A DNA stretch of 64,000 bases from Asterias amurensis (Eukaryota), in contig NC_092661.1 in NCBI RefSeq assembly GCF_032118995.1, positions 18,109,185-18,173,184 of the forward strand, read 5' to 3'. This document shows positions 1 through 64,000 of the stretch, one piece after another; positions within the stretch are counted from its first letter, which is position 1, and every line of letters starts with the position of its first letter. The notes beneath the pieces were generated by a model, which saw only the letters and a program-made list of their open reading frames with translations, ran no database searches and was not told the DNA's origin. The translations under genes and the position numbers were made by a program.

Positions 1-345
1 GAAAAGTTGGATTCGGCAATAATACGGACTGTTATGGTTCTAGCTATGATAAGCTTCTTCCTTCACTCTAACTGTAAGTCAGTTAGGTAGTGAGATAGTG
101 AGGATTGGGTGTAGGGGATGGGGGGGGGAGAAATGCTGGATTCGACAACAAATACTCACTTAGAGAACCTAGCTATGATAAGCTTCTTCCTTCACTCTAA
201 CTGTAAGTCAGTTAGGTAGTAAGATAGTGAGGATGGGGTCTAGGGGATGGCAGGAGAAATGATGGATTCGACAATAAATACGGACTCGGAGAACCATGTT
301 ATGGTTCTAGCTATGATAAGCTTCTTCCTTCACTCTAACTGTACC
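1..345. repeat. Tandem repeat, unit ~124 bp, ~2.7 copies ('gctatgataagcttcttccttcactctaactgtaagtcagttaggtag...')
   Basis: Near-identical blocks restart at ~1, ~125 and ~250. The window edge truncates the array. Confidence 0.7.
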
Positions 346-3300
346 ATAGAAGCAAAAACCCAAAGCTAGTATCGTACTTAGAGCAGTGAATCTGGAGTGA
401 CCATTTGTGGTGAGCAACTTGCAGGTGAACACTAGGTGGTTGTAGATACACAGGCTGGTTTTCTCATTCTTTAAGCGGTTGGTTTAATCGGTTTATTATG
501 CTGCAAAACAGAAGTTTGTGCATTTTGTAATTTCAGGCCTGGATTTACACACTGGCCATGGTCACTGTTGCCCTGGTTTTGGCCTTGGTGTCCAATCAAA
601 AGTTTCTTATAAGTGCCCCTTGCAAAATTAAAATGGAACTGCCTTCTTGTAGGTGAAATTTCAAGCATGTTCCTTAACTAAAGAAAACTTTAAATTGAGA
701 AACTCAGAAGGTACACACACCATTCTCTAAAGTCGCCACTTCACAAACTTCTTTTGATTTGTCTAATTTTAGCAAGAGCCTGTTCTTCAGTTATATTGTT
801 GCTGCTGATGGATTTTGGTGCAAAGCTTTTTAATTAAAACAGTTCACGTTTCTTCAAATCTCTCTCTGGAGGCAAATAAAAAAAAAAGGATATAGATTGA
901 GGTAAAATAACGAATGATTTGAAAAAAGGCAATGAAAAATTTCCGTTACTGTGGATGACACTGCAAGTTGAACTCCCAAATGGATTTCCCCCTAGTGTCC
1001 TGAGTCAGTCAGTGCTTTGCCGCCAACGTTGTCTGGTTGACTCCCTCCTTGCAATCAGGTTCGTCTTTAAGTCTCACCGGGGGACTCGACTCACGCAGGA
1101 AACTCGTATGGTTTTCATCAGGTCTTGGTAGTTGCAGTACGTGATCGCCTGCTTTTGGACTCACTTATGTTTTCTGGTTTCTTCTATTTAGGTTTTTTTT
1201 TTTTTTGCTCTCACTTTACAGTTTTGGTCTTTTTTTAGTTTTTTTATTTGTATAATGTTTATCTGGCCTAATTGAATTGTGGCAATATAAATAAGATACC
1301 ATAAGCATTGATATGAGGGGGTCTTCACATTCTATTTCCTGAACTCTGACAGGAAGATTTGTACTGTTTGAACCTTATAATCATTGAGTTTGCAGATTAA
1401 ACATATTATTTCCTTTTTGATGTTTAAAAATCATGTGCACTCAATAAATGACTTTAATAGACATGAACTTAGTGTCACATATCCCTGTCATAACATTTTT
1501 TTATGGTTCATGAATGCACTTTGTCAGTCTTAATCAATGTCAGATCATAAATGTCAGATCTAATTTTTCTTTGAGTAGCTCTGAAATAATAATTGGGCTT
1601 AAACGTTAGACACCCCCAAGAAAAACCTGTAGTGACCAAGCACGAGATTATCTGTGACAGAGACGGCGATGGCTAGGGATGACACGCGGAGATGAGTTTA
1701 ACGTCTTTCTTCCTGTTCGTGGCGTCACTCTCAAGATCCCTTTCCTCTTCTTTATTAGCGACGTTTGATTTACCGTGACATTTGAGTGGTTGGAGGGAAG
1801 ATGCGCCATCAGTGTTTTAGAGGGCCACAGGAAATGTTACTGGTGTCTTTGTAGATTGGAGCTTGGGACCATCTGTATTGTGTTAAATCAGCACTTATTG
1901 ATCAATAGGTTAGCAGGGGTAGGGCAAATTTAGACCAAATGCTTATTTCACCATGTGGCTTCCCTGTCAGAAAATGGCAATGACTTCATAACAACATACT
2001 GTACTTTTTTTCTTTTTTTTGGGGGGGGGGTGCTGTGGGTGTTTGTTTGTTTGCTTGTTTAGCCAATCTTTCACATAAACATTGGTTTAATATCTATGGT
2101 TATAAATTGCACAAATTGTGATTCAGTAACTAGAACATGGATTTGATTCCTATCATGACTGTCTATATATCTTATTTGTCTAAGAACACTACCTGCTGAT
2201 CCATCTCCACCCCCCCCCCATTAACCAATGACACGCATCAGTCAGCGCACCGATACTTCAAATGACCGATATATTAGAACCCAGATCAGATAAAATAAGT
2301 GTCAAACTCAAACCAGATGACGGTATACAAGCAAAGTCTAAGATCTACTCATCAATCATACAGCAGAAGTCGGACAACTTTCTGATGATGATGAAATAAA
2401 TCCTGTTCAATTATGGAATGAAGTCTCTCAGCGCTGATGATCGTTAGTAGCTCCATCATCACCAGCGATCCTGAACGCAGTCTGAACCCTATCTCACTCC
2501 CATGACTGACCGCTAACCACTTGATGGTTGAATCCCGTCCACCTCCAACCCCTTAACCCCCCCCCCCCCCCCCCCCCTCAACTAAGTAAGGAGTCAAAAG
2601 GAATTAACTGAAGGGGCTATTTGTAGAAAGCAACAGTGGAACGGACACGGGAAACAGTTTGATCAAGGAAACTGGCAATAAAAATAAACAGTCTCAATAT
2701 AGATCCCTGACTGGGATACGGATGGATGGTTTTTTGCAGAAGTTGCGGGTGGGTCTTATCGGCCTGAAAAACTCACTGAGACTGGATTTAATTTGATGAC
2801 CACTAAAGCTCTTGATTGGCGGAAGATAAATATTAGGGCCCTGTTAGGTTTGAAACTTGGCACGATGGTAATACAATCTAGTACGGTCTGAGGAGACATC
2901 ATGTACGTAAAACTCTCTCTGTTAAGGTGGCTCTGAAAATAATTCAGTTCAGTTCAATACTTTATTCATCATGCCCAGCATGAAAATTACTTCCTCGTTT
3001 AGCACATTAAAATACAGTTATTAAAAATAGCAGAAAAACATACATGAATCGTAGAAATTGAAACAGCAACAATATAGTAAAAATATCACATGGCAAACAA
3101 AGCGTTTTTAAAGTACACCAGAATTAAAATATACAATAAAACAGAAACTAAACTAAGGATGATTAGGAAAGGAAAGGGGGATGAAAAAGGATGGAAGGAA
3201 GGATGGGGTGGGGGGGGGGTGAATGGGAAGACAATGCATGGGAACGAGGGAGAGACCATAGGTGACATGGATTGGGAAGTACGAAGCAAGTCATCTAATA

Positions 3301-4828
3301 AAATTCCTGTTAAAATAAGAAATCTTTTGTTTACAACTCAACATTTTGATCAGTATTCTCTGATCATCTTCAGGAGAATGCTGGACCCTGGTTTTGAGTT
3401 CAATTTCCAGTGACTGAAATTAGCACATCTTTGTAATAAATTGTTGTTCCTAATATTTGAATCAAGAGAAGTGTTTTGATCCAAATATTAACACACTGTT
3501 ATTGGAAAAGAATATTGAAATGGTGATCTTATGACTAAAGCTTGCATCTACCTATAACCAAAAGAAAACATTTCCCAGATTAAAAAACGACATCGGTAAC
3601 TCATGTACTCCCTAACTTTACACAGAGTCAACAAGTGGATATCTTTAATTTAAAAGGAAGTTAATAAATCTATTATAAATTAAATTGTTGGAACTATACC
3701 CAGCAGCTGTTCATCGTTTCAATGATCAGTTCAAAGTGAAAGGGAAAAAGAAGGTTGCAAACAACTGTTCCTCCTATAATAATTTATACTAAAGTTCTTT
3801 CTCCCCCAGAGCATGTATTATGACCGTAGCTTTATCAAATTATGTCGCTTTTTGAAAAAGAATGCAAAGTCATTACTTGATGTTGGCATGAACCAAGCAT
3901 AATTTTCAAGGGCTGTGTGTATTTATTGAACAGTTTCTGCCACATAATCAAAGTCATGCTGGGAATAAGTCCTGTTTGATACTGCCTTTGGTGATCACAT
4001 TGGAATCTATTCTTCAAATAGGGATCTGTGCTCAGCTTTTACCCCATTTTGAATCAACTGCATCAATGAACTTCTTCTTATAAATTTGTTTCCAAAAAAA
4101 TAAAAAATAAAAATAAAAAACTTGAAGAAGAAAACAAACCCAAAACCAAAAGCATTTATTGGTTTTGCAAGTTCAATTGACCCGTCTTATAATACTCAAG
4201 GAACCCACTTGATGTTAAAGTAACACATGCCTTCACAGTGTTTGACTTTTTGCCTCGCTAATGCTTTTTGAGGTGGTTTTATAATCTAGACTATATGGAG
4301 CCTTGTAAATAATGTATGGGTAATATAAACAAGAGTGTGGTAAACAAGTAGTTTTTACCAGGTCACTTTGTGCACACATTTCATTTTGAAAGTAAACAAG
4401 GCTTCCCTTTCACATGGAAGTCATTGTAAGCCACAGAAGTTGTACTGTAGTCTCAAGTATCAGAAACTAATTTCATCTTGTATGAATAAATTCATGGAGT
4501 GGGCAGGAAAAATACGTAACAGACACCTTACCACATGTTTTCAGAGTTAGTCTTTTGGCTCATCAAGTTGATCTTTGATATCTTGTGACATCATGATGGC
4601 ACCAGTGCATTTATGTAACATGATTGCCGAAACACATGTCAGCCATGCACTAAACAAGTCAAGCACTATTAAGTTTGAAGGAACAGCCTCGGCTCCAAGA
4701 TTGTTTGTTGCTGTTGCATTGGGTTGAATCTCATGCTGATGATACGCAACTAGCAACAAGCAACAAGCGCCCTCATAGTTCATTTCTGCATTTATCTAAA
4801 TCCAGGGCTCAAACTCATTGAGCTGCTT

Positions 4829-5212
4829 AAAGGCAGTGGACACTATTGGTATTTACTCAAAATAATTATTAGCATAAAACCTTACTTGGTAACGAGTAAT
4901 GGAGAGCTGTTGATAGTATAAAACATTGTGAGAAATGGCTTCCTCTGAAGTAACCTAGTTTTAGAGAAAGAAGTAATTTTCCAGGAATTTGATTTTGAGA
5001 CCTCAGAATTAGATTTTGAGGTCTCGAAATCAAGCACCTGAAAGCACACAATTTAGTGTGACTAGGGTGTTTTTTCTTTCATTATTATCTCGCAACTTCG
5101 ATGACCAATTGTGCTCAAATTTTCACAGGGTTGTTATTTTATGCATATGTTGAGATACACTAAGTGAGAAGACTGGTCTTTGACAAATACCAATGGTGTC
5201 CACAGTCTTTAA
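4829..5212. mobile_element. MITE family A copy (TIR 'GGCAGTGGACACTATTGGTAATT', ~380 bp, nested internal palindrome 'tcgagacctcaaattctagaatttgaggtctcga')
   Basis: Starts 'aaaggcagtggacactattggtatttactcaaaataattattagcat' and ends '...accaatggtgtccacagtcttta'. It carries the spurious ORF 4869..5051. Confidence 0.75.
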
Positions 5213-6015
5213 GCAAAAAAAAGCAGCTAAGTATAAGAAAAATACTCTCACCAGAATGAGGGGTACCAGCCAAACTACCATGTCACATGTGCAATTTTTG
5301 ACTGGTATCCTTCTTATTTCTGCTTAGCAGAAAATAGGGAAGCAATTTGTTTTTGCTAAATCAGCTTTATGAAATTGGGTTTAGTCGGTAAAACAAAAAT
5401 GTTTATTTTTCTCGAATTAATAAACAGGCCTGAGCACTTGTGAAAGTTTTCTAACCCAAAAGAAAGGAAGAAAGAATCTGTCTAACAATAAAGAGTTTCT
5501 TGACAGCTTTTGCTCCGTTGGTAGAGTGCCGGCAGGTTAATCTGTGGGTCAAAGTTTCATGTCCCTCTCTAGTCAATTTTTCTTTGTTCAGTCCAAAATA
5601 ATTTATTTGCTGTAAATTTTATTTGCAATTTACATGATAGATTTAAAAGAATGATGCCCAATCATGTCTGTTTAATATGATTTGATGTTTCCAACTCTAC
5701 ATATGGTCGATAGTTTTTAGCAGTTGACAAATCTAATCCATCTCTCTCGGCCCACGCTCCTCCAAAATTACTCTTCTTAAATGATGCATGCTCATCCATT
5801 AATATGTTTTGTACGGTTAAAGGTAGTTTTAATCAAGTTAACTCTATTCTTACTGTCTAGCCAATCTTAATACGATCTCTATAGCTTTCATGTTGATACG
5901 TTATTAAATTTTATGTAATAAACCACTAGGGAAACTGGCTGAAATAATTTTGGGTGGGTAGAACAATGAAAATTGACTAGAACTGGTACTGGGACTCAAC
6001 TAACTGAGCTCACCT

Positions 6016-6238
6016 GGGCCCAATTTCATAAAGCCTGTAAGCACAACAATTTGCTTAGCATGAAATTTCTTCCTTGATAAAAGCAGGATTACCAACAAAA
6101 TTTCCATCTGTTGCACATTGCTTGTTACTGGTATTCAGCCGTTGCTTGCTTATCCTGAAAATCACGTGGAAATTTGGTTGGTAATGCTGTTTTCATCAAG
6201 GATGTGCTTACAGGCTCTATGAAATTGGGTCTAGCCCT
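6016..6238. mobile_element. MITE family B copy (TIR 'GGGCCCAATTTCATA(A/G)AGC')
   Basis: 'gggcccaatttcataaagcctgtaagcac...ggctctatgaaattgggtctagccc'. The ends are inverted copies of each other. Confidence 0.7.
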
Positions 6239-6450
6239 TATGTTGACAGTCTCCCTACTTTGTCAATTGAATTTGAAAATGAAAAATCAACATTTTACCG
6301 TGAAGTCTGTGGTGGGGTCATTTTAGAGAAAGCATGGAACATTATCAGGTGTACATAAAAATGTTGACTCTGAGCCTTCATAACAATTTGTTGATTGATT
6401 CTTTAACAATTGAATTCAAAATCTATTAATATTTGTTTGTTTTTCATCAG

Positions 6451-6592
6451 TGGTGCGTAAAGGCGAAAGTGGGTTTATCTACTTCCGGCTGATGACAAAG
6501 AAAACCAAATGGTTGTGGGTCCAGGCTAAAGGGCGAGTCATCTACAAGAGTGGTAAACCAGACTATATTGTGTCCACACACAGACCAATGAG
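6451..6592 (+). CDS. AHR: AHR homologue, PAS-B/PAC exon (…M VRKGESGFIYFRLMTKKTKWLWVQAKGRVIYKSGKPDYIVSTHRPM S)
   Basis: Acceptor 'ttttcatcag|TG', donor 'ATGAG|gtaagact'. The peptide aligns with vertebrate AHR '[47 protein letters not shown]'. Phase in is 1 and phase out is 2. Upstream exons were not located (they may lie in 1..6400 or beyond the window). Confidence 0.8.
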
Positions 6593-6810
6593 GTAAGACT
6601 ATAGAGGGCGCTGTCACTTCACAACAGTGTGCATTGTGCACTGGGGACTTGTAAGGGGTGGCATGGCATTGTGATTGGCCAATCCGTTGTGGTCCCAATG
6701 TGCTTATTACCTACTGATATTGTATTGCCCCAAGTGACTTGAGAAAAGACCAAGGACTGAATCCAATGTATCTTGAGAAAATAGAATGTTGTAAACAGCT
6801 GAAGAACCAT

Positions 6811-7188
6811 AAGGACTGGACACTATTGGTAATTGTAAAAAAACAGTCTTCTCACTTGGTGTCAACATATGCATAAAATATCCAACCTGTGAAAATTTGA
6901 GCTCAATTGGTTGTCGAAGTTGAGAGATAAGTATGAAAGAAAAAAACACCCTTGTCACACGAAGTTGTGTGTGTTTAGATGGTTGATTTCGAGACCTCAA
7001 GTTCTAAACCTGAGGTCCTGAAATCAAATTCGTGGAAAATTACTTCGTTCTCAAAAACTATGTCACTTCAGAGGGAGCTGTTTCTTACAATGTTTTATAC
7101 GATCAACCTCTCCCCATTACTTGTTACAAAGTAAGGTTTTATGCTAATAATTAATTTGAGTGATTACCAATAGTGTCCACTGCCTTTA
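6811..7188. mobile_element. MITE family A copy (in AHR intron)
   Basis: 'aaggactggacactattggtaattg...attaccaatagtgtccactgcctttaat'. It carries the spurious ORFs 6707..7000 and 6619..6810. Confidence 0.7.
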
Positions 7189-8466
7189 ATACTATATGGT
7201 TTGAATGCTCTTAAAAAAAAAAACTTGTTTTAGAGACATGCAAATGTACTAAAAACACATATCAATATTTCAGGACGATGGATGTTGATTTGTGTTGACA
7301 TAGTATGCTGTTTGTTGATAACAAGTGTAAAGATACCACATCATGAGCATTAGTTGGAAACCCATGCTTCTGATTACCATGGCGTTTGACCTCTATGATG
7401 TTATGTCAGTGATGGTGGTACTGCCTTTTGGGTCTTTTTGTACTTGATTATTATCCATTTTGTCCGACAGCTATGTGCACAAGATATCTGCATAATTGAG
7501 CTAACAAGAGCTAACATGAGTACGGTTAATAAGGGGGTTGCACATCATGAACATGACAGATGCAGAAAAGAGTCTATTCACAAAATGGTTTATGTTTTCA
7601 GCTCTTTTGTTCTCGTAATAAAATGTTAGTTTTTTTAATCCCAAACTGTTTGTGTTTTAAAAAGTTGTAATTTCAGCACATTGTATTCTTCCAATAAAAA
7701 ATATTTGAAAATCTCTGAAAAATTTTGTTTTGACAGATGTTTTTTCCAGATTTCTTCTTACTCAAATATTGTTCTGCAGAAAATATGTCACCTCTTTTAA
7801 CCTTTTTTTAAAGATGCTACGTCAGATTTGTGGCCGATTTGACCCAACAATTTTGACTTAAAATTCAATAGGTATTTTGATGGTGGTCGAGAAAGTTACA
7901 AGCTTTCATTTGAGCCATTGCTCGAAAAAGTCCGCCAATTATTAGTAGCAGTGAAATAAAGTGCTCAAAATTAGTTTTTGTCGGGATCCCGACAATATAT
8001 CACGTGACCAATTCTTATGTGTTTTATAAGAAATGTTTTAAATTTTTGTCATGATTCCTCACCATTAAAAGTAAAAGTTAAATTTTTTTTGTCAGAGCGG
8101 GTGATACGCTTTGAAATACCATTCATTAAAAAAAATCTATTTTTTAATGTTTGGGGCCAAAAATCTGACATAGCATCTTTAAGTGTTTCCAATGCACTCA
8201 CAATTTGCTGAACAAAGATTAAACAAAATTGTTATACACTAGCCCACACTGCGTACCACACAAGCCTAAAGTTACTCCCCTTTTGGCGCACTGGTGCCTG
8301 TGTTCTCTCATTTATCCAGGACAAATTTTATAGTTGTCTGATTTTTGTATGATCAGGAGAAAGAAATTCAGTTCCTGCAGGTATTTTCCATCTGCTTTTG
8401 CTTTGAGTGTCATAATCTCATCACTTCAGAGGCTTAAACAAAGCAAAAATTTTTGTTCTGTTGCAG

Positions 8467-8585
8467 TGACCAAGAAGGAGATCAACATTTAAATGCACGG
8501 GGAGAGCCATTTAAGTTCCCCTTCCGTGGCAATGCAGAGCTATATGATTGCAACCCACCATACCCTCCCATTCCTATCCCAAGAG
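8467..8585 (+). CDS. AHR: AHR homologue exon (SDQEGDQHLNARGEPFKFPFRGNAELYDCNPPYPPIPIPR)
   Basis: Acceptor 'ttgcag|TGACC', donor 'CCAAGAG|gtacgt'. It matches vertebrate AHR '[42 protein letters not shown]'. Phase in is 2 and phase out is 1. Confidence 0.75.
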
Positions 8586-8635
8586 GTACGTATTATACAG
8601 TCAAATAACCTTACTTCTCTTAAAATTGTTATCCT

Positions 8636-8936
8636 AGGAGCAAGTTCGAGTGCGCACATTTAGTCCACCAGTGGTCGACCACAGACTAGCAACGCACATG
8701 CGCAGTTTGGTAGTCTAGTCAACCTTCCACCTTTTTGCTAAAGTGTCACTGGTTCCCCTTTGCGCTTAGCACATGTTAGAATGGAACATACTGTTGGGAC
8801 CAGTGAAGAAACCATGGTCTCGAGGCTGGTTCCAAATGGTCGACCACAGTAGTCAACCAATGGTCGACCAGCCTGGGTTCGAGTAAAAATGGTCAACCTT
8901 TAGTTAACCATTGTGCACACTCGAACTTGCTCCTGG
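8636..8936. mobile_element. MITE family C copy (TIR 'GGAGCAAGTTCGAGTG(C/T)GCACA')
   Basis: 'ggagcaagttcgagtgcgcacattt...tgtgcacactcgaacttgctcct'. A second copy lies at 13017..13345. Confidence 0.7.
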
Positions 8937-8944
8937 TTGTTAAA

Positions 8945-9330
8945 CCCTTTTGAGGCCGTAGTGGCCACAAGCGGCTTGTACCAAAATGCCCATAGCAGCC
9001 ACAAATGGCCGCAAGATTTGACCTACTTCCATTCTTGAAACCAAAGAGGTCAAAGTGTAAAGTTCATGTCAACAACGGCTGCCCTTTAACCATTTAGAGG
9101 CCTCAGCGGCAACAAGCGGCTTGTACCAAAATGTCCATAGCAGCCACAAATGGCAGCAAGATTTGACCTACTTCCATCAACCTAAGAGGTCAAAGTGTAA
9201 AGTTAATGTCAACAACGGCTGCCCCTTAACCATTTAGAGGCCATAGCAGCAACAAGCGGCTTGTACCAAAATGTCCATAGCAGCCACAAATGGCAGCAAG
9301 GTTTGACCTACTTCCATTCACAGTCGTAGT
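8945..9330. repeat. Minisatellite, unit ~120 bp x ~3 ('ggcttgtaccaaaatg(c/t)ccatagcagccacaaatggc(a/c)gcaag(a/g)tttgacctacttcc...')
   Basis: Three near-identical tandem units lie in the AHR intron directly after MITE C. Confidence 0.7.
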
Positions 9331-9719
9331 GAAAGAAAAGTTGCCATTTTCCAATGTGTACCATGTTGACTTACTACTTGCATTTACAAAACGCAACAGA
9401 ATTGCTGTTTATTTTTTTATTTTATTTTTTTCAAAGACATTTTTACTGTAAAAATAACAACATGCATTAATCACATTGTGTGTGCGGATTGTGATGATTA
9501 TACATAACTGAATAGTCTCTATAATGATTGGTGCAGCAATGTGCAAAGCAAATTTATGAACTTGATTAATGCTTTGACAAATATCTCAGGGTTAAGCGAG
9601 GGGTTTAACCCTGCTGAATTCTGTGAATGATACTCAAGCTATAGTCCATTAAGGAAGCTATCAACTTAAACTTCAGGTAAATGTTATGCTAATTGTTTTG
9701 TTTATGTGTCTTTTTACAG

Positions 9720-11806
9720 CTATTCTTGAGGGTAGAGCCAAGTTCCCTACCAATTTCCCACCATTCACTGGGGATGGCCCCCCTCCTGGTTTTCCAGCTG
9801 GGGGTCTACCTCCTGGCTTTCCAGCGGGAGGTCCACCTCCTGGCTTTCCAGCAGGAGGTCCACCTCCTGGCTTTCCACCTTTCCCTGGTGATGGACCACC
9901 ACCCGGTTTCCCTGCAGACGGTTTCCCACCTGGAGGGTTCCCACCAGGCAGGCTTCCTCCAGGATTCGACCCTCACTCACAAATGCCAGCAAGTTTGGAT
10001 CTTCCAGGGATGTCCACTCGCCAAGAGAGAAGACCCAAGCTTGTTGCCAGGCGGCAGCTCACCAAGCCCCAGCACGGCACTCCACCCCCAAATGTCACAG
10101 TGAACCCCTCCAATGGAACCATAAGTTTCAACCCAATGTCCAGAATATCACCCAAGGTGTCTTTATCAGAGGCGACTCCACAAGCTCCTCCACAACAGCT
10201 GCCTCAGCCTTATCGCTCTACAACCCAGGAGGAACACCTCCAGCAAGAGCTCCAAAAATTCACTAAAGCCTTCCAGGATGTCAGTATGCGAGAAGAAGCT
10301 AATGCAAGAGCCTTGTCTGACAGGGATCAAAGTAATATGTATGCAATGCAAAACATGCCCACATCTTTGGAAGGTCTCACTATGAGCAATCAGATTGATC
10401 ATAGTCAACATGGCAGCCAACATACTCTGGATTCCAGCTCAGTTAGCCTTGATACTATTAATCCCGTGATTAACTCCCTGGATTCTGAACTAAATGAATT
10501 TGACACTGATTGGATAGTCTTGAAGACATCTCCACAAAGGGAGAATGACTTTAGCCAAAGTTGTGCTATGGTGTCTTCGGCTACACCTAACCAGGCAGTG
10601 TCCAGTGCTTCCTCTAACCCTTACTCCTGTCTGCAAGGCATCAATGTTGGCAACCCTAAAACTTCCTGCATCACATCAGCACCCACCTCAAACACACCAA
10701 GAAATGCCTCTACAAATCTGCTTAACTGGGATCAGCCATCAACAAAATGGTCTCCCAACCCCATGTCCCATAACAGTGTTGGCGACATTGAACTGGGTTC
10801 ATCTACAAAGTCTATCCCATCTTTCAGTGATGCCCTAGCCCCCATCACCTTTGACGAGCTCATCCCCACTCTTACGCCCAACGAAAAACAAGAACAAATG
10901 GTTATGCAGAGACTTAATGGTGATAACCTTGGGTTCAGATGTGAACCTGAGCCCACTAAGCCAGTGTCAATGCTGATAGTAAACCCCATGCATCAAGCTC
11001 CTCCCGGGCTCGATGATTCATCCATGTGTGCTGGACAACAGTTCCCCGTATCCCTTCCCTTTTCTCAGTCATCAAATACACCTCAAATACCTCCAATACA
11101 AAGAAATGGCGGGCTAGACGCCAGCCATGATTCCTTTACCATGGTGGATTTTCCCAGCATTAGTGATGAGATGTCTCCTGTGAGCCAACAGTATGACAGC
11201 ATGAGCACCACACTGTCTGACAGTCTGTTCAGTCCTACTGGAAACACCAGCGACTTACCAGCCAACTGGCTCCACCAAAGTGTCAACAGTCCGCCCGATA
11301 TCAAATATCCACTGACAGACGAGCAACTTCTCACATTAACAAGTCAACACAATGGTTTCCCTGCAATGAATGCAATTCCCCAGCACAATGGTGTCACCCC
11401 ATCAAGCTGGCTGCAGCAGCCAACTAACCAAGGTACCTTGACCCAGCAACAGCGACAGCATTACCGTCAGCCACACAATATGGGCAGTCCCAGGCAGGCC
11501 TTTGCTCCAGACAACACCTTCAATCAATTATCTCAAGTCATGGTCCACGGAAGCCTGACAGAGCAGAGTTTTTCCAACCAAGAGCAAGTGCATCCAGTCC
11601 TGAATCAAGGAAACCTTTCACAGCAGCAGCGAAGACAAATCATCAATAACTTGAAGGGTCAGTCTATGCAGCCACCAGACTACCAAGCTGTGTATGAGAA
11701 TACAATGGTAACAGAGAATACTCTGCTGACTGGAGCTAATGGATACAATGGGCTTAATGGAGATCAGGAGGTCATTCTTATGCAACAGGAATATGCAACT
11801 ATGAGA
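9720..11806 (+). CDS. AHR: AHR homologue large exon: P/G-rich repeat (PPGFPAGG x4) then S/T/Q-rich transactivation region
   Basis: Acceptor 'tttttacag|CT' completes the codon G+CT=Ala in frame with ORF 9686..11845. Donor 'ATGAGA|gtgagt' falls at 11806/11807. The true exon start is 9720, not the M at 9686. Confidence 0.7.
9780..9960 (+). repeat. Coding imperfect tandem repeat encoding (G)PPPGFPAGG x4-5
   Basis: 'cctcctggctttccagc(g/a)ggaggtccac' units lie within the AHR exon. Confidence 0.6.
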
Positions 11807-12219
11807 GTGAGTATCACAACATTTATTACAGTAAACAGAATTTGAAAAAAGGGTTTTAGATTTGTTTATTTTTATTACGCTCCAACCACACAATGGGAGA
11901 CTTTGAGGCGCTTGGTGGCAGCAGACTTACCAGGTAAATTTTCGTTGTTTGCGTAGTTATGAGCGTGCGCACATTATCGATAACAATGGATTCTACCTGA
12001 TAAGTCTGCTGCCACCAAGCGTCCTGGAAGTTTCCCATTGGCGCCAATGACAGGATTAAAAGGAAATGAAATGAAATGAAATGTTCAGTTTGAGATGTGG
12101 GAGGAAAACCCCAATGGGCTTTGGTCTGATGTGGGATTAAAACTGGGGTCCACTGAAGTGAGAGATTGGGAAAGAAACACTGAGTCAACCTAATCCCCAA
12201 TTGTCTTACTTGGTTGTAG

Positions 12220-12259
12220 GGAAACTATGCAGCCCAGCCTTCAGCTTACCAGCAGTTTC

Positions 12260-12300
<41 letters not shown>

Positions 12301-12501
12301 CGACAGCTGCAGCAGCAACAACAACAACAACAACAACAACGACAGCTGCAGCAGCAACAACAACAACAACAACTACAACAACAGCAGCAACAACAACATC
12401 ATCAGCGGCAGCAGCAACAACAGCAACAGCTGAATTTCAAACCTGACTTCCTTCAAACAACCAATATTCCTGAGCAGCTATATCTCAACAATGTTCCATG
12501 A
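12220..12501 (+). CDS. AHR: AHR homologue terminal exon: GNYAAQPSAYQQF-(Q)n-RQLQ-(Q)n ... LNFKPDFLQTTNIPEQLYLNNVP*
   Basis: Acceptor 'tggttgtag|GGAAAC' is phase 0, and frame 1 gives poly-Q. The stop TGA is at 12499-12501. This exon is absent from the ORF track because it has no internal Met, and the N-rich and T-rich frames there are artefacts. Confidence 0.65.
12253..12440 (+). repeat. (CAA)n trinucleotide repeat with duplicated 'CGACAGCTGCAGCAG' interruptions (poly-Q coding)
   Basis: Two runs of pure CAA are each followed by 'cgacagctgcagcagcaacaa'. This is a 39-nt unit duplication inside the AHR C-terminal exon. Confidence 0.85.
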
Positions 12502-13016
12502 TGTCTTTTGAAACCCCTGCCATACTTCAAAGCTTGATGTTCTTCAGGATGCAACCAAAGTAAATCAAATTACTTAATACATGTATTTAAGTCTGGTGTA
12601 AAGGTTAGATAGGGTTAGCATTTGTTTCAGAGATTCTGTTGATGGGAACACAAACAGGTGCATTATGTTTTCATCAATTTTTTCCTTTTTTTCCCCTCTA
12701 AGTTAATGGAAACACAACCACAAATTTTGATCGTTAACTGCATCTTTTCCCCTCCCCCATTTTAGTTACATTGTGAGCTGAAAGATGTTTTTCTACTTCC
12801 AGCTCAAAAGCCAGCACACATTGGTGTGTAATTTTACCTTTTTTGGATTGTATAGCATCATTTCTTAATTGGACTGTTTGGTTTGCAAAACACAAATTTC
12901 TCACATAAATACTTGCATACAAACTAGTTCAATAACCTGTTTCCTGTGAGCACCTGTTCATTGTTCGAGCCAGTCTTTTCAAAGTGGGTGTGGAATGAAG
13001 TCACGCTTACCAACAG

Positions 13017-13345
13017 GATGGAGCAAGTTCGAGTGGACACATTTAGTCTACCGCTGGTTGACTACGGACCAGCAACGTACATGCGCTGTGACGCACTCAC
13101 TCGAACGACTCATTTAGAAGTCTAGTCAACCTTCCACCTTTTCGCTTTAGTGGCACTGGTTCCCCTTTGCGCTTTACACACATTAGAATGGACATGCTGT
13201 TGGGACCAGTGAAGAAACCTGGGGTAAGAGGCTGGTTCCAAATGGTTGACCACAGTAGTCAACTAATGGTCGACCAGCCTGGGTTTGAGTGCAAATGGTC
13301 AACCTTTAGTTAACCAATTGTGCACACACAAACTTGCTCATGGTT
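13017..13345. mobile_element. MITE family C copy
   Basis: 'ggagcaagttcgagtggacacattt...tgtgcacacacaaacttgctcatgg'. It is homologous to 8636..8936. Confidence 0.65.
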
Positions 13346-13512
13346 GTCAGTTCAGGATTATTTCCCATCACCATACTCAAAAAATGTTTGTTGCAGAGGG
13401 TGTGTTTCCCACCCACCCAAATGTCTTCATACTTGAACAAACTATTTTTCTCTTGTACTAAAGTACCCCTTCCAATTCTCTAAAATAATTCCTGAGGTTT
13501 CCAGAACACAAT

Positions 13513-13877
13513 TAAAGACACTGGACACTATTGGTAATTGTCAAAGACCAGTCTTCTCACTTGGTGTATTTCAAAAGATGCATAAAATAACAAACCTGGG
13601 AAAATTTTAGCTCAATCGGTCGTCGAAGTTGCGAGATGATAATGAAAGAAAAAAAAAACACCCTTGTCACAAGAAGTTGAGTGCTTTCAGATGCTTGATT
13701 TCAATCCTCAAATTCTAAATCTGAGGTCTCGAAATCAAATTCGTGGAAAGTTGCTTCTTTCTCGAAAACTACATTAGTTTTATACTATCAACCTCTCCCC
13801 ATTACTAGTTTCCAAGAAAGGTTTTTTATGCTAACAATTATTTTGAGTAATTACCAATAGTGTCCAATGCCTTTAAG
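13513..13877. mobile_element. MITE family A copy
   Basis: 'aaagacactggacactattggtaattgtcaaagacc...attaccaatagtgtccaatgcctttaag'. Confidence 0.7.
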
Positions 13878-14757
13878 ACACAAGGAGGTGGTACAACGTG
13901 CCATGTATAATGCACATGATGGCATTTTTTTTGTACACATACAATATTACACCTATGCACTTTAAGATTATGCAAAGTTGCATCACATAGTAAAAAGAAA
14001 GAGTGAAGACAATTAAAATGTGATGGATTTATAAAGAGTAAAAGATGATGCAAAAGCCATATTAATATCAATGTAGATATTATTGAGATATAATTTGTGT
14101 AGTGGCAGTGCAGCTAAAAAGGTCTTGTAAAAGATTGAGTTGTGAAGATAAGACGGCTACAGTTTAGTTAAAATTTATATCATTTTTGATGGAGTGAACA
14201 ACCAACTTGTTGTCAAAATAAGTTTGTGTTTGTGATTATGTTGTGCATGTTTCATAGGAAGTGTTCACTCCTGATGAAAAGAGTAGGGAATATCTTTAGT
14301 TTCTGTCCATTAACTTTCCAAGTCATAAAAAAGTGCTTAATGTTGAAATTAATTTCGTTAATGTTTCCGGTTATTTGGATACATGCTAGCAAAGCTGTCA
14401 AGTTATTTAATCCTAGCAGTACCCATTAAAGAGGTTCTATCATTCTTAAAAAAAAAGAGAGACCTAAAAAAGTTAAGCCAACTCAATTTTGGAGTCACAT
14501 TTATAATTTTCACAAAGGTAATTTTAAGCTCTAGCTTTGGATGTCACTTGTACAAATTCTTTATGAGCAAGGCTGCTTTCAAATCAGCCTTGCTGAAATA
14601 CACAGTTCTAAAATTGGGCCTGATGTAATCAGCCCTCACCACTGCTAGGGTTGAAACTAAAGATTGGTTAATTTATAGGTCAAGGAACCATTGGATCATT
14701 TTAAAGGCTTCTGGTTACTCTCCACACTTAAATAACATTTATAAGACAAAATGGGCT

Positions 14758-14900
14758 TGATGTAGAAAGGTTTGCGGTAACACCATGTAATGACTATCTC
14801 TAATGAGTTGGGGTGGTTCTGAAAAGAACCGTTGGTTTCAACTCGACGTTTCGATCAGTATGCTCTGATCGTCTGTTGATCGTCTTCTGGAAAAAGGACC
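14758..14900. mobile_element. Fragment of MITE family G ('ggtttgcggtaacaccatgtaatgactatctc...')
   Basis: It matches the left arm of the full palindromic copy at 47548..47778. Confidence 0.55.
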
Positions 14901-14998
14901 TGACGAAACTTGAAAAAGATACCAACACTTGCCAAATGAGCTGGGTTTAATTTCATATAGCTATTTACTGTTAAGCAAATATTTGTATACAGTGCTTA

Positions 14999-15372
14999 AA
15001 GGCAGTGGACACTATTGGTGATTACTCAAATTATTTATCAGCATAAACCTTACTTGGTAACGAGTAATGGGGAGCTGTTGATAGTATAAAACGTCTCCCT
15101 CTGAAGTGACGTAGTTTTCGAGAAAGAAGTAATTTTCTCGAATTTGATTCCGAGACCTCAAGTTTAGAATTTGAGGTCTCGAAATCAAGCATCTGAAAGC
15201 ACACAACTTTGTGTGACAAGGGTGTTTTTGTTTCTTTCATAGTTGTCTCGCAACTCTGACAACCAATTGAGCTCAAATTTTCACAGGTTTGTTATTTTAT
15301 GCATATGTTGACATACACCAAGTGAGAAGACTGGTCTTTGACAATTACCAATAGTATCCAGTGTCTTTAATA
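14999..15372. mobile_element. MITE family A copy
   Basis: 'aaaggcagtggacactattggtgattactc...attaccaatagtatccagtgtctttaat'. It carries the spurious ORFs 15012..15206 and 15031..15276. Confidence 0.75.
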
Positions 15373-18365
15373 CAAATTGGTGCAAGGGTAAAAACCAAAT
15401 AATATTTAAATATTTGTGCTTACTAGAGTAGGAACATGTGCCTAAGCATAAGTATATTTTTCAAACCAAGAAGAGTTTACAGCATTTGTGCCAATCACAA
15501 TTGATTTTTTTTATTTTCAAAGATCATTAAACTAACACCAATAACTTTTATTACTGGAGGTGGAAAATTATTGCGGAGAAAGTTTGACAAGATTTACATA
15601 TTTCAATACCTTTTCACCATTAAAAACTTATTTCCATGGCATTCATAATGAAGTCCAATAATTGAGAAATCATAATGCTACCATAACCTTCCGATTAAAC
15701 CACTCCTGCATCTCTTTTTTGTAGAACTTACTGCCTTTATCAGATTACTGTACCCAATACCAACTCTGCCCATGTTTATACTCCTGTAGATAGAGAAGCA
15801 ATTAGTGGTCAAGATTCTTACTCTGTGGTGTCACATACTAACAAACTTGCCTCCAGAACAAGAGTGCCCAGTTGTCACAAATTCAGAACACTATTTGTGA
15901 AGAGAATTCAGGAATGCTCTAGGTAACAATGATATCAATTATTCTTTGTTAAGTTAATGAGTTGAGTACTTCAATCACTTTTTTGTTCTGTTGATGTTCA
16001 TTTACCATTGTGTTACTTTGTTCTCACGTTACTTTTGTTGAAACCAAAAACTTTTTTTGGTAATTAAACCCTTACAGTATTATTATCATCACAAAACACT
16101 GTTAGTATGGTAACAATTAAATAATAGGAAGACGAAAGAACAAAGAAGGAAATACAATTTTAAGTGTCATTTCAGTATTATTTTTCATCTTCATTGTTAC
16201 TTCTGTTGAAAACAAGGACATGGTACATTAGCTGTAAGAAAACAACATCTCATTATCTTTATAAATCAAAATATCTGTCAATGAGAATGGGTTGTTTGAA
16301 TTTGAGTTTTTCCCTCTTCCCTTGTTTATCCCCCAGATGTTTTTCCCCCGGAAAGCCTTAAATTATGTTGGTCCTCCTGAAAATCTAATAACAAAGCAAT
16401 AAATCAGATAAATGTTATTTCTTCATGCTCAGACATTTTTAAAGGATTTTCAGTGAGACCTTTTTGTAATCTACAGAGGTCAAGCAAAACAATAACTTTA
16501 AAAAATAAGAGTGTATACAAGTTTGTGTACAATTGTAATAATTGTACCCCATTGTTATATTGTGGAATGTGAAATCAAAGTAACAGTGATAGAGAATAAT
16601 ACTCATGGTGACAGGATCAAATCCTGCATTGGACACACCATGGAAACTGAATCACAAATATAGTTTGAAAGATATGTAAAAAACAAGATTTTAAAAATAT
16701 TTTTGACATGTTTTAAAAAGAAATAACAAAAAAATGTGAGATACCAATTTGTATCTTTAATAGGTTAAATAAATTTTTCTCAAACAAAGATCTATATATT
16801 TGGATGTTTTAATATGATGTCCTTATTATTTGTCATGGATTTTAAAACGCACGTCTTTCATTTAATATCTTTGACGTGGGTGTTCTCGAATACTAGACCT
16901 TTATCATGGTGCGTCCATCTTGGTTTTGTCTCCCAGTCAGATCAATGTGACCAAACCGAGGCTGGAAGGAAAAATAGTCTGGTTCCTTTTGGTACAATGA
17001 ATAGTAGCATCCATTACTGTTATTGGATAGAGGGAACTTGACCACGATGATGGTTGCATGTTAAAGGTCATTGAAGTTTGAAAATGAAGACAATGTTAAT
17101 AAGAAGAAGCATGCGGTGATGAACACTGTTGGTTATCTTATGTTATTGCATGCATTTCATTCTGAAAGTTTGTTTTTTGAGATTATATTGTACAGATCTT
17201 CATATAATAAGTGGTAAGAGTTATTATTCTTCAGTGTAGAGCATTGTTTGTATGAATGCCTTTCCGCCCAATCATGGTTATTTTGCATGATAATCACATT
17301 CTTAAATTACTGTAAATATTGATTGTTATTAACACATTAAAATATTCAAGGATAATTTTTGTACATTCTGTTTATAAGATTAAGTTTTGTGTTGAAAATT
17401 TGTTTGAAAAGATTAATTTACCGTCATGTGTGGCCTTGATTAAATGGTTGCACCAAAACTGACTTGATACAAATCATTGTAAACTACCATTTTGTAAACA
17501 GTTCAGTTCAGAAAAGGTCAGTTTGATTTGTCAGTTGTCATGTAATGTTTACTTTACAATAATGGCACTCTGAACATCTGACAGAATCGACCTATGGGAA
17601 TCTTTGTTGAGATGACAGGTATTTTGTTTTCCAATGATCTTGGTGCTTTTTCTTCCTGTTTTTGTTATTTTTTAAAGTGTTTTTTTGAAACATTACCACC
17701 GTATTTATTTCATTTCTTATAAATGCTTTTAAATTTACCGATAAACGTTTCACTTTTTCTTTTGCAAGTTTTGTTTGCAAAGTTACTAAAGTGGCTGTTT
17801 AATTTTTCACAGATTTGTTGTTGACTCAAATTTTTAATGAAATTATTGTACTTCTAATAGTTGCACTTTTGTCTGAATAATATACTTCCAAAGTTAACAT
17901 CTTCATTTTCTTCAGTGTATCACTTTTGTACAGTGAAACAGTTACTCAAGAAAGTTAAAGTTGTTTCTGTTTTGTTTCTCCCGGTTTAAGTTTTTTGTTC
18001 ATCCAATGTTGGTTTTTCAGTTTGAAATTCCTCATTAGATTTGCGTTTTATCTTCAAATACTAATACATATGAAAATATTTTTGTTTAATGTTATGTTGA
18101 GTTGTTGACATTCTGATTTTAAAGAGTGTATAATAATTGTATTAATAAAACCATAAAAGAAAAGATTGGAAATTGAACTTGTTCATGCTTTTCATTAATG
18201 TTAATTTTGTTTTGTTTCTGATTGGTGTTAATGATACTTATTTGTTCTCATTTCCAACACTAATGTTTTCAAGAAAATTGGCAACCTGAAAAGTTTGGTA
18301 AAATGAAAAAAAATTGCAACATTATGCGATTTCAAGAAAAATGCATACAAAACATTTATAATTTA

Positions 18366-18693
18366 AAGGAACACGTTGCCTGATCGGTCGATTTGGTCTT
18401 TGAAAAAAAAAGTTTGTTTTAAAAGTAGAATGCAATGATCCTCACAAATTTGCCTCGAAATTGCGTGGTTTTCCTTTTACTTTGCGAACTAACCCATCGG
18501 CCATATGGGAGTCAATGGCCGACCGTGTTAGTCGACGAGGTAAAACGAAAACCACGCAATTTCGAGTGATAATTGTGTGGATCATTGTATTCTTCTATTA
18601 AAATATCTTTCTAATCATATGTATTTTATAACAAACGGTTTAAAACGCTTTTCAAAAACCAACTCGACCGATCCAAGGCAACGTGTTCCTTTA
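18366..18693. mobile_element. Foldback/MITE family E (TIR 'cttaaaggaacacgttgcc(t)gatcggtcga...') with nested inner palindrome
   Basis: The left end 'aaaggaacacgttgcctgatcggtcgatttggtc' and the right end 'caactcgaccgatccaaggcaacgtgttcctttaag' are inverted copies. The inner segment 18470..18570 is itself palindromic. A related fragment lies at 53230..53295. Confidence 0.65.
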
Positions 18694-19314
18694 AGAAAAT
18701 TTGATTCAAATTTGGTCATTAGGAACAAATTCTACTTTGTTTAAATTATTAAAATTAAATTACCCTCTCATTTTAACCATTCATTTAAAAAGGTAAATAA
18801 ATCCATACAGAGGGCGCTATATGCTTTCACCGTCGGATTCATGGGTACATGCAAGGCACTATAATTAATACATGCAAACTAAAATTAATAAACAAAATAA
18901 AGCTTAATATTAAAAAATACTCAACAAATACTTTAAGTCTCACAGCTTCTTGAAACCAACCAGATAGATTTTTACTAAACTTCAGATTTCCTTTTTAATT
19001 GTTGGTTGGTCAGCCGTTTTGAATTGCCCTAGAAAAAAAAACACCCAATGTGCATTTCCCAAACCAACTTGCTGCATTCCTCCCATTAAAATAGAATGCA
19101 GTAGGCCTACCAACTTTAAAGCCTAAATTTATCAATACTCCTCATAAGTTGAAGCACAGAGCCCCAGGTTGTGAAACGTTGTTGTCTTTAGTATGCAATT
19201 ATTTTAATAATTGCATGACCCCAAAACGTTATTATTCAAAAGACTTTGAGTGGTACAAATTATGGCGTATGAATTTTTGCCTATTAAGTGTGGATGGATG
19301 GCGCACCAATACAC

Positions 19315-19830
19315 CTAACCCTAACCCTAAGGGTGCACCCCACCAAATAATATCTCATATAGCACACAGTGCAAAATGCTAAATATTCAAAAACACACGA
19401 AAATACTTAAAAGTCTCACAGCTTTTAACTTGAAAGGGAAAATTAATGCTTGACTCGTGAACTTTTATTCTCTGCTCATCTTTATATGGGGAGTCCCTGG
19501 GCCCGTCGAGTTATTCTCTCTTCTCGTAAAAAAACACCCCTTCACAGGTCTAATTATCAAAACGTCCGAACATCAATCTTGAGAAGTGTCCCTACACCTC
19601 TCAGCAAATAGAACCATTATTTCAGGGCCTATGTCATCCAAAATACCTCAAGCTGGAGGTCAACAACCCCCAGGTCACAATTGGGCAACATTTTTACAGT
19701 GAAACACTTTCTGGGGCTCTCAAATCTGTCTAATATAGAATATTTTCAGGGCCTACAAAATATTAATGAGCTCGACGCTCTGTTTTCTCCTATTTGGTGG
19801 GGTGCAACCCTAACCTGAAGGCGAGTGTCC
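19315..19830. mobile_element. Element bounded by ~28-bp inverted repeats containing telomere-like CCCTAA units
   Basis: 'taaccctaaccctaagggtgcaccccaccaaata' at ~19316-19350 is inverted relative to 'tatttggtggggtgcaaccctaacctgaagg' at ~19795-19826. Confidence 0.45.
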
Positions 19831-20524
19831 CGCGCACAGGAAGGGTGCGGCAATAAACCGCCGTCTGGTTTGCAATTTTTTCTTCACATAAAATTGCCAT
19901 CATAAAAGCAATTCCTGATTTCATTTTTAAGGATTCCTTTTTTAATCGATTTAGAAAAAAAATCGAGAAATATTTCCCCGTCGAAAAGCACTACGACAGT
20001 GGCATTTGTTGATGTACCAAGTACGCATGTACGGACACAAAAAAAATGCGTCCGGTTGGGGAAAGTTTTTAGCGGAGGCCATGCTTTTTAAAACTTTATC
20101 ATCGAGTCTATAAAAGCATGGGGTAGGATTATTGCATAATTATCTGTAGATTGTGCAGAATAGGGGCAAATGTAAAATATTACGGCCTTGGTGACATTGT
20201 TTTCACGGGAGGATGCAAATTTTTGCGACAGCCCAACGTTTTGCAATTAATTAGAAGTAATAAACGTAGGCCTACGCCTGTTCGCGATAGCTGCTCTATA
20301 AAATAAACGAACTATATTTGACAACTATTTTAAAATTTCTCAAATCACAATAATCATCATTTCAATACATGTCGAGTTTAACTCGGTTTATTGAATGTTT
20401 AACAAGCAACGAATATCTTGAACTTTGTATTTTTTTAAATTCACACACTGAGGAGGATCATAAGTGGAACATTAATTCAAGTTCGAAGTGAGTACTAATC
20501 CATTTCTACATTCCTTTCTTTGTT

Positions 20525-20948
20525 AAAGGCAGTGGACACTATTGGTAATTACTCAAAATAATTATTAGCATAAAACCTTTCTTGGTGACGAGTAATGGGG
20601 AGAGGTTGATAGTATAAAACATTGTATCTCAACACATGCATCAAATAACATACCTGTAAAAATTTGAGCTCAATCGGTCGTCGAAGTTGCGAGATATTAA
20701 TGAAAGAAAAACCCTTGTCACACGAAGTTGTGTGCTTTCAGATGGTTGATTTCGAGACCTCAAAATCTAGTTCCGAGGTCTCGAAATCAAATTCGTGGAA
20801 ACTACTTTTCTCGAAAACTAAATTACCTCACTTCAGAGGGAGCTGTTTCTCACAATGTTTTACACTATCAACCTCTCTCCATTACTCTTCGTAATCAAGA
20901 AAGGTTTTATGATAATAATTATTTTGAGTAACTACCAATAGTGTCCAA
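20525..20948. mobile_element. MITE family A copy (palindromic composite variant)
   Basis: 'aaaggcagtggacactattggtaattactc...actaccaatagtgtccaaacc'. It carries the spurious ORFs 20664..20894 and 20728..20931. Confidence 0.7.
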
Positions 20949-21394
20949 ACCAAACTTTTTGCATTGATAGCTTTTTATAAAGATGTATGATATATGTACA
21001 CGCTTTTATACTATGCTTTAAATATACATATTTTCGATCAATAAATATTTTATGACGAAATTGTGGGCTTAAATTGTAATTTTCCTCCACTTGGAACTTT
21101 ATACATCAATTAATAAAACCACAAGGGAAATTAACTGGATAAAAGTGAAATAATTTAGAGTTGAATTGAATAAATCAAAATTGACTAGAGCGGAATTCGA
21201 ACTAACTACCTCTGGATAAACATTTCACATTGAAACTACTGATAACATTTTCTATTCTTTGTAATTTCTCTCTTTGGTTTGGCCTAAAAAACCAGATACT
21301 ACATTGTATTCAAATATATAATTACCTTATACATAACAATACATCATTCATGTATACATCTGTATATTATTTAGCAAGGATTACCTTTAACAGA

Positions 21395-21425
21395 ATTTCT
21401 TATGGAATCGGGTATTTTTTTTATT
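21395..21425 (-). promoter_or_regulatory. Candidate polyadenylation signal (AATAAA on - strand) for the uncharacterised gene
   Basis: The minus strand reads '...cacttaaataaataaaaaaaatacccg', about 170 nt downstream of the stop at 21586. Confidence 0.4.
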
Positions 21426-21585
21426 TATTTAAGTGCAATAATTTATAGATTTGACCAGGGGGAGAGGAAAACAACACTCAGCAGCAAAAGGAACATTTGA
21501 GCTTGACGATTTTCAACTTATTTGGCTGAAATTAAATGAAGGGGCAAGTGTTTTCTGTTGTCAGCTGCAAACGTTTTTGTTGAAA

Positions 21586-22166
21586 TCATAACATATAAAG
21601 CATACATTCTCCCTGGATAGGAAGTTCAATCTGTTCAATACATTTAGTAAAAGCTTGGCTCTTCCCAGCATGCTTAACAACCCTTGCTACTCCTCGTACA
21701 ATCACAGTCTCATTAGCGCGAATGGATCGCATCCCATGCCTCTCACAAGAGTATCTTAGAAGCACTTTCATGATCACAGAAATGCGTTTGATGATTGTTT
21801 TGTCCTTTGTTATCTCAGTCCCGAGTTCAGTTTGGCATGGGCTGACTTCTTCAACTGTACCCCGTCCGATGGGTCGTCGTGCTAGATCGGTCAGCACCAT
21901 CTGATCGCCTGCATCCACTGCCACCATGCTGAAGGCATAACCGGACGGGTCGCTGTCCGACCAGAAGAAATTAGGATTGTCATTTAGGCTACCGGTAAAT
22001 GTTAACCTTCGGCCATAGCCCTGACCTATGCGGAGGAGATGTAGGGCCTGTCCATTGAATTGGTGACGTGGTGGTGACGATGTCTGCTGGGCAATGTTGC
22101 TGGAATTGTTCAGAACACGGACTCTGTATCTGAAGCCTGGCATGATGCGTTGATCAACGTGGAATC
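21586..22166 (-). CDS. Uncharacterised protein, terminal coding exon (…GFHVDQRIMPGFRYRVRVLNNSSN…YAFSMVAVDAGDQMVLTDLARRPIGRGTVEEV…ETVIVRGVARVVKHAGKSQAFTKCIEQIELPIQGECMLYML*)
   Basis: It forms part of the 395-codon minus-strand ORF 21586..22773. The acceptor on the minus strand is 'ttttatttttatttgtgcag|GATTCC' at 22167/22166. The C-terminal region is beta-strand-rich, and I cannot assign a domain family from sequence alone. Confidence 0.6.
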
Positions 22167-22301
22167 CTGCACAAATAAAAATAAAATAAAAATCGAGAAT
22201 TTTTTGGTTAATTAAGCAATTCAAAATGATAAAATCAACTCTTTTTTTAAACTGAAATTTTAATTGACTTATTTTTAAAAACGAAAAAAAAAAAGTCTCA
22301 C
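22167..22301 (-). other. 135-nt AT-rich intron (GTGAGA...polyY-CAG) that is stop-free and frame-preserving
   Basis: Donor 'ATTG|gtgagac', acceptor '...tgtgcag|GA'. The long ORF reads straight through it as 45 codons (TFFFSFLKISQLKFQFKKRVDFIILNCLINQKILDFYFIFICA), so it may be a retained or alternative segment. Confidence 0.5.
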
Positions 22302-22716
22302 CAATGACGGGCATTTCGTGCTGTTTCAACCCATGAACTTGGTAGGAAACTGGAACATCCACGCTCTCACACACAACTGGGCCTTGTTTCTCGATGTTAT
22401 TATTTTGGCTGGATGGTGATGAACATTTAGTCCTTTCTGACTCCAAAAAGTCAGCACTGGCAGAAAACTTCTCAAGCCGAAATTCATCTTCTTGAAATTG
22501 ATTTTTCACCGAACAGAGCTCTGATTCTGCCGCATGGTCAAACGGCCCGTTGTATGCCCTGTCCTGACGGAATAGCCCGCCCTCGAAGTCTGCGTTATTT
22601 TCAAGACTCGATATTCTTGAGTCGGCTATATTCCTCACTGCATCATCGTCTGGCATGTTGAAGGAGCAGATATTTTGAAGCTGAGAATCGTAAAAGTGTG
22701 TGTCTACTTCAGTCAT
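22302..22716 (-). CDS. Uncharacterised protein, first coding exon (MTEVDTHFYDSQLQNICSFNMPDDDAVRNIADSRISSLENNADFEGG…VSYQVHGLKQHEMPVIG)
   Basis: ATG at 22716-22714 on the minus strand follows the acceptor 'ctcttttcccatttacag|ACACAATGACT'. The in-frame upstream Met at 22773 lies beyond this acceptor. The N-terminus is acidic and Ser-rich. Confidence 0.55.
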
Positions 22717-23002
22717 TGTGTCTGTAAATGGGAAAAGAGATGTGAAATAACAGTTATACTTAGTAAATCTCATCTTTTAAGTCATACATAACGTGTGCAA
22801 AAATTGTTCTGTGGAAATTTCCTAAACGTCGGTCAGCGCATGGAGGGAGCATGGAGGGGAGGCAGACTGTTTCCAAGAGACAGTTTCGCTGCAAACCACG
22901 AGGCAAATACGTGATCTCAAAACATCAACTCTTTGATAATATTTTGCTTGTTGTCCAAAGTTGATCACGTCGTGAATAAATAACATAAAACGATCAACTT
23001 AC

Positions 23003-23090
23003 CTTGTTTTTCCTCCGTATTTATAACAGAAAACTGAAATTATGAGCGAATTCCCGCCGATACTGAAATATTCTGCGCGATAAAATGAGT
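23003..23090 (-). other. Putative 5' non-coding exon of the uncharacterised gene (donor 'CAAG|gtaagttgatcg' at 23003)
   Basis: A strong GTAAGT donor lies on the minus strand 280 nt upstream of the coding-exon acceptor. The TSS is not determinable and the start coordinate is arbitrary. Confidence 0.3.
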
Positions 23091-23139
23091 AGTAGGCCTT
23101 CACACAATTTGTCAACACTAACCCAGCGCATGTGAGCTT

Positions 23140-23560
23140 GCCAATTCATTCACAAATTTTGATACCCCTCTATACCAAATACGGAATTGCAATCCCCATA
23201 TACGGGAAACAAGGCTCCGCCTACAATTAATACTACACGTTGATTGGTCAATACCCACTTTGCCAAATTATTAACTCCGGTGTGATTGGATCATAATAAA
23301 TAAGGAACCTGCATGCCCGGTGCATGCTCAACGAGTGTGAACCGCATGCGTTGTTTAGCTGCGGTCTGCAGTCTTGTTTTTGTTTGGCAAAAACCCACGT
23401 GTGTAAGCAGTTTCTCCCAGGATTGCTCCATGCGCGCGCCCCCGTGACTGATGCACGAAGCCCGTCCGTGCACACACGAAGCATATCACGAAGCAAGTCC
23501 AGTCAAATACGCATTTCGTTACTAAAATGGCAGTTTTGTGGAACAGCTGTGAGTAAATGC
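23140..23560. promoter_or_regulatory. Bidirectional promoter region: CCAAT/ATTGG boxes (23141, 23242, 23284) and a CpG-rich stretch 23290-23500 in an otherwise CpG-poor, AT-rich locus
   Basis: 'ttgattggtcaa' and 'gtgattggatcat' are present. Nearby are 'gcatgcccggtgcatgctcaacg...ccatgcgcgcgcccccgtgactgatgcacgaagcccgtccgtgcacacacgaagc'. It lies between the divergent first exons of the orphan gene (-) and GOGAT (+). Confidence 0.45.
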
Positions 23561-23621
23561 TGAAAACTAAAAAGCCGGGAACAATTTTCGACTCCTGAAG
23601 GACTTATTTTCTGAGCTGTTG
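23500..23621 (+). other. Putative GOGAT 5' non-coding first exon (donor 'GCTGTTG|gtaagtaag' at 23621/23622)
   Basis: A canonical donor lies downstream of the CpG-rich block, and the coding exon's acceptor is at 24520. The TSS is unknown. Confidence 0.3.
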
Positions 23622-24529
23622 GTAAGTAAGAGCATCAGAGCAATGAACTGACTCGATGCAGACTTAACGCACATTCAGCCTAGCCTGTATTAATTTACGT
23701 ACGGGATCAGTTGGTCAGCATGAACAACAGCGTGGTAAACTGTATTGTTGACCTGCGGTTGACCTGTCACAGCTCATGCATTCAGTTCTCGGGCATGTGT
23801 GTTTGTTTATATTTCGAAATCATCCACAGTCTTACTTATCCTTTTTTCATGCACTGCCATTGTATTTAAAGTGATTGCAATCAAATAAAAATATCAACTT
23901 GCACGAGTTATCCACTCAGCTCGTGTGTGTCTGTCCATCTGCTGTCATTGTCAAAAGTATCACAATCATCAATTCAATGTCATGAGTGACCGATCACGCT
24001 CCCTAAACATGCACCAATTACACATAATATCTGTATATTATAGGAAATAAAAACTTACCTCAACAAACAGAAATATTCAGATAAAACTAAATAATCAGTT
24101 TTTATTTTTTTGTATATGGTCACGGATGACTACAGGTAAGTGCATCATCTTTAAAATTCCTTGAAATTTATGCCTCAGAAAATGGTTTTACTTTAAAAAA
24201 AATAAAACTGTGTGGATTTATTATTATTAATTAAAGGTTGGATCATATTTATATAGTAAGAAATGTAAATTTTGTTTAAATTTTTGGACATTTGCTCAGC
24301 TCTGTCATGTCTGTGCTACATCATCAGTGAACATGATGATATTGCAAATCTTTAGCGATATTGATTATAAATGATCAGTCTGATGTCTGTAAATGGTACC
24401 TAGTGATAACCTGCTGCCATGGAGCTAAGAAGATTATTTGGAATGCTATTCCTTTTTTTCAGAACTGAAGTGTCACCTCACCAGGTCAGTTTCATTCGTG
24501 GGAGTTTGACATTCTTTTAGCATTCAACC

Positions 24530-24670
24530 ATGGCGGAGAGTTGTCCATTACCAGCGATGGACCTGCAGACTGGTCTGCCATTGGCCCAGGGGTTATATTC
24601 ACCGGAGATGGAGAAGGATGCATGTGGTGTTGGATTTATCGTCAACATTCATGGAATCAAGTCTAAGAAG
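24530..24670 (+). CDS. Glutamate synthase [NADH] (GOGAT) exon 1: MAESCPLPAMDLQTGLPLAQGLYSPEMEKDA|CGVGFIVNIHGIKSKK
   Basis: The exon begins at 24521 after 'ttttag', with ATG at 24530. Donor 'AAGAAG|gtaattcc'. Cys31 followed by GVGFI is the Ntn-amidotransferase nucleophile after a 30-aa propeptide. Phase out is 0. Confidence 0.85.
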
Positions 24671-25073
24671 GTAATTCCACCAATGAAGAAATCAAAAGAA
24701 ATCAAAGCACTTTCAAGGTCTTGACTTGAGTGTGCGCCATATTGTCCATAAGGTAGGCCTATGGTTTGTTTATTTTTGAATATCCAATGCCGTCTGTGAC
24801 TCTGTGACTGGAACTAGCTTCACACACTGTCTAGCTAGATGGCAACTAGTGTTTGAAGTATACAAATCTGTTCCATTGCTTGTTTTTGTTTTGAGTGTAT
24901 GGTTAAATGGTATCAACACATTGTACTTGTAACCTCTCCTCCCCCACCCCCACCCTCCCAAAAAAAACCACACACAAAAAAAAAAACCAAAACAAACAGA
25001 ATTTTATCGAATTTTATTGATATCATTACTGTGCTGGAAGTGCTAAGCTGCTCTATTTTGACTGTGTGTTTAG

Positions 25074-25204
25074 ATCCTTGAAGATGCATCTGTGATGTTG
25101 TGTAGGATGAAGCATAGAGGTGCGTGTAGTGGAGATAATGACACAGGGGATGGAGCAGGTGTTATGACATCGATTCCACATCAGTTATATGCGCGTGTTT
25201 TGAG
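25074..25204 (+). CDS. GOGAT exon 2: ILEDASVMLCRMKHRGACSGDNDTGDGAGVMTSIPHQLYARVL(R)
   Basis: 'tgtgtttag|ATCC' ... 'TTTTGAG|gtaaga'. It carries the conserved 'M.HRGA....DGAG'. Phase out is 2. Confidence 0.85.
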
Positions 25205-25589
25205 GTAAGATTTATATTTGAACATTGGAACCCGTTTCGCTACAGTGAACCATTATTCCATGCTATACCTTTTGCAAAAAATGTTGTTTTGGTCGATATC
25301 AGAGTCGAGGAGCGATTTCGTCCAGTAATTTATACTAATAATAGTAATAATAATTGTGGCTTTTTATATAGCGCACATGTTCGTCACCCAGTGACGCTCC
25401 TGGCGCTGTAACATACAGTATTTTCCTGCCAGATGGACTATGTTTGAATTATGAGACCTAATTCTGATAGCGCCATGTAATGCTTTACAAGGTGCCGTGG
25501 CGCAATTTGCTGCCGATCGGACCAGGAACACTGGGGCGAACCCCTTCTCTTTTCGACAAGTGCACTGGTTCTTTTACATGCGTAACTAA

Positions 25590-25955
25590 GCTTGGGCGAT
25601 ATCACGAAATTATCGAATATCGCGATATTAATTTGGACACGATTTCGATATCGGATGGATTTGGTTTTAATCAAAATATCGATATATTGCGATATATCGC
25701 GATAATCGCGATATATCGATATATCGATTAAATATCGCGGTGTATTTGCTAGCTGATACCCTATAGGTTTGGAGTAAAACCAGAAGAATAGGTCATTAGA
25801 ACACCTCTCTTATACTAGGACTGTCTCTTCTACAAATTTCACTTGGAGTTTTAAGACATGATGTCAAATTTCATTAATCGCGATTATATCGAATATCGCG
25901 ATATATTGTCGGCGATATATCGTGAATAAAATAAATCGATATCGCCCAAGCTTAT
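25590..25955. repeat. CGATAT-rich palindromic/foldback element with TIR 'aagcttgggcgatatc'
   Basis: 'aagcttgggcgatatcacgaaattatcgaatatcgcgatat...cgatatcgcccaagctt'. The interior is almost entirely (atcgcgatat)/(cgatat) motifs. It lies in GOGAT intron 2. Confidence 0.65.
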
Positions 25956-26405
25956 GCGTAACATAACATATGGGACCAACGGCTTAACGTCCCATCCAAA
26001 AGACGAAGCAATGGTTAAGTGTCATGCTTAAGGACACAAGTGTAAGATAACAAAATAATTTAATTTTTTTGGGTGCACACTGAATGCCAAATGTTGAGTA
26101 GCTAATGGCATTTTTTGACTGCTACATTTTGTGTTGCATTTTGCTCTGCTTTTACAAGGGAAATCGATAACTGATGAGTTAAATATTTGTTAATGATGGC
26201 CATTTGATGGTACTTAGTTTGAATATTGCAGCATTTATCCCAAACCATCGCTCGGGTTTGTTTGCGTTATTTTTTTAATGCATTCACTTCTACATGCTTC
26301 TACACACTAAAAAACCTCAATCTTAATTTTAGATTTGAGCCCAAAAGCCTGTTGGGAATAAGGTCAAGGCACTTGAAGGTTTCCATTTCTAATTTATTTC
26401 TGCAG

Positions 26406-26532
26406 AGATGAACTTGATATAAACCTGCCTGGACCATCCCATTATGCCACAGGGATGATCTTTTTGGACAGAGACACTGCACCACAATGCCAAAAGTTAT
26501 TCACAGACTTAGCCACACAGTGTAAACTGAAG
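26406..26532 (+). CDS. GOGAT exon 3: (R)DELDINLPGPSHYATGMIFLDRDTAPQCQKLFTDLATQCKLK
   Basis: 'tttctgcag|AGATG' ... 'ACTGAAG|gtaattta'. It matches ORF 26455. Phase out is 0. Confidence 0.85.
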
Positions 26533-27826
26533 GTAATTTATTCAACATTTAATATGTCATTTTTTGTTGCATATTATTCTAATTTGATAGCAAATTTTCT
26601 CATATATTTTCAGGAAATTTTGAATTTTTTAAGAGAATGATTTGAAAATGAAATTATTTATCGACCATTTAAATATATGTTTTAGTTATATGTTTACATT
26701 ATTGTTCAAAAAATTTATTTTAAAACTAAGAACATTATTGCATTGCCCCCTCTGTGTAGAGAAATTCTTAAGTATGGTCTGGGATGATTGTGTTTTTGTA
26801 TTTTAGAATCGACTCCGGACAGTCGGGGGAATTTAACTATAGCAGTGCCTTGTAATAAATTCCTGTTATGCGTTGCGTTTTGAGCTGTGAATTATTCCTT
26901 TTTCAGAAATTGAAAATAATTTGCTGGGAATCAGAACCGATTTCAGTCCAAGGAAACTCAAGTTCCAACTTTGTTGTGGTCACAGCTTGAATTTTGACAT
27001 AGAGGTAGTTTTATGGTCACATGGATGTGTTTACCAATACAAATGCATGATAATAGGACTTATTTAAATGGCCTTGGCATTTATCCGATTTAAAAGCAAA
27101 ATATTTGTTCTGTAACAGGTCTGGAATTATTTTTATCTTTTTAGAGGGCAAGGCCATTTTTATATCCCAAAGGCACTTCCATTGGAAAATGTTTAAAGTC
27201 TATAGGAATCTTTTGAAGTTGCTTTGGCCTCCCTAGCTTCTGTGAAATAGACCCCTTCATTGGCTGCCATTGATTGCTGAGGTCAGACAATTGAAAAATG
27301 TTTCATAAAGCCTGCAGTGTAAGCGCAAAAGTTTGCTAAGCACAGAATAGTATCGCTTAGCAGAAACAGGTTACCAGCCAAAATTACATTGAATTTGCAT
27401 TGTTGTGGCTGGTATCCCACTCAATTTTTGCTTACCTAAGAAATTTGTCAAGCAGTATTTTCACCCTAACATCTTTATGAAATTGGGCCCTGGCCACACC
27501 AACTCTCAGCCAATGATAGGTCTTCATAAATCTCAGTTAGGGTGCTGTTTGGGTCTTTCGTATATAGGCCTTCTGTTAGTGCTTTGTTATTTCTGATTGT
27601 CTGTCCAGATACCTGGGCCCAATTTCACATAGCTGCTCAAGCAGAAAATACTGACTTCAAAAATCCCTGCTAGGCAATAATGAGCAGGATACCAGTCACA
27701 AGTTTTACTTGGGCTTAATATTTTGGTTGGTAAGTTTATTCTGGTTAGCATAATATTTTTTTGGTTAGCTTGTTTATGTGCTTAACCCGTGCCCTGACTA
27801 TGTTCCCTTGTCCCTTTTATGTGTAG

Positions 27827-27952
27827 ATTCTGTGCTGGCGCACTGTACCCCATGATAGTACTGTCATTGGTGAGATTGCTAAGTCCAGGGAGCCTTTCAT
27901 TCAGCAGGTTTTCATCACTGGAGACTTTGAAGGAGACGAGCTGAAAAGACAG
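27827..27952 (+). CDS. GOGAT exon 4: ILCWRTVPHDSTVIGEIAKSREPFIQQVFITGDFEGDELKRQ
   Basis: 'tgtgtag|ATTCTG' ... 'AAGACAG|gtacgtgg'. It carries the conserved 'W R.VP.....G..A...EP.I.QVF'. Confidence 0.85.
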
Positions 27953-28437
27953 GTACGTGGTTAAGGCCATATCCGAGTTAGTGGCTATGAATGTGGCTAT
28001 TGCTACAACTATGGCGATCGTTGTAGCCGTTGCTGCCTAGTACATCAATGGGTGCGATAAATGAAAGAGACAGGTTGGGTTGTCACTGACTGAAAAAGTA
28101 GAGCTCTTCCTGATTCTGCAGAAAGTTTCCTGAATAACCCAAATCTTTTCATGTTCTGATGAACACATTTGAAAATCTCCCAAATTATGGAAACTGTTTC
28201 CCTATCATCTTGGAATGTAAATCTACATTCTTCCCTGAAATCTCCATGATTGCAAGATGTTAACTTTTGCAGCTCTAGAAAGTGAGAAAGTGGAAATACG
28301 TTAGATAATGCATGCTCAGCAGCTCAGCTGTAAATGACCTATTATAGGAAATTAATGTTTGTTGTTATTTACATGGTTTCCATATTGTTAAGTATGTCCC
28401 TGTCTGACCTTCATATTTTCATGAATTTTAAAAACAG

Positions 28438-28533
28438 GTGTTTTCTTTACGCAAGCAAGCAACTCACACAATTCCTAAGCATGGATACCGATTCTACATC
28501 TGCAATCTGTCTGTGGACACTGTCATTTACAAG
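28438..28533 (+). CDS. GOGAT exon 5: VFSLRKQATHTIPKHGYRFYICNLSVDTVIYK
   Basis: 'aaaacag|GTGTTT' ... 'TTACAAG|gtaaga'. It carries the conserved 'FY.CSLS..T.VYKG'. Confidence 0.85.
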
Positions 28534-29036
28534 GTAAGAATTATCCTTGAATTTTTTCTAAAAGAACATTCATCATATCGGTTTAAATGCCGTTACAGAA
28601 TTGGTTAGAAAAAAATGTGTCTAAGATCACAGATTTACATGAAACTTAACACAGTCTAATGATGATAGTAGAAAACATCTCTTGAAATATTTCTGTCTGA
28701 ATGTCATATTTGAGGAAAAATGAAAGCACATACAAATCCTCTTGGATAAACCTTTGCTCCATCATGTTTATTTCATCCTTATACAAGTCCCTAGTTAATC
28801 ATTATAATTACGCCATGCCTGAGCCATTGACTACGTCAATTCTTCATCTAATATAATTACTTCGCTCCATGGGAATGCAGTACAAAAACATGGCCTCGTT
28901 ATGTAAACATTATCTTATACTATTTCACTCCGCAGTTATTCATTTGTACTTATATGATATGCACCACCTTGCCTTTAATTTGGTTAAGTAAGAAAATTTA
29001 TTTATTAACCTAACACAATGTTGATAAAATGGTCTT

Positions 29037-29424
29037 AAAGGCGATGGACACTATTGGTAATTGTCAAAGACTAGCCCTCACAGTTGGTGTATCTTAACAT
29101 ATGCATAAAATAACAAACCTGTGAAAATTTGAGCTCAATCGGTCATCGAACTTGTGAGATAATAATGAAAGAACAAGCACCCTATAGTCACACGAAGTTG
29201 TGTGCGTGTAGATGGTTGATTTCAAGACATCAAGTTCTAAATCTGAGGTCTCGAAATCAAATTCGTGGAAAATTACTTCTTTCTCGAAAACTATGGCACT
29301 TCAGAGGGAGTCGTTTCTCACAATGTTTTATTACCATCAACCTCTCCCCATTACTCGTCACCAAGAAAGGTTTTATGCTAATAATTATTTTGAGTAATTA
29401 CCAATAGTGTCCACTGCCTTTAAT
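29037..29424. mobile_element. MITE family A copy (GOGAT intron 5)
   Basis: 'aaaggcgatggacactattggtaattgtcaaagact...attaccaatagtgtccactgcctttaat'. It carries the spurious ORFs 29129..29407 and 29212..29397. Confidence 0.75.
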
Positions 29425-32400
29425 TCCTCAGTTGTGTGGTTTGTCACATGAAGAATTATTTATATGTAGAAGCATACTAAAAGATTGAAAAAAAGGTGGA
29501 GCTGAAAAAACACTGTGTGTCATGAATGTCTTATTGATTGTAGAATTAAATATTTTGTAGAATACAGTGAGGTATGCAAAAGGGGGGGTGGGGCTTGGGG
29601 CAGATTGTCTTGGAACATATCAAAGTACTTATTCCAGAGGTATTAAAATTGGTATTGAAAAGTAACACCCATTAATTAATTGTGGAAGATAATGGAATTA
29701 CAATAATGGGTTTAAATTTTATTTCAAGGTAATTGCTGTATTTTTTTCACGAAAATGTGGGTTTTGTTGGGTAGGATATAATATGAAATGTCATTCCTAA
29801 GTCCTGGTTACATTTTCTGCAAATGGTGACAATCTAAAACTGTTGGACAGATCTTGATGTATCAAAACACACACGTTCAAATGATGATCAGTCAGCCATT
29901 GTCTTAAAATTATACAGCATTGCATTCGGCTTTAAAATGAATCAACATTTGGCAAAACAATTTCAATGGATACTTGGCAAAAATATTTGTACTCTTAGTC
30001 AAGTATGTTAGTTTGTAGTACTTTGGGAACACAATTGATTTTTTACTGCAAATGGTGATACAAGAAAACTTTCTTGCTCAATCAAGCAATGTTATAAAAT
30101 ATAATTTAGTTGAGTTTCAACTTTCTGGCATTCAAATAACTCATTTTATGTTTCTGAGTTTAGCCATTCTCAAAATGGTGTACGTGACTAGTTAATAGTG
30201 TAAATAAGCGTTATATTTGATTGACTTTACTGACACCCTAAGTTGTATGAAAGGATGGAATTTGTTCTGTTTGATTTGGTTTTGTGTGAATGTTTTCGTA
30301 CGGTGATAAAGATCCCTTTGATGGCTTTGTGGAGGTTAGGTAGAGAGATGTTTTTAATGATAAACAAGAAGCCATTAAACCTTCAGTTTGTTGGGGTTTT
30401 AAGGCTAGTCTTTACGCGGTTTTTAGTGCAAACTAAACCTACATAATATGTTATGGTAATCCCCTTAACAAATTTCCACTCATTTCTGAGCTACTGCAAC
30501 AGTCGATTGTTTCGATTGAGAAATTTGCATAATCATTGCGTTTAAAATCAACAGAATTAGTTTTCCCTGGTGAGAGCGTGGGAACTTAAACAATTTTGTT
30601 TTTGATTTTTTAATCCAGAAATACCCTTTACAAAAGATTTATTTTTGGCTGGTGACTTCATAATAAGACTTGGCCTAAGAGTTCACTCCTTTTGCAAGTT
30701 TCCTTTCTCCATACTGTACCTTTTAGTATACTAGTTCAAACTCTCCTTAATGTACTATTTTTTGTTTAGGTACATGTTGTATATCAATCACTTCGCCCTC
30801 TTTCTTGTATCGGTTTATCTCTAACTACAGAGCAACCACTATCTCTTCTATTGATCTGATTACATTATAAGCCAGTGATAGACCTTTAATCGGCATCTTT
30901 TCCCCTCCCAGCTACATTTTCTCCTGTCTTAAATAATGGTGATGTCAATCTGTGCATTGATCTGTGTAAATAAAGCAGACCTCATTTCCTTTATTATAAG
31001 CATTAAGCAAATCTCCTTGCTGCGTTTCTGACGTCATATCATCGCCCACTCTCTTCTAGGTATCATGTTTTGATGGATGCTCCTTTTGCTGTGGGCATTG
31101 ATCCCTACCCTAGACACTGAAGTAACACTTTGGTAGATTTCCCCAGAGGAGTCTTTGTGAAAGTAGAATTCCTTCTCCATTAGAATGTAAAAATATTATT
31201 ATAATGCATAGTACAATACAGGTGAAAATGCGATTGCCTCCATGCCCCCAAGTCATTGCATTGGTGCCCTTAAAATGATCCAGTTGAAATTTAAATTTCC
31301 TCATAGAGTGCCCTTTACCATAGAGAAAATGCATTGGTGCCCTTGCCATTTCAAAAAACGAAGCATACAGGCCTGCAGTATGATTATAATGCACCTATAT
31401 GCTGAGTACATTATTTAAGGAGACCCTAATCCATGGTTTGTAGGCACTCTTCTGGCGCTACAGTAGATAAATCTATTGCTGAACCCTTGAACTTGAAGGG
31501 TTCTTGATAGATGAGAAAACAAATAGACATTCAATCATTTGGAATAATCCTGGCAGGTTTGGTTTGTGGCTTTTTCTTAAATTTCATATCAGGCATGTCT
31601 GGATTTCAAAGGATTTTTTTTCTTCTGAAAACCTCCTCGAGCCTTTAAGTTTTCTTGAATTAAAGTAGAACAACCCCAAAAGGGAGAAATGAATAGCCAA
31701 CAACATTGTGTTCAAATATATTTCTGGCGATGCACAGAGTCTGTAAACTTCCCTGAATTATAAACATCTTAGAGATGCCGATTTTGGTTACTACATGTAT
31801 GAATACAGGGGGACTCGGACCATTTTCCAGGAATTTTCACATCTGTCCAATCTCATCCCAGTCTTACATGTATGTGATGCTTCAAAATAAACATCCAAAT
31901 AGCAAAAAACTTTATAACATTTCAGTCCTTTTAGTTTTATACATGATATTGTAGATCTGTCTACTGAATTGCTTTCCTGTTTCACATCATCACTCATCTA
32001 ATGCCTACACAAACAGCCCATGGGAACCTCTTGTAAATATCCTGTGTGACGTCAAGATTTAAGACATGACGTCTTGACAGCTGAAGCTATACGGGGGTTA
32101 TGAGGGTAATTAACCAAAGTGCTATGAATGAATTATAAGACACTATCGAGCTTAAAACGGAAGTCCATTACCCTGATGATCAATTCCATCACATGCTTTA
32201 ATTTGATTGTAAAATACTTTCACTGTACGCTGTTAAGTGTTGTCGGGGTAGGGCAGACGACTTGAGAATGTATGCTTGTAATAATTTATTGCGTTTTTGA
32301 CGCAGAAATCGGTTGAGTGGGTTTTCAAAATAGATTAGGTGTGCGTGGGCGAGGAATGTGATAAACAACACTTTTAAAAACACTTACAGATTGTCTGATT

Positions 32401-33114
32401 TGATTTAGTATGAAATTGAGTTACTTGTACCGTGCTTTGTATGTATTGAAGCTGGTCAGGGAATCTTTCAAGGGTATGGTTGAAAAAGTTGTTCATGAAG
32501 GATGGATAGTTTACAATTTGCAAGACATAATATTCATAATATAAAGCTCCATCTATTAAATTTCCATTTATGAGTTCCTTATTATTTTATTTAACTTAAT
32601 AATTTCCATTTATGAGTTAAATTATTGATAAAGAATCTGGTTGAGATGGTTGAGAATGATTTTATGAGATAAAGCAACCATAATACAAGACTTTGAAATT
32701 GATACAAGGTGGGGTGGCACTTTTTTGCTGCCTGAACCTGCCAGAAACACCATTGCAAACCCCTTTTTTATGCTAAATGCACTTGGTTCTTGCACTGGTT
32801 TTTGTTGTCACAACACATGACCTATGGCTCTACGTCCTATTTGAAGTATGAAGCAATGTGTCTTGCTTAAGAACTCAAGTATCAAGACCGGGACTCAAAG
32901 CCCCACTCTGCTGTTTAGAAACACCAGAGGCTGGTGTGCTTGACTGCTCAGCCACAAGACACCACTATATCATGGACGCCTTGGTGCCCTTTTGAATGTT
33001 CTTATCAGAAAATTTAAATTGTTTTGGTGGCCTTTGTACAGGAAAAATATGAAGCATCGCGCCTAAACATAACATCTATATTTTCTCTCCCTGTTTCTAT
33101 CTTTGTAACACTAG

Positions 33115-33251
33115 GGGATGTTAACTCCAAGTCAGCTGTTTGAGTATTTCACTGATTTTAAGGAGCCTGACTATGAAACACACTTTGCCCATGTTCACAG
33201 TCGATTCTCTACAAATACATTCCCTAGTTGGGAAAGAGCACATCCAATGCG
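33115..33251 (+). CDS. GOGAT exon 6: [45 protein letters not shown](R)
   Basis: 'taacactag|GGGATG' ... 'CAATGCG|gtaggt'. It carries the hallmark '[15 protein letters not shown]'. Phase out is 2. Confidence 0.9.
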
Positions 33252-33850
33252 GTAGGTTTACTTTTTGATTTCTCTATTTACTTGTGTTTCTTGGTGAGTG
33301 ATGATTCCATTGCCTGGAATTTCATCTTAAAGGGGGAAAGGCCATTTTTATTTTAGAAAAGAGCGCTTTCCACAGCAAAAACTTAAATTATATGTGAAAC
33401 TTTTGAAGGGTCCCTTCTGAAATTAGGTTCTATTGCTTACTCGGTTTCTCTCATTAATAAATATACTTTGGATCAAAGAAATTGTAAAAATGTTCTGAAT
33501 ATGTTACTTTTCTTTGGATGATTGTTTTGGACCCTCTTTTCAGGTTTAAGGGCCATATCTGTTCAGTTATTTAGTGCACTGCCTAATCTCTTAAATACAA
33601 ATGTGCATGTCCTTAGTAACTGTGCGCCATAAATATTAACAATCCCATAGAAAAATACTTTTGTTGGTGCTCAGTTTTATTCTTCCTACTAATACTTAAG
33701 TCTGATTTCCTCAAAAGTATATTAGAGCATACACCATTCATACATATTGATCAGCCCTTGCACTCCATCAAGTTTTCCTTCTGTTTTTCCAAGAGCCAAA
33801 TATCTTGCCTGTTTTTTTACTTCACACTTTTGCCTGTTTTAAACACTCAG

Positions 33851-34055
33851 ATACATATCCCACAATGGGGAAATTAACTCCCTACGTGGGAACAGTAACC
33901 TGATGCATGCTCGTGAGGGTGTTATGAATAGTACAGTGTATGGAGACAAGCTGAAACGTCTCTACCCTGTGGTTGAAGAGAAGATGTCAGACTCTGGGCA
34001 GTTTGATAATGTCCTGGAGTTCTTGATCATGGCAGGTGGAAGAACACTTCCAGAG
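33851..34055 (+). CDS. GOGAT exon 7: (R)YISHNGEINSLRGNSNLMHAREGVMNSTVYGDKLKRLYPVVEEKMSDSGQFDNVLEFLIMAGGRTLPE
   Basis: 'aaacactcag|ATACAT' ... 'TTCCAGAG|gtacag'. It carries 'HNGEINT.RGN.NWM.ARE'. Confidence 0.9.
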
Positions 34056-34526
34056 GTACAGTTTCAATTAACTTACAGGCAGGCAACTTTTCAGCTGATC
34101 AGCTGATTACCTCTTTTTCTTTTCAAAACAGTGCCAAAGAAAACTGAAAAAACACTCCACAAAAGTTAAGTGTGATCAGCCATATCCTCTTTTTTTGCAA
34201 TTAGAAAGTTGCATGTCTGAAATTATTTGTATCACAATTTACAACTAATGGTAGAATTATTGTGTTTATTCACAAAGTTTTGAAATTGCTCAGAAACAAA
34301 GTTTGTGTGCACAGTATCAACAGGGCATGAAATTTACACTTGACTGCAGGCCTGAGGTCAGTGATTTTTAGCATCAGGCCAGTAAAATCAAGACTGGACA
34401 AGTCCATCTTGTGATTTTGAGTTGATTGGTAATACCTTACTGTGTTTGTCTGTAATTTAACCAAAACTGATGTTCAAATGTTGGCTTTGAGTCGGATAAA
34501 ATAATCATTGAATTTGGTTAAGTACT

Positions 34527-34912
34527 TAAAGGAACGTTACAGAATTGGTAGAAACAAAAAATGTGAAGATCACAGATTTACATAAAACTTAAAACGGTCT
34601 AATGATGATGATAGTTGAAAACATCCCTTGAAATATTTCTGTATGCATATCATAATTTGATGAGAAATAAGTAATCTAACTTTGCGTTTGGAGTTTATCG
34701 CTCACTGAGCGTTTTATTCATTTTTGCTTTGACATCGATGCAATGCAAAATTTGTAATCGCTTTTTCACTATTTTCTCGTGACCCAGATGGCCGATCGAT
34801 CTCAAACTTCTACAGGTTTGTCTGTTTATGTATATATGGTGGATTACATAAAGTACTTACACTGCCAACAACTGTTTTGTTAGCAAAAACCAATTCTGTA
34901 ATGTTCCTTTAA
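34527..34912. mobile_element. MITE family D (TIR 'AAAGGAACGTTACAGAATTGGT')
   Basis: 'aaaggaacgttacagaattggtagaaacaaaaaatgtgaagatcacagatttacat...ccaattctgtaatgttccttt'. A fragment lies at 28588..28720. Confidence 0.65.
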
Positions 34913-35154
34913 GTATATTTACCCAAAGAAAAATAATTTTAAAAAAGTTCTCTGAGTGCTTGTTTTCAAAAAATTGAGTAGTTTATATGGGAACCGTCTA
35001 GGAAGTTACGGTCTCATTTTCATTCTGGTCTTGTGCCAAAAACTCCTGCCCAGTAAAATATTGAGCTACGAGTTCCTCCGATCATAACAGGAAACTCATC
35101 TTGAGAAGGCAAGGCCATTTTCATTTTGCAAAGGGCACATTTTACTTGAAGACC

Positions 35155-35430
35155 AGGGCCCAATTTCATAGAGCTGTTAAGCAAAAAAATTTGCTAAGCA
35201 TGAAATTTCTTCTCAGATAAAATTTGCTAAGCATGAAATTTCTTCTCAGATAAAAACAGGATTACCAGCCAAATTTCCATTTTTTGCATAGTGCTTGTTA
35301 CTGGTATTCAGCTTTTGTTTGCTTATCATGAAAATCACATGGAAATTTGGTTGATAAACCTGTTTTTATCAAGGAAGAAATTTCATGCTAAGCACTTTTT
35401 GTGCTTAGCAGCTCTATGAAATTGGGCCCT
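35155..35430. mobile_element. MITE family B copy with internal 34-bp duplication
   Basis: 'ccagggcccaatttcatagagctgttaagc...gcagctctatgaaattgggccc'. It contains 'aaatttgctaagcatgaaatttcttctcagataa' x2. Confidence 0.7.
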
Positions 35431-35800
35431 TATAGTTTATCACCCTTTTCGTTTAAGGATCAGTAAGTTAGTTTAGAAACATTCTCTTTCAGTACAGGAC
35501 TTGAAACAGGCGGACCGAGCCTCAGCCATGGCTTAAGCCCAAGCCATACTTTCACAAAGGGCAGATGAGAAACTTTTGAAGGGGCACCAAAGCCAAGACC
35601 ATGGCAACAGACCTCCATAAAGTTTGAGGCCTGCTGTACAATTTACCAGTTTACTTAGTTTAGAAGATGTTCCATTTACCGCCTACCCAGTTGTCTTCAG
35701 ACATAATGTACATGTAGGAGTCATATATACATTTAATATCTTAATATGGATCGTGCAAGCCTCTTAATAATAACAACCCACATTTATGGTTTGATTTTAG

Positions 35801-35912
35801 GCCATAATGACTATGGTTCCTGAGGCATGGCAGAATGATCATCTCATGAATCAAGACAAGAGAGATTTCTATCAGTGGGCTGCGTTTGCCATGGAGCCGT
35901 GGGATGGACCTG
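35801..35912 (+). CDS. GOGAT exon 8: AIMTMVPEAWQNDHLMNQDKRDFYQWAAFAMEPWDGP
   Basis: 'ttgattttag|GCCATA' ... 'GGACCTG|gtatgtta'. Phase out is 1. Confidence 0.9.
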
Positions 35913-36224
35913 GTATGTTAATACTACCAGGGGAAAGGATTCCAATGAAAACATGTGTATATTTCCTTCTGACCCAACTCACCTGTCTATCATCATAATC
36001 TGGGTTGCACCATTTTGGGAGACATGTCCCTTAGTTTTATACATTGTAGTGTGCATTTTAGGCGATACAGAATTTACTTGCAAGTGAAAAAAGGTTGGGT
36101 GTGTGGCAGATAGTAGCCAGGTGAGATGTTTGTGCAAGGGGTCAATTTGAGAAAATTTGAAGAAGCTTAGAATATTCAGAAACACAAATTTATTGTTGTT
36201 GCTGTTTTTCCTCTCTAATTGTAG

Positions 36225-36379
36225 CTCTCTTCACATTCTCTGATGGTCGTTACATCGGTGCTATTCTGGACAGGAATGGTCTACGTCCATCTCGTTACTG
36301 TATTACTAAGTCTGGCTTCATGATCATGGCCAGTGAGGTCGGTGTAGTGGATATCCCACACACTGATGTAGCGCAGAAG
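36225..36379 (+). CDS. GOGAT exon 9: (A)[51 protein letters not shown]
   Basis: 'ctctaattgtag|CTCTC' ... 'GCAGAAG|gtaagatgg'. It carries 'DRNGLRP.RY'. Confidence 0.9.
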
Positions 36380-36819
36380 GTAAGATGGATCAGTAGCTAC
36401 CAGATTCGCTCGGTACTATGTGAAATGACATGACACAATGATTGAAAACTGTATCGAACAATGCCATATTAAAGTGGCTATAGCCGATAATAGCTGCTTA
36501 AATTTTATAACGTTTGGAGTTGAGCACCATTTTTTTTACTTTACAGAAATGAGAAACTGAATACATCAAAAGCAAAACAACATTATCTGGATTTGTGGCG
36601 GATGTCGGATCAACCAAGTTTGGTTTGGTCTCATACACATAAACTTTACCCTAGTACATGTAGTACCCTAAGTTACCAGTTTCTTAGGAATGGTCTAAAG
36701 GTTGAAGTAAATCTTGTTGAAGATGGAATTTCTTATTACTGTGAATCCAGTGTGACTATTATGTCAATTCATACATAATTGTTCTAGAATTATACAAGGG
36801 TTGTTGTCTATCCAACCAG

Positions 36820-37097
36820 GGTCGGTTGAAGCCTGGTCGTATGCTGTTAGTGGACACTGTCATTGGTGAGGTCACCAAAGATGAGGAGTTAAAAAGAGGA
36901 ATTGCTCAGCAGCGCCCAGTGAGCAAATGGTTACGAGAGCAGGTCATCACACTGCCAGACCTCTACAATGTACACAAGCAAGAGGTCATGAGTAATGGGG
37001 AAGATAGCTTGTCTGTGCAGACGGACCATCGCCTGCCCATGTTTGGCTACAGTGTGGAACACCTTAATATGCTTATCGTTCCTATCATCAAAAATAA
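36820..37097 (+). CDS. GOGAT exon 10: GRLKPGRMLLVDTVIGEVTKDEELKRGIAQQRPVSKWLREQVITLPDLYNVHKQ…VEHLNMLIVPIIKN(K)
   Basis: 'atccaaccag|GGTCGG'. The donor 'AAAAATAA|gtaagag' is placed before the in-frame TAA, which would otherwise terminate ORF 36826..37101. Phase out is 2. Confidence 0.8.
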
Positions 37098-37189
37098 GTA
37101 AGAGTTGCTTTTTAGAAGTGTTTTTTTTTTATGGTAGCTTTGCCTCCAACTTGTTGAAATCTTGTTGGAGATCATTTACAGTAGGATGA

Positions 37190-37780
37190 TGACATCCTAA
37201 ACGTTAGATAATGACATCCTGATGGAGGGGCTTATCTCAGGATGACGACAGCTTGAAAGTAGAATGTTGTCTTCCTAATTATCTTGGGTTCTTGACATTT
37301 CCAGGATTATCATCCCATGATAATGGATGTCATCATAATGTCTTCATCCTGAGATATCTTGGGTTCTTAAAGGCCAAGTCACGCTGCAGCGATAACGAAA
37401 ACGATAACGATCACAACGCAAAGAGAACGCATTCTATTGGTTAAATTGCTCCACGCAGAATTTGCACACGCGCAATAGAATGCGTTTTCTTTGCGTCATC
37501 ATAATTTTCATTATCCCTGCAATGTGACTCGGCCTGAACACTTCCAGGGTTATCATCACATGATGAATTATCTTGGCAAGTCAACGTCTTATGTTTCAGG
37601 ATTTCCTCATCCTGAGATATTTCATATCGGATGTCAACATCTTACTTTCAAGATGGCAACATCCTAAGATGAAATATATCAGGAAGATGACATCTTACTT
37701 CAGGATGTTGTCATCCCAAGATATATATCATCTTGGGATGTTGACATCTTACATCCATTATGTGGTCATGATGCAGTAAA
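37190..37780. repeat. Degenerate ~24-bp minisatellite ('gatgacatcctaa…', 'aagatg(g/t)caacatcctaagatg…') in GOGAT intron 10
   Basis: It contains many direct and inverted recurrences of 'gatg(a/t)catc(c/a)t(a/g)a…atcttgggttcttaa'. It also embeds the hairpin MITE at 37370..37530. Confidence 0.55.
37370..37530. mobile_element. Hairpin MITE family F
   Basis: 'aaggccaagtcacgctgcagcgataacgaaaacgataacga…ttctattggttaaattgctccacgcagaatt…gcaatagaatgcgttttctttgcgtcatcat…ctgcaatgtgactcggcct' is a perfect long-stem palindrome. The second copy is at 63043..63215. Confidence 0.65.
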
Positions 37781-38029
37781 TTCTTGCAGTACATGTATCT
37801 AAATATGTTGAAAGTATGACACCTCCAGAGCTCAGTAGTTTTCCCTCTGTTCAATGACGCATTGGAGTGTAAAAATGGTGATTATGAACATTTAATTGTA
37901 TTTGGCATCATAAGGCAATATCAAAAATGATTATCATGGTAGGAAAGAGTCACATTTGAATCTTACAACATCACTATAGTTTTTTGTCAGAGACTCTCAA
38001 TGTTAACGCTTGATTTTTTGTTACTTCAG

Positions 38030-38180
38030 GAAAGAGCCCCTTGGATCCATGGGAAATGACATTCCCCTAGCCTGTCTGTCAGAGCGGAATCCTCTGGTGT
38101 TTGAGTACTTCAAGCAACTGTTTGCCCAGGTTACCAACCCGCCCATTGATCCCATCAGGGAACACATTGTCATGTCACTG
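38030..38180 (+). CDS. GOGAT exon 11: (K)[50 protein letters not shown]
   Basis: 'ttacttcag|GAAAGAG' ... 'GTCACTG|gtatgttg'. It carries 'GSMGND.PLA.LS' and '[12 protein letters not shown]'. Confidence 0.9.
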
Positions 38181-38206
38181 GTATGTTGTATATTAGATAG
38201 CACATT

Positions 38207-38571
38207 AAAGGCACTGGACACTAATGGTAATTACTCAAAATAATTACTAGCATAAAAACTTACTTGGTAACGAGCAATGGAGAGCTGTTGATAGTGTCAA
38301 ACATTGTGAGAAACTGCTCCCTCAGAAGTAACATAGTTTTTGAGAAAGAGGTAATTTCTCACTCAAATAATAAAAGACTTTAGCTGAAGCGTTTTATTAA
38401 GCATCTGAAAGCGCACAATTTGTGCAACAAGGGTGTTTTTTTGTTTATTATTCTCTTGCAACTTCGATGACCAATCGAGTAAAACTTTCACAGGTTTGCT
38501 ATTTGATGCATATGTTGGGATACACCAAGTGAGAATACTGGTCTTTGACAATTACCAAAGGTGTCCAGCCG
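38207..38571. mobile_element. MITE family A copy (GOGAT intron 11)
   Basis: 'aaaggcactggacactaatggtaattactc…attaccaaaggtgtccagccgtt'. Confidence 0.7.
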
Positions 38572-38574
38572 TTG

Positions 38575-38710
38575 ATTTCACCAAACTCTTCCTAACTTAG
38601 GATTCATCTTAGGACTTAGGACGGGTTCAGTTCCAAATACGTAGGACGCGTTGGAACCATCCTTAGTTAGGACGGGTTACTCGTCCTAAGTCGAGTTAGG
38701 ATTAATCCTA
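38575..38710. mobile_element. Repeat family H ('…ttaggac…ggacgggttac(t)cgtcctaa…')
   Basis: A related inverted copy lies at 54790..54905 ('tagtcctaagttaggacgagtaactcatccttactcgag…ctttgtgaaatc'). Confidence 0.5.
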
Positions 38711-39429
38711 GCGTTTCGTGAAATCAGCTGCTGTGCCTTTAAATGGTCTGAGGATGGACAGTCGATGCTGAGGTACTGGATGTGTGCCTCAGGATCTAAT
38801 TTGTCAACTTTCAATACTTACTGAATCCGATTCCACATTAGATTGCTTTACTACACCTCATACAGCAGATTGACATTTACGTGTTCTATCTTTTCATGTA
38901 GTTGTATTGCTAGAGCAGTATATGTGGGCATGTGTTCTACACTGCTGTGACAGTTCCACGACTGCTTCAGAAAGTGCATGCATAGTAGACTAGCATGTGC
39001 CACTTAAGCCTACTACATGTATGTATGCATATTAACCCTGTGCATGATTGTTTGTTTGCGCGGGTTGAAAAGCGATTATAGCATCTGGAACATTATGGTA
39101 AATGGACCATCAAGCAAATGGCTCTCAAGCATAAATATGTATGAGGTTTATTAACCTCATACATATTGTGGTATAAATTAAACATTTTATTCATTCTCAA
39201 AAACTGAAATGCTGTATGAAATTGTTTTTAAACTGTTTTTACTACTTGGGTTGGACTTTAATCTGTAAAAGCACACAGACAAGACGAACACCATTCTTCT
39301 CATACAAACAATTTTGAGAGTCAATATAATATCTGCAAATAATGTTCTTTAGTTGACGTGAATTCAGCGGGAGCAGTTCACATGCAGGTCATCAATCCCA
39401 GGGACTTCATGTCAATTAGCCTTTTTGAG

Positions 39430-40075
39430 GTATAAACCAGTGTTGTAGCCATGGTGGGCGGTGCTGGGCGGTTCTGCCCAGAACTAACAAATTTGGCCCA
39501 GCACTCTGAGCAAAATACACTGTGCTGCCCAACACAGATTTCCTCCAGATTGCACTTCAGTAATGATGGCCCCATACACAGATGTATACGATTAGTCGTC
39601 AGTGTTGTAGCCACGGTGGGCGGTACTGGGCAGGGTCTGCCCAGAACTAACAAATTTGGCCCAGCACTCTGAGCAAAATACACTGTGCTGCCCAACACAG
39701 ATTTCCTCCAGATTGCACTTCAGTAATGATGGCCCCATACACAGATGTATACGATTAGTCGTCAGTGTTGTAGCCACGGTGGGCGGTACTGGGCAGGGTC
39801 TGCCCAGAACTAACAAATTTGGCCCAGCACTCTGAGCAAAATACACTGCGCTGCCCAACACAGATTTCCTCCAGATTGCACTTCAGTAATGATGGCCCCA
39901 TACACAGATGTATACGATTAGTCGTCAGTGTTGTAGCCACGGTGGGCGGTACCGGGCAGGGTCTGCCCAGAACTAACAAATTTGGCCCAGCACTCTGAGC
40001 AAAATACACTGTGCTGCCCAGCACAGATTTCCCCCACATTGCACTTCAATAATGATGGCCCCATTTCTAACATGA
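39430..40075. repeat. Satellite-like tandem array, unit ~163 bp x ~4 (GOGAT intron 11)
   Basis: Unit 'gtgttgtagccacggtgggcggtactgggcagggtctgcccagaactaacaaatttggcccagcactctgagcaaaatacactgtgctgcccaacacagatttcctccagattgcacttcagtaatgatggccccatacacagatgtatacgattagtcgtca' recurs at ~39441, 39604, 39767 and 39930. It generates the repeated minus-strand ORFs 39378..40039. Confidence 0.8.
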
Positions 40076-40758
40076 TTAATGTTGTTGAACTGCTTGCCCT
40101 TGGTGGACTAAATTGGATTTAGAGCCCACCACTATAATTGGTCTAGCTACAACACTGAGTATGGAGGACACTATAGTAGTGCACTGTTCGGTTTAAGTGT
40201 CTCCAGATAAAACTTACCCAAACCTAATAGTGTCATAGGGCTGTGTCCACTATACCTCAAAATGGCTATAGAAAGGAATGCCAATCAGCACAGTGCACAC
40301 AAATTGCTTGAGGTCAGTTTGTAGCTTAACAAAAATCAGACAAACAAATATGATTGGCATTGGCCTACTTATCTAATGCCACCTTCTAAATGGTGAATGT
40401 TTGAATCAACCATATACAAGTAAAAATAAACTATGAAATTTGGGGAAAAACCTTGAAAAAACCCCACAACTTTCAGCCTGTAAATACATTGTCAGTGATT
40501 TTGGTTGTAACAACTGAAATCAGCTGTTGCATTTTTTTTTAGGTTAATGAATTAATTTCAGAGGAAAATATTTCACAATTTTTTGTTATTTAAAGGGAAA
40601 TTTTTAACAGAAAAAAATGATTCAATTATGAACTTCATAACCAGTTTCGCTTTCGAGTGAAATTAACAATGATTTTGGTTATCCTTGCCGATCGTGTATA
40701 TTCTCTTTAATAGTTTCTGTAATTTTAAGATTGTCTGTATACTCTGTTGTTTCTATAG

Positions 40759-40893
40759 GCATGTCCCATTGGCCCAGAGAGTAATATTCTTGAGCCAAGT
40801 GAGCTCCAATGCAAGAGGCTTTTTTTGGACATGCCCATCCTTTCTCTAGATGACCTGGTAGTTATCAAGGCAACAACATTCAGAGGATGGAAG
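40759..40893 (+). CDS. GOGAT exon 12: [45 protein letters not shown]
   Basis: 'ttgtttctatag|GCATGT' ... 'GGATGGAAG|gtgagga'. Phase in and phase out are both 0. Confidence 0.85.
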
Positions 40894-41565
40894 GTGAGGA
40901 TTTGTTTATTATGAATGATGTTGTCCAGCGTGGCAATCTATTCTGGAATAGTCTGGATGACTCTTTTAAATCATTTACAACTTTCTAATTTCACTAAAAA
41001 ACTTAAAACTCAATTTTTAAATCAATGCTAAGATACCTGCCTTATTTTCAGTCTTACACCCGTTTATGTCATGTCTTTTAATAATAATAATAATAATAGT
41101 AAAAATTTATATAGCGCCATATCCATCGAAAACAATGCTCCATGGCGCTAATACAGAGAAACATTAAAAATTTAGATAATCAGCAAAAACGGTTTATAGG
41201 CTGCGGATCAAAAAGCTGTTGCTTCACCCTGGATGTTGCCATTTGTTTAAAGTTCACTTTTGTATCACTTTTATGAAATGTAGATCTAGACTATTATAGA
41301 ATTTGTTGTATTCATTTTGAATTAATGTGACTTTTGCAACATTGAACAAACGTATTGTGTTTGATTACAGTATTATTTAAAATGGGCATCTAACTAAGGC
41401 TATGATATGAAATAACAATCATAACACTTGAATAACAGTTGAATTATTATTTTGTCTAACCCTTTGAAACATTCTCATTTGGTTGTCACTCATATTGATG
41501 TTTGCTTTGTCCATCTTGAATAATATATTACCCCAAGTAATTCTTATTTCCCTTTTGATCACCAG

Positions 41566-41726
41566 ACTAAAACAATTGACATAACTTTCCCCATCACATC
41601 TGGTTGCTCTGGTCTTGTACCTGCGCTTGAGCGAGTGTGTAGTGAGTGTTCTAAAGCTGTAGATGATGGCTATACACTGCTGGTGCTGTCTGATAGAAAC
41701 GCTGGCAGAGAACATGTTCCAGTCAG
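41566..41726 (+). CDS. GOGAT exon 13: TKTIDITFPITSGCSGLVPALERVCSECSKAVDDGYTLLVLSDRNAGREHVPV(S)
   Basis: 'tttgatcaccag|ACTAAA' ... 'CAGTCAG|gtaggt'. The minus-strand ORF 41419..42000 covering it is antisense noise. Phase out is 2. Confidence 0.8.
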
Positions 41727-42334
41727 GTAGGTATCTTTTTATCAAATTTCCCCTAAATTTACTAAATAATTTACCATTATAGGCATGATATTCTTCTAAC
41801 TTGAGTCTGATTTCTGATTTGGTTGCCCTTGGAAAAATCACTAAAACTGTGGTTTTTAGGTTTAAAAGTTGATTTAATCCTACCATATGAACAAGTTTGT
41901 CAGCCCTTGAACTAAAAACATTTTTCAGAATTCTTTCCAAGGACCAATTATCATGCTTGATTACAGCTTGCTTTGTTTTGTTATTTTGTTGAAGTTTCAA
42001 ACATCCACTACCCCTTTATTGGCCGTGCCTGAATGAGCAGCTATGGCTATTGCGTTGAAGTATATGATTTCCTTAGGAACACACTTAGCAACAGCTGTAG
42101 CCGTAACCGCCAAGATGTGTAGTCACATGTGGCCTATCCTGTCCTTCGTCTCTGTGTGTTAGCCTTGGCTTCTACACTTTTCATCATCTATCTTCTCTCA
42201 GCAAAGATCTTTCTTTTTGTTACAATTGTCTAGTGATCTTGACCTACATTTAACTTAAATTTTTTCAAAGAAACCTGCTTTTGAAGTTTTGTAACAATTT
42301 TGGGTTTTACATTAATTTTGGTTTTACCCATATA

Positions 42335-42455
42335 CACTGATGTATCTTATAGTACTGTATGCTCACCGATAAAAATCACAGGCATATTACTTGGGTGGGA
42401 TTTGAATCCATGACCTTCGCAATACTAGAGCAGTGTCTTACCAGTGTTGGGTTTT
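42335..42455 (-). mobile_element. tRNA-derived SINE (family S1), inverted partial copy ending 13 nt upstream of the exon 14 acceptor
   Basis: The reverse complement reads 'cccaacactggtaagacactgctctagtattgcgaaggtcatggattcaaatcccacccaagtaatatgcctgtgattttt'. It matches the heads of the copies at 48296 and 52594. Confidence 0.6.
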
Positions 42456-42467
42456 GTCGTTGTTTAG

Positions 42468-42777
42468 TTCCGCGTTGGCTCTTGGAGCAACCCATCACCA
42501 TCTGATCAAGACTCGACAACGTCTCCGCGTCGGCCTGATCGTAGAGACGGGTGAAGCCAGAGAGATGCACCACATGTGTTTGCTCCTTGGCTATGGTGCC
42601 GATGCCATCTGCCCATACCTGGTCTATGAGAGCGTACAGAGTCTAAGGGATCAGAACCTACTAGGTGAAGAGGTCTTCACTGATGAAGAGATTGCTTTGA
42701 GATTCAAGAGTGCCACAGCTAAGGGGATTGCTAAGGTCATGGCTAAGATGGGAATCTCCACACTGCATAGCTATAAG
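42468..42777 (+). CDS. GOGAT exon 14: (S)SALALGATHHHLIKTRQRLRVGLIVETGEAREMHHMCLLLGYGADAICPYLVYESVQSLRDQ…KVMAKMGISTLHSYK
   Basis: 'tcgttgtttag|TTCCGCG' ... 'CTATAAG|gtaatag'. It matches ORF 42433. It carries 'AVHHHL' and 'GYGA.AI.PYL'. Confidence 0.9.
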
Positions 42778-43037
42778 GTAATAGTTCTGTCTCTTCAAAA
42801 TAATGATCACATAAGAATATTATACAAACATTGGGTACATGTGTTTAATTTCGTAAAATATAATCACAAGATCAAATCTTGAGGCGAAAGGTGATGTAAA
42901 ATGGAAAACAAAATTTCACTGAGTGATTATTCTGTGACAATGCACAAATAAAAGGCATTCAATACTTGTTATATGATACTAGATGTTTTCTTTTTCTGTC
43001 TTACCAGTGTGCCTTCACATTGTTCCCTGGGTCCAAT

Positions 43038-43190
43038 TTAACAGGGCTGCTTAAAGCACAACAAGCAGCTAAGCACAACAAAATGATGCTTACCAGAATA
43101 AAGTCACCAGCCAAACTACCATGTCACACATTAGCAGAAACATGTTAAGCTCAATATTCTGCTTAAGCTCTATGAAATTGGGCCCAGCTT
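43038..43190. mobile_element. MITE family B copy (divergent)
   Basis: 'gggtccaatttaacagggctgcttaaagcac…gctctatgaaattgggccc'. Confidence 0.55.
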
Positions 43191-43301
43191 TCCCACTTCC
43201 CCCTGCCGTCAGGAACTCCTGTCAATACTGTCATACAGATTGGAGTTGTCTTGAGTTGAATCTACTGATTCTTTAACACCATATATTGTATCTTTCTTTA
43301 G

Positions 43302-43412
43302 GGAGCTCAAATATTTGAAGCTGTAGGCCTTTGTCAAGAAGTGGTTGATAAATGTTTCCTCGGTACTGCATCTAGATTGGGCGGTGCTACGTTTCAAGTG
43401 TTGGCTGAAGAG
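43302..43412 (+). CDS. GOGAT exon 15: [37 protein letters not shown]
   Basis: 'tctttctttag|GGAGCT' ... 'GCTGAAGAG|gtgagc'. It carries the conserved 'GAQIFEA.GL'. Confidence 0.9.
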
Positions 43413-44246
43413 GTGAGCTTTGTTTGTCTAGTTTTATAACAGGTATACATGAGATCCAGTAATAACTGTCATGTGCCTAGCAGAAGGTACTACTTACTGC
43501 TCACAAGTTTTTTGGGTGGTCTCAAAGACAAACATATTTTACTGAAATGGTTCTAAAATTATCATGAAGCAGGAAAATAAGGGCATCAAATAGCTTGGTT
43601 AACTTGGTTTTTCACTATATATATTGCTAAAAACAAACCTGATCTAATTTGCGATTGTTTTTTTAAGAATTATTAGTTTCTGCTAATAAAACGAAGGGTG
43701 CCTCAAAAGTGAACTTAATCAATAACCCGGAAGCCTGAGGAAACCCGTAGACAAGGGTGCTTACAAGGAACCAGAAACACTGAAGTTAAACCCCTACTCT
43801 TCCATGATTATTGTTGTGGGTTTTTCTACATACATTACAAAACACAAGGGGTGGCTTCACGTCTTATCCAGAAGGACCAAGCAATTAGGATAAAGTATCT
43901 TGCATAAGAACATAGGCGTTAGGACCTGGAGTGCGTTTTGGCGACCCCAACCAAAAACTGTTGCGGTTGTTGGTCGTTGTGCGGTTGTTGTGCGCTCGGT
44001 TACTGTTTTGGTTATGACGTCGGAAACAGCTTTTGGTTGGGGTTGCCAAAACGCACTCCAGCCTGGCCAGGATTCAAACCCATACTCTCTGAGTGACAGA
44101 ACTTGATTATGGTGCATCAAAACAATAAGATGCACTCACTAGACTGCTCGATCACAACTCTCTTCTTTATGGAGCCAGTCACTTTTCTTTCGTGAAATAA
44201 AAAAAAATTATGGCAAACTTGCTCATGAATGTATTTTATCCATCAG

Positions 44247-44444
44247 GCTCTGCAACGTCACTTCATAGCCTACTCAGATCGGGATGGTGACATCATCACA
44301 AGTTTGGAGCCTGGACAATACCATTGGCGCAGTGGGGGTGAAAAGCACATCAATGACCCCACCAGTGTGGCTAATCTACAAGAAGCTACCCGCAACAAGA
44401 GTCAAACGGCCTATGATAAATTTAGAGAGTCCCAGGAAGCTGTG
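44247..44444 (+). CDS. GOGAT exon 16: ALQRHFIAYSDRDGDIITSLEPGQYHWRSGGEKHINDPTSVANLQEATRNKSQTAYDKFRESQEAV
   Basis: 'ttatccatcag|GCTCTG' ... 'GAAGCTGTG|gtaaacc'. It carries 'G.YHWR.GGE.H'. Confidence 0.85.
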
Positions 44445-44900
44445 GTAAACCATACTGTCCTTTTTTTAGCCGATAAAAAAAACTATAAAAAAACAAATTA
44501 TTCTCAGGCAATCACATTTAAAAAAGCAATCAAACACATAAAAAGAGCATAAGCAATCAAAAGACTGAGGTAAGTGAACTAGCTGGAGCCCGATAGATTG
44601 CCTAAAAGAAATAAAGCTTTTGTCTAGAGGCTCTTCTATCCAGCTGGTTTTAAGAAGAACAAAAGTCTAACCTCTCTTTAAGTACCCTGATTCGACAAAT
44701 TACCTTGTTTGTAAAGTTGTAAGGACCATTTTCCCCCATTTCACCTACTGCCACCCCTGTATCTAAATATGCATTTCCCCTTGCATCGAATTGTTTCATT
44801 TTTGTAAAAAGATTATGGCCAAATTTCTTGACTCTAAACTTAAAGTTTAACATTTTATTATTGGCAGTATGGACTTAATGTACTTTGAATCACTCCCCAG

Positions 44901-45073
44901 ATCAGAGACTGTACCCTGAGGGGTCAGCTTGACCTTCAGATGGCCTCTACTCCTCTTGATCTCTCTCTGGTTGAAGACGCTACCAGCATCGTCAAACGAT
45001 TCGTCACTGGTGCTATGAGCTTTGGAAGTCTGTCTATTGAGACACACACAACACTTGCACGTGCCATGAACAA
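44901..45073 (+). CDS. GOGAT exon 17: [57 protein letters not shown](K)
   Basis: 'cactccccag|ATCAGA'. The donor 'AACAA|gtaagag' is placed before the in-frame TAA. Phase out is 2. It carries 'F.TGAMS.GS.S.E.H..LA.AMN'. Confidence 0.85.
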
Positions 45074-45289
45074 GTAAGAGACGGGCCTCACTGGTTATTC
45101 CAGCTGCATAATGATACAATTTGGTAAACAAAAGTACTTGCTACTTACTTACTTACTTAAGTCGAGTGGTGTCCTCGAATCACGATGGTTCCACAACCCT
45201 TCCTGTCCCCCACTGCCAACTTGAAATCTGTTGATTCAAAACCCGTGTCGATTTTGAGAATGTCAGTGTAAGTTAGTTTAGCAGGTTTC

Positions 45290-45650
45290 CTCCTCCCATG
45301 CTAAGGGGTCCACAGAACAATATTTGATACTGGTTCGTCTTTGCTCCTGTAGCAGTGGCCAGCAAAAACGCATCCTTCTCTGATTTTTGTTGATAGCTTG
45401 GGTAGGCTCCCATATAAGACTTTGTTGGTCATATGTTGGCTCCCGTGGATATTGAGAGCTGTTCTTAATAGCCTTGTGTAGCACCCATTTATCTGCTTTT
45501 CCAGTTTTGGAGTAAGAGTCCATGCCACACTTGCTATGTGGACAAGAAACACCAGGGTTAACCACTACTCTTTCACAATAACTGGTTTCTTTTAGGGGCA
45601 CTTCCAATCCTAGTAGACCCACAGCTTTACATTACAACCCATCGGAAGGA
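45290..45650 (-). mobile_element. Degraded non-LTR retrotransposon 3' fragment (RT C-terminal tail motif '…KIREGCVFAGHCYRSKDEP…', cf. the 'RRLRWAGHV.R' tail of CR1/L2/RTE ORF2)
   Basis: The minus-strand ORFs 45278..45622 and 45301..45552 in GOGAT intron 17 are frame-shifted relative to each other. The family assignment rests on motif memory only. Confidence 0.4.
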
Positions 45651-45820
45651 CGAAGCAATAATGGTTAATTGTCTTGCTTGAGGACACAGCTGTCAAGACA
45701 AGTACTCGAACCAACACTCTGCTAATCAGGAACACCATAGCTTAAAACCAGTGCTAATAACTGCTCGGCTACAACACGCTGTTATTGATTACTTGCTTGT
45801 TTTGGTTTTTTTTTACTAAG

Positions 45821-46034
45821 AATTGGGGGTAAGAGCAATACAGGAGAAGGTGGCGAGTCTGAAAACCGTTACATCAGCAATGATCCTAGCAACAGTACAC
45901 GATCAGCCATCAAGCAGGTTGCTTCAGGTCGGTTTGGAGTCACTAGCTCCTACCTGGCACATGCTGATGAGTTACAGATCAAGATGGCGCAGGGAGCAAA
46001 GCCAGGTGAAGGGGGAGAGCTCCCGGGATATAAG
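45821..46034 (+). CDS. GOGAT exon 18: (K)[71 protein letters not shown]
   Basis: 'tttttttttactaag|AATTGG' ... 'GGATATAAG|gtactt'. The frame agrees with ORF 45984. It carries the FMN-domain hallmarks 'KSNTGEGGE' and '[18 protein letters not shown]'. Confidence 0.9.
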
Positions 46035-46545
46035 GTACTTACTGGACTTCAATCGCTCTTATTAACAAGCCTGGATCATACTTTGAGCAAAAAGCCAATG
46101 TCTGTGAAATTCATGTGCTGTTTTCCAATTGTTATGCAAGGGAGTTCACTTCACTTTCACAATTCAAAAGAAGTATGAACTGGCTAGAACTGTTTTAATA
46201 TTCCTTATTTCTTATGTCACACGGATGATATGTGGCTAGGAATGCAAGAATAAAGTTCTACTTTTACGCTTTAGTTAATTAATCAAATTGATTTGGATAT
46301 TCCTCACTGATAAACCAGGATGATTCTGAAATAACAATGATAAAGGTAGTGAGTACAGGTTTGGAAAAGCACACTGTTTATCCCCTCCCTATGTCACGTC
46401 ATAAATAACGTCACAAGGTTTCTCGCATCGTCTCATTTCAGATAGAAATAAGAATTAACTATACAAAAATAGTGAACTTTATGGTGCAACCATGTAGTAG
46501 AAATAATTCACTCTTAATTAACTGCTACTTTAATGATTTCTCAAG

Positions 46546-46746
46546 GTGTCTGAAGACATTGCCAAGACTCGATCATCCATCCCAGGTGTAGGGCTAGTCT
46601 CCCCGCCTCCTCATCATGACATTTACTCCATTGAGGACCTTGCAGAGCTCATCTACAACTTGAAGTGTTCCAACCCTGAGGCTAGGATCAGTGTCAAGCT
46701 AGTGTCGGAGGTCGGTGTTGGGGTCATCGCTGCCGGAGTTGCCAAG
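46546..46746 (+). CDS. GOGAT exon 19: [67 protein letters not shown]
   Basis: 'gatttctcaag|GTGTCT' ... 'GTTGCCAAG|gtaaacc'. It carries '[14 protein letters not shown]'. Confidence 0.9.
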
Positions 46747-47303
46747 GTAAACCAGATTTATGTCGGAACACAATAGCAAATCAAACCTTATGGAAATTGA
46801 GATTTTGCACCGTGGGATATAAAACATACACCTAGACTGGGCAGTGCATACTATGGTGAAGAATCAAATGTGATTTTGCTTTTTGAAAGATCATGGACTC
46901 CCCTTTAAGAACCTATACCTTTGGGTGTCTTTTGGCCCATCCCTCATGGCCATTTTTGATTGCCCTTTAACTGAAGGGCCACAGACCAGGTGACTAGAAT
47001 GTTATTAGTTTATGTGCTGTACTTTTTCTAGACTTTGCTTTGCAGGCATTTTTTGTGCAAAATGTTTGGAGCTCATAATCATTCAAATCTCAGCAGCACA
47101 TTTCTTTAATTAAACTCAGAAAGGAATGATATAACAACCTGTAATTAAAGGTCTTCGAGAAAGGCTCTGTTATGGTCCAAATGTTAGGTCACTTTCTTTT
47201 TTTTTGCATTTATACCATTCACGGGATGGTAAGCAGCTTTTATCAAATTACTTTTGACGTACGACTAGAATTAACAAGATTGTGTTCTGATTGATTTACA
47301 CAG

Positions 47304-47484
47304 GGTCTAGCTGAACACATTACCATCTCTGGCCATGATGGTGGCACAGGAGCTAGCACCTGGACAGGGATCAAGCATGCAGGGCTACCGTGGGAACTAG
47401 GTCTCTCAGAAACACACCAGACGCTGGTACTGAATGACCTCAGGTCAAGGGTCAAAGTGCAGACTGATGGGCAGCTCCGAACTG
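47304..47484 (+). CDS. GOGAT exon 20: [60 protein letters not shown](G)
   Basis: 'gatttacacag|GGTCTA' ... 'CGAACTG|gtaggg'. It carries '[11 protein letters not shown]' and 'G.PWELGL'. Phase out is 1. Confidence 0.9.
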
Positions 47485-47547
47485 GTAGGGACAATACAAA
47501 CCTCTAATAATATTAAGTAGGATTTGAAACTTTGTATGGTGGAAATA

Positions 47548-47778
47548 CGATATAGAAAGGTTTGCGGTAACACCATGTAATGACTATCTCTAAGAGAGAT
47601 ACCAAGCTAATGCGCCTCCACAGTACTTAAGCAGCATGCAGCATCAGAGTCCAGCTTTCTCCAGAAGACGATTAGAGCATACTGATTGAAACGTCGAGTT
47701 GAAACCAACGGTTCTTTTCAGAACCACCCCAACTCATTAGAGATAGTCATTACATGGTGTTACCGCAAACCTTTCTAT
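47548..47778. mobile_element. Palindromic MITE family G, full copy (TIR 'GGTTTGCGGTAACACCATGTAATGACTATCTC')
   Basis: 'aggtttgcggtaacaccatgtaatgactatctctaagagag…ctcattagagatagtcattacatggtgttaccgcaaaccttt'. Fragments lie at 14758..14900 and 50826..50945. Confidence 0.7.
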
Positions 47779-48239
47779 ATCTAATAATATTGTTTAATTC
47801 AAAACTAAACCTTTCCTCCAACTGGACTGGATGACACTTGAAAAAAAAAAGATTTGATTGAGGCACCTTATATCCCGATCCTCACAGAAATTTTAAAAAT
47901 TAGTGACAAGCAAAACTGGAAGTGAAAATATAATTCAATTTTTGGGTGACAAAGAAAAGTTTCCTGCAGCTTCTGGAATAATGTGCTGGTGCTCTACCAA
48001 CTAAGCAGTAAAGCTCTAATGATGCTTGTACTCCCTGTTGTGTCAATATCTTTGTTCCCGGGCTGCCAGTCAGACGCCATTCAACCTTTAACTGACGTGT
48101 AGCTAGGGATCTTGTCCAAGTTCACAAATCAACCTGGGAAGCGGCAAGAGAGGGATCACTTTCAGGGGATGCAACTTTTTATTTCAAAAGTCAGTAATAA
48201 ATCACAAGGGACACTGACTTGGTAAATTAACATCTATTA

Positions 48240-48478
48240 CATCGTTGCGGTACCCGCTACTAAAAGCATAATATTCGAACAGCCTCTAGCTACTGGGCAA
48301 TCTCGGCGGTCTAGTTGGTAAGACACTACTCTAAATTTGCAAAGGTTGTGGGTTCGAATCCCCCCCAAGTTATATGGCAAGAATTTTTGTTCACAGGACC
48401 CTGGAAAGCACAGCGTGTGTATAATGTACAAACCTAAATTAACAGTCCTGATCCCTGATGCAAATTGACCATCTATTA
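48240..48478 (+). mobile_element. tRNA-derived SINE (family S1) ending ~30 nt upstream of the exon 21 acceptor
   Basis: The tRNA-like head is 'ggcggtctagttggtaagacactactctaaatttgcaaaggttgtgggttcgaatccccccc', with D-arm and T-arm boxes. The tail '…ccctgatgcaaattgaccatctat' matches the copy at 52594. The flanking 'catctatta' is repeated at both ends and may be a target-site duplication. Confidence 0.65.
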
Positions 48479-48508
48479 AATTAACTTGGTTGTATATTTT
48501 GTGTGTAG

Positions 48509-48642
48509 GTCGTGATGTGGTAATAGCAGCTCTCCTTGGTGCTGATGAGTTTGCTTTCTCTACAACACCTCTTATTGCCCTTGGATGCATCATGATGAGA
48601 AAATGCCATCTTAATACTTGCCCTGTGGGTGTGGCAACGCAG
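48509..48642 (+). CDS. GOGAT exon 21: (G)[44 protein letters not shown]
   Basis: 'ttttgtgtgtag|GTCGTG' ... 'GCAACGCAG|gttagagc'. It matches ORF 48490. It carries 'CH.NTCPVG'. Confidence 0.9.
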
Positions 48643-48829
48643 GTTAGAGCATTTGTTGGGGTTGATATGTTTGGGAGCATTGCTAGTGAGGTCTGGATCA
48701 AATATAACACGTTGCCCAGCTTTTTGTAACTATGAAATGTTGTACTGGTATCAGAAATATATCAAAACGAAGAAAGAAATGCTTGCAATCAGCAGTAAGA
48801 TAACCCTTAATATCTGTATGTGATTCAAG

Positions 48830-49114
48830 GATCCAGAATTGCGAAAGAAGTTTGACGGTGAGCCAGAACACGTCATCAACTACTTCTTCATGCTCGCCGA
48901 GGAGGTTCGTCAACTCATGGCCCAGCTGGGCTTCCGTAGCTTCCAGGAGATGATCGGACGCACAGACAAACTCAAGGCATCGGAGCAGCCAGCCAATGAG
49001 AAGTGTCGTATGCTGGATTTCAGCAGGATCTTACAGCGAGCTGATGAGATGAGGGTAGGGGTGAATATCATCGGAGGGAGTAAAGAGCAAAATTTCAATC
49101 TGGGAAACAGATTG
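48830..49114 (+). CDS. GOGAT exon 22: DPELRKKFDGEPEHVINYFFMLAEEVRQLMAQLGFRSFQEMIGRTDKLK…NIIGGSKEQNFNLGNRL
   Basis: 'gtgattcaag|GATCCA' ... 'AACAGATTG|gtaagtta'. It carries the conserved 'QDPELR.KF.G.PEHV.N'. Confidence 0.9.
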
Positions 49115-49807
49115 GTAAGTTAACTTGTCTTCATTGTTTGTTGATTGGTTCATTTGTGTAGTGCCCCTCTTTTAGAGACTCCTTATAAGGAGTTAGAAAA
49201 TGTCGCACCCTAACAAGAATCGAGTTCACATTTTCAATTTTTTAAGAGTACAATTTTGCGATCCTGCAATATTGTCCATGTGGCACACTTGCTAGTCTGG
49301 ACAGCTGATTGGCTGGCGTGTGATCTGTTTGCCATGGTTATGTCTTTCTGATTGGGTAAGGTACTCTAAGTAATAAAAAACTGTATCTACTTCTCCAGCC
49401 AACAAGCTGATGTGTTCTCATTTTTGCTGCTTTTAAACAGCCTCCTGGATGCCCCTACATATCACATATACAGTGATGTGAAAGGTTGAGATTTGGAAAC
49501 AGAGTTCACAAAGTTATTTCTTTTACGATATTCTGAACAGTTTTGTCAAGTATATTTGGCTTGCAGGGGACTTCTCAACAGTCATCTCAACAATACTATA
49601 TGTACAAATTATTTTAAGTTTATTGGTGTTTCAGGGCTCCATTTTCAAGGAGGTAAAATCCAATCGCAAAACTACTGGTCCAATGCTAAAATCACTGGCC
49701 TTCCGCGGGCCAGTGGTCAGGTGTAAATTTTGAGCCATGGTCTTTCTTGTTTTACTACCAACTTGTTACATCTTAATTAATTGATTTACCTAACTTATTT
49801 TGGACAG

Positions 49808-49932
49808 GACAATAAATTGATAGAGGCAGCCCAAGATGTATTGGACGGCAAGAAGGATAGTGTATCTCTAGAGATGGACATTACTAGTCAGAGCAGAGCG
49901 TTTGCCACAACTCTCAGCTTCGAAATCGCTAA
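49808..49932 (+). CDS. GOGAT exon 23: DNKLIEAAQDVLDGKKDSVSLEMDITSQSRAFATTLSFEIA(K)
   Basis: 'ttattttggacag|GACAAT' ... 'ATCGCTAA|gtaagata'. Phase out is 2. Confidence 0.8.
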
Positions 49933-50401
49933 GTAAGATATCAAATCACCAACTACATCCTAGGACAAATAATTATTATCTTTTGGTACCCTTTAATGGT
50001 CTCCAATTTTAGAAGTGAGAAAAATGAGGCAAAGGGCCAGACTTCAAGATATCCAAGTAGATTTCAAGAAGAAAAAACATTACATTTTTATTTAATTTTC
50101 TTGGTGATGGTTTGAAAAATTGACTTTAGTGCTACTCTAGTGTTAATTTTGCATCCACTGAAGTTGGTTACCTACAAGTTGCCTCATACGACACAGCCCT
50201 TAAGTCAACATATGTAAACTCTAAATGTTGAACCCCCAAATACAAAGTAAAAAGTAGTCAATGATTATTAGTTTTTAGATGATTTTAAGTTTGAAGCCAA
50301 ACAAACTTTGTATTTGATAACATCTGGAAATCAACAATGTTTTACCCAAAGTAGAAATCAATATTCACTAGATCTTAACATGTGTTTAAATTTCAGCAAT
50401 T

Positions 50402-50751
50402 TTAAAGGCACCGGACACATTTGGTAATTGTCAAAGACCAGTATTCTCACTTGGTGCATCCCAACATATGCATAAAAAAACAAACCTGTGAAAATTTTGA
50501 CTCAAATGGTCACCAAAGTTGCAAGAGAATAATGAAAGTAAAAAACCCAACTTTGTGTGCTTTCAAATGCATAATACAAGGCTTTAGCTTATTTGATTGA
50601 GATTAACTCTCTCAAAAAAAAACAAAGTTACTTCAGATAGAGCCGTTTCTCACAATTTTGTATACTATCAACAGCTTCCCTTTGCTCGTCACCAAGTAAG
50701 TTTTGTGCTAACAATTATTTTGAGTAATTAACAGAAGTGTCTAGTGCCTTT
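50402..50751. mobile_element. MITE family A copy (GOGAT intron 23)
   Basis: 'aaaggcaccggacacatttggtaattgtcaaagacc…attaacagaagtgtctagtgcctttaaa'. Confidence 0.65.
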
Positions 50752-51012
50752 AAAAGGAATCTTATATAAGAAGCTTTATCAAAAGTTGTTTTAATTTGTA
50801 TTGTTGCAAGGGAGACCATACTTACAGTATGGAAAAGTTTGCGGTAACACCATGTAATTACTATCTTTAATGAGTTGGGGTGGTTCTGAAAAGAATCGTT
50901 GGCTTCAGCTCGACGTTTCGATCAGTTTGCTCTGATCGTCTGAGACTTACACTGTCTGTATTTACCCCTAAACCATCTTCTATTTCTTTGTTTTAATCGT
51001 GTGTTGTATTAG

Positions 51013-51151
51013 GAGGTTCTGTGAGACTGGTTTACCAGAGAAGTCAATCCAGATTAAGTTGAAAGGTTCTGGGGGTCAGAGTTTCTGTGCGTTTCTCTCC
51101 CATGGTGTCTATGTTGAATTAGAAGGAGATTCTAATGACTATGTTGGCAAG
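51013..51151 (+). CDS. GOGAT exon 24: (K)[46 protein letters not shown]
   Basis: 'gtgttgtattag|GAGGTTC' ... 'GTTGGCAAG|gtaatatac'. It carries the GXGXG-domain 'G.AGQSFGAFL..G…L.GDANDY'. Confidence 0.9.
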
Positions 51152-51779
51152 GTAATATACAAATAATTGTTGTTTTCATCTAAACCTTTTATGAGCAATC
51201 CCCGGAGTGCCTACTTAAATAAGCCACTAGTTGAAAACCGATTCAACACACTTTGATTCCATTCATAAATACCTTTTCGGTCAAAAAACAGCAACACTTT
51301 TCGTCAAAAAGTAAAACAAATGCAAAAATTATAATTCTTCAATGATTTCTTTCAACTCAACACCCCTCCAGCTATGAAAAGGTAAGGCCCTCGGGTAAAC
51401 AACTCCTTATAAGGAGATTGCTGTGCGCGTCGCGCGTATCGCTTAATGTGGCACAACTGTCCCGGCCGTTGCTTTCGACCAATAGAAATGAAGAAACTGT
51501 CTTATAAGCACAGGTGCAAGCTCACGTGTCGCATGTTTCAACATTTGTTACTGGTCATTATCAAAGGTTTAAACACCCCCACGTAACGCGCTCTCCACCA
51601 ATAGGAATAGCAAAACTGTCTTAGGTATTTATGAATGAATAATAATTAATAATAATACTATGATAATAAATAGTAGTGCGCACATATCCACCCTGCTGGG
51701 TTTTTAAGGCGCAGATTTAGTAAGAATAAAACAAATTATAACTAAATCTGCTGCACTTCTGTGATTGAATCCTCTGAAG

Positions 51780-51965
51780 GGTCTATCAGGAGGCACAGTT
51801 ATCGTCTATCCACCCAAAGATTTACCCTCGGACTTCAAAACGGAAGATAACATCATCGTAGGCAATGTGTGTCTGTATGGAGCTACTAGGGGGACGGCTT
51901 ACTTTAGAGGTGTAGCTGCTGAGAGATTCTGTGTACGCAACTCTGGAGCTACTGCTGTGTGTGAA
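51780..51965 (+). CDS. GOGAT exon 25: [62 protein letters not shown]
   Basis: 'cctctgaag|GGTCTA' ... 'GTGTGTGAA|gtaagg'. Next comes GVGNHGCEY, exactly as in GOGAT '[22 protein letters not shown]'. Confidence 0.85.
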
Positions 51966-52048
51966 GTAAGGGACATATCATTACTTCAACCAATTTAATT
52001 CACAATGTTTTTACTTTAACTGTGCTGTAGCCATTTTTATCATGACAT

Positions 52049-52423
52049 TAAAGGCAGTGGAAACTGTTGGTAATTACTCAAAATAATTAGCATAAAACCT
52101 TAACAGGGAGAGGTTGACAGTGTAAAACATTGTGAGAAACAGCTCCCTCTGAAGTGACATTCATGTAGTTATCGAGAAAGAAGTAATTTTCCACGAATTT
52201 GATTTCGAGACCTTAAATTTAGAATTTGAGGTCTCAAAATCAACCATCTAAAAGCACACAGCTTCGTGTGACAAGGGTGCTTTTTTCTTTCGTTATTATA
52301 TTGCAACTTTGACGGCCAATTGAGCTCAAATTTTCACAGGTTTGTTATTTTATGCATATGTTGAGATACACCAAGTGAGAAGGCTGGTCTTTGACAATTA
52401 CCAATAGTGTCCAATGTCTTTAG
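52049..52423. mobile_element. MITE family A copy (GOGAT intron 25)
   Basis: 'aaaggcagtggaaactgttggtaattactc…attaccaatagtgtccaatgtctttag'. Confidence 0.7.
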
Positions 52424-52593
52424 ATGATGACATTTCAGTTGGTAACAACGGTTAACTTGCATCTAAACAAGCATGATTTGTTCAATTGTTCAATTTTATT
52501 TAGCTTTATTAGGTAAAGTTATTGGTTGATTAATAATGAGTAGTTATTGATATGAGTATTTAGTCAGCGTAATTAAATGTATCATTGGTGGTC

Positions 52594-52783
52594 TATTTGG
52601 TATGACACTGCTCTACAATTGCAAAGATCGTGGGTTCAAATCCCACCCGAGTAATATGCCTGTGTTTTTTTGTTTTCACAGAACTCTGGGGAAAGTACTG
52701 AGTATACAGTGCTAACACACATCGGTTTATATGGGTAAAACCAAAATGAATATTTTTATCCCCGATGCAAATTTAACATCTAT
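52594..52783 (+). mobile_element. tRNA-derived SINE (family S1) flanked by a 9-bp direct repeat 'atcattggt', ending ~30 nt before the exon 26 acceptor
   Basis: The head is 'ggtctatttggtatgacactgctctacaattgcaaagatcgtgggttcaaatcccacc' and the tail is '…ccccgatgcaaatttaacatctat'. The direct repeat lies at 52585-52593 and 52783-52791, consistent with a target-site duplication. Confidence 0.7.
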
Positions 52784-52816
52784 CATTGGTTTATTTGTTT
52801 GTTTGTTTATGTGTAG

Positions 52817-52932
52817 GGTGTTGGTAACCATGGTTGTGAATACATGACGGGTGGGCGGGCCATCATTCTTGGACCCACTGGATGTAACTTTGCTGCTGGC
52901 ATGTCTGGAGGTATTGCTTATGTCTTGGATAG
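52817..52932 (+). CDS. GOGAT exon 26: [38 protein letters not shown](R)
   Basis: 'tttatgtgtag|GGTGTT' ... 'TTGGATAG|gtaaattt'. Phase out is 2. Confidence 0.9.
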
Positions 52933-53297
52933 GTAAATTTCAACCGTTTTTAATAATAATAACACAGCATTTGTAAAGGCGTACTTTAATCTGTAGAAAC
53001 TCAAAGGCGCTGGTCAAGATGGAACAAGAGGGAACTCTCAAATGGAAGGGAAAGCAAGTGTGAACAGGCGTGTCTTCAGTTGCTGCTGAAAAGGGAGATG
53101 TTGTGTTTTTCTCCGAGGTTTCCTGGGAGTGAATTCCAGAACCTGTGTGCTATGCTGGGCAAAAAACTGTACAATTTCGAGGCATGCTTGTTTGGATTAT
53201 TATATTCTACTTTAAAACCATATGCATTTCATAAGAAACGGCTCAACGCTTTTCAAAGACCAACTCGACCGATCCAAGGCAATGTGTTCCTTTAAGC

Positions 53298-53483
53298 AGA
53301 ACAGATCAGGGCCCAACTTTATAAAGCCTGTAAGCACAAAAACTTGCTAAGCACAGAAGAGTATTGCTTACCATTCAAAATAACATTTAGTTTACATTGC
53401 TGTGACTGGTGCCCCACTCAATTTTTGCAAAGAAATTTGTAAAGCGGTATTTTCTGCTTACCGACTTTATGAAATTGGGCCCA
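53298..53483. mobile_element. MITE family B copy (GOGAT intron 26)
   Basis: 'cagggcccaactttataaagcctgtaagcac…cgactttatgaaattgggcccag'. It is preceded at 53230..53295 by a family E fragment. Confidence 0.65.
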
Positions 53484-53596
53484 GATATTATGCTAGTTTT
53501 TCTCACACACCTGAAGGTGTTTTGAACACACGGCTAAAAAGCTTTGGTCAAGAAATGCTTCTTTTTTAAAGGGTTTTTTTTTTCCATTTTCTGTAG

Positions 53597-53774
53597 ATCG
53601 GGAAACTTTCCCGTTCTGTGCAACAAGGAATCAGTAACGCTCCGACCTGTCTGCAAGACCATTGATGTTACATTCATTAAGGAGCAACTCAAGAACTTTG
53701 TTGAATTGACGGGGTCTGAGGTTGCCTCAAGAATACTCGCAAACTGGGAGGAAGAAGTGAAATATTTTGTAAAG
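53597..53774 (+). CDS. GOGAT exon 27: (R)SGNFPVLCNKESVTLRPVCKTIDVTFIKEQLKNFVELTGSEVASRILANWEEEVKYFVK
   Basis: 'ttttctgtag|ATCGGG' ... 'TTTGTAAAG|gtaagtttt'. It is in frame with ORF 53544. Confidence 0.85.
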
Positions 53775-54012
53775 GTAAGTTTTCTTCCCTATTTCGGATT
53801 TGGTCTAAGAAATATTTGCAGAGTGTTATGTCAGCTTCAGTAAGACCTGATTGTTTTGCACATTTTTGGAGTGGCTTACATTGTCTTCTATGGAAGGTAG
53901 GGTTTACCATCAGTAATCGCATACTAAAAACTTATTTGTAAGAAGAACTGCAGTTGTCGATAAAGTATAACATTTTGAGAAATGATTCTCTTCTAGAGAT
54001 TGTGTTCTCAGA

Positions 54013-54182
54013 AAAACATCAATCTGGGCCTGATTTCACAAAGCAATAAAGTCCATCATAAGACAAATTTTCAGTATCACTATAGTGATTTGCATTGTGA
54101 TTTCACACTTCACTATGCAACTAAGACTGATTTGTAGTTGTGATCAATTTTAGCTCTTTGTGAAATTGATCCCTGAGATAAG
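54013..54182. mobile_element. MITE family B-like copy (TIR 'gggcctgatttcacaaagc…ctttgtgaaattgatccc')
   Basis: The ends are inverted and match the family B consensus weakly. Confidence 0.45.
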
Positions 54183-54487
54183 TTTTATTTAGGATCAGAT
54201 TTTGTATACCTTTTACGGATTTTACTTGATGTGTGGATGAAACCAGATTTATGTCAATATCTCAAAAATATTACCTTTTGATTTGAAGTTTTCACAGGTA
54301 ACATCTATTAGGTACATATCCACAATTATATACTATGAAAACAATTGAATGGTTGCAAAAACCAATGGTGTACTTTGTATTTATTCATTACCACATCTCT
54401 TAGACTTTGTTTGCGGTATAAAAACTACAGATATTTGAAAAACAAACCATATAAAAAGTGTTACTTTTCTTCAAATGTTGCATTTAG

Positions 54488-54729
54488 GTCTTCCCCAATG
54501 AGTACAGACGGGCCCTGATCAAGATCAAAGAAGAAACCCTTGCCAAGCAGATGGAGTCATCAGACCAAGTGGTTCCCAATGGATTCACCAATCAAACTGA
54601 CCCAATTGAGTTGAATGAAGGGAAACCAACCAATGGGAAGACAGAACCCAAAGTGATTGACATTGAAGATGCTGTACCTGATGCTGAAGTGGATAAAAGG
54701 AACATGGACAAGATTCTGGACAAAACAAG
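54488..54729 (+). CDS. GOGAT exon 28: VFPNEYRRALIKIKEETLAKQMESSDQVVPNGFTNQTDPIELNEGKPTNGKTEPKVIDIEDAVPDAEVDKRNMDKILDKT(R)
   Basis: 'tgcatttag|GTCTTC' ... 'AAAACAAG|gtaggac'. The ORF 54551 frame is kept. Phase out is 2. It includes a species-specific acidic linker. Confidence 0.85.
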
Positions 54730-55265
54730 GTAGGACTTTATCCCCTTCTACTCTTCATGGAATGGGAAAAAATTTAGCAGTTAGTCTATACCAGATGTCG
54801 AAAGAGTTAGGACTAATAACAACGTATGGCTAGTCCTAAGTTAGGACGAGTAACTCATCCTTACTCGAGATAAGACTAGTCTTAACTCTTTGTGAAATCC
54901 ACCCCAGATTTAAAAAAAGGGCTCTACTGAAAGGGTGGCTTCTATGGAATCCTGACAACATCTAAATGGAAATAAAGCAGAACCTGACTGTTTTTGCATG
55001 TAAAGTACTGTTGTCGGCTAGGTTTTCTGTGCTTTTTATAAAATTTTTATTTTCAGGAACACTGAGTAAAAATTAGCCTTCATATCCATCATTTTCGGGA
55101 TCAGCACCCGCAAATTAGGTAAACAAGGTTTGTTATCAACTTTTACTCAAAAATGTCGCTCGAAGTTATTGTTTTTGAAATCCGGTCTAGACTATTGAGT
55201 AAGCAACTACAAACTGACCAGATTTGACAGGATTTAAACCTATTTCCATTAATATTTGTTTTCAG

Positions 55266-55388
55266 GGGATTTGTGAAATACAAGAGGAACAATCAGCAAT
55301 ATCGGAAGGTGTCTGTTCGTATGAAAGACTGGAATGAGATTTATGATCATAAAGGAGTCAGGAAGGAACTTCGCACTCAGGCAGCAAG
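55266..55388 (+). CDS. GOGAT exon 29: (R)GFVKYKRNNQQYRKVSVRMKDWNEIYDHKGVRKELRTQAA(R)
   Basis: 'tttgttttcag|GGGATTT' ... 'GCAGCAAG|gtatataac'. It opens the small-subunit-like module ('RGF.KY.R'). Confidence 0.85.
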
Positions 55389-55602
55389 GTATATAACTCA
55401 CCGTGTATCATTGCTTTAAACATACAAGAGTTTACTAAAGGATTTGCTCTGGTCTTACCTATCTTTCTAACATAACTGTGAGTTCCTTGACAATTACCAA
55501 TAGTGTTCGTTGTCTTTAAGTTCATCCACCCAACAACTTGACCCTTCTGCGGAAAAATTGTTATTCATCAAAGTGTACCACTACATGTATTATCTTTTGT
55601 AG

Positions 55603-55780
55603 GTGTATGGACTGTGGCACCCCCTTCTGCCAGGGGCATACAGGCTGCCCACTTGGTAATATCATCCCATCTTGGAATGACCTCATATTCAAAGGTCAAT
55701 GGAGGGATGCCCTGGAGAGGTTAGAGGTCACCAATAACTTTCCTGAGTTTACTGGAAGGTGTTGCCCTGCACCATGTGAG
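55603..55780 (+). CDS. GOGAT exon 30: (R)[59 protein letters not shown]
   Basis: 'tatcttttgtag|GTGTATG' ... 'CCATGTGAG|gtaggatt'. It carries the Fe-S cluster motifs 'CMDCGTPFC' and 'CPAPCE'. Confidence 0.9.
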
Positions 55781-55805
55781 GTAGGATTACTATCATAACA
55801 TATGT

Positions 55806-56090
55806 AAGATTCTCTGGCGTGTCATGTCCGAGTGGTTAAGAGCACCGGATTAAAGCTCTTTATGTTTTGATCAGCAGAGTGTGGGTTCGAATCTCGGTCA
55901 TGACACAGGCTACGTAAAATTGGGGAGGTAGTGCTTTCTGCTCTGCCGACCAGGCTTGGGACTGTAAAAGGGGTCATCCTCTTTCACTAGGAGTAGGTGG
56001 CAACGGCCTCTGGACAAAATAATTGTAGCCCACACCTTGTGGTGACTTGCATAACAAAAAACTATCAAAGAGGCTTGTAACTAAACATTC
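55806..56090 (+). mobile_element. Second tRNA-derived SINE family (S2), copy immediately downstream of the exon 30 donor
   Basis: 'gtcatgtccgagtggttaagagcaccggattaaagctc…gatcagcagagtgtgggttcgaatctcggtcatgac' has a D-arm 'GAGTGGTTAAG' and a T-arm 'GGTTCGAATC'. A partial copy lies at 58085..58175 ('…gatcagcagagtgtgggttcaagtttcag'). Confidence 0.5.
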
Positions 56091-56454
56091 AATTAAATTT
56101 AAGTCCACATCTTTAGATATGAGTAATACTGTTGGCAGCAACGACAATATGAAGAATAAGGTTTTTCAGCAATTCGGCCACAGCCACTGCCAAAGCTGTC
56201 ATTTCGACTTGGCTTTGCAAATATATGTTTGATAACTTGTATTTTAAAAGAATAAAGCCCAGTTCATACTTTGACAAATTCACAACGAACAATTTGCAAC
56301 AGTTTTACTGTGAAACATCCTGTGAAACATTTGCTTTGAAAACGTTAAAATTCGCTTCGCATTCGCAGGAAGTATAAACTGAGCTTTAATGTCAATTGAA
56401 AGGCTTTCACATTTTTTATTTGTGTTTTATCTTTTTTATATTTCCATATATCAG

Positions 56455-56730
56455 GGAGCCTGCGTCTTGGGTATCAATGCACCTGCAGTAACAATCAAGA
56501 ACATTGAGAATGCCATTATTGACCATGCGTTTGAGCAAGGATGGATGAAGCCTCGTCCACCAGCGTTCCGCACTGGGAAGATAGTTGCTGTGGTTGGGAG
56601 CGGACCAGCTGGCCTTGCAGCAGCAGCTCAGCTTAATAAAGCTGGTCACCTTGTGACAGTGTATGAGAGAAGTGATCGGATTGGTGGATTGTTGATGTAT
56701 GGGATTCCATCAATGAAACTCAGTAAAGCG
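56455..56730 (+). CDS. GOGAT exon 31: [92 protein letters not shown]
   Basis: 'ccatatatcag|GGAGCC' ... 'AGTAAAGCG|gtaagttc'. It matches ORF 56389. It carries the Rossmann motif '[14 protein letters not shown]' and 'GIP..KL'. Confidence 0.9.
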
Positions 56731-57668
56731 GTAAGTTCATCAGATTGAAACACCTGTTTCAGATAGGTGACTAGAGATGCGCCAAACCAACTGCAAAAGT
56801 CAATCTTTTGACTTCAAGCGCTTAGCGGTTGCAGACGTCAAATTTTGTATGGGGGTGTTCATCAGATTGTAACACCCGTTTCAGACGCGCCAAGTAGATT
56901 AGGAGCAACTCTAATATTCCGAACGACTGCGAAAGTCAATCTTTTGACTTTGAGTGCTTTGAATGTTTCATATGTCAAACTTTTCATGTTCTTACGCCTC
57001 AGATTAGTTTTCTAGATAGATGGCGCGCTATAAATGCTCATTAATGATAATAGAATTTGGTTTTGCGCGACTCTGTAACGCCTGTCTGAAATGGGTATAC
57101 AACTTTGATGGTGATAAATATTTGTTTGTATGCTATGATCAATCAGATTACACTCATAAGACCTTCTTGGGTACAAAATGTTTATTTGGATCCAAAGAAA
57201 TTGTTGGTTGAGGTCTTATTATGAGTTTTCCCTTTAACCTACATCTAAGAGACACATTCAGTCTGTGAAGTGTCTTTCGCAACTCTGGTTTTAATATTAC
57301 AGTATTATGGAGTTCTAAACATGATAATCAGGAAAACTGTTTATTGGAATTGTGTGTGTAGCAACTTGCTAAATGCGCTTGCCTTTTCAGAAAGAAAGAC
57401 CACTTGTACTTATTGAACTGAAGTTTAAATAAAGGAGAACAAATTCCTTGTTTCTCTTCAGATAAAATGTATCAAACTCGCTGATCTACTTATTTAGCAT
57501 ACTGTTCCTGCTCCTTTAAAAATTTACAACTCAAGGGGGTTATTGAAAATTTAAAATGCCATTACTTCAAAGTACCTTCTAAGATCTGGATTCCAGGTTA
57601 CGACTTGCTTTTCTAGCAGTGACTCGTATCCCTATTAAAGGTTCACAAATGTCTGTTTGATGCATCAG

Positions 57669-57828
57669 GTTGTACAGCGTCGTGTTGATCTAATGCGTGA
57701 TGAAGGTGTCGTGTTTGTCACTAATGCAAATGTGGGGGACACAGTTAGCCCAAAACAGCTACTGGAAAATCATGATGCGTTGCTGCTCTGTACGGGATCA
57801 ACGCGTCCTAGAGATCTACCCATCAAAG
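57669..57828 (+). CDS. GOGAT exon 32: VVQRRVDLMRDEGVVFVTNANVGDTVSPKQLLENHDALLLCTGSTRPRDLPIK(G)
   Basis: 'gatgcatcag|GTTGTA' ... 'ATCAAAG|gtaataac'. Phase out is 1. Confidence 0.85.
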
Positions 57829-58421
57829 GTAATAACATTTTCAAAATAATGGGCCATAAAAGATATATCTTTAGCACTTTGTTTTTATTAATTAAAGTTT
57901 ACTGTATTGTTGAGTGATGGCTTTTTCAGATTTGTTGTTGGAGGTTGGCAAACATTTGGGAATCAAAGACGATCTTGGTCTGCCTCACAATTCTTTCTTG
58001 AACAGAAAATAAATGGGATTCTAAAAAAGTGAAAAGATCCTGGCAATGTTTTCTGTAATTTTAAGACCTACATGTTTCAGAAGTTCTTACTGTCATTGGG
58101 GAGTCGAACTCAAGCTCTGGTGTTTCTGATCAGCAGAGTGTGGGTTCAAGTTTCAGTTTTGGCATTTGTGTTTGTTTGCGGCTTGCTAGACAAATAAAGA
58201 ACACAGTTAGATTTATCCTAAATAGAGACATGGTTTGTTCCTATGTTTCTTGCATGGATGGCAGCAGAATGCACCACAACACCTTGTAAATTCCTTTGAG
58301 GTGCTACATAAATGTACATGTAGGTGTCATAATACACAATCTTAGCCAACACTGCCATAAACATTTCTCCACCTCAGAATATTGGCACATCATAAATGTT
58401 TCTTGTTGTCATTTTGATCAG

Positions 58422-58585
58422 GTCGCAATCTTGATGGAATCCACTTTGCCATGGATTTCTTAGGGGCATGGCAGAAGCGTCAGATGGGCAACGATAATGT
58501 CTTCTTAGATGCCAAAGACAAGGATATTATCATCATAGGGGGAGGTGACACTGGCGTTGACTGCATAGGAACCTCACTGCGTATG
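58422..58585 (+). CDS. GOGAT exon 33: (G)RNLDGIHFAMDFLGAWQKRQMGNDNVFLDAKDKDIIIIGGGDTGVDCIGTSLRM
   Basis: 'attttgatcag|GTCGCA' ... 'CTGCGTATG|gtaagctac'. It carries the second dinucleotide-binding motif 'IGGGDTG.DCIGTS'. Confidence 0.85.
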
Positions 58586-59333
58586 GTAAGCTACCCTCAA
58601 AGGTTTAGTACCGAATTAGTTTCATCGTCAAGTCGTTTTGCTATGTGTGCACACCAAAATGTGGATTTCCACTTGGATTGCTTTTAATTCTGTGAGATGA
58701 CGATCAAATTAAAATAAGTAACTATTCAAAAACAGTTTCAACAAAAAATGAACATACAATTTTAAATCTTCACAAGTCCCTTGGTTATTTTGTTCATTGG
58801 AACATGATTATTGGAATGAATTCATTTCTCCCAAAACTATGCTTAAATGTACATATACTTTTTGATAAAGAGGTTCTTTTTTTTAATTTGGTATACATGT
58901 ATTTCTTTCAAAACAAGTCTTTTAAAGCCATTGGTGACTTTCGGTAAACAGTATTTTCCAAAGGCCCACACTACGTGTATCACAACTTATATATAAAATA
59001 ACAAACCTGTGAAAAAAAGGCTCAATCGGTCATCGGAGTAGGGAGAAAATAATGGGAAAACCCACCCTTGTTTACACACGTTTCTCCGTGTCATGACATG
59101 TGTTTAAAATAAATCCGTAATTCTCGATATCGAGAATTGATAATTGTTTAATGTTTTCTCAAAAAGTAAAGCGTTTCATGGAATAATATTTCAAGAGAGG
59201 TCTTTCACCATTACCTGCTGTAAACCCTGTAGGTTATTTGTAAATCTGTGATTTATTATTTTTTTTACTGTTCCGAAAGTGTCCAATGGCTTTAAGTCAA
59301 CATTTATTTTGATGTGCATATTTCTGTCCTCAG

Positions 59334-59501
59334 AATGCAAGAAGTATAACTACTTTTGAGATACTCTCCGAGCCACCGCCCACAAGGGCCAAGAGCAACC
59401 CTTGGCCAACATGGCCTCGTGTTCTGAGGTTTGATTATGGTCATGATGAGGTGAAGCTCAAACACGGACATGACCCAAGGAACTTTGATATTCTTAGTGA
59501 G
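59334..59501 (+). CDS. GOGAT exon 34: NARSITTFEILSEPPPTRAKSNPWPTWPRVLRFDYGHDEVKLKHGHDPRNFDILSE
   Basis: 'tttctgtcctcag|AATGCA' ... 'CTTAGTGAG|gtaagaaag'. It carries 'NPWP.WPR.FR.DYGH.EV'. Its junction with exon 33 gives 'RM|NA' where many homologues have 'RHGA', so it is slightly less certain. Confidence 0.75.
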
Positions 59502-59622
59502 GTAAGAAAGTTTTTCACTTTCAAAACTGTTATCAGTTATCATGGCCAGAGTGGTTGCAAACGCAAAATAGTTTAACCTCCAGAAATCAAGGTGAATGTA
59601 GGAACTTTGTCTTACTTCATAT

Positions 59623-59900
59623 AAAGGCAATAGACACTTAAAATTACTCATAATAATTGTTAGCATTAAAACTTACGTGGTAACGCACAATGGAGAGCTG
59701 TTGATTGTACAAAACATTGTGAGAAACGGCTCCCTCTGAAGTAACTTAGTTTTTGAGAAAGGTAATAATCTCACTCAAATAATAAAAGACTTCAGCTGAA
59801 GCCTTTTATTATGCATCTGAAAGCACACAAAGTAATGCAACGAAGGAATTTTTTCTTTCATTATTCTCTTGCAAGTTTGATGACCAAATTTGCTTCTCCT
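59623..59900. mobile_element. MITE family A copy, truncated (GOGAT intron 34)
   Basis: 'aaaggcaatagacacttaaaattactcataataattgttagcat…' lacks the right terminal inverted repeat. Confidence 0.55.
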
Positions 59901-60161
59901 CATTGAACCCAAGTCTCGACACTCATGGGGTGACAGGTCTTTTTCTGTAGCCGCGCCACGCATCTGGAACTCTCTACCACTTAATCTTCAATCTTGTCTT
60001 TGTACCGCAAAATTCAAGTCTCTTCTCAAAACTTATCTTATGTCACAGGTTTTCAATGACTAATTTTGTTGTGTCTGTTTTTCTTTGTGTTGTGTTTTTG
60101 TTTTGTTTTGTTTTGGTTTACTGCGCCTTGAACACCCAGCAGGGTGGATATGTGCGCATTA

Positions 60162-60167
60162 CAAGTC

Positions 60168-60234
<67 letters not shown>
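60162..60234. repeat. (ATT)n microsatellite, ~25 units
   Basis: 'ttattattattatt…' is a perfect array, which yields the poly-Ile ORF 60056..60274. Confidence 0.95.
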
Positions 60235-60238
<4 letters not shown>

Positions 60239-60341
60239 TACGAAGCGTGTCCTGTGCCTTTAAAGAAGCTATGACATAGATAAGCTCTTGTTGTTTTTAA
60301 GTCCAATGAAACTCACTGATTTCACTTTCCATGTTGTGTAG

Positions 60342-60612
60342 GAATTTCTTGATGATGGCAATGGTAATGTCTCTGGCATCCGTACCTGCCAAGTGGAATG
60401 GAAACGTGACTCAACTGGCCGCTATTCCATGGAGAAGATTCCAGGCTCAGAAAAGACATTTAAAGCAGACTTGGTTTTCTTAGCCATGGGTTTCCTTGGA
60501 CCTGAAGACAGGATCGTCACTCAGCTTGGTCTGGATCAGGACCCAAGAGCCAATATTGCATCACAACCTGGCAAATATAGGACCAGTAGCCCACGGATTT
60601 ATACAGCTGGAG
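60342..60612 (+). CDS. GOGAT exon 35: EFLDDGNGNVSGIRTCQVEWKRDSTGRYSMEKIPGSEKTFKADLVFLAMGFLGPEDRIVTQLGLDQDPRANIASQPGKYRTSSPRIYTAG(D)
   Basis: 'atgttgtgtag|GAATTT' ... 'GCTGGAG|gtaagattg'. It matches ORF 60393. It carries 'ADLV.LAMGF.GPE'. Phase out is 1. Confidence 0.85.
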
Positions 60613-60652
60613 GTAAGATTGATTTTATGTTATTGAAGCTACCCTTTTCTCT

Positions 60653-61037
60653 TTAAAGGCAGTGGACACTATTGGTAATTACTCAAAATAATTATTAGCA
60701 TAAAACCTTACTTGGTAACGAGTAATGGGGAGAGGTTGGTAGTATAAAACATTGTGAGAAACGGCTCCCTTTGAAGTGGCGTAGTTTTCGAGAAAGAAGT
60801 AATTTTCCACGAATTTGATTTCGAGACCTCAGATTTAGAACTTGAGGTCTTGAAATCAAGCATCTGAAAGCACACAACTCCTTGTGACAAGGGTGTTTTT
60901 TCTTTCATTGTTGTCTCGCAACTTCGACGACCGATTGAGCTCAAATTTTCACAAGTTTGTTATTGTAAGCATATGTTGAGGTACACCAAGTGAGAAGACT
61001 GGTCTTTGACAATTACCAATAGTCTCCAGTGTTTTTA
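60653..61037. mobile_element. MITE family A copy (GOGAT intron 35)
   Basis: 'aaaggcagtggacactattggtaattactc…attaccaatagtctccagtgtttttaaag'. It carries the spurious ORFs 60695..60877 and 60708..60944. Confidence 0.75.
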
Positions 61038-61286
61038 AAGCATGCAAAGGTAAAACAATGAAAGCTAAATGTTTTTATGTTATTTATTTCTAATTAGAGG
61101 ACAAATACTATGGACAAAGTTGCCATTATGCTCTTTTAACAAAAAACTATGAATAACAAAATATATTTTTGTACATTTCTGTAAGTTCAAAAAATTGATA
61201 GAGTCAGGAATAAAAGTGTTGCTATAAGGAGGTTATAATTTTATGAACAAATTCATATATATTTTTTTTCCTCATCCATTTGTCAG

Positions 61287-61489
61287 ATTGTCACCGTGGT
61301 CAGTCCCTTGTCGTCCATGCAATCAATGAGGGCCGGCAAGCTGCTCGTGAGGTCGATTTGGATCTGATGGGTCACACCTCCCTCGCTGGACCCGGAGGGG
61401 TGGTGTTCACCCCTGGTGTAAAAATTGGTAAGCCCAAGTCTGGAGCGGGAATCAAAAACCAGCAGCAGGTTGTTGAATGTGTCGCTTGA
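61287..61489 (+). CDS. GOGAT exon 36 (terminal): (D)CHRGQSLVVHAINEGRQAAREVDLDLMGHTSLAGPGGVVFTPGVKIGKPKSGAGIKNQQQVVECVA*
   Basis: 'catttgtcag|ATTGTC' gives G+AT=Asp. The stop TGA is at 61487-61489. It carries 'AGDC.RGQSLVV.AI.EGRQAAR.VD'. Confidence 0.9.
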
Positions 61490-61944
61490 AGGGGTGTGTG
61501 TACCTCTAGGGGGTACAGACTAGGTCAGATTATGTTTCCTATTAAAGGAATGTTACAGAATGGGGTTTGAGGGGGGGGGGGTTCGTGCAAATGTATAAGG
61601 AAAATCATACAGTTATGGTCACAAAAAAGAAAAATCTGTTTGGTTTTGAGATTTTGTTAAGTTTTTTTTTCTGTCAAACAGCATAGGCCTAGTCCTTGTT
61701 GTTGTAAATTGTATATTTTTAGAATTGAAAAGGCCAAAGGTCATGGAAACATACTTTTAAATCATTGATGGTTGACTGTTTGTAAACAAATTTATACTCC
61801 GGCCAAAAAATTATTTTTTTTCTCATAAAAATGTTTTATCAACTGAAGGAATCCACCTTGAAAAGGCACAACTAATTGTTTAAAGGATCTTGAGATGAAG
61901 GATACAAAATAAACGCATTGTTGGCAATAATTAATATTTTCATT

Positions 61945-61956
61945 TTATAAATAAAT
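61945..61956 (+). promoter_or_regulatory. Candidate GOGAT poly(A) signal (AATAAA)
   Basis: 'cattttataaataaattgtaattg' lies ~460 nt after the stop. Other A-rich hexamers are nearby, so this is ambiguous. Confidence 0.3.
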
Positions 61957-63042
61957 TGTAATTGTCTTGTTCTACATTTGAACATGTTGAATATGTGATC
62001 ATTATTTCCCTTTGAGAGCTTTCTGCCTTAGCAAATGTAAGCAAATATTGTGTGTGAGTGATTTGACCATTTATCTTAAACTAAACTGACAGTTTTTGTC
62101 TGGTTTTCCATGTGAAGAAAAAAGACCAACAAGTATTCAGAGTACCCCATGTCACATCACATACACGTCATTTTCTGGTTGTCTATAATTAGAAATCTTT
62201 ATCTGAGGGTAAACAAAGTACAGAAACAGTGTTTTTGTCTTGTACATGTACTTTGTGCTAAACCATGTTAGCCATTTAATATTATGATATCAGTGGTATT
62301 GGTAATTTCTTTGTATATTGTCTCATGTACATTTTCTTGACTGTATATTAAACATAAATATTTCACCTATCACTAAAGGATTAACCTTGATTAATTTTGA
62401 TGCGTTAATATTTACCAATTGATACATAACAATTATGACACAACTAAAAACAATTTTTTTTTCTCAACCAGATTTGAATAAGTGAACTTTTCATTTGCAT
62501 TGCAACATCATGGTGTACACAATCTTGGAGTATACATTGGATTGCTTAATATTGTAAGCCTGTGTGCCACATTCTCAAAAGTGTGCTTGAAACTCTAGTA
62601 GTATGAACTTCAAAATATTTGCTTGCATAGATTTCAGAGGTACGACCATAGAGCAAGGGTTGAACAGTTGTGCTTACTTTGATTAAGTCTAACTTGTATG
62701 GAGTTGAGTTAATACCTTATAGTCAGGAATCATTGTGTTAGAAATAAATTTTTCTGATGGACGTTTTTCTGCACAAATATCTTTACTTATATGTGTGTAT
62801 AATACGACCAATTGATATATTTTGGGGAAGTTGGTGTAGTTAATGCTTGGTGTTCAATATATTCTACTTATAAACTGTTGTGAAATATTTCATATTGTTG
62901 TAAGTAACAATATAGGTAAAGATGATTATTTATGATGAGATGCTCATAGAGATAGCTCTGGTAGAAGAAAAAGGTCAGAGGTTAATAGACCACCTTTGGC
63001 CTGCCATCATTCAGGTCAAACAATGAAAACATGCACAAGTGT

Positions 63043-63215
63043 AAAGGCCCGGTCACACAGGCCCTGATAACAAGAAAGAAAACGATAAAAATGCACGTCC
63101 TCGATTGGTTGAAATGCTCCATGCAGAATCCACGCTCATTCAACTAATCGAGGTCATGCATTTTTATCATCATTTTCGTTCTCATTATTGGGGCCTGTGT
63201 GACCGGCCCGTAAGT
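63043..63215. mobile_element. Hairpin MITE family F copy
   Basis: 'aaaggcccggtcacacaggccctgataacaagaaagaaaacgataaaaatgcacgtcctcgattggttgaaatgctccatgcagaatccacgctcattcaactaatcgaggtcatgcatttttatcatcattttcgttctcattattggggcctgtgtgaccggcccgt' is near-perfectly palindromic. It is homologous to 37370..37530. Confidence 0.65.
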
Positions 63216-64000
63216 GCTACAATGTACACATGACTCAATAGCTCTTCAATGACCTCGGTGAGGGGGGCTGGTTTTAGGCTTGTTTTGTCATATGCATGTG
63301 GTCTATAGCACTCCGCACTAATGCTAAGAACCCGGATCTCAGACAAGTGTGCCAAATTGCATTAAAACATACTCGTATGTACTTGTCCTAACTATACTAC
63401 TTGTGCCATTTGGTGTGTCGATGATGTGTAGATGGCATTAGTTGTGGAATGTTTGTTTGTTGGGTATTTTGAGCAAAAGAGATATCACTATTGATGAGTG
63501 CTTTTCTATGGGGAGCTGAAGACAGCTTGTCTGGTCCTAAATTTACTACATGTACATTTATCAATGCATGATAACTGGGTTGCTGGTTTATCTAATACTG
63601 ACTGCGCAACTATGTAAGAATATTGAGAGAATGCTGCAATGATTGACAAAACATTGCAGAATATTTAATATTTATTATCCATGTGCACGATACAATGCTC
63701 AGCTGCCAGTCCTCTGTGTGCTATTGTGGATTACTATAAACTAGAGTAAATTTCATTTATAAAGTTCAGTAGCATCATGTAGGGTTGAAATGTTCTATCA
63801 CATTCTGCATTTAATCCCATTTGTGTCACATATCATTTTGGTTGGTTTTTAGAAATTTGCAACAGCTATTTTTTTCCTTTGTTAGCTATTTCTTTCCAAA
63901 TTAATGTCAAAACAGATATTGTGGAACTAAATACTCTCCATGTATATGTACATGTACATGTAATTTGAGTAGCTAGTCTAATCATGTAATATAGTTGGAG

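What the first reader, a model, noticed from the sequence alone, without database searches (positions are those of the whole stretch)
21586..23003. Orphan-looking gene head-to-head with GOGAT, with a beta-rich C-terminal region of unrecognised family
The minus-strand reading frame is 395 codons long. The spliced model gives ~331 aa: an acidic, Ser-rich N-terminus followed by a strand-rich C-terminal half (…YAFSMVAVDAGDQMVLTDL…ETVIVRGVARVVKHAGKSQAF…). I cannot place it in any family from memory. It has canonical splice sites, a poly(A) signal and a CCAAT-box promoter shared divergently with GOGAT. It is either a lineage-specific gene or one with a domain too diverged to recognise by eye.
Basis: partly seen in the sequence, partly recalled or inferred. 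Interest (0 to 1): 0.55.

Follow-up and report, generated by a model that had tools for sequence, protein, structure and literature searches.

The report
Ancient unnamed gene paired with GOGAT
The "orphan-looking" starfish gene is a real member of an old, unstudied animal protein family with no match in Pfam or among solved structures, and it has sat head-to-head with the glutamate synthase (GOGAT) gene in at least four animal phyla, which makes a link to nitrogen metabolism testable.

Summary
A 395-codon minus-strand ORF (21586-22773) contains a 135-nt in-frame GT..AG intron. The spliced 331-aa product is 100% identical to an NCBI "uncharacterized protein" of Asterias amurensis. GOGAT exons lie divergently on the plus strand.

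The gene is not lineage-specific. Homologues occur in echinoderms, hemichordates, amphioxus, annelids, brachiopods, molluscs, chelicerates, insects (two tandem domains), cnidarians and ichthyosporean protists. All are unannotated. No prokaryotic relative was found.

The single coding intron has the same position and phase in five phyla. The head-to-head arrangement with GOGAT is kept in Asterias, Patiria, Lytechinus, Branchiostoma, Lingula and Owenia. It is not seen within 10 kb in three molluscs, a termite or one Nematostella paralogue. Paired CCAATCA boxes lie upstream of the gene in the six GOGAT-linked species, and paired CCAAT-type boxes in three of the six unlinked loci.

Function is unknown. 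My best guess (0.45) is a co-regulated accessory or regulator of GOGAT-centred nitrogen metabolism. The main rival (0.40) is linkage kept only by cis-regulatory constraint.

The parts
21586..22166 (-). Coding exon 2, including the TGA stop. It encodes residues 139 (part) to 331, which is most of the conserved all-beta domain.
   Evidence: Blastn finds 67% identity over 621 nt to Patiria exon 2.
22167..22301 (-). Coding intron: 135 nt, GT..AG, phase 1, AT-rich, in frame and stop-free. It is the reason the raw ORF is 395 codons long.
   Evidence: The position and phase (in the codon of the invariant Gly of HE.PV.G) are identical in Patiria, Lytechinus, Magallana, Lingula, Branchiostoma and Owenia. 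Only the Asterias intron lacks an in-frame stop.
22302..22716 (-). Coding part of exon 1, with the ATG at 22716. It encodes the disordered acidic N-terminus (about residues 1-112) and the first strands of the domain.
   Evidence: pLDDT is below 50 for residues 5-107. Net charge is -12.
22722..23002 (-). Putative 5'-UTR intron (GTAAGT ... TTTACAG). It is not verified.
   Evidence: Canonical sites are present. Seven upstream ATGs would otherwise precede the start codon. No RNA evidence is available.
21424..21429 (-). AATAAA polyadenylation signal.
   Evidence: 157 nt downstream of the stop codon.
23195..23355 (.). Conserved intergenic promoter block. It has two CCAATCA boxes (CCAAT at 23289-23285 and 23247-23243, minus strand, 42 nt apart) and GCATGC-type palindromes.
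   Evidence: The core of the block is the only non-coding intergenic blastn match to Patiria (window 23326-23283, 82% over 44 nt). The pairwise alignment extends the conserved stretch to about 23195-23355, with both CCAAT boxes invariant, although synonymous sites are saturated.
24530..61486 (+). Divergently oriented NADH-type glutamate synthase (GOGAT) gene with many exons. Its start codon, probably at 24530, is about 1.8 kb from the ATG of the gene under study.
   Evidence: Open frames with GOGAT peptides. Pfam hits to GATase_2, Glu_syn_central, Glu_synthase, GXGXG, Fer4_20 and Pyr_redox_2. Exon 1 is homologous to GOGAT exon 1 in five other species.

Best explanation
SHOWN. This is a genuine protein-coding gene with two coding exons. 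It is the Asterias orthologue of an ancient, uncharacterised protein family found in animals and their ichthyosporean relatives. The product has no signal peptide or mitochondrial presequence by eye. It consists of an acidic disordered N-terminal tail of about 110 residues and a compact all-beta domain of about 215 residues. The invariant residues of that domain are concentrated in its first half: HE.PV.G, PGFRYRVR, SIG.GYGKRLTF and N.N.FWSDS.P.G[YF]AF. The gene has been kept head-to-head with the NADH-GOGAT gene since at least the last common ancestor of deuterostomes and spiralians. Paired CCAAT boxes lie upstream of it. INFERRED (the mechanism I commit to). The protein is transcribed together with GOGAT from the common upstream region and acts in the same process. 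It would be a non-essential accessory or regulator of GOGAT-centred glutamine/glutamate metabolism. The conserved face of the beta domain would bind GOGAT or a related metabolite. The disordered tail would be a regulatory handle; in many orthologues it carries an RRLxNAxWRxWW helix that resembles the DUF1752 motif of the fungal nutrient regulators Reg1 and AreA. The tandem two-domain form in insects suggests that the single-domain protein works as a dimer.
For: Gene reality: exact identity to an NCBI model; purifying selection, with pN 0.19 against pS 0.82 in the domain; the intron has the same position and phase in five phyla. Family breadth: 297 representatives with E<=1e-3 among 1.84 billion proteins; the named members are all holozoan; no relative in 185,579 prokaryotic genomes. 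Fold: two independent AF2 models (Asterias, amphioxus) have pLDDT above 90 across the domain. Linkage: GOGAT is divergent and adjacent in the window, Patiria, Lytechinus, Lingula, Branchiostoma and Owenia, and tblastn of GOGAT exon 1 confirms this independently. CDS-to-CDS gaps are 1.5-9 kb. Promoter: an Asterias-Patiria conserved block carries both CCAAT boxes; CCAATCA boxes occur in sense-strand pairs 28-83 nt apart in all six linked species, against a background of 0.11 per kb per strand. Precedent: conserved 5'-5' pairs with short, conserved intergenic regions tend to be co-expressed, and they include partners in one complex such as HSPD1-HSPE1 and HADHA-HADHB (PMC3514665). Motif: PF08550 matches two orthologues at E 0.0025 and 0.043; DUF1752 lies in Reg1/Reg2, where missense mutations disturb Snf1/AMPK control (bioRxiv 10.1101/2025.06.23.660305). 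Both insect domains keep the invariant motifs.
Against: There is no expression, interaction or biochemical data of any kind. Linkage was broken without loss of the gene in the oyster, Physella, Plakobranchus, Cryptotermes and Nematostella P0091. In three of those unlinked loci, paired CCAAT-type boxes still lie upstream of this gene and not near GOGAT. No Diptera, Lepidoptera or nematodes appear among the named hits, although to my knowledge those groups have GOGAT. GOGAT therefore does not need this protein. The absence of both genes from vertebrates could result from one deletion of two neighbours. In Lingula, Branchiostoma and Lytechinus the CCAAT pair is 3.6-5.9 kb from the GOGAT start codon, so a strictly shared core promoter is uncertain there. 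The DUF1752 match is below Pfam's threshold (18.1 against 20.9 bits). The motif is degenerate in the starfish protein itself, and a profile search with it found nothing.
Confidence: 0.45

Rival explanations
1. The gene and family are the same, but the pairing with GOGAT is kept only by cis-regulatory entanglement. This could be a common or overlapping promoter region, or enhancers of one gene lying in or next to the other. The protein then works in a process unrelated to GOGAT. One example would be a proliferation-linked function, because multiple closely spaced CCAAT boxes are typical of NF-Y-driven cell-cycle genes (my own knowledge).
For: Conserved 5'-5' pairs are generally explained by regulatory constraint, and many are functionally unrelated (PMC3514665). 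The gene survives with paired CCAAT-type boxes at three loci where it is not next to GOGAT, and the oyster and Nematostella P0091 loci have one box each. Linkage was lost several times. GOGAT exists in taxa that seem to lack the family (the taxon lists contain no Diptera, Lepidoptera or nematodes).
Against: The exact orientation is retained in four phyla, over what I estimate as more than 500 My, with gaps of only 1.5-9 kb. This is a strong signal, and known pairs of this kind include real functional partners. No named member came from vertebrates, which to my knowledge lack GOGAT.
Confidence: 0.4
2. The beta domain is itself an enzyme acting on a small molecule, and is not a binding or regulatory module. 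It may or may not act in nitrogen metabolism.
For: A set of invariant or nearly invariant polar residues (E134, R155, R192, N202, S208, D209, Q250, C326) is kept from ichthyosporeans to starfish. This pattern is typical of active or ligand-binding sites.
Against: No similarity to any catalytic family was found in Pfam or PDB, by sequence or by fold. The near-invariant Cys is absent from the second insect domain (sequences). The coordinates of the models were not available to me, so I could not test whether these residues cluster.
Confidence: 0.12
3. It is a lineage-specific (orphan or de novo) starfish gene.
For: No Pfam or PDB hit.
Against: Homologues with E-values from 1e-100 down to 1e-12 were found in many phyla. 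A profile search gave 236 hits at E<=1e-10. The intron position is conserved across phyla.
Confidence: 0.01
4. It is a transposon-derived ORF, a pseudogene or a chance ORF.
For: The long ORF runs through an intron, and a MITE-like repeat lies about 640 nt downstream.
Against: The region is single-copy in the window. There are no transposon domains. Selection is purifying. Synteny and intron position are conserved.
Confidence: 0.01

Closest known systems
Ancient conserved head-to-head gene pairs (CAMPs of Irimia et al. 2012, such as HSPD1-HSPE1 and HADHA-HADHB)
   Same: The 5'-5' orientation is kept across phyla. The intergenic distance is short (1.5-9 kb between coding sequences). Intergenic sequence is conserved between two starfish orders even though synonymous sites are saturated (PMC3514665).
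   Different: One partner has no known function. Co-expression is untested. The pair cannot be seen from vertebrate-centred surveys, because no named family member came from vertebrates and, to my knowledge, vertebrates lack GOGAT. I could not check whether this pair is in their list, because no supplement is held.
PF08550 / DUF1752 (GATA_AreA) motif of the fungal regulators Reg1/Reg2 and AreA
   Same: A short helical R-R-L-x-N-x-x-W-R-x-W motif sits inside a disordered N-terminal region in the amphioxus, annelid, brachiopod, hemichordate and sea-anemone orthologues. Two of them hit PF08550 at E 0.0025 and 0.043. The carriers are nutrient-signalling proteins.
   Different: All hits are below Pfam's gathering score. 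The motif is degenerate in the Asterias protein. The fungal proteins have nothing like the beta domain. The function of DUF1752 is itself unknown.
GltC, the LysR-type regulator transcribed divergently from gltAB (GOGAT) in Bacillus subtilis (my own knowledge)
   Same: A small gene sits divergently next to the GOGAT gene. This is a precedent for a divergent neighbour that controls GOGAT.
   Different: There is no sequence or fold relationship. GltC is a DNA-binding helix-turn-helix protein of bacteria, and no prokaryotic relative of this family exists.
Curved antiparallel beta-sheet domains (Tim44 C-terminal / mL45, NTF2-like, cystatin/latexin) and small SH3/Tudor-like barrels

Membership tests
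Any Pfam-A family | A score above the family's gathering threshold | tested here: not met
   The Asterias protein gave 0 families at E<=10. Across 36 family members there were no hits at or below E 0.01 (best 0.015).
PF08550 (DUF1752 / GATA_AreA motif) | At least 20.9 bits against the 28-position profile | tested here: not met
   The best orthologue fragment scored 18.1 bits (E 0.0025) and a second gave E 0.043. Eight others and the Asterias protein gave no hit. The motif pattern is not found in starfish sequences.
The unnamed holozoan family defined here | The motifs HE.PV.G, PGF.Y.VR, SIG.GYGKR.TF and N.N.FWSDS.P.G[YF]AF inside an all-beta domain of about 215 residues | tested here: met
   Invariant columns are E134, G139, R155, L182, G186, G188, F195, D209 and G214, among others. 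E-values reach 1e-100 to other starfish and 1e-12 or better to cnidarians.
The unnamed holozoan family defined here | A phase-1 intron in the codon of the invariant Gly of HE.PV.G (bilaterian members) | tested here: met
Conserved co-regulated 5'-5' gene pair (bidirectional-promoter type) | Divergent orientation conserved across phyla | tested here: met
   Window, Patiria, Lytechinus, Branchiostoma, Lingula and Owenia.
Conserved co-regulated 5'-5' gene pair (bidirectional-promoter type) | Transcription starts less than about 1 kb apart, and correlated expression | not testable with these tools
   Only CDS-to-CDS distances (1.5-9 kb) are known. No transcript or expression data are available.
Conserved co-regulated 5'-5' gene pair (bidirectional-promoter type) | Conserved intergenic sequence | tested here: met
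   The Asterias-Patiria block at about 23195-23355 carries both CCAAT boxes.
Orphan / lineage-specific gene | No homologue outside the lineage | tested here: not met
Transposable-element ORF | Multiple copies, transposase or RT domains, no conserved synteny | tested here: not met
   Single copy in the window, no such domains, conserved synteny.

The most novel reading that the evidence does not exclude
The protein is a dedicated partner of animal NADH-GOGAT: a regulatory subunit, inhibitor or assembly/stability factor. It would have a previously unseen all-beta fold and would have been inherited with GOGAT as a two-gene unit since before the bilaterian ancestor. It has been overlooked because the family seems to be missing from vertebrates, Drosophila and C. 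elegans. This would add a new component to the GS-GOGAT nitrogen-assimilation cycle of marine invertebrates, including symbiotic cnidarians.
Probability: 0.25. Interest if true: 0.75.

Novelty: new variant of a known kind. Interest (0 to 1): 0.55.

Why it matters
GOGAT lets many invertebrates assimilate ammonium, and vertebrates lack the enzyme. It is central to nitrogen recycling in insect-symbiont systems and in cnidarian-algal symbioses. Little is known about how animal GOGAT is regulated.

A small protein has stayed next to GOGAT, in the same orientation, in echinoderms, amphioxus, brachiopods and annelids. That makes it the most obvious candidate regulator or partner, and the idea can be tested directly by co-expression, pull-down and knock-down in sea urchin or starfish embryos.

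Independently of GOGAT, the family is a widely conserved holozoan domain with confident structure predictions and no match in Pfam or the PDB. It is a good target for family curation and structure determination.

The case also shows that an "orphan-looking" gene in a non-model genome can belong to an old family that appears to be absent from the standard model organisms.

Tried and rejected
- **Sequence searches with no result.** Pfam on the protein and on 36 family members gave nothing usable. PDB searches with the single sequence and with a profile gave 0 hits.
- **Motif lead not confirmed.** A profile of the N-terminal RRLxNAxWRxWW motif searched against 5.8 billion proteins found nothing (the first attempt was rejected as too short). 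The link to DUF1752 therefore remains a sub-threshold lead.
- **Second homology search.** Repeating the search with the family alignment added no new named taxa.
- **Prokaryotic origin rejected.** No relatives were found in GTDB genomes.
- **GOGAT fusion not found.** I considered that the family might exist as a fusion with GOGAT, which would explain the sea-slug names. No protein longer than 844 aa is among the best 150 hits, and no GOGAT exon lies within 10 kb in Plakobranchus.
- **Intron retention rejected.** I considered that the in-frame, stop-free intron marks a retained-intron isoform. In six orthologues the same intron carries early in-frame stops.
- **No literature found.** Searches for orthologue identifiers and for the GOGAT pair found nothing. 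The supplement of Irimia et al. 2012 is not held.
- **Transposon or chance ORF rejected**.
Full report
**1. The observation**

The minus strand carries an ORF of 395 codons at 21586-22773. Within it lies a 135-nt AT-rich stretch, 22301-22167, bounded by GTGAG...TGCAG. The stretch happens to be in frame and free of stop codons.

Starting at the ATG at 22716 and removing this stretch gives a 331-aa product. That product is 100% identical over its full length to an NCBI "uncharacterized protein" of the starfish Asterias amurensis.

Homologues read straight across the junction (HEMPVIG|FHVD). The same intron is present in six other species of five phyla. In each it is phase 1, in the codon of the invariant glycine of the motif HE.PV.G. 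In all of them, retaining the intron would run into a stop codon within 4-32 codons. The 395-codon ORF is therefore an accident of a short in-frame intron.

- AATAAA lies 157 nt after the stop codon (21429-21424).
- The splice sites are canonical, including a possible 5'-UTR intron at 23002-22722.
- Seven upstream ATGs would precede the start codon if that UTR intron were not removed.
- The transcription start cannot be fixed without RNA data.

On the plus strand, open frames from about 24.5 to 61.5 kb carry GOGAT peptides. They hit GATase_2, Glu_syn_central, Glu_synthase, GXGXG, Fer4_20 and Pyr_redox_2 in the expected order. The two start codons are about 1.8 kb apart and the genes diverge. 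The region is single-copy in the window.

**2. The gene is not an orphan**

A search of 5.8 billion proteins returned 52 homologues:
- other starfish, at 54-55% identity over the full length
- a sea urchin
- many hemimetabolous insects
- oysters (several paralogues) and gastropods
- the brachiopod Lingula
- an octocoral

A profile search of 1.84 billion cluster representatives found 297 proteins at E<=1e-3 and 236 at E<=1e-10. Cluster look-ups named these further members:
- Chordates and hemichordates: amphioxus, Ptychodera
- Annelids: Owenia, Capitella
- Molluscs: Lottia, Haliotis, Nucella, Bulinus
- Arthropods: horseshoe crab, ticks, the beetle Onthophagus
- Cnidarians: Nematostella (two paralogues), Exaiptasia, Actinia, a scyphozoan
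- Ichthyosporean protists: Chromosphaera perkinsii, Sphaerothecum destruens

Every source calls the protein hypothetical or uncharacterised. The only exceptions are two sea-slug entries named "glutamate synthase" (see section 7). No prokaryotic relative was found in 185,579 genomes. No vertebrate, dipteran, lepidopteran or nematode appears among the named hits. This is absence of evidence from capped lists, not proof of absence.

Between Asterias and Patiria the synonymous sites are saturated (pS 0.82). The domain has pN 0.19 and the N-terminal tail has pN 0.40. The domain is therefore under clear purifying selection.

**3. Anatomy of the protein**

AlphaFold2 with a 38-sequence alignment gives a disordered N-terminus. 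Residues 5-107 have pLDDT below 50, and the first 112 residues carry 22 acidic against 10 basic residues. From about residue 113 to 331 it gives an all-beta domain, mostly at pLDDT above 90. An independent model of the amphioxus orthologue shows the same domain.

The invariant and nearly invariant residues are these:
- Invariant: E134, G139, R155, L182, G186, G188, F195, D209, G214. G190, S208 and G297 are invariant in two of the three alignments.
- Nearly invariant: R192, N202, W207, Q250, C326.

They are concentrated in the first half of the domain. The second half is a long antiparallel sheet and is more variable. Insects carry two tandem copies of the domain in one chain, and both copies keep the motifs. 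This pattern often arises from a homodimer, but that reading is my inference.

Many orthologues carry a short helix, RRL[QE]NAxWRxWW, in the disordered tail. In the amphioxus model it is predicted as a helix at moderate confidence. The carriers include amphioxus, Owenia, Lingula, Ptychodera and sea anemones. Two of the ten fragments tested hit Pfam PF08550 (DUF1752 / GATA_AreA) at E 0.0025 and 0.043, which is below the gathering score. DUF1752 occurs in the yeast PP1 regulatory subunits Reg1 and Reg2, where missense mutations lie in it, and by its Pfam name in AreA. The motif is degenerate in starfish, and a profile search with it found nothing. I treat it only as a lead.

**4. No known family or fold**

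| Search | Result |
|---|---|
| Pfam, Asterias protein | nothing at E<=10 |
| Pfam, 36 family members | no hit at or below E 0.01 |
| PDB sequences, single sequence and profile | 0 hits at E<=10 |
| Foldseek vs PDB | best E 0.053 |

**5. The conserved pairing with GOGAT**

The tool reports CDS ranges, and GOGAT refers to a gene of about 2,100 aa.

| Species (phylum) | GOGAT divergent and adjacent? | CDS-to-CDS gap |
|---|---|---|
| Asterias (Echinodermata) | yes | about 1.8 kb |
| Patiria (Echinodermata) | yes | 2.1 kb |
| Lytechinus (Echinodermata) | yes | 9 kb |
| Lingula (Brachiopoda) | yes | 3.9 kb |
| Branchiostoma (Cephalochordata) | yes | 6.4 kb |
| Owenia (Annelida) | yes | 1.5 kb |
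| Magallana (Mollusca) | not within 10 kb | – |
| Physella (Mollusca) | not within 10 kb | – |
| Plakobranchus (Mollusca) | not within 10 kb | – |
| Cryptotermes (Insecta) | not within 10 kb | – |
| Nematostella paralogue P0091 (Cnidaria) | not within 10 kb | – |
| Paramuricea (Cnidaria) | undetermined; the contig ends 2.8 kb upstream | – |

I confirmed the result independently by tblastn of the Asterias GOGAT exon 1 against all fetched loci. It hits only those five external loci, always on the opposite strand upstream.

The arrangement is therefore shared by deuterostomes and spiralians and is most simply ancestral to them. It was then lost several times without loss of the gene.

**6. The promoter region**

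The only non-coding intergenic blastn match between Asterias and Patiria is at window 23326-23283 (82% over 44 nt). The pairwise alignment extends the conserved stretch to about 23195-23355. It contains GCATGC palindromes and two CCAATCA boxes 42 nt apart, and both boxes are invariant.

Sense-strand CCAATCA pairs spaced 28-83 nt lie upstream of the gene in Lingula, Branchiostoma, Owenia and Lytechinus as well. The background rate is 0.11 per kb per strand. Paired CCAAT-type boxes are also found 230-430 nt upstream of the start codon in Physella, Plakobranchus and Paramuricea, where GOGAT is not adjacent. The oyster has a single box at -153 and Nematostella P0091 a single box at -813.

The paired CCAAT boxes are presumably NF-Y sites, which is an inference. 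They therefore appear to belong primarily to this gene. They are 0.95-1.3 kb from the GOGAT start codon in starfish and Owenia, but 3.6-5.9 kb away in Lingula, Branchiostoma and Lytechinus. A strictly shared core promoter is plausible only in the first group, unless GOGAT has far-upstream 5' exons.

**7. How it probably works**

The following are shown:
- It is a real, constrained, ancient gene.
- The protein has a disordered tail plus a beta domain, with a conserved polar patch in the sequence.
- No signal peptide or presequence is visible by eye.
- The divergent pairing with GOGAT is deeply conserved.
- Paired CCAAT boxes lie upstream in most of the loci examined.

The following are inferred:
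- Conserved 5'-5' pairs with short, conserved intergenic regions tend to be co-expressed. Known examples include partners of one complex, such as HSPD1-HSPE1 and HADHA-HADHB (PMC3514665).
- I therefore favour a co-regulated, non-essential accessory or regulator of GOGAT-centred nitrogen metabolism (0.45). In this model the domain binds GOGAT or a metabolite and the tail is a regulatory handle.
- The main rival (0.40) is that only cis-regulatory entanglement preserves the pair and the function is unrelated. Supporting it, the linkage was broken repeatedly, the CCAAT boxes remain with this gene at unlinked loci, and GOGAT exists in taxa that seem to lack the family.
- The invariant polar residues keep an enzymatic role open (0.12).
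- The orphan, transposon and chance-ORF readings are refuted.
- The absence of both genes from vertebrates does not discriminate between the models, because one deletion could remove both neighbours.

One point remains unexplained. The Plakobranchus and Elysia orthologues (301-307 aa, entirely this family) are named "glutamate synthase" in NCBI. They have no GOGAT domain, and no GOGAT exon lies within 10 kb in Plakobranchus.

**8. Novelty and verdict**

The gene model is public but uncharacterised. I found no paper on the family or on its pairing with GOGAT. I could not check the pair lists of earlier microsynteny surveys.

It is best described as a new instance, with an unrecognised protein family as one partner, of a known kind of arrangement: ancient conserved divergent gene pairs. 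Interest is moderate (0.55). There is no demonstrated mechanism, but the hypothesis about animal GOGAT is clear, cheap to test and new. The family also deserves curation and a structure.

Noticed in passing
window 20523-20947: A MITE-like element of about 425 bp lies about 640 nt downstream of the gene's stop codon. Its terminal inverted repeats are about 100 bp long (20533-20625 against 20947-20852, 91% identical). At least 10 further copies at 67-86% identity are scattered through the window, several of them in GOGAT introns (for example 29088-29413, 52058-52370, 60663-60985).
   Followed up: partly
window 39438-40064: A tandem repeat of 163 bp x 3.9 copies, 97% identical, lies inside a GOGAT intron. 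Each unit carries an open frame, which explains the repeated 74-aa ORFs seen there.
   Followed up: partly
window 22167-22301: The coding intron is 135 nt long, in frame and stop-free despite being very AT-rich. This creates the misleading 395-codon ORF. In six orthologues the intron at the same position has early in-frame stops, so this is a coincidence and not a retained-intron isoform.
   Followed up: yes
P0033 (Plakobranchus, locus L008) and P0035 (Elysia): These orthologues are named 'glutamate synthase' and 'glutamate synthase [NADH], amyloplastic' in NCBI. They contain only this family's domain, and no GOGAT exon lies within 10 kb in L008. The origin of the name is unexplained.
   Followed up: partly
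insect homologues P0004-P0018, P0057: Insect members are about 520-570 aa long and carry two tandem copies of the domain. Both copies keep the invariant motifs. The Cryptotermes gene spans 15 kb with many introns.
   Followed up: partly
P0037 (Laodelphax striatellus, 393 aa): This gene model joins an AA_permease_C region (labelled cationic amino acid transporter) to this family's domain. It is possibly a fused model of neighbouring genes.
   Followed up: no
P0153 (Sanderia malayensis, 844 aa): This jellyfish member has a C-terminal extension of about 600 aa that looks, by eye, like discoidin/F5-8 type C repeats. It could be a real fusion or an artefact of the gene model.
   Followed up: no
L010 (Nematostella P0091) and P0067: Nematostella has two paralogues. 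P0091 is intronless, lacks the N-terminal motif and sits between prolyl 4-hydroxylase and M13 peptidase genes. P0067 carries the RRLQNVLWRAWW motif.
   Followed up: partly
oyster homologues P0021-P0031; locus L003: Magallana and Crassostrea have several closely related paralogues of 287-296 aa. The one examined is not next to GOGAT; its upstream neighbour is a B-box/NHL gene.
   Followed up: no
window about 60064-60271: The open frames here read as long runs of Ile or Tyr, which indicates a trinucleotide microsatellite in a GOGAT intron.
   Followed up: no

Follow-up and report, generated by a model that had tools for sequence, protein, structure and literature searches.

The 64,000-nt stretch of Asterias amurensis DNA analyzed here (the window) carries a glutamate synthase (GOGAT) gene together with upstream neighbors. 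An AHR homolog is marked by a plus-strand match to the AHR PAS-B region at 6414-6593 (E 1e-15), and a two-exon minus-strand gene encoding 331 amino acids lies between AHR and GOGAT, oriented head-to-head with the latter. A preliminary description of this DNA had set the GOGAT gene between an AHR homolog and repeats; both are present, but the AHR homolog is not the immediate neighbor, as the minus-strand gene intervenes. No Pfam domains were found in the AHR C-terminal exon or in the 331-aa neighboring ORF. The intergenic stretch separating GOGAT from its divergent neighbor is CpG-rich (22500-23750; CpG observed/expected of about 1.0 versus a window median of 0.445) and may act as a shared promoter region.

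Searches of the window by tblastn with E. coli GltB/GltD and the Asterias rubens protein gave collinear plus-strand matches, and the A. rubens query produced exactly 36 HSPs, the first starting at 24530 and the last ending at 61486. Refining the splice sites of the A. rubens matches yielded a plus-strand gene of 36 exons extending from an ATG at 24530 to a stop codon ending at 61489, with GT-AG termini at 35/35 introns and consistent phases. The coding sequence spans 6291 nt (2096 codons, then the TGA) and is free of internal stops and frameshifts. Its translation is identical over all 2096 residues to RefSeq XP_071801388.1 (A. amurensis, "uncharacterized protein"). The complete 36-exon, 2096-codon gene proposed from the letters alone is thus borne out, and the protein-to-genome comparison with the E. 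coli and A. rubens proteins revealed no frame breaks or premature stops. The start proposed at 24521 holds only in part: the ATG lies at 24530, whereas 24521, which directly follows an acceptor-like TTTTAG, is plausible as the beginning of the first coding exon, which would then include 9 nt of 5' UTR.

The exons, all on the plus strand, follow the order of six Pfam domains, whose E-values range from 4e-168 to 3e-20. Exon 1 (24530-24670, aa 1-47) contains the ATG, a predicted 31-aa propeptide, and the catalytic Cys32 (CGVGF). The GATase_2 domain (PF00310, aa 32-447, E 4e-168) continues through exon 2 (25074-25204, aa 48-91), exon 3 (26406-26532, aa 91-133), exon 4 (27827-27952, aa 134-175), exon 5 (28438-28533, aa 176-207), which precedes the longest intron (4581 nt), exon 6 (33115-33251, aa 208-253), exon 7 (33851-34055, aa 253-321), exon 8 (35801-35912, aa 322-359), and exon 9 (36225-36379, aa 359-410). 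Exon 10 (36820-37097, aa 411-503) encodes the end of GATase_2 and the beginning of the central domain (Glu_syn_central, PF04898, aa 482-765), which extends across exon 11 (38030-38180, aa 503-553), exon 12 (40759-40893, aa 554-598), exon 13 (41566-41726, aa 599-652), exon 14 (42468-42777, aa 652-755), the largest, and exon 15 (43302-43412, aa 756-792). The FMN domain (Glu_synthase, PF01645, aa 828-1194) begins in exon 16 (44247-44444, aa 793-858) and proceeds through exon 17 (44901-45073, aa 859-916), exon 18 (45821-46034, aa 916-987), exon 19 (46546-46746, aa 988-1054), exon 20 (47304-47484, aa 1055-1115), exon 21 (48509-48642, aa 1115-1159), which supplies the 3Fe-4S cysteines C1141, C1147, and C1152, and exon 22 (48830-49114, aa 1160-1254).

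The GXGXG domain (PF01493, aa 1278-1463, E 2e-77), the C-terminal β-helix of the alpha part, starts in exon 23 (49808-49932, aa 1255-1296) and is carried on by exon 24 (51013-51151, aa 1296-1342), exon 25 (51780-51965, aa 1343-1404), exon 26 (52817-52932, aa 1405-1443), and exon 27 (53597-53774, aa 1443-1502). Exon 28 (54488-54729, aa 1503-1583) encodes a linker of low conservation that separates the GltB-like from the GltD-like part; the two are nonetheless joined in one polypeptide by an uninterrupted ORF across exons 28-30. In the GltD-like part, Fer4_20 (PF14691) occupies aa 1603-1712 and Pyr_redox_2 (PF07992) aa 1727-2045. Exon 29 (55266-55388, aa 1583-1624) is followed by exon 30 (55603-55780, aa 1624-1683), with Fe-S motifs including CPAPCE at its end; exon 31 (56455-56730, aa 1684-1775), opening with GAC and containing the FAD site (1731-1740); exon 32 (57669-57828, aa 1776-1829); exon 33 (58422-58585, aa 1829-1883), with the NAD(P)H site GGGDTG (1868); exon 34 (59334-59501, aa 1884-1939), with Glu1892 at the end of Rossmann strand β2; exon 35 (60342-60612, aa 1940-2030); and exon 36 (61287-61489, aa 2030-2096 plus the TGA). 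Some exon boundaries coincide with domain hallmarks, as had been remarked; the AVCE|GVGNHGCEY junction, for example, is real (phase 0, with exon 25 ending at 51965 and exon 26 starting at 52817). Such coincidences fall at ancient introns in all six genes compared (below) and need no special explanation, because 35 introns interrupt a motif-dense protein.

Comparison with characterized enzymes defines the type of GOGAT. Among solved structures, bacterial GltB/GltD chains are the best matches (e.g., 7MFM, E = 0). Bacterial NADPH-GOGATs (E. coli; Bacillus subtilis, 7MFM; Azospirillum, 2VDC/6S6S) consist of two polypeptides rather than one, but all their domains, Cys1, 3Fe-4S triad, Fe-S cysteine motifs, and FAD and NAD(P)H sites can be aligned to the sea star protein, which has an additional nonconserved linker of ~100 residues (about aa 1500-1600). 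Against E. coli GltB+GltD, identity is 41% over 1931 aligned positions, with Cys1, the C-x5-CH-x3-C motif, the Fe-S cysteine motifs, and both GxGxxG sites in register. Cys32 falls opposite the catalytic Cys of E. coli GltB and opposite residue 1 in the mature PDB chains 1EA0 and 1LLW, and the 3Fe-4S motif at 1141-1152 aligns with CKYLRICHLNNC of E. coli. The GltD-like region (E 2e-159 to GltD chains) retains motifs at 1625-1640, 1678-1686, 1731-1740, and 1868-1875 for two Fe-S cysteine clusters, FAD, and NAD(P)H. Ferredoxin-dependent GOGAT (Synechocystis, 1LLW/1OFD) matches the GltB-like part (aa 32-1505, E = 0) but lacks the GltD-like reductase region that the sea star protein possesses (aa 1583-2065). 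With its amidotransferase, central and FMN/3Fe-4S, GXGXG, and fused GltD-like parts, the protein belongs to the fused eukaryotic GOGAT type. Pfam matches, motifs, and the E. coli alignment agree with the earlier reading that all catalytic modules reside in one spliced gene; the Cys1 amidotransferase is also as described, except that the predicted propeptide is 31 rather than 30 aa, which makes Cys1 residue 32.

Given the conserved motifs and established GOGAT enzymology, a mechanism can be proposed for the A. amurensis enzyme. Removal of the 31-residue propeptide would expose Cys32 of the Ntn-type amidotransferase domain, which would hydrolyze glutamine and channel the ammonia to the FMN/3Fe-4S domain. 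There, addition of ammonia to 2-oxoglutarate would form iminoglutarate, which would be reduced by electrons passed from NAD(P)H via FAD and both 4Fe-4S clusters in the C-terminal GltD-like region. Intact motifs and purifying selection suggest that the enzyme catalyzes the conversion of glutamine, 2-oxoglutarate, and NAD(P)H to two glutamates, the net yield being two glutamates for each glutamine. In combination with glutamine synthetase, GOGAT could thereby allow the sea star to re-assimilate ammonium.

The nucleotide cofactor can be approached through the NAD(P)H-binding Rossmann fold. An acidic residue at the end of Rossmann β2 favors NADH, while arginines favor NADPH. In 5/5 animal sequences, F-E-[IV]-L closes the second strand of this fold, where E. 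coli has Y-R-R; A. amurensis has FEIL, placing the conserved Glu1892 opposite the YRR of the NADPH-dependent E. coli enzyme. This Glu, against Arg-Arg in the bacterial enzyme, hints at the NADH specificity that the earlier reading had put in its title, as does the fact that the fused eukaryotic GOGATs characterized in yeast, plants, and silkworm use NADH. An NADPH-dependent enzyme resembling EC 1.4.1.13 is unlikely on these grounds, even though the A. rubens ortholog is named "putative glutamate synthase [NADPH]" in RefSeq and the nearest solved structures are NADPH enzymes throughout. The assay applied to cnidarian host GOGAT likewise reads NADH consumption (PMC10620218).

The A. rubens ortholog just mentioned (XP_033635249.1) is identical at 2071/2096 residues (98.8%), without gaps, and all 36 exon lengths of its gene equal those of A. 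amurensis. Noncoding DNA at the two loci differs by ~2-13% (mostly 5-9%) with several indels, and an element of ~0.7 kb in intron 2 is present in the A. amurensis window only. The two coding sequences show 78 synonymous versus 25 nonsynonymous differences (dN 0.005, dS 0.057, dN/dS 0.09), and the gene is under purifying selection. GOGAT is not known from vertebrates. That absence and the RefSeq label "uncharacterized protein" were the only reasons to consider a decaying pseudogene, in which GOGAT-like exons persist without a working enzyme; the 6291 nt without stop or frameshift, canonical splice sites at all 35 introns, fully intact catalytic and cofactor motifs, and the substitution pattern make such decay vanishingly improbable.

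Microbial contamination or recent horizontal transfer into the sea star genome warranted similar scrutiny, since GOGAT is best known in bacteria, plants, and fungi, and a short query (375 aa, joined from obvious exons) drew fragments of at most 655 aa that were mostly bacterial or metagenomic at 38-47% identity. That outcome probably reflects the length of the query; a query of ~1500 aa was needed to recover full-length animal homologs. The window is syntenic with the 18-Mb A. rubens chromosome LR699102.1 (~87-98% nucleotide identity, mostly 91-95%), with animal genes, including AHR, on either side of GOGAT. An interspersed repeat family of ~390 bp, with at least 10 copies in the introns and flanks, recurs at the A. 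rubens locus and substantiates the native repeats reported around the gene. Two Rfam tRNA matches and two histone stem-loops in introns or repeats were judged repeat-borne or degenerate, and ARAGORN detected no tRNA genes in the window.

The introns themselves are equally informative. Intron positions were mapped by exact splicing, with the longest extension chosen, in six genes. Every A. amurensis intron (35/35) is matched in position and phase by amphioxus, annelid, or coral: A. rubens and Acanthaster each share 35/35, Pocillopora shares 34, Owenia 30, and amphioxus 29, leaving 0/35 unique to sea stars. In total, the sea star genes have 35 introns, the amphioxus gene 38, the annelid gene 42, and the coral gene 60; the amphioxus GOGAT locus also has a duplicated partial exon. 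As the sea star introns are a pure subset of positions found elsewhere, they point to loss without detectable gain, and on this comparison the gene derives purely by intron loss from an older eumetazoan structure that was richer in introns. Sharing 34/35 introns with a 60-intron coral gene is clean evidence for an ancient origin and vertical inheritance of animal GOGAT.

A neighbor-joining tree (200 bootstraps) restricted to animal GOGATs, with E. coli as a distant outgroup, is congruent with the animal species tree (Echinodermata 100, Ambulacraria 84, Lophotrochozoa 99, Cnidaria 100). The species-like tree and shared intron positions place the gene in the metazoan GOGAT ortholog group. A tree mirroring animal phylogeny, an outgroup at only 41% identity, A. 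rubens synteny, repeats within introns, and 35 spliceosomal introns at the positions and phases of amphioxus, annelid, and coral leave contamination or recent transfer with a negligible probability, and the animal genomic context stands. Because dN/dS, synteny, tree, and shared introns concur, we conclude, as far as sequence can tell, that the window holds an intact, functional, native GOGAT gene. Very probably it is a nuclear gene, present in single copy, that encodes the fused pyridine-nucleotide-dependent GOGAT of A. amurensis, vertically inherited and, given introns shared and a tree congruent animal-wide, ancestral to animals.

The homolog search returned full-length orthologs from four echinoderm classes, hemichordates, amphioxus, molluscs, annelids, brachiopods, nemerteans, all major arthropod groups, and cnidarians. 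The initial view that GOGAT is patchy in Metazoa must accordingly be replaced: full-length orthologs are widespread among invertebrates, from echinoderms to cnidarians. Other animal fused NADH-GOGATs (e.g., Acanthaster, Branchiostoma, Owenia, Pocillopora, insects) are 2040-2130 aa long, 62-86% identical to the sea star protein, and share its Pfam architecture and intron positions. The physiology of animal GS-GOGAT is an established and active subject in research on cnidarian symbiosis and on nitrogen recycling by insects. Fused NADH-GOGAT is on record for animals and fungi (PMC5775586), and cnidarian host GS-GOGAT activity has been measured (PMC10620218, PMC3931562), with both enzyme activity and a role in ammonium re-assimilation demonstrated for host GOGAT (PMC10620218). 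GOGAT is not mentioned in a study of amino-acid pathway loss (PMC3287585). The sea star gene is thus an ordinary finding, a normal, vertically inherited invertebrate gene already in public annotation. With orthologs annotated across most invertebrate phyla, it adds little about GOGAT itself, and it is safe to rename the A. amurensis RefSeq product from "uncharacterized protein" to glutamate synthase.

The 331-aa neighbor belongs to an uncharacterized holozoan family. Its conserved divergent pairing with GOGAT is only a mildly novel lead, and a cheap one, for invertebrate nitrogen metabolism; other sea stars, a brachiopod, and an annelid have the same arrangement.

Translated searches (tblastn) of the window with E. 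coli GltB and GltD, both taken from NC_000913.3, returned collinear plus-strand matches from 24.6 to 61.3 kb. A rough concatenation of the matched pieces retrieved full-length animal glutamate synthases (GOGATs), the best being a 2096-aa Asterias rubens protein annotated as "putative glutamate synthase [NADPH]" (P0121), which aligned to the window by tblastn as exactly 36 collinear HSPs with 83-100% identity. Candidate GT/GC donors and AG acceptors were scanned to refine each junction, with P0121 as the reference for scoring the spliced peptide. The resulting model comprises 36 exons with GT-AG at every intron, an ATG at 24530, a TGA ending at 61489, and a CDS of 6291 nt (2096 codons) free of internal stops. 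Its product is identical to P0121 at 2071 of 2096 positions with no gaps, and an exact-sequence look-up equated it with RefSeq XP_071801388.1, "uncharacterized protein [Asterias amurensis]". The splice model and this identity bear out the 36 exons and 2096 codons of the preliminary description; its 30-aa propeptide becomes 31 aa, given that Cys1 is residue 32. The start proposed there, 24521, lies 9 nt before the ATG and immediately follows an acceptor-like site (TTTTAG); it is a plausible candidate for the start of a first coding exon that would be preceded by a 5' UTR intron.

Judged by its sequence, the predicted protein is a fused GOGAT with the full domain architecture. Pfam assigned GATase_2 (residues 32-447), Glu_syn_central (482-765), the FMN-binding Glu_synthase domain (828-1194), GXGXG (1278-1463), Fer4_20 (1603-1712), and Pyr_redox_2 (1727-2045). 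Alignment with E. coli GltB+GltD gave 41% identity across 1931 positions; the catalytic Cys lines up, and matches were found for the 3Fe-4S motif (1141-1152), two further Fe-S motifs (1625-1640 and CPAPCEGAC, 1678-1686), the FAD site (1731-1740), and the NAD(P)H site GGGDTG (residue 1868). Among solved structures, the nearest are two-subunit enzymes from bacteria (7MFM, 6S6S, 2VDC, 1EA0) and Fd-GOGAT (1LLW); a fused eukaryotic GOGAT chain was not among the solved-structure matches. Where the second Rossmann strand ends, F-E-[IV]-L is found in each of the five animal sequences examined, against Y-R-R in the E. coli enzyme, which depends on NADPH. By the general rules of Rossmann folds, this difference favors NADH, which suggests that the sea-star enzyme may prefer NADH.

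The animal context previously proposed for the gene is upheld by synteny with A. rubens, common repeats, an upstream aryl hydrocarbon receptor (AHR) homologue, and a tree matching animal phylogeny. The window is AT-rich eukaryotic DNA (GC 30-47%). The A. rubens GOGAT locus is part of an 18-Mb chromosome (record LR699102.1) and matches the window between ~14.4 and 63.7 kb, introns and intergenic DNA included, at a nucleotide identity of roughly 87-98%, mostly 91-95%. An interspersed repeat of ~390 bp is present in at least 10 copies in both orientations, located in the flanks and in GOGAT introns 5, 11, 23, 25, 34, and 35 (4824-5213, 6811-7192, 13511-13885, 14993-15393, 29032-29424, 38202-38568, 50388-50754, 52045-52435, 59622-59894, and 60643-61055), and is likewise multi-copy in the A. 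rubens locus, with 78-92% identity. A neighbor-joining tree built from 2047 columns for 20 animal GOGATs, with E. coli as the root and 200 bootstraps, agrees with the species tree, with support of 100 for the Asterias pair, Asteroidea, Echinodermata, and Cnidaria, 99 for Lophotrochozoa, 84 for Ambulacraria, 82 for Arthropoda, and 65 for Deuterostomia. Between the two Asterias species, 103 of 6291 CDS nucleotides differ, 78 synonymous and 25 non-synonymous by the Nei-Gojobori method (dS 0.057, dN 0.0052). The corresponding dN/dS of 0.09 signifies strong purifying selection, which rules out a pseudogene.

A homologue search recovered full-length orthologues from asteroids, echinoids, holothurians, crinoids, hemichordates, and amphioxus; from gastropods, bivalves, annelids, brachiopods, and nemerteans; and from chelicerates, myriapods, crustaceans, insects, and corals. 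Given this spread, the earlier phrase "patchy in Metazoa" overstates the case. No vertebrate appeared among the orthologue matches listed by this general search. Fused NADH-GOGAT has been recorded in animals and fungi, with an early eukaryotic origin inferred (PMC5775586). In cnidarian symbiosis, both the expression and the enzyme activity of host GS-GOGAT have been well studied (PMC3931562, PMC10620218); GOGAT is also among the subjects of research on how insects recycle nitrogen (PMC6027869, for example). The GOGAT observation is confirmed and its interpretation supported with minor corrections, but it is already known; its sole annotation value is that the product name of XP_071801388.1 could be changed.

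For intron comparison, annotated proteins were mapped exactly onto their own loci, and intron positions and phases were projected onto the protein alignment. The 35 introns of the window gene are all common to A. rubens and Acanthaster planci (35 introns each), 29 are common to Branchiostoma floridae (38 introns), 30 to Owenia fusiformis (42), and 34 to Pocillopora verrucosa (60). Across these five species, no window intron lacked a non-echinoderm counterpart; hence, the sea-star structure derives by intron loss from a eumetazoan ancestor rich in introns. Two boundaries fall within hallmark motifs, the previously noted AVCE/GVGNHGCEY at exon 25/26 (51965 to 52817) and CPAPCE/GAC at exon 30/31. 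Both occur in six of six genes compared, so they are ancient and call for no special explanation. In the Owenia locus (L010, 52880-62900), a 22-kb GOGAT intron holds three called VWA-domain genes nested on the opposite strand. The B. floridae locus (L004) carries an intronic partial duplicate of a GOGAT exon start (SEKTFQTKC..., ~37253-37294), with the genuine exon ~200 bp downstream.

The window begins inside the AHR gene, whose 3' part lies upstream of GOGAT on the plus strand. It includes the C-terminal part of the PAS-B domain (6414-6593, +), which matches AHR chains of human and mouse at E 1e-15. The terminal exon (9653-11842, +) is long and Q/P/S-rich, contains a 27-nt PPGFPAGG repeat (9782-9877, +), and is followed by a (CAA)n microsatellite (12259-12428). 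An AHR homologue had been named as the GOGAT neighbor and is present, but a two-exon minus-strand gene (22716-22302 and 22166-21586; 331 aa) lies between them, its start codon 1.8 kb upstream of the GOGAT ATG. This conserved divergent neighbor offers a modest lead, less ordinary than GOGAT itself. Its product is 100% identical to an A. amurensis "uncharacterized protein", and a Pfam search found no domain. In a profile search against 1.84 billion representatives, its family came to only 296 clusters (50% identity); the named members belong to echinoderms, insects, molluscs, a brachiopod, an annelid, sea anemones, a jellyfish, and the ichthyosporean Chromosphaera. All named members seen are "uncharacterized"/hypothetical or bear borrowed-looking names (two from sea slugs and one from a planthopper); insect members have a conserved ~190-aa domain in two copies. 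The head-to-head arrangement with GOGAT recurs in A. rubens, Acanthaster, Lingula, and Owenia (tblastn E 1e-36 for the Owenia match). The pairing is absent at the examined loci of the oyster and Plakobranchus family members, and it was not seen in the 2 kb of GOGAT flank covered in amphioxus and Pocillopora. Between the divergent genes, 22500-23750 has a CpG o/e of ~1.0 (window median, 0.445) and a GC content of 40-46%. This CpG level fits the expectation for a shared unmethylated promoter, and the region looks like an unmethylated promoter that is possibly bidirectional. The conserved pairing may point to a functional link; alternatively, regulatory constraint acting on a bidirectional promoter may suffice to explain it.

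Several other repeats were observed. A ~0.7-kb stretch of GOGAT intron 2 (~25300-26000) has no counterpart in the A. rubens locus. No other part of the window reaches its CpG o/e of 1.7-2.0, ATCGCGATAT-type motifs are abundant in it, and its ends are inverted (GCGTAAC..AAGCTTGGGCGATATC); the stretch resembles a MITE-like insertion specific to this species. Intron 11 contains 3.9 tandem copies of a 163-bp unit at 97% identity (39438-40064), and two other tandem duplications have units of 129 bp (40-295) and 140 bp (8943-9317). Rfam tRNA matches in intron 25 (52582-52654, +; 42.7 bits, acceptor stem mismatched) and intron 20 (48300-48372, +; 29.3 bits) are probably the heads of tRNA-derived SINEs or else tRNA genes that have decayed; ARAGORN called no tRNA genes. 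Two Rfam "histone 3' UTR stem-loop" matches (14790-14835, -, and 47705-47750, +), each scoring 35.7 bits against a gathering threshold of 34, lie inside short-repeat copies (14759-14875 and 47666-47781) and most likely represent a hairpin carried by the repeat, not histone genes.

Follow-up and report, generated by a model that had tools for sequence, protein, structure and literature searches.

Three copies of one tRNA-derived SINE family lie close to 3' splice sites of a GOGAT gene

In Alu exonisation, the poly-U of an antisense Alu acts as a pyrimidine tract. The branch-point/pyrimidine zone of mammalian introns is depleted in SINEs and insertions into it cause disease: SINEs are depleted within 100 bp of exons, the few that come within 20 bp keep away from acceptors, and the mutagenic Alu insertions are without exception within 100 bp of an exon, mostly near acceptors (PMC3088655). 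The intronic SINE of canine FAM161A is likewise a disease-causing insertion near an acceptor (PMC3976383). Inverted intronic repeats can promote back-splicing and circular RNAs, and short ones suffice for circularisation in human cells (Liang and Wilusz 2014, PMC4201285).

One tRNA-derived SINE family has exactly three copies (A, B and C) in the 64-kb window, that is, the whole stretch of DNA analysed here. As the first-pass annotation had noticed, they adjoin acceptors of a GOGAT gene: the SINEs end 21-35 nt upstream of exons 14, 21 and 26, and all three target sites fall in the -12 to -34 window of the acceptors (Table 1). Like the FAM161A SINE and the mutagenic Alus, the copies occupy the branch-point/pyrimidine zone, a few tens of nt before an acceptor, but those give exon skipping and are selected against. 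Here, the window and three metagenome contigs from the same taxon or a very close one (L002, L018 and L019, 92-95% identical to the window) share copy A, and the exons concerned still form an intact reading frame in the gene, a sign of tolerance. The locus is a clear natural example of how near to an acceptor a retroposon can insert while an essential and ancient gene survives. Exons 20-22 and 25-26 of this gene join in frame and match E. coli GltB/GltD and a eukaryotic GOGAT.

Table 1. Positions, within the window, of the SINE copies, their target-site duplications (TSDs) and the neighbouring features.
Feature	Positions	Strand	Remarks
SINE copy A	42309-42446	-	antisense to gene; 5'-truncated within tRNA-like head; short-type 3' end; blastn, nhmmer E = 1e-33
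TSD of copy A, distal, TTGGGTTTT	42300-42308	.	perfect 9-bp repeat
TSD of copy A, proximal, TTGGGTTTT	42447-42455	.	now part of exon 14 pyrimidine tract
Predicted branch site CTTAC, exon 14 acceptor	42437-42441	+	A at 42440 (-27), within SINE A
GOGAT exon 14 (Glu_syn_central domain)	42468-42777	+	12 nt from TSD, 21 nt from SINE end of copy A
SINE copy B	48232-48476	+	sense, full length; SINE unit proper from 48239; Rfam, nhmmer
SINE copy B, extra 7 nt, ATCTATT	48232-48238	+	tail of another unit
SINE copy B, internal order			~65-nt leader from 48239, tRNA-like head 48300-48372, body, long tail ending CATCTAT
TSD of copy B, distal, TAAATTAAC	48223-48231	.	perfect 9-bp repeat
TSD of copy B, proximal, TAAATTAAC	48477-48485	.	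includes branch-site candidate TTAAC, A at 48484 (-24)
GOGAT exon 21	48509-48642	+	in-frame join of exons 20-22; tblastn; 23 nt from TSD, 32 nt from SINE end of copy B
SINE copy C	52590-52781	+	sense, 5'-truncated (without leader), long tail; nhmmer E = 1e-51
tRNA-like head of copy C	52582-52654	+	Rfam tRNA 42.7 bits
TSD of copy C, distal, ATCATTGGT	52581-52589	.	last 3 nt overlap SINE homology
TSD of copy C, proximal, ATCATTGGT	52782-52790	.	perfect 9-bp repeat
GOGAT exon 26 (GXGXG domain)	52817-52932	+	in-frame join of exons 25-26; 26 nt from TSD, 35 nt from SINE end of copy C
Second tRNA-like, SINE-like element	55812-56060 (ends approximate)	+	~30 nt after exon 30 donor (55781)
Fragment related to second SINE-like family	45706-45779	-	blastn 74.7% over 75 nt, E = 7e-6

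Searches of the 64 kb with blastn and with an nhmmer profile made from 12 copies returned B, C and A as the sole copies (E = 1.8e-57, 1e-51 and 1e-33), the next match being at E = 0.013. In blastn, copy A matches B at 82% over 61 nt and C at 72% over 156 nt. The heads of copies C and B score 42.7 and 29.3 bits against the Rfam tRNA model RF00005, both reaching or exceeding its gathering score of 29, and copy A keeps the 3' two-thirds of the tRNA-related module. Together with Rfam, these searches bear out the earlier assignment of the three elements to one tRNA-derived SINE family: its short, non-coding units are dispersed in several copies under one consensus, carry a tRNA-related 5' module with internal pol III promoter boxes, and show the TSDs and 5' truncation that mark LINE-mediated retrotransposition. 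The end points first given (42455, 48478 and 52783) deviate by no more than ~2 nt from the boundary of a TSD or SINE; the start of copy A, placed at 42335, was ~26 nt too far in and is here refined to 42309.

The closest described class is SINE2/tRNA of Repbase, which depends on LINEs in trans for its mobility by target-primed reverse transcription. The present family is like it in the Rfam-scored tRNA-like head, in the ~255-nt non-coding unit whose dispersed copies converge on one consensus, and in having 9-16 bp TSDs, 5' truncations (copies A, C, L012 and L014) and one 5'-inverted copy (L011), which looks like twin priming. It differs by a ~65-nt leader before the tRNA-like part, which is not tRNA-like by Rfam, by two alternative 3' ends, short (...AAAATTAATA) and long (...TTAACATCTAT), with no poly(A) or simple-repeat tail, and by tail-to-head junctions, seen in copies B and L017. 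Neither the window nor the other loci retrieved contain a LINE. The metagenome sample, from a JGI scan, comprises seven loci on seven unannotated contigs, with ~8 copies beyond those of the window and identities of 90-98% to the 255-nt consensus; TSDs there measure 10 bp (L011), 11 bp (L016) and 15-16 bp (L012). The viral and prokaryote genome collections scanned contained no copies of the family, and a literature search with SINE sequence strings gave no match. The clean 9-bp TSD first described for copy C is confirmed, and C is the youngest of the three, being 93.5% identical to the consensus against 83% for A and 81.9% for B. A doubt that ATCATTGGT at copy C might be SINE rather than TSD was dismissed with the family alignment, in which only the last GGT overlaps SINE homology.

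The T-rich tracts upstream of exons 21 and 26 had been ascribed to the SINE tail and flank. The family consensus ends ...TTAACATCTAT, with CATCTAT as its last letters, and the T/G-rich tracts sit 3' of the TSDs; they are therefore pre-existing intron and not SINE tail, and a SINE-made pyrimidine tract was rejected. At exon 14 the tract consists of TSD and old flank. The shared GTGTAG is a common form in this gene, present at 5 of 31 acceptors, with three of these at exons that have no SINE. These observations bear on the idea that the SINE made the introns or their acceptors in the manner of an introner, or that the acceptors of B and C are a duplicated SINE-plus-acceptor module. Copies B and C are indeed both followed by a similar T/G-rich tract ending in TGTGTAG/G (slash, splice site), but the tracts lie outside the TSDs, and the GTGTAG acceptors of SINE-free exons led us to reject the module. 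Further, L003, L001, L020 and L021 have an intron 13 that lacks the SINE, and intron 20 keeps its position in the distant relative L020, where it is 437 nt long and SINE-free, which rejects an introner-like origin for both. We give hardly any credence to either form of the idea.

An empty site for copy A was found in two related taxa (L003 and L001). Deleting SINE A plus one TSD copy restores colinearity with L003, and the exon 14 acceptor, which reads TGTTGTTGTCTAG/TTCC when empty against GTCGTTGTTTAG/TTCC when filled, is already in place, so that SINE A did not create it. For this copy, the result goes against the earlier proposal that the SINE is relevant to the acceptor.

The branch point of exon 14 is a separate matter. 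Human branch points lie 21-34 nt upstream of the acceptor in 83% of cases, are adenosines in 92%, and follow the consensus yUnAy (PMC2367711). Copy A inserted 12-20 nt from the AG of the exon 14 acceptor, which has no adenosine from -23 to -2. When the human consensus is applied, CTTAC at -27 is the only yUnAy match and holds one of just two adenosines 21-34 nt upstream; it is the antisense of the conserved GGTAAGAC in the tRNA-like head. Because all adenosines from -24 to -57 are SINE sequence, SINE A now probably supplies the predicted branch point, a role that a mobile element would have taken over. The suggestion of a SINE contribution to branch points thus stands for copy A, on the adenosine map and the CTTAC motif, while B and C have candidates both inside and outside the SINE. 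This is similar to Alu-derived splice signals, in that an antisense SINE probably gives the host intron a signal; it differs from Alu exonisation in that the signal would serve a pre-existing constitutive exon and not a new one, and in that the present SINE has no poly(A) and hence no poly-U, the pyrimidine tracts being host or TSD.

At both B and C, a TTAAC or TTGAC of the SINE tail is placed exactly 40 nt from the AG, and better-placed candidates that predate the insertions remain outside the SINE, in the TSD or flank, at -24 and -23. Searches for introns 20 and 25 in close relatives yielded no orthologue: exons 21-22 and 25-26, used as protein queries, mostly drew conserved GOGATs of unrelated taxa, and exact look-ups of the window ORFs for exons 21 and 25 and of 10 further ORF variants found no match in the collection searched. 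Two contigs from the same species (L005 and L006, 97.7% identical) break or chimerise inside a MITE adjoining the SINE B spot, and positions 1-675 of L005 carry an exon of another gene; they were set aside as uninformative on whether the SINE B site is filled or empty.

On balance we consider it probable that the locus records three independent, tolerated SINE retrotranspositions into compact introns (13, 20 and 25), with no designed function. Each insertion would have proceeded by LINE-type target-primed reverse transcription, leaving a 9-bp TSD. At B and C, the staggered cut would have hit the old branch-point region or a point just upstream, leaving the duplicated target, the intact T/G-rich tract and the AG beside the exon. 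At A, the cut would have separated the old branch point from the AG; a short pyrimidine tract would have been kept by the proximal TSD, and a fortuitous CUUAC in the antisense SINE head would have replaced the displaced branch point. If splicing is correct, as we assume, the insertions may have persisted neutrally since the core 3' splice signals survived. The clustering would most likely reflect compact ancestral introns, tolerance of mobile elements up to the core signals, and chance or ascertainment. Introns are shorter in the close relative L001 (156 versus 2557 nt, and 284 versus 1733 nt), whose range of ~150-800 nt we take as the compact ancestral size.

If insertion were uniform over the introns (33 introns, 30.8 kb), all three insertion points would come to lie in the 35 nt before an acceptor with a probability of 5.6e-5. 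This is a post-hoc test, the pattern having been noticed before testing. The value becomes 1.3e-3 when either splice site within 50 nt is counted, and ~7e-4 for all three copies within 35 nt if ancestral introns were ~400 nt. The first and the last of these values stand against tolerated insertion at uniform sites, and the depletion of mammalian SINEs near exons makes pure chance an uncomfortable explanation.

Could the SINEs have been kept because they benefit splicing, through donated branch points or through dsRNA formed between A and B or C? The dsRNA would modulate splicing or favour the formation of circular RNAs from exons 14-20 or 14-25. The predicted exon 14 branch point inside SINE A and the fixed spacing of the tail motif in B and C fit such a role, as do the predicted duplex energies (A x C -170 and A x B -111 kcal/mol, versus ~-50 for shuffles) and the circularisation by short inverted repeats cited above. 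The arrangement is like that of the inverted repeats that promote back-splicing, since blocks of exons lie between antisense A in intron 13 and sense B and C in introns 20 and 25, with strong pairing predicted; it differs in that the pairing here is purely a prediction. Against selection, L003 and L001, which are without SINE A, have a longer and better pyrimidine tract at exon 14, so the insertion looks tolerated rather than improving; B and C have the better-placed candidates outside the SINE; and the identity of A and B has fallen to 82-83%, with nothing to suggest conservation above the neutral level. We hold a selected function to be quite unlikely, and return to tolerated insertion as the preferred reading.

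A bias in insertion sites would also place copies near acceptors, if the endonuclease or priming of the partner LINE favoured branch-point/pyrimidine sequence and the family gathered at acceptors genome-wide. The low probability of three of three under uniform insertion and the narrow window of the target sites speak for it, and so do the targets of two copies: that of A is T-rich, and that of B (TAAATTAAC), which includes a branch-site-like TTAAC, shares 8 of 9 nt with the SINE tail motif AAAATTAAC. A TTAAC-containing tail might pair with branch-site-like targets, as at copy B. However, no motif is common to the six readable targets (TTGGGTTTT, TAAATTAAC, ATCATTGGT, GTGTTATGTT, TCAGATTTTAGTTCG and AAATAAATCAT), and copy A is inverted, so that a preference for nicking one particular strand would meet the complementary sequence there. 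Five copies on the JACSEG01 metagenome contigs have readable 3' flanks. On inspection by eye of these unannotated contigs, four lack an acceptor-like tract downstream; after the fifth, L017, comes CTTTTTTTCAG, but this leads into stop codons in all three frames. We view such a bias as unlikely. The wider proposal, in which the preference of the SINE/LINE partner enriches copies upstream of acceptors, replaces host branch points and lets inverted pairs such as A/C drive circular RNAs, strikes us as improbable. If the proximity is genome-wide, this would be a retroelement with splice-region targeting and a steady supply of new branch points; if not, mobile elements have simply enlarged introns here in an ordinary way. 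Either way, annotation can make use of the family consensus, TSD length and end types.

Unrelated elements, including a DNA-transposon-like MITE, also adjoin splice sites here, which counts against a bias peculiar to this SINE family and fits a general tolerance of mobile elements in this gene. In the same gene, MITE-like copies are located 21 and 30 nt after donors and one repeat ends 41 nt before an acceptor; in another haplotype, a TTAA-flanked MITE lies 28 nt before the same exon 21 acceptor. The second element reported directly after the exon 30 donor is present, from ~55812, ~30 nt past 55781; its box motifs are tRNA-like by eye, but Rfam gives no tRNA match at E <= 1. This element has weak relatives only, and an antisense fragment related to its family stops 40 nt short of the exon 18 acceptor (45820).

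An NADH-type glutamate synthase (GOGAT) gene of many exons runs along the plus strand from ~24.5 kb to past 61.3 kb of the window. Using E. coli GltB and GltD as tblastn queries, we recovered more than 30 collinear exons; exons 23, 29 and 34 were added through a eukaryotic GOGAT contig (L009), and homologues of the exon peptides contain PF04898, PF01645 and PF01493. The boundaries drawn in the first-pass annotation, whose structural claims were essentially right, give in-frame joins for exons 20-22 and 25-26. Three copies (A, B and C) of one SINE family lie beside exons 14, 21 and 26. By blastn the 64-kb window contains three mutually similar segments and no fourth copy of the family, and the HMM, built from 12 copies, returned the same three matches (E = 1.8e-57, 1e-51 and 1e-33; next match, E = 0.013). 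Rfam called a tRNA in the heads of B and C, and ARAGORN found no intact tRNA gene in the window. A pattern scan of JGI metagenomes detected the same SINE in 7 JACSEG01... contigs. Contigs resembling the window itself (92-98% identity) came from ENA metagenome assemblies with contig names starting SOLA22 and from one other assembly.

Features of the GOGAT locus and its repeats (window positions unless a fetched outside locus, L, is named; TSD, target-site duplication)
Feature	Position	Strand or orientation	Details
GOGAT exon 14	42468-42777	+	
GOGAT exon 21	48509-48642	+	in-frame join with exons 20 and 22
GOGAT exon 26	52817-52932	+	in-frame join with exon 25
SINE copy A	42309-42446	antisense	5'-truncated, short end; TSD TTGGGTTTT, 42300-08 / 42447-55; TSD to exon 14 (at 42468), 12 nt (GTCGTTGTTTAG)
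SINE copy B	48239-48476, plus 7 extra nt (48232-38)	sense	full length; TSD TAAATTAAC, 48223-31 / 48477-85; TSD to exon 21 (at 48509), 23 nt
SINE copy C	52590-52781	sense	begins within tRNA head; TSD ATCATTGGT, 52581-89 / 52782-90; TSD to exon 26 (at 52817), 26 nt
MITE-like family	58944-59299 (-), 52045-52435, 50388-50754, 38202-38568, 60643-61055, at least 5 more; L005 676-1067; L006 1-123		~360-390 bp, abundant; TTAA flanks
Second SINE-like family	55812-56060 (+), 45706-45779 (-), 58112-58147, 32879-32923; L013 12-87		tRNA-like box motifs
Histone stem-loop element	47705-47750 (+) inside 47549-47790; 14790-14835 (-); ~50828-50942; L001 9082-9186		

The full-length SINE (~255 nt) opens with a leader of ~65 nt (AAATCGTTGCGGTACCCGCTGCT...GGGCAATCTC), followed by a tRNA-like module and a body, and closes with either a short 3' end (...AAAACCAAAATTAATA) or a long one that adds ...TTTATCCCCGATGCAAAATTAACATCTAT. 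Among family copies 5' truncation is seen, together with TSDs of 9-16 bp and, in one case (L011), a 5' inversion, which are hallmarks of LINE-mediated retrotransposition; in the window each of the three copies has a 9-bp TSD without a mismatch. Copy C is the closest to the 255-nt consensus (93.5% identity, against 83.0% for A and 81.9% for B) and is therefore the youngest, which bears out the earlier suggestion that it inserted recently. The 7 extra nucleotides of copy B (ATCTATT) are the tail of another unit. Such tail-to-head junctions (...AACATCTATT/AAATCGTTGCGG...) occur at window 48224-48244, L017 1632-1730 and L013 1320-1335, the other unit's tail ahead of the leader measuring 7 nt in copy B and 90 nt in L017, while in L013 10 nt of SINE tail stand inverted at the same place. 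Such junctions would be consistent with a reverse transcriptase that leaves one SINE RNA at its 5' end and jumps to the 3' end of a second. In L011 (19-200) the tRNA head is inverted relative to the body and tail, with the TSD GTGTTATGTT on both flanks, a structure that would be expected from twin priming in LINE-mediated insertion.

The proposal that the T-rich tract before the acceptor comes from the SINE tail proved wrong. The T/G-rich tracts before exons 21 and 26 (TTGGTTGTATATTTTGTGTGTAG and TTATTTGTTTGTTTGTTTATGTGTAG) sit 3' of the TSDs of B and C and are missing from the SINE consensus, whose tail ends CATCTAT, and the GTGTAG acceptor that those two exons share is also found at three SINE-free exons (25105, 27826 and 60341). 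For copy A, two related taxa (L003, SRR26532981, and L001, ERZ26222911) have the empty site, while L002, L018 and L019, whose introns are 92-95% identical to the window's, carry the copy with its TSD. Once SINE A and one TSD copy are removed, the window reads ...TGTAACAATTTTGGGTTTTGTCGTTGTTTAG/TTCC, aligned with ...TGTAGCAATTTTTTGTTGTTATTGTTGTTGTCTAG/TTCC in L003. The exon 14 acceptor therefore predates SINE A and was not made by it; the insertion in fact split a longer T-rich tract. The presence of introns 13 and 20 in relatives without the SINE contradicts an introner-like origin for these two introns.

A contribution of SINE sequence to branch points, also suggested in the first-pass annotation, held in part. 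Candidates were judged by the yUnAy motif and by distance, with human introns as the yardstick, in which the branch point falls 21-34 nt upstream in 83% of cases and is an A in 92% (PMC2367711). Upstream of exon 14 an adenosine map shows none from -23 to -2, and all those from -24 to -57 are SINE A sequence. The best candidate, CTTAC, fits yUnAy perfectly and places its A (42440, -27) at the modal distance, and the sole AG between it and the acceptor (42443-44) follows that A by 3-4 nt. An AG so near the branch A is too close for use in 3' splice-site selection. For copy A only, we infer with good support that SINE sequence probably contributes the branch point, that of exon 14. The ancestral site was likely TGTAAC (42291-96), now separated from the AG by ~175 nt that include several other AGs. 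For B and C, candidates lie both inside and outside the SINE: exon 21 has TTAAC at -24 (A 48484), which lies within the proximal TSD copy and is thus host sequence regenerated by the duplication, and TTGAC in the SINE tail at -40 (48468); exon 26 has host candidates TTTAT at -23 (52793) and ATCAT at -31 (in the TSD), and TTAAC in the SINE tail at -40 (52776).

Under a model of uniformly placed insertion points in 33 introns totalling 30.8 kb, the chance of one insertion falling within 35 nt upstream of an acceptor is 3.8%, and that of three out of three 5.6e-5; counting either splice site within 50 nt gives a joint probability of 1.3e-3, and all these values flatter the proximity, because the pattern was seen first and tested after. 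Introns in the close relative L001 measure 156, 284 and 448 nt against 2557, 1733 and 737 nt in the window, and intron 20 measures 437 nt in the distant relative L020 against 1024 nt; ancestral introns were shorter than the window's. With introns of ~400 nt the joint probability, by our own arithmetic, would be near 7e-4. An insertion bias of the family toward acceptors seems unlikely, as the six readable target sites share no common motif, copy A is inverted, and acceptor-like downstream sequence is absent, by eye, in four of five further copies with readable 3' flanks, the fifth (L017) being followed by CTTTTTTTCAG but then by stops in all three frames. Contrary to the crowding of splice sites in this gene, in mammals the 100 bp next to exons are depleted of SINEs, and those few that come within 20 bp stay away from acceptors (PMC3088655), so that this locus is unusual by mammalian standards. 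The arrangement is real, tidy and mildly surprising, and is one of ordinary retroposon insertions; the locus fits a gene with compact introns that mobile elements have filled as far as the margins of the core splice signals.

A regulatory role through RNA pairing of A with B and C is conceivable as speculation. Predicted long, intramolecular pre-mRNA duplexes reach -170 kcal/mol for A x C and -111 kcal/mol for A x B, compared with about -50 kcal/mol for shuffles, and would bracket exons 14-25 and 14-20, respectively. Circular-RNA exons treated in one report have inverted repeats on both sides (PMC4201285); antisense A and sense B or C, through their predicted pairing, would bracket exons likewise.

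Other mobile elements also approach GOGAT splice sites. TTAA-flanked MITE-like copies, with terminal inverted repeats AGCCATTGGACAC.../...GTGTCCAATGGCT, begin 21 nt downstream of the donor of exon 11 and 30 nt downstream of that of exon 35, and a different repeat comes to within 41 nt of exon 4 on its upstream side. On another haplotype of the same species (L005, L006) the end of a MITE lies 28 nt upstream of the exon 21 acceptor, at the very position taken by the end of SINE B in the window; the difference resembles an insertion polymorphism at a single site. L005, in which the MITE is preceded by an exon from an unrelated gene (1-675), is evidently a chimeric assembly joined through this repeat, so it cannot reveal what stood upstream of the MITE in that haplotype. 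A second SINE family had been placed directly after the exon 30 donor; an element with box motifs GAGTGGTTAAGAGC...GGGTTCGAATCTC is indeed present ~30 nt downstream, but this family received no tRNA score from Rfam. An antisense relative stops 40 nt upstream of exon 18.

A further antisense tRNA-like remnant (AGGATTCAAACCC) was found in intron 15 (43860-44110), broken by a perfect inverted repeat of ~37 nt (43926-43962 / 44025-44061) that suggests a nested insertion. In introns 11 and 13, respectively, 807 nt (39407-40214) and 77 nt (42101-42178) of the window are missing from 92-95% identical contigs (L018 for the former; L002, L018 and L019 for the latter) and are additional indel differences. 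A canonical histone 3' stem-loop (Rfam RF00032, 35.7 bits) lies inside a repeated element, also present in a related taxon, whose intron 20 copy forms a long inverted repeat; it looks like a mobile element with a captured histone mRNA 3' end. Finally, an intronless ORF of 719 codons (9686-11845, plus strand) lies in the GC-richest part of the window and has a run of proline-rich PPGFPAGG repeats at its N-terminus.
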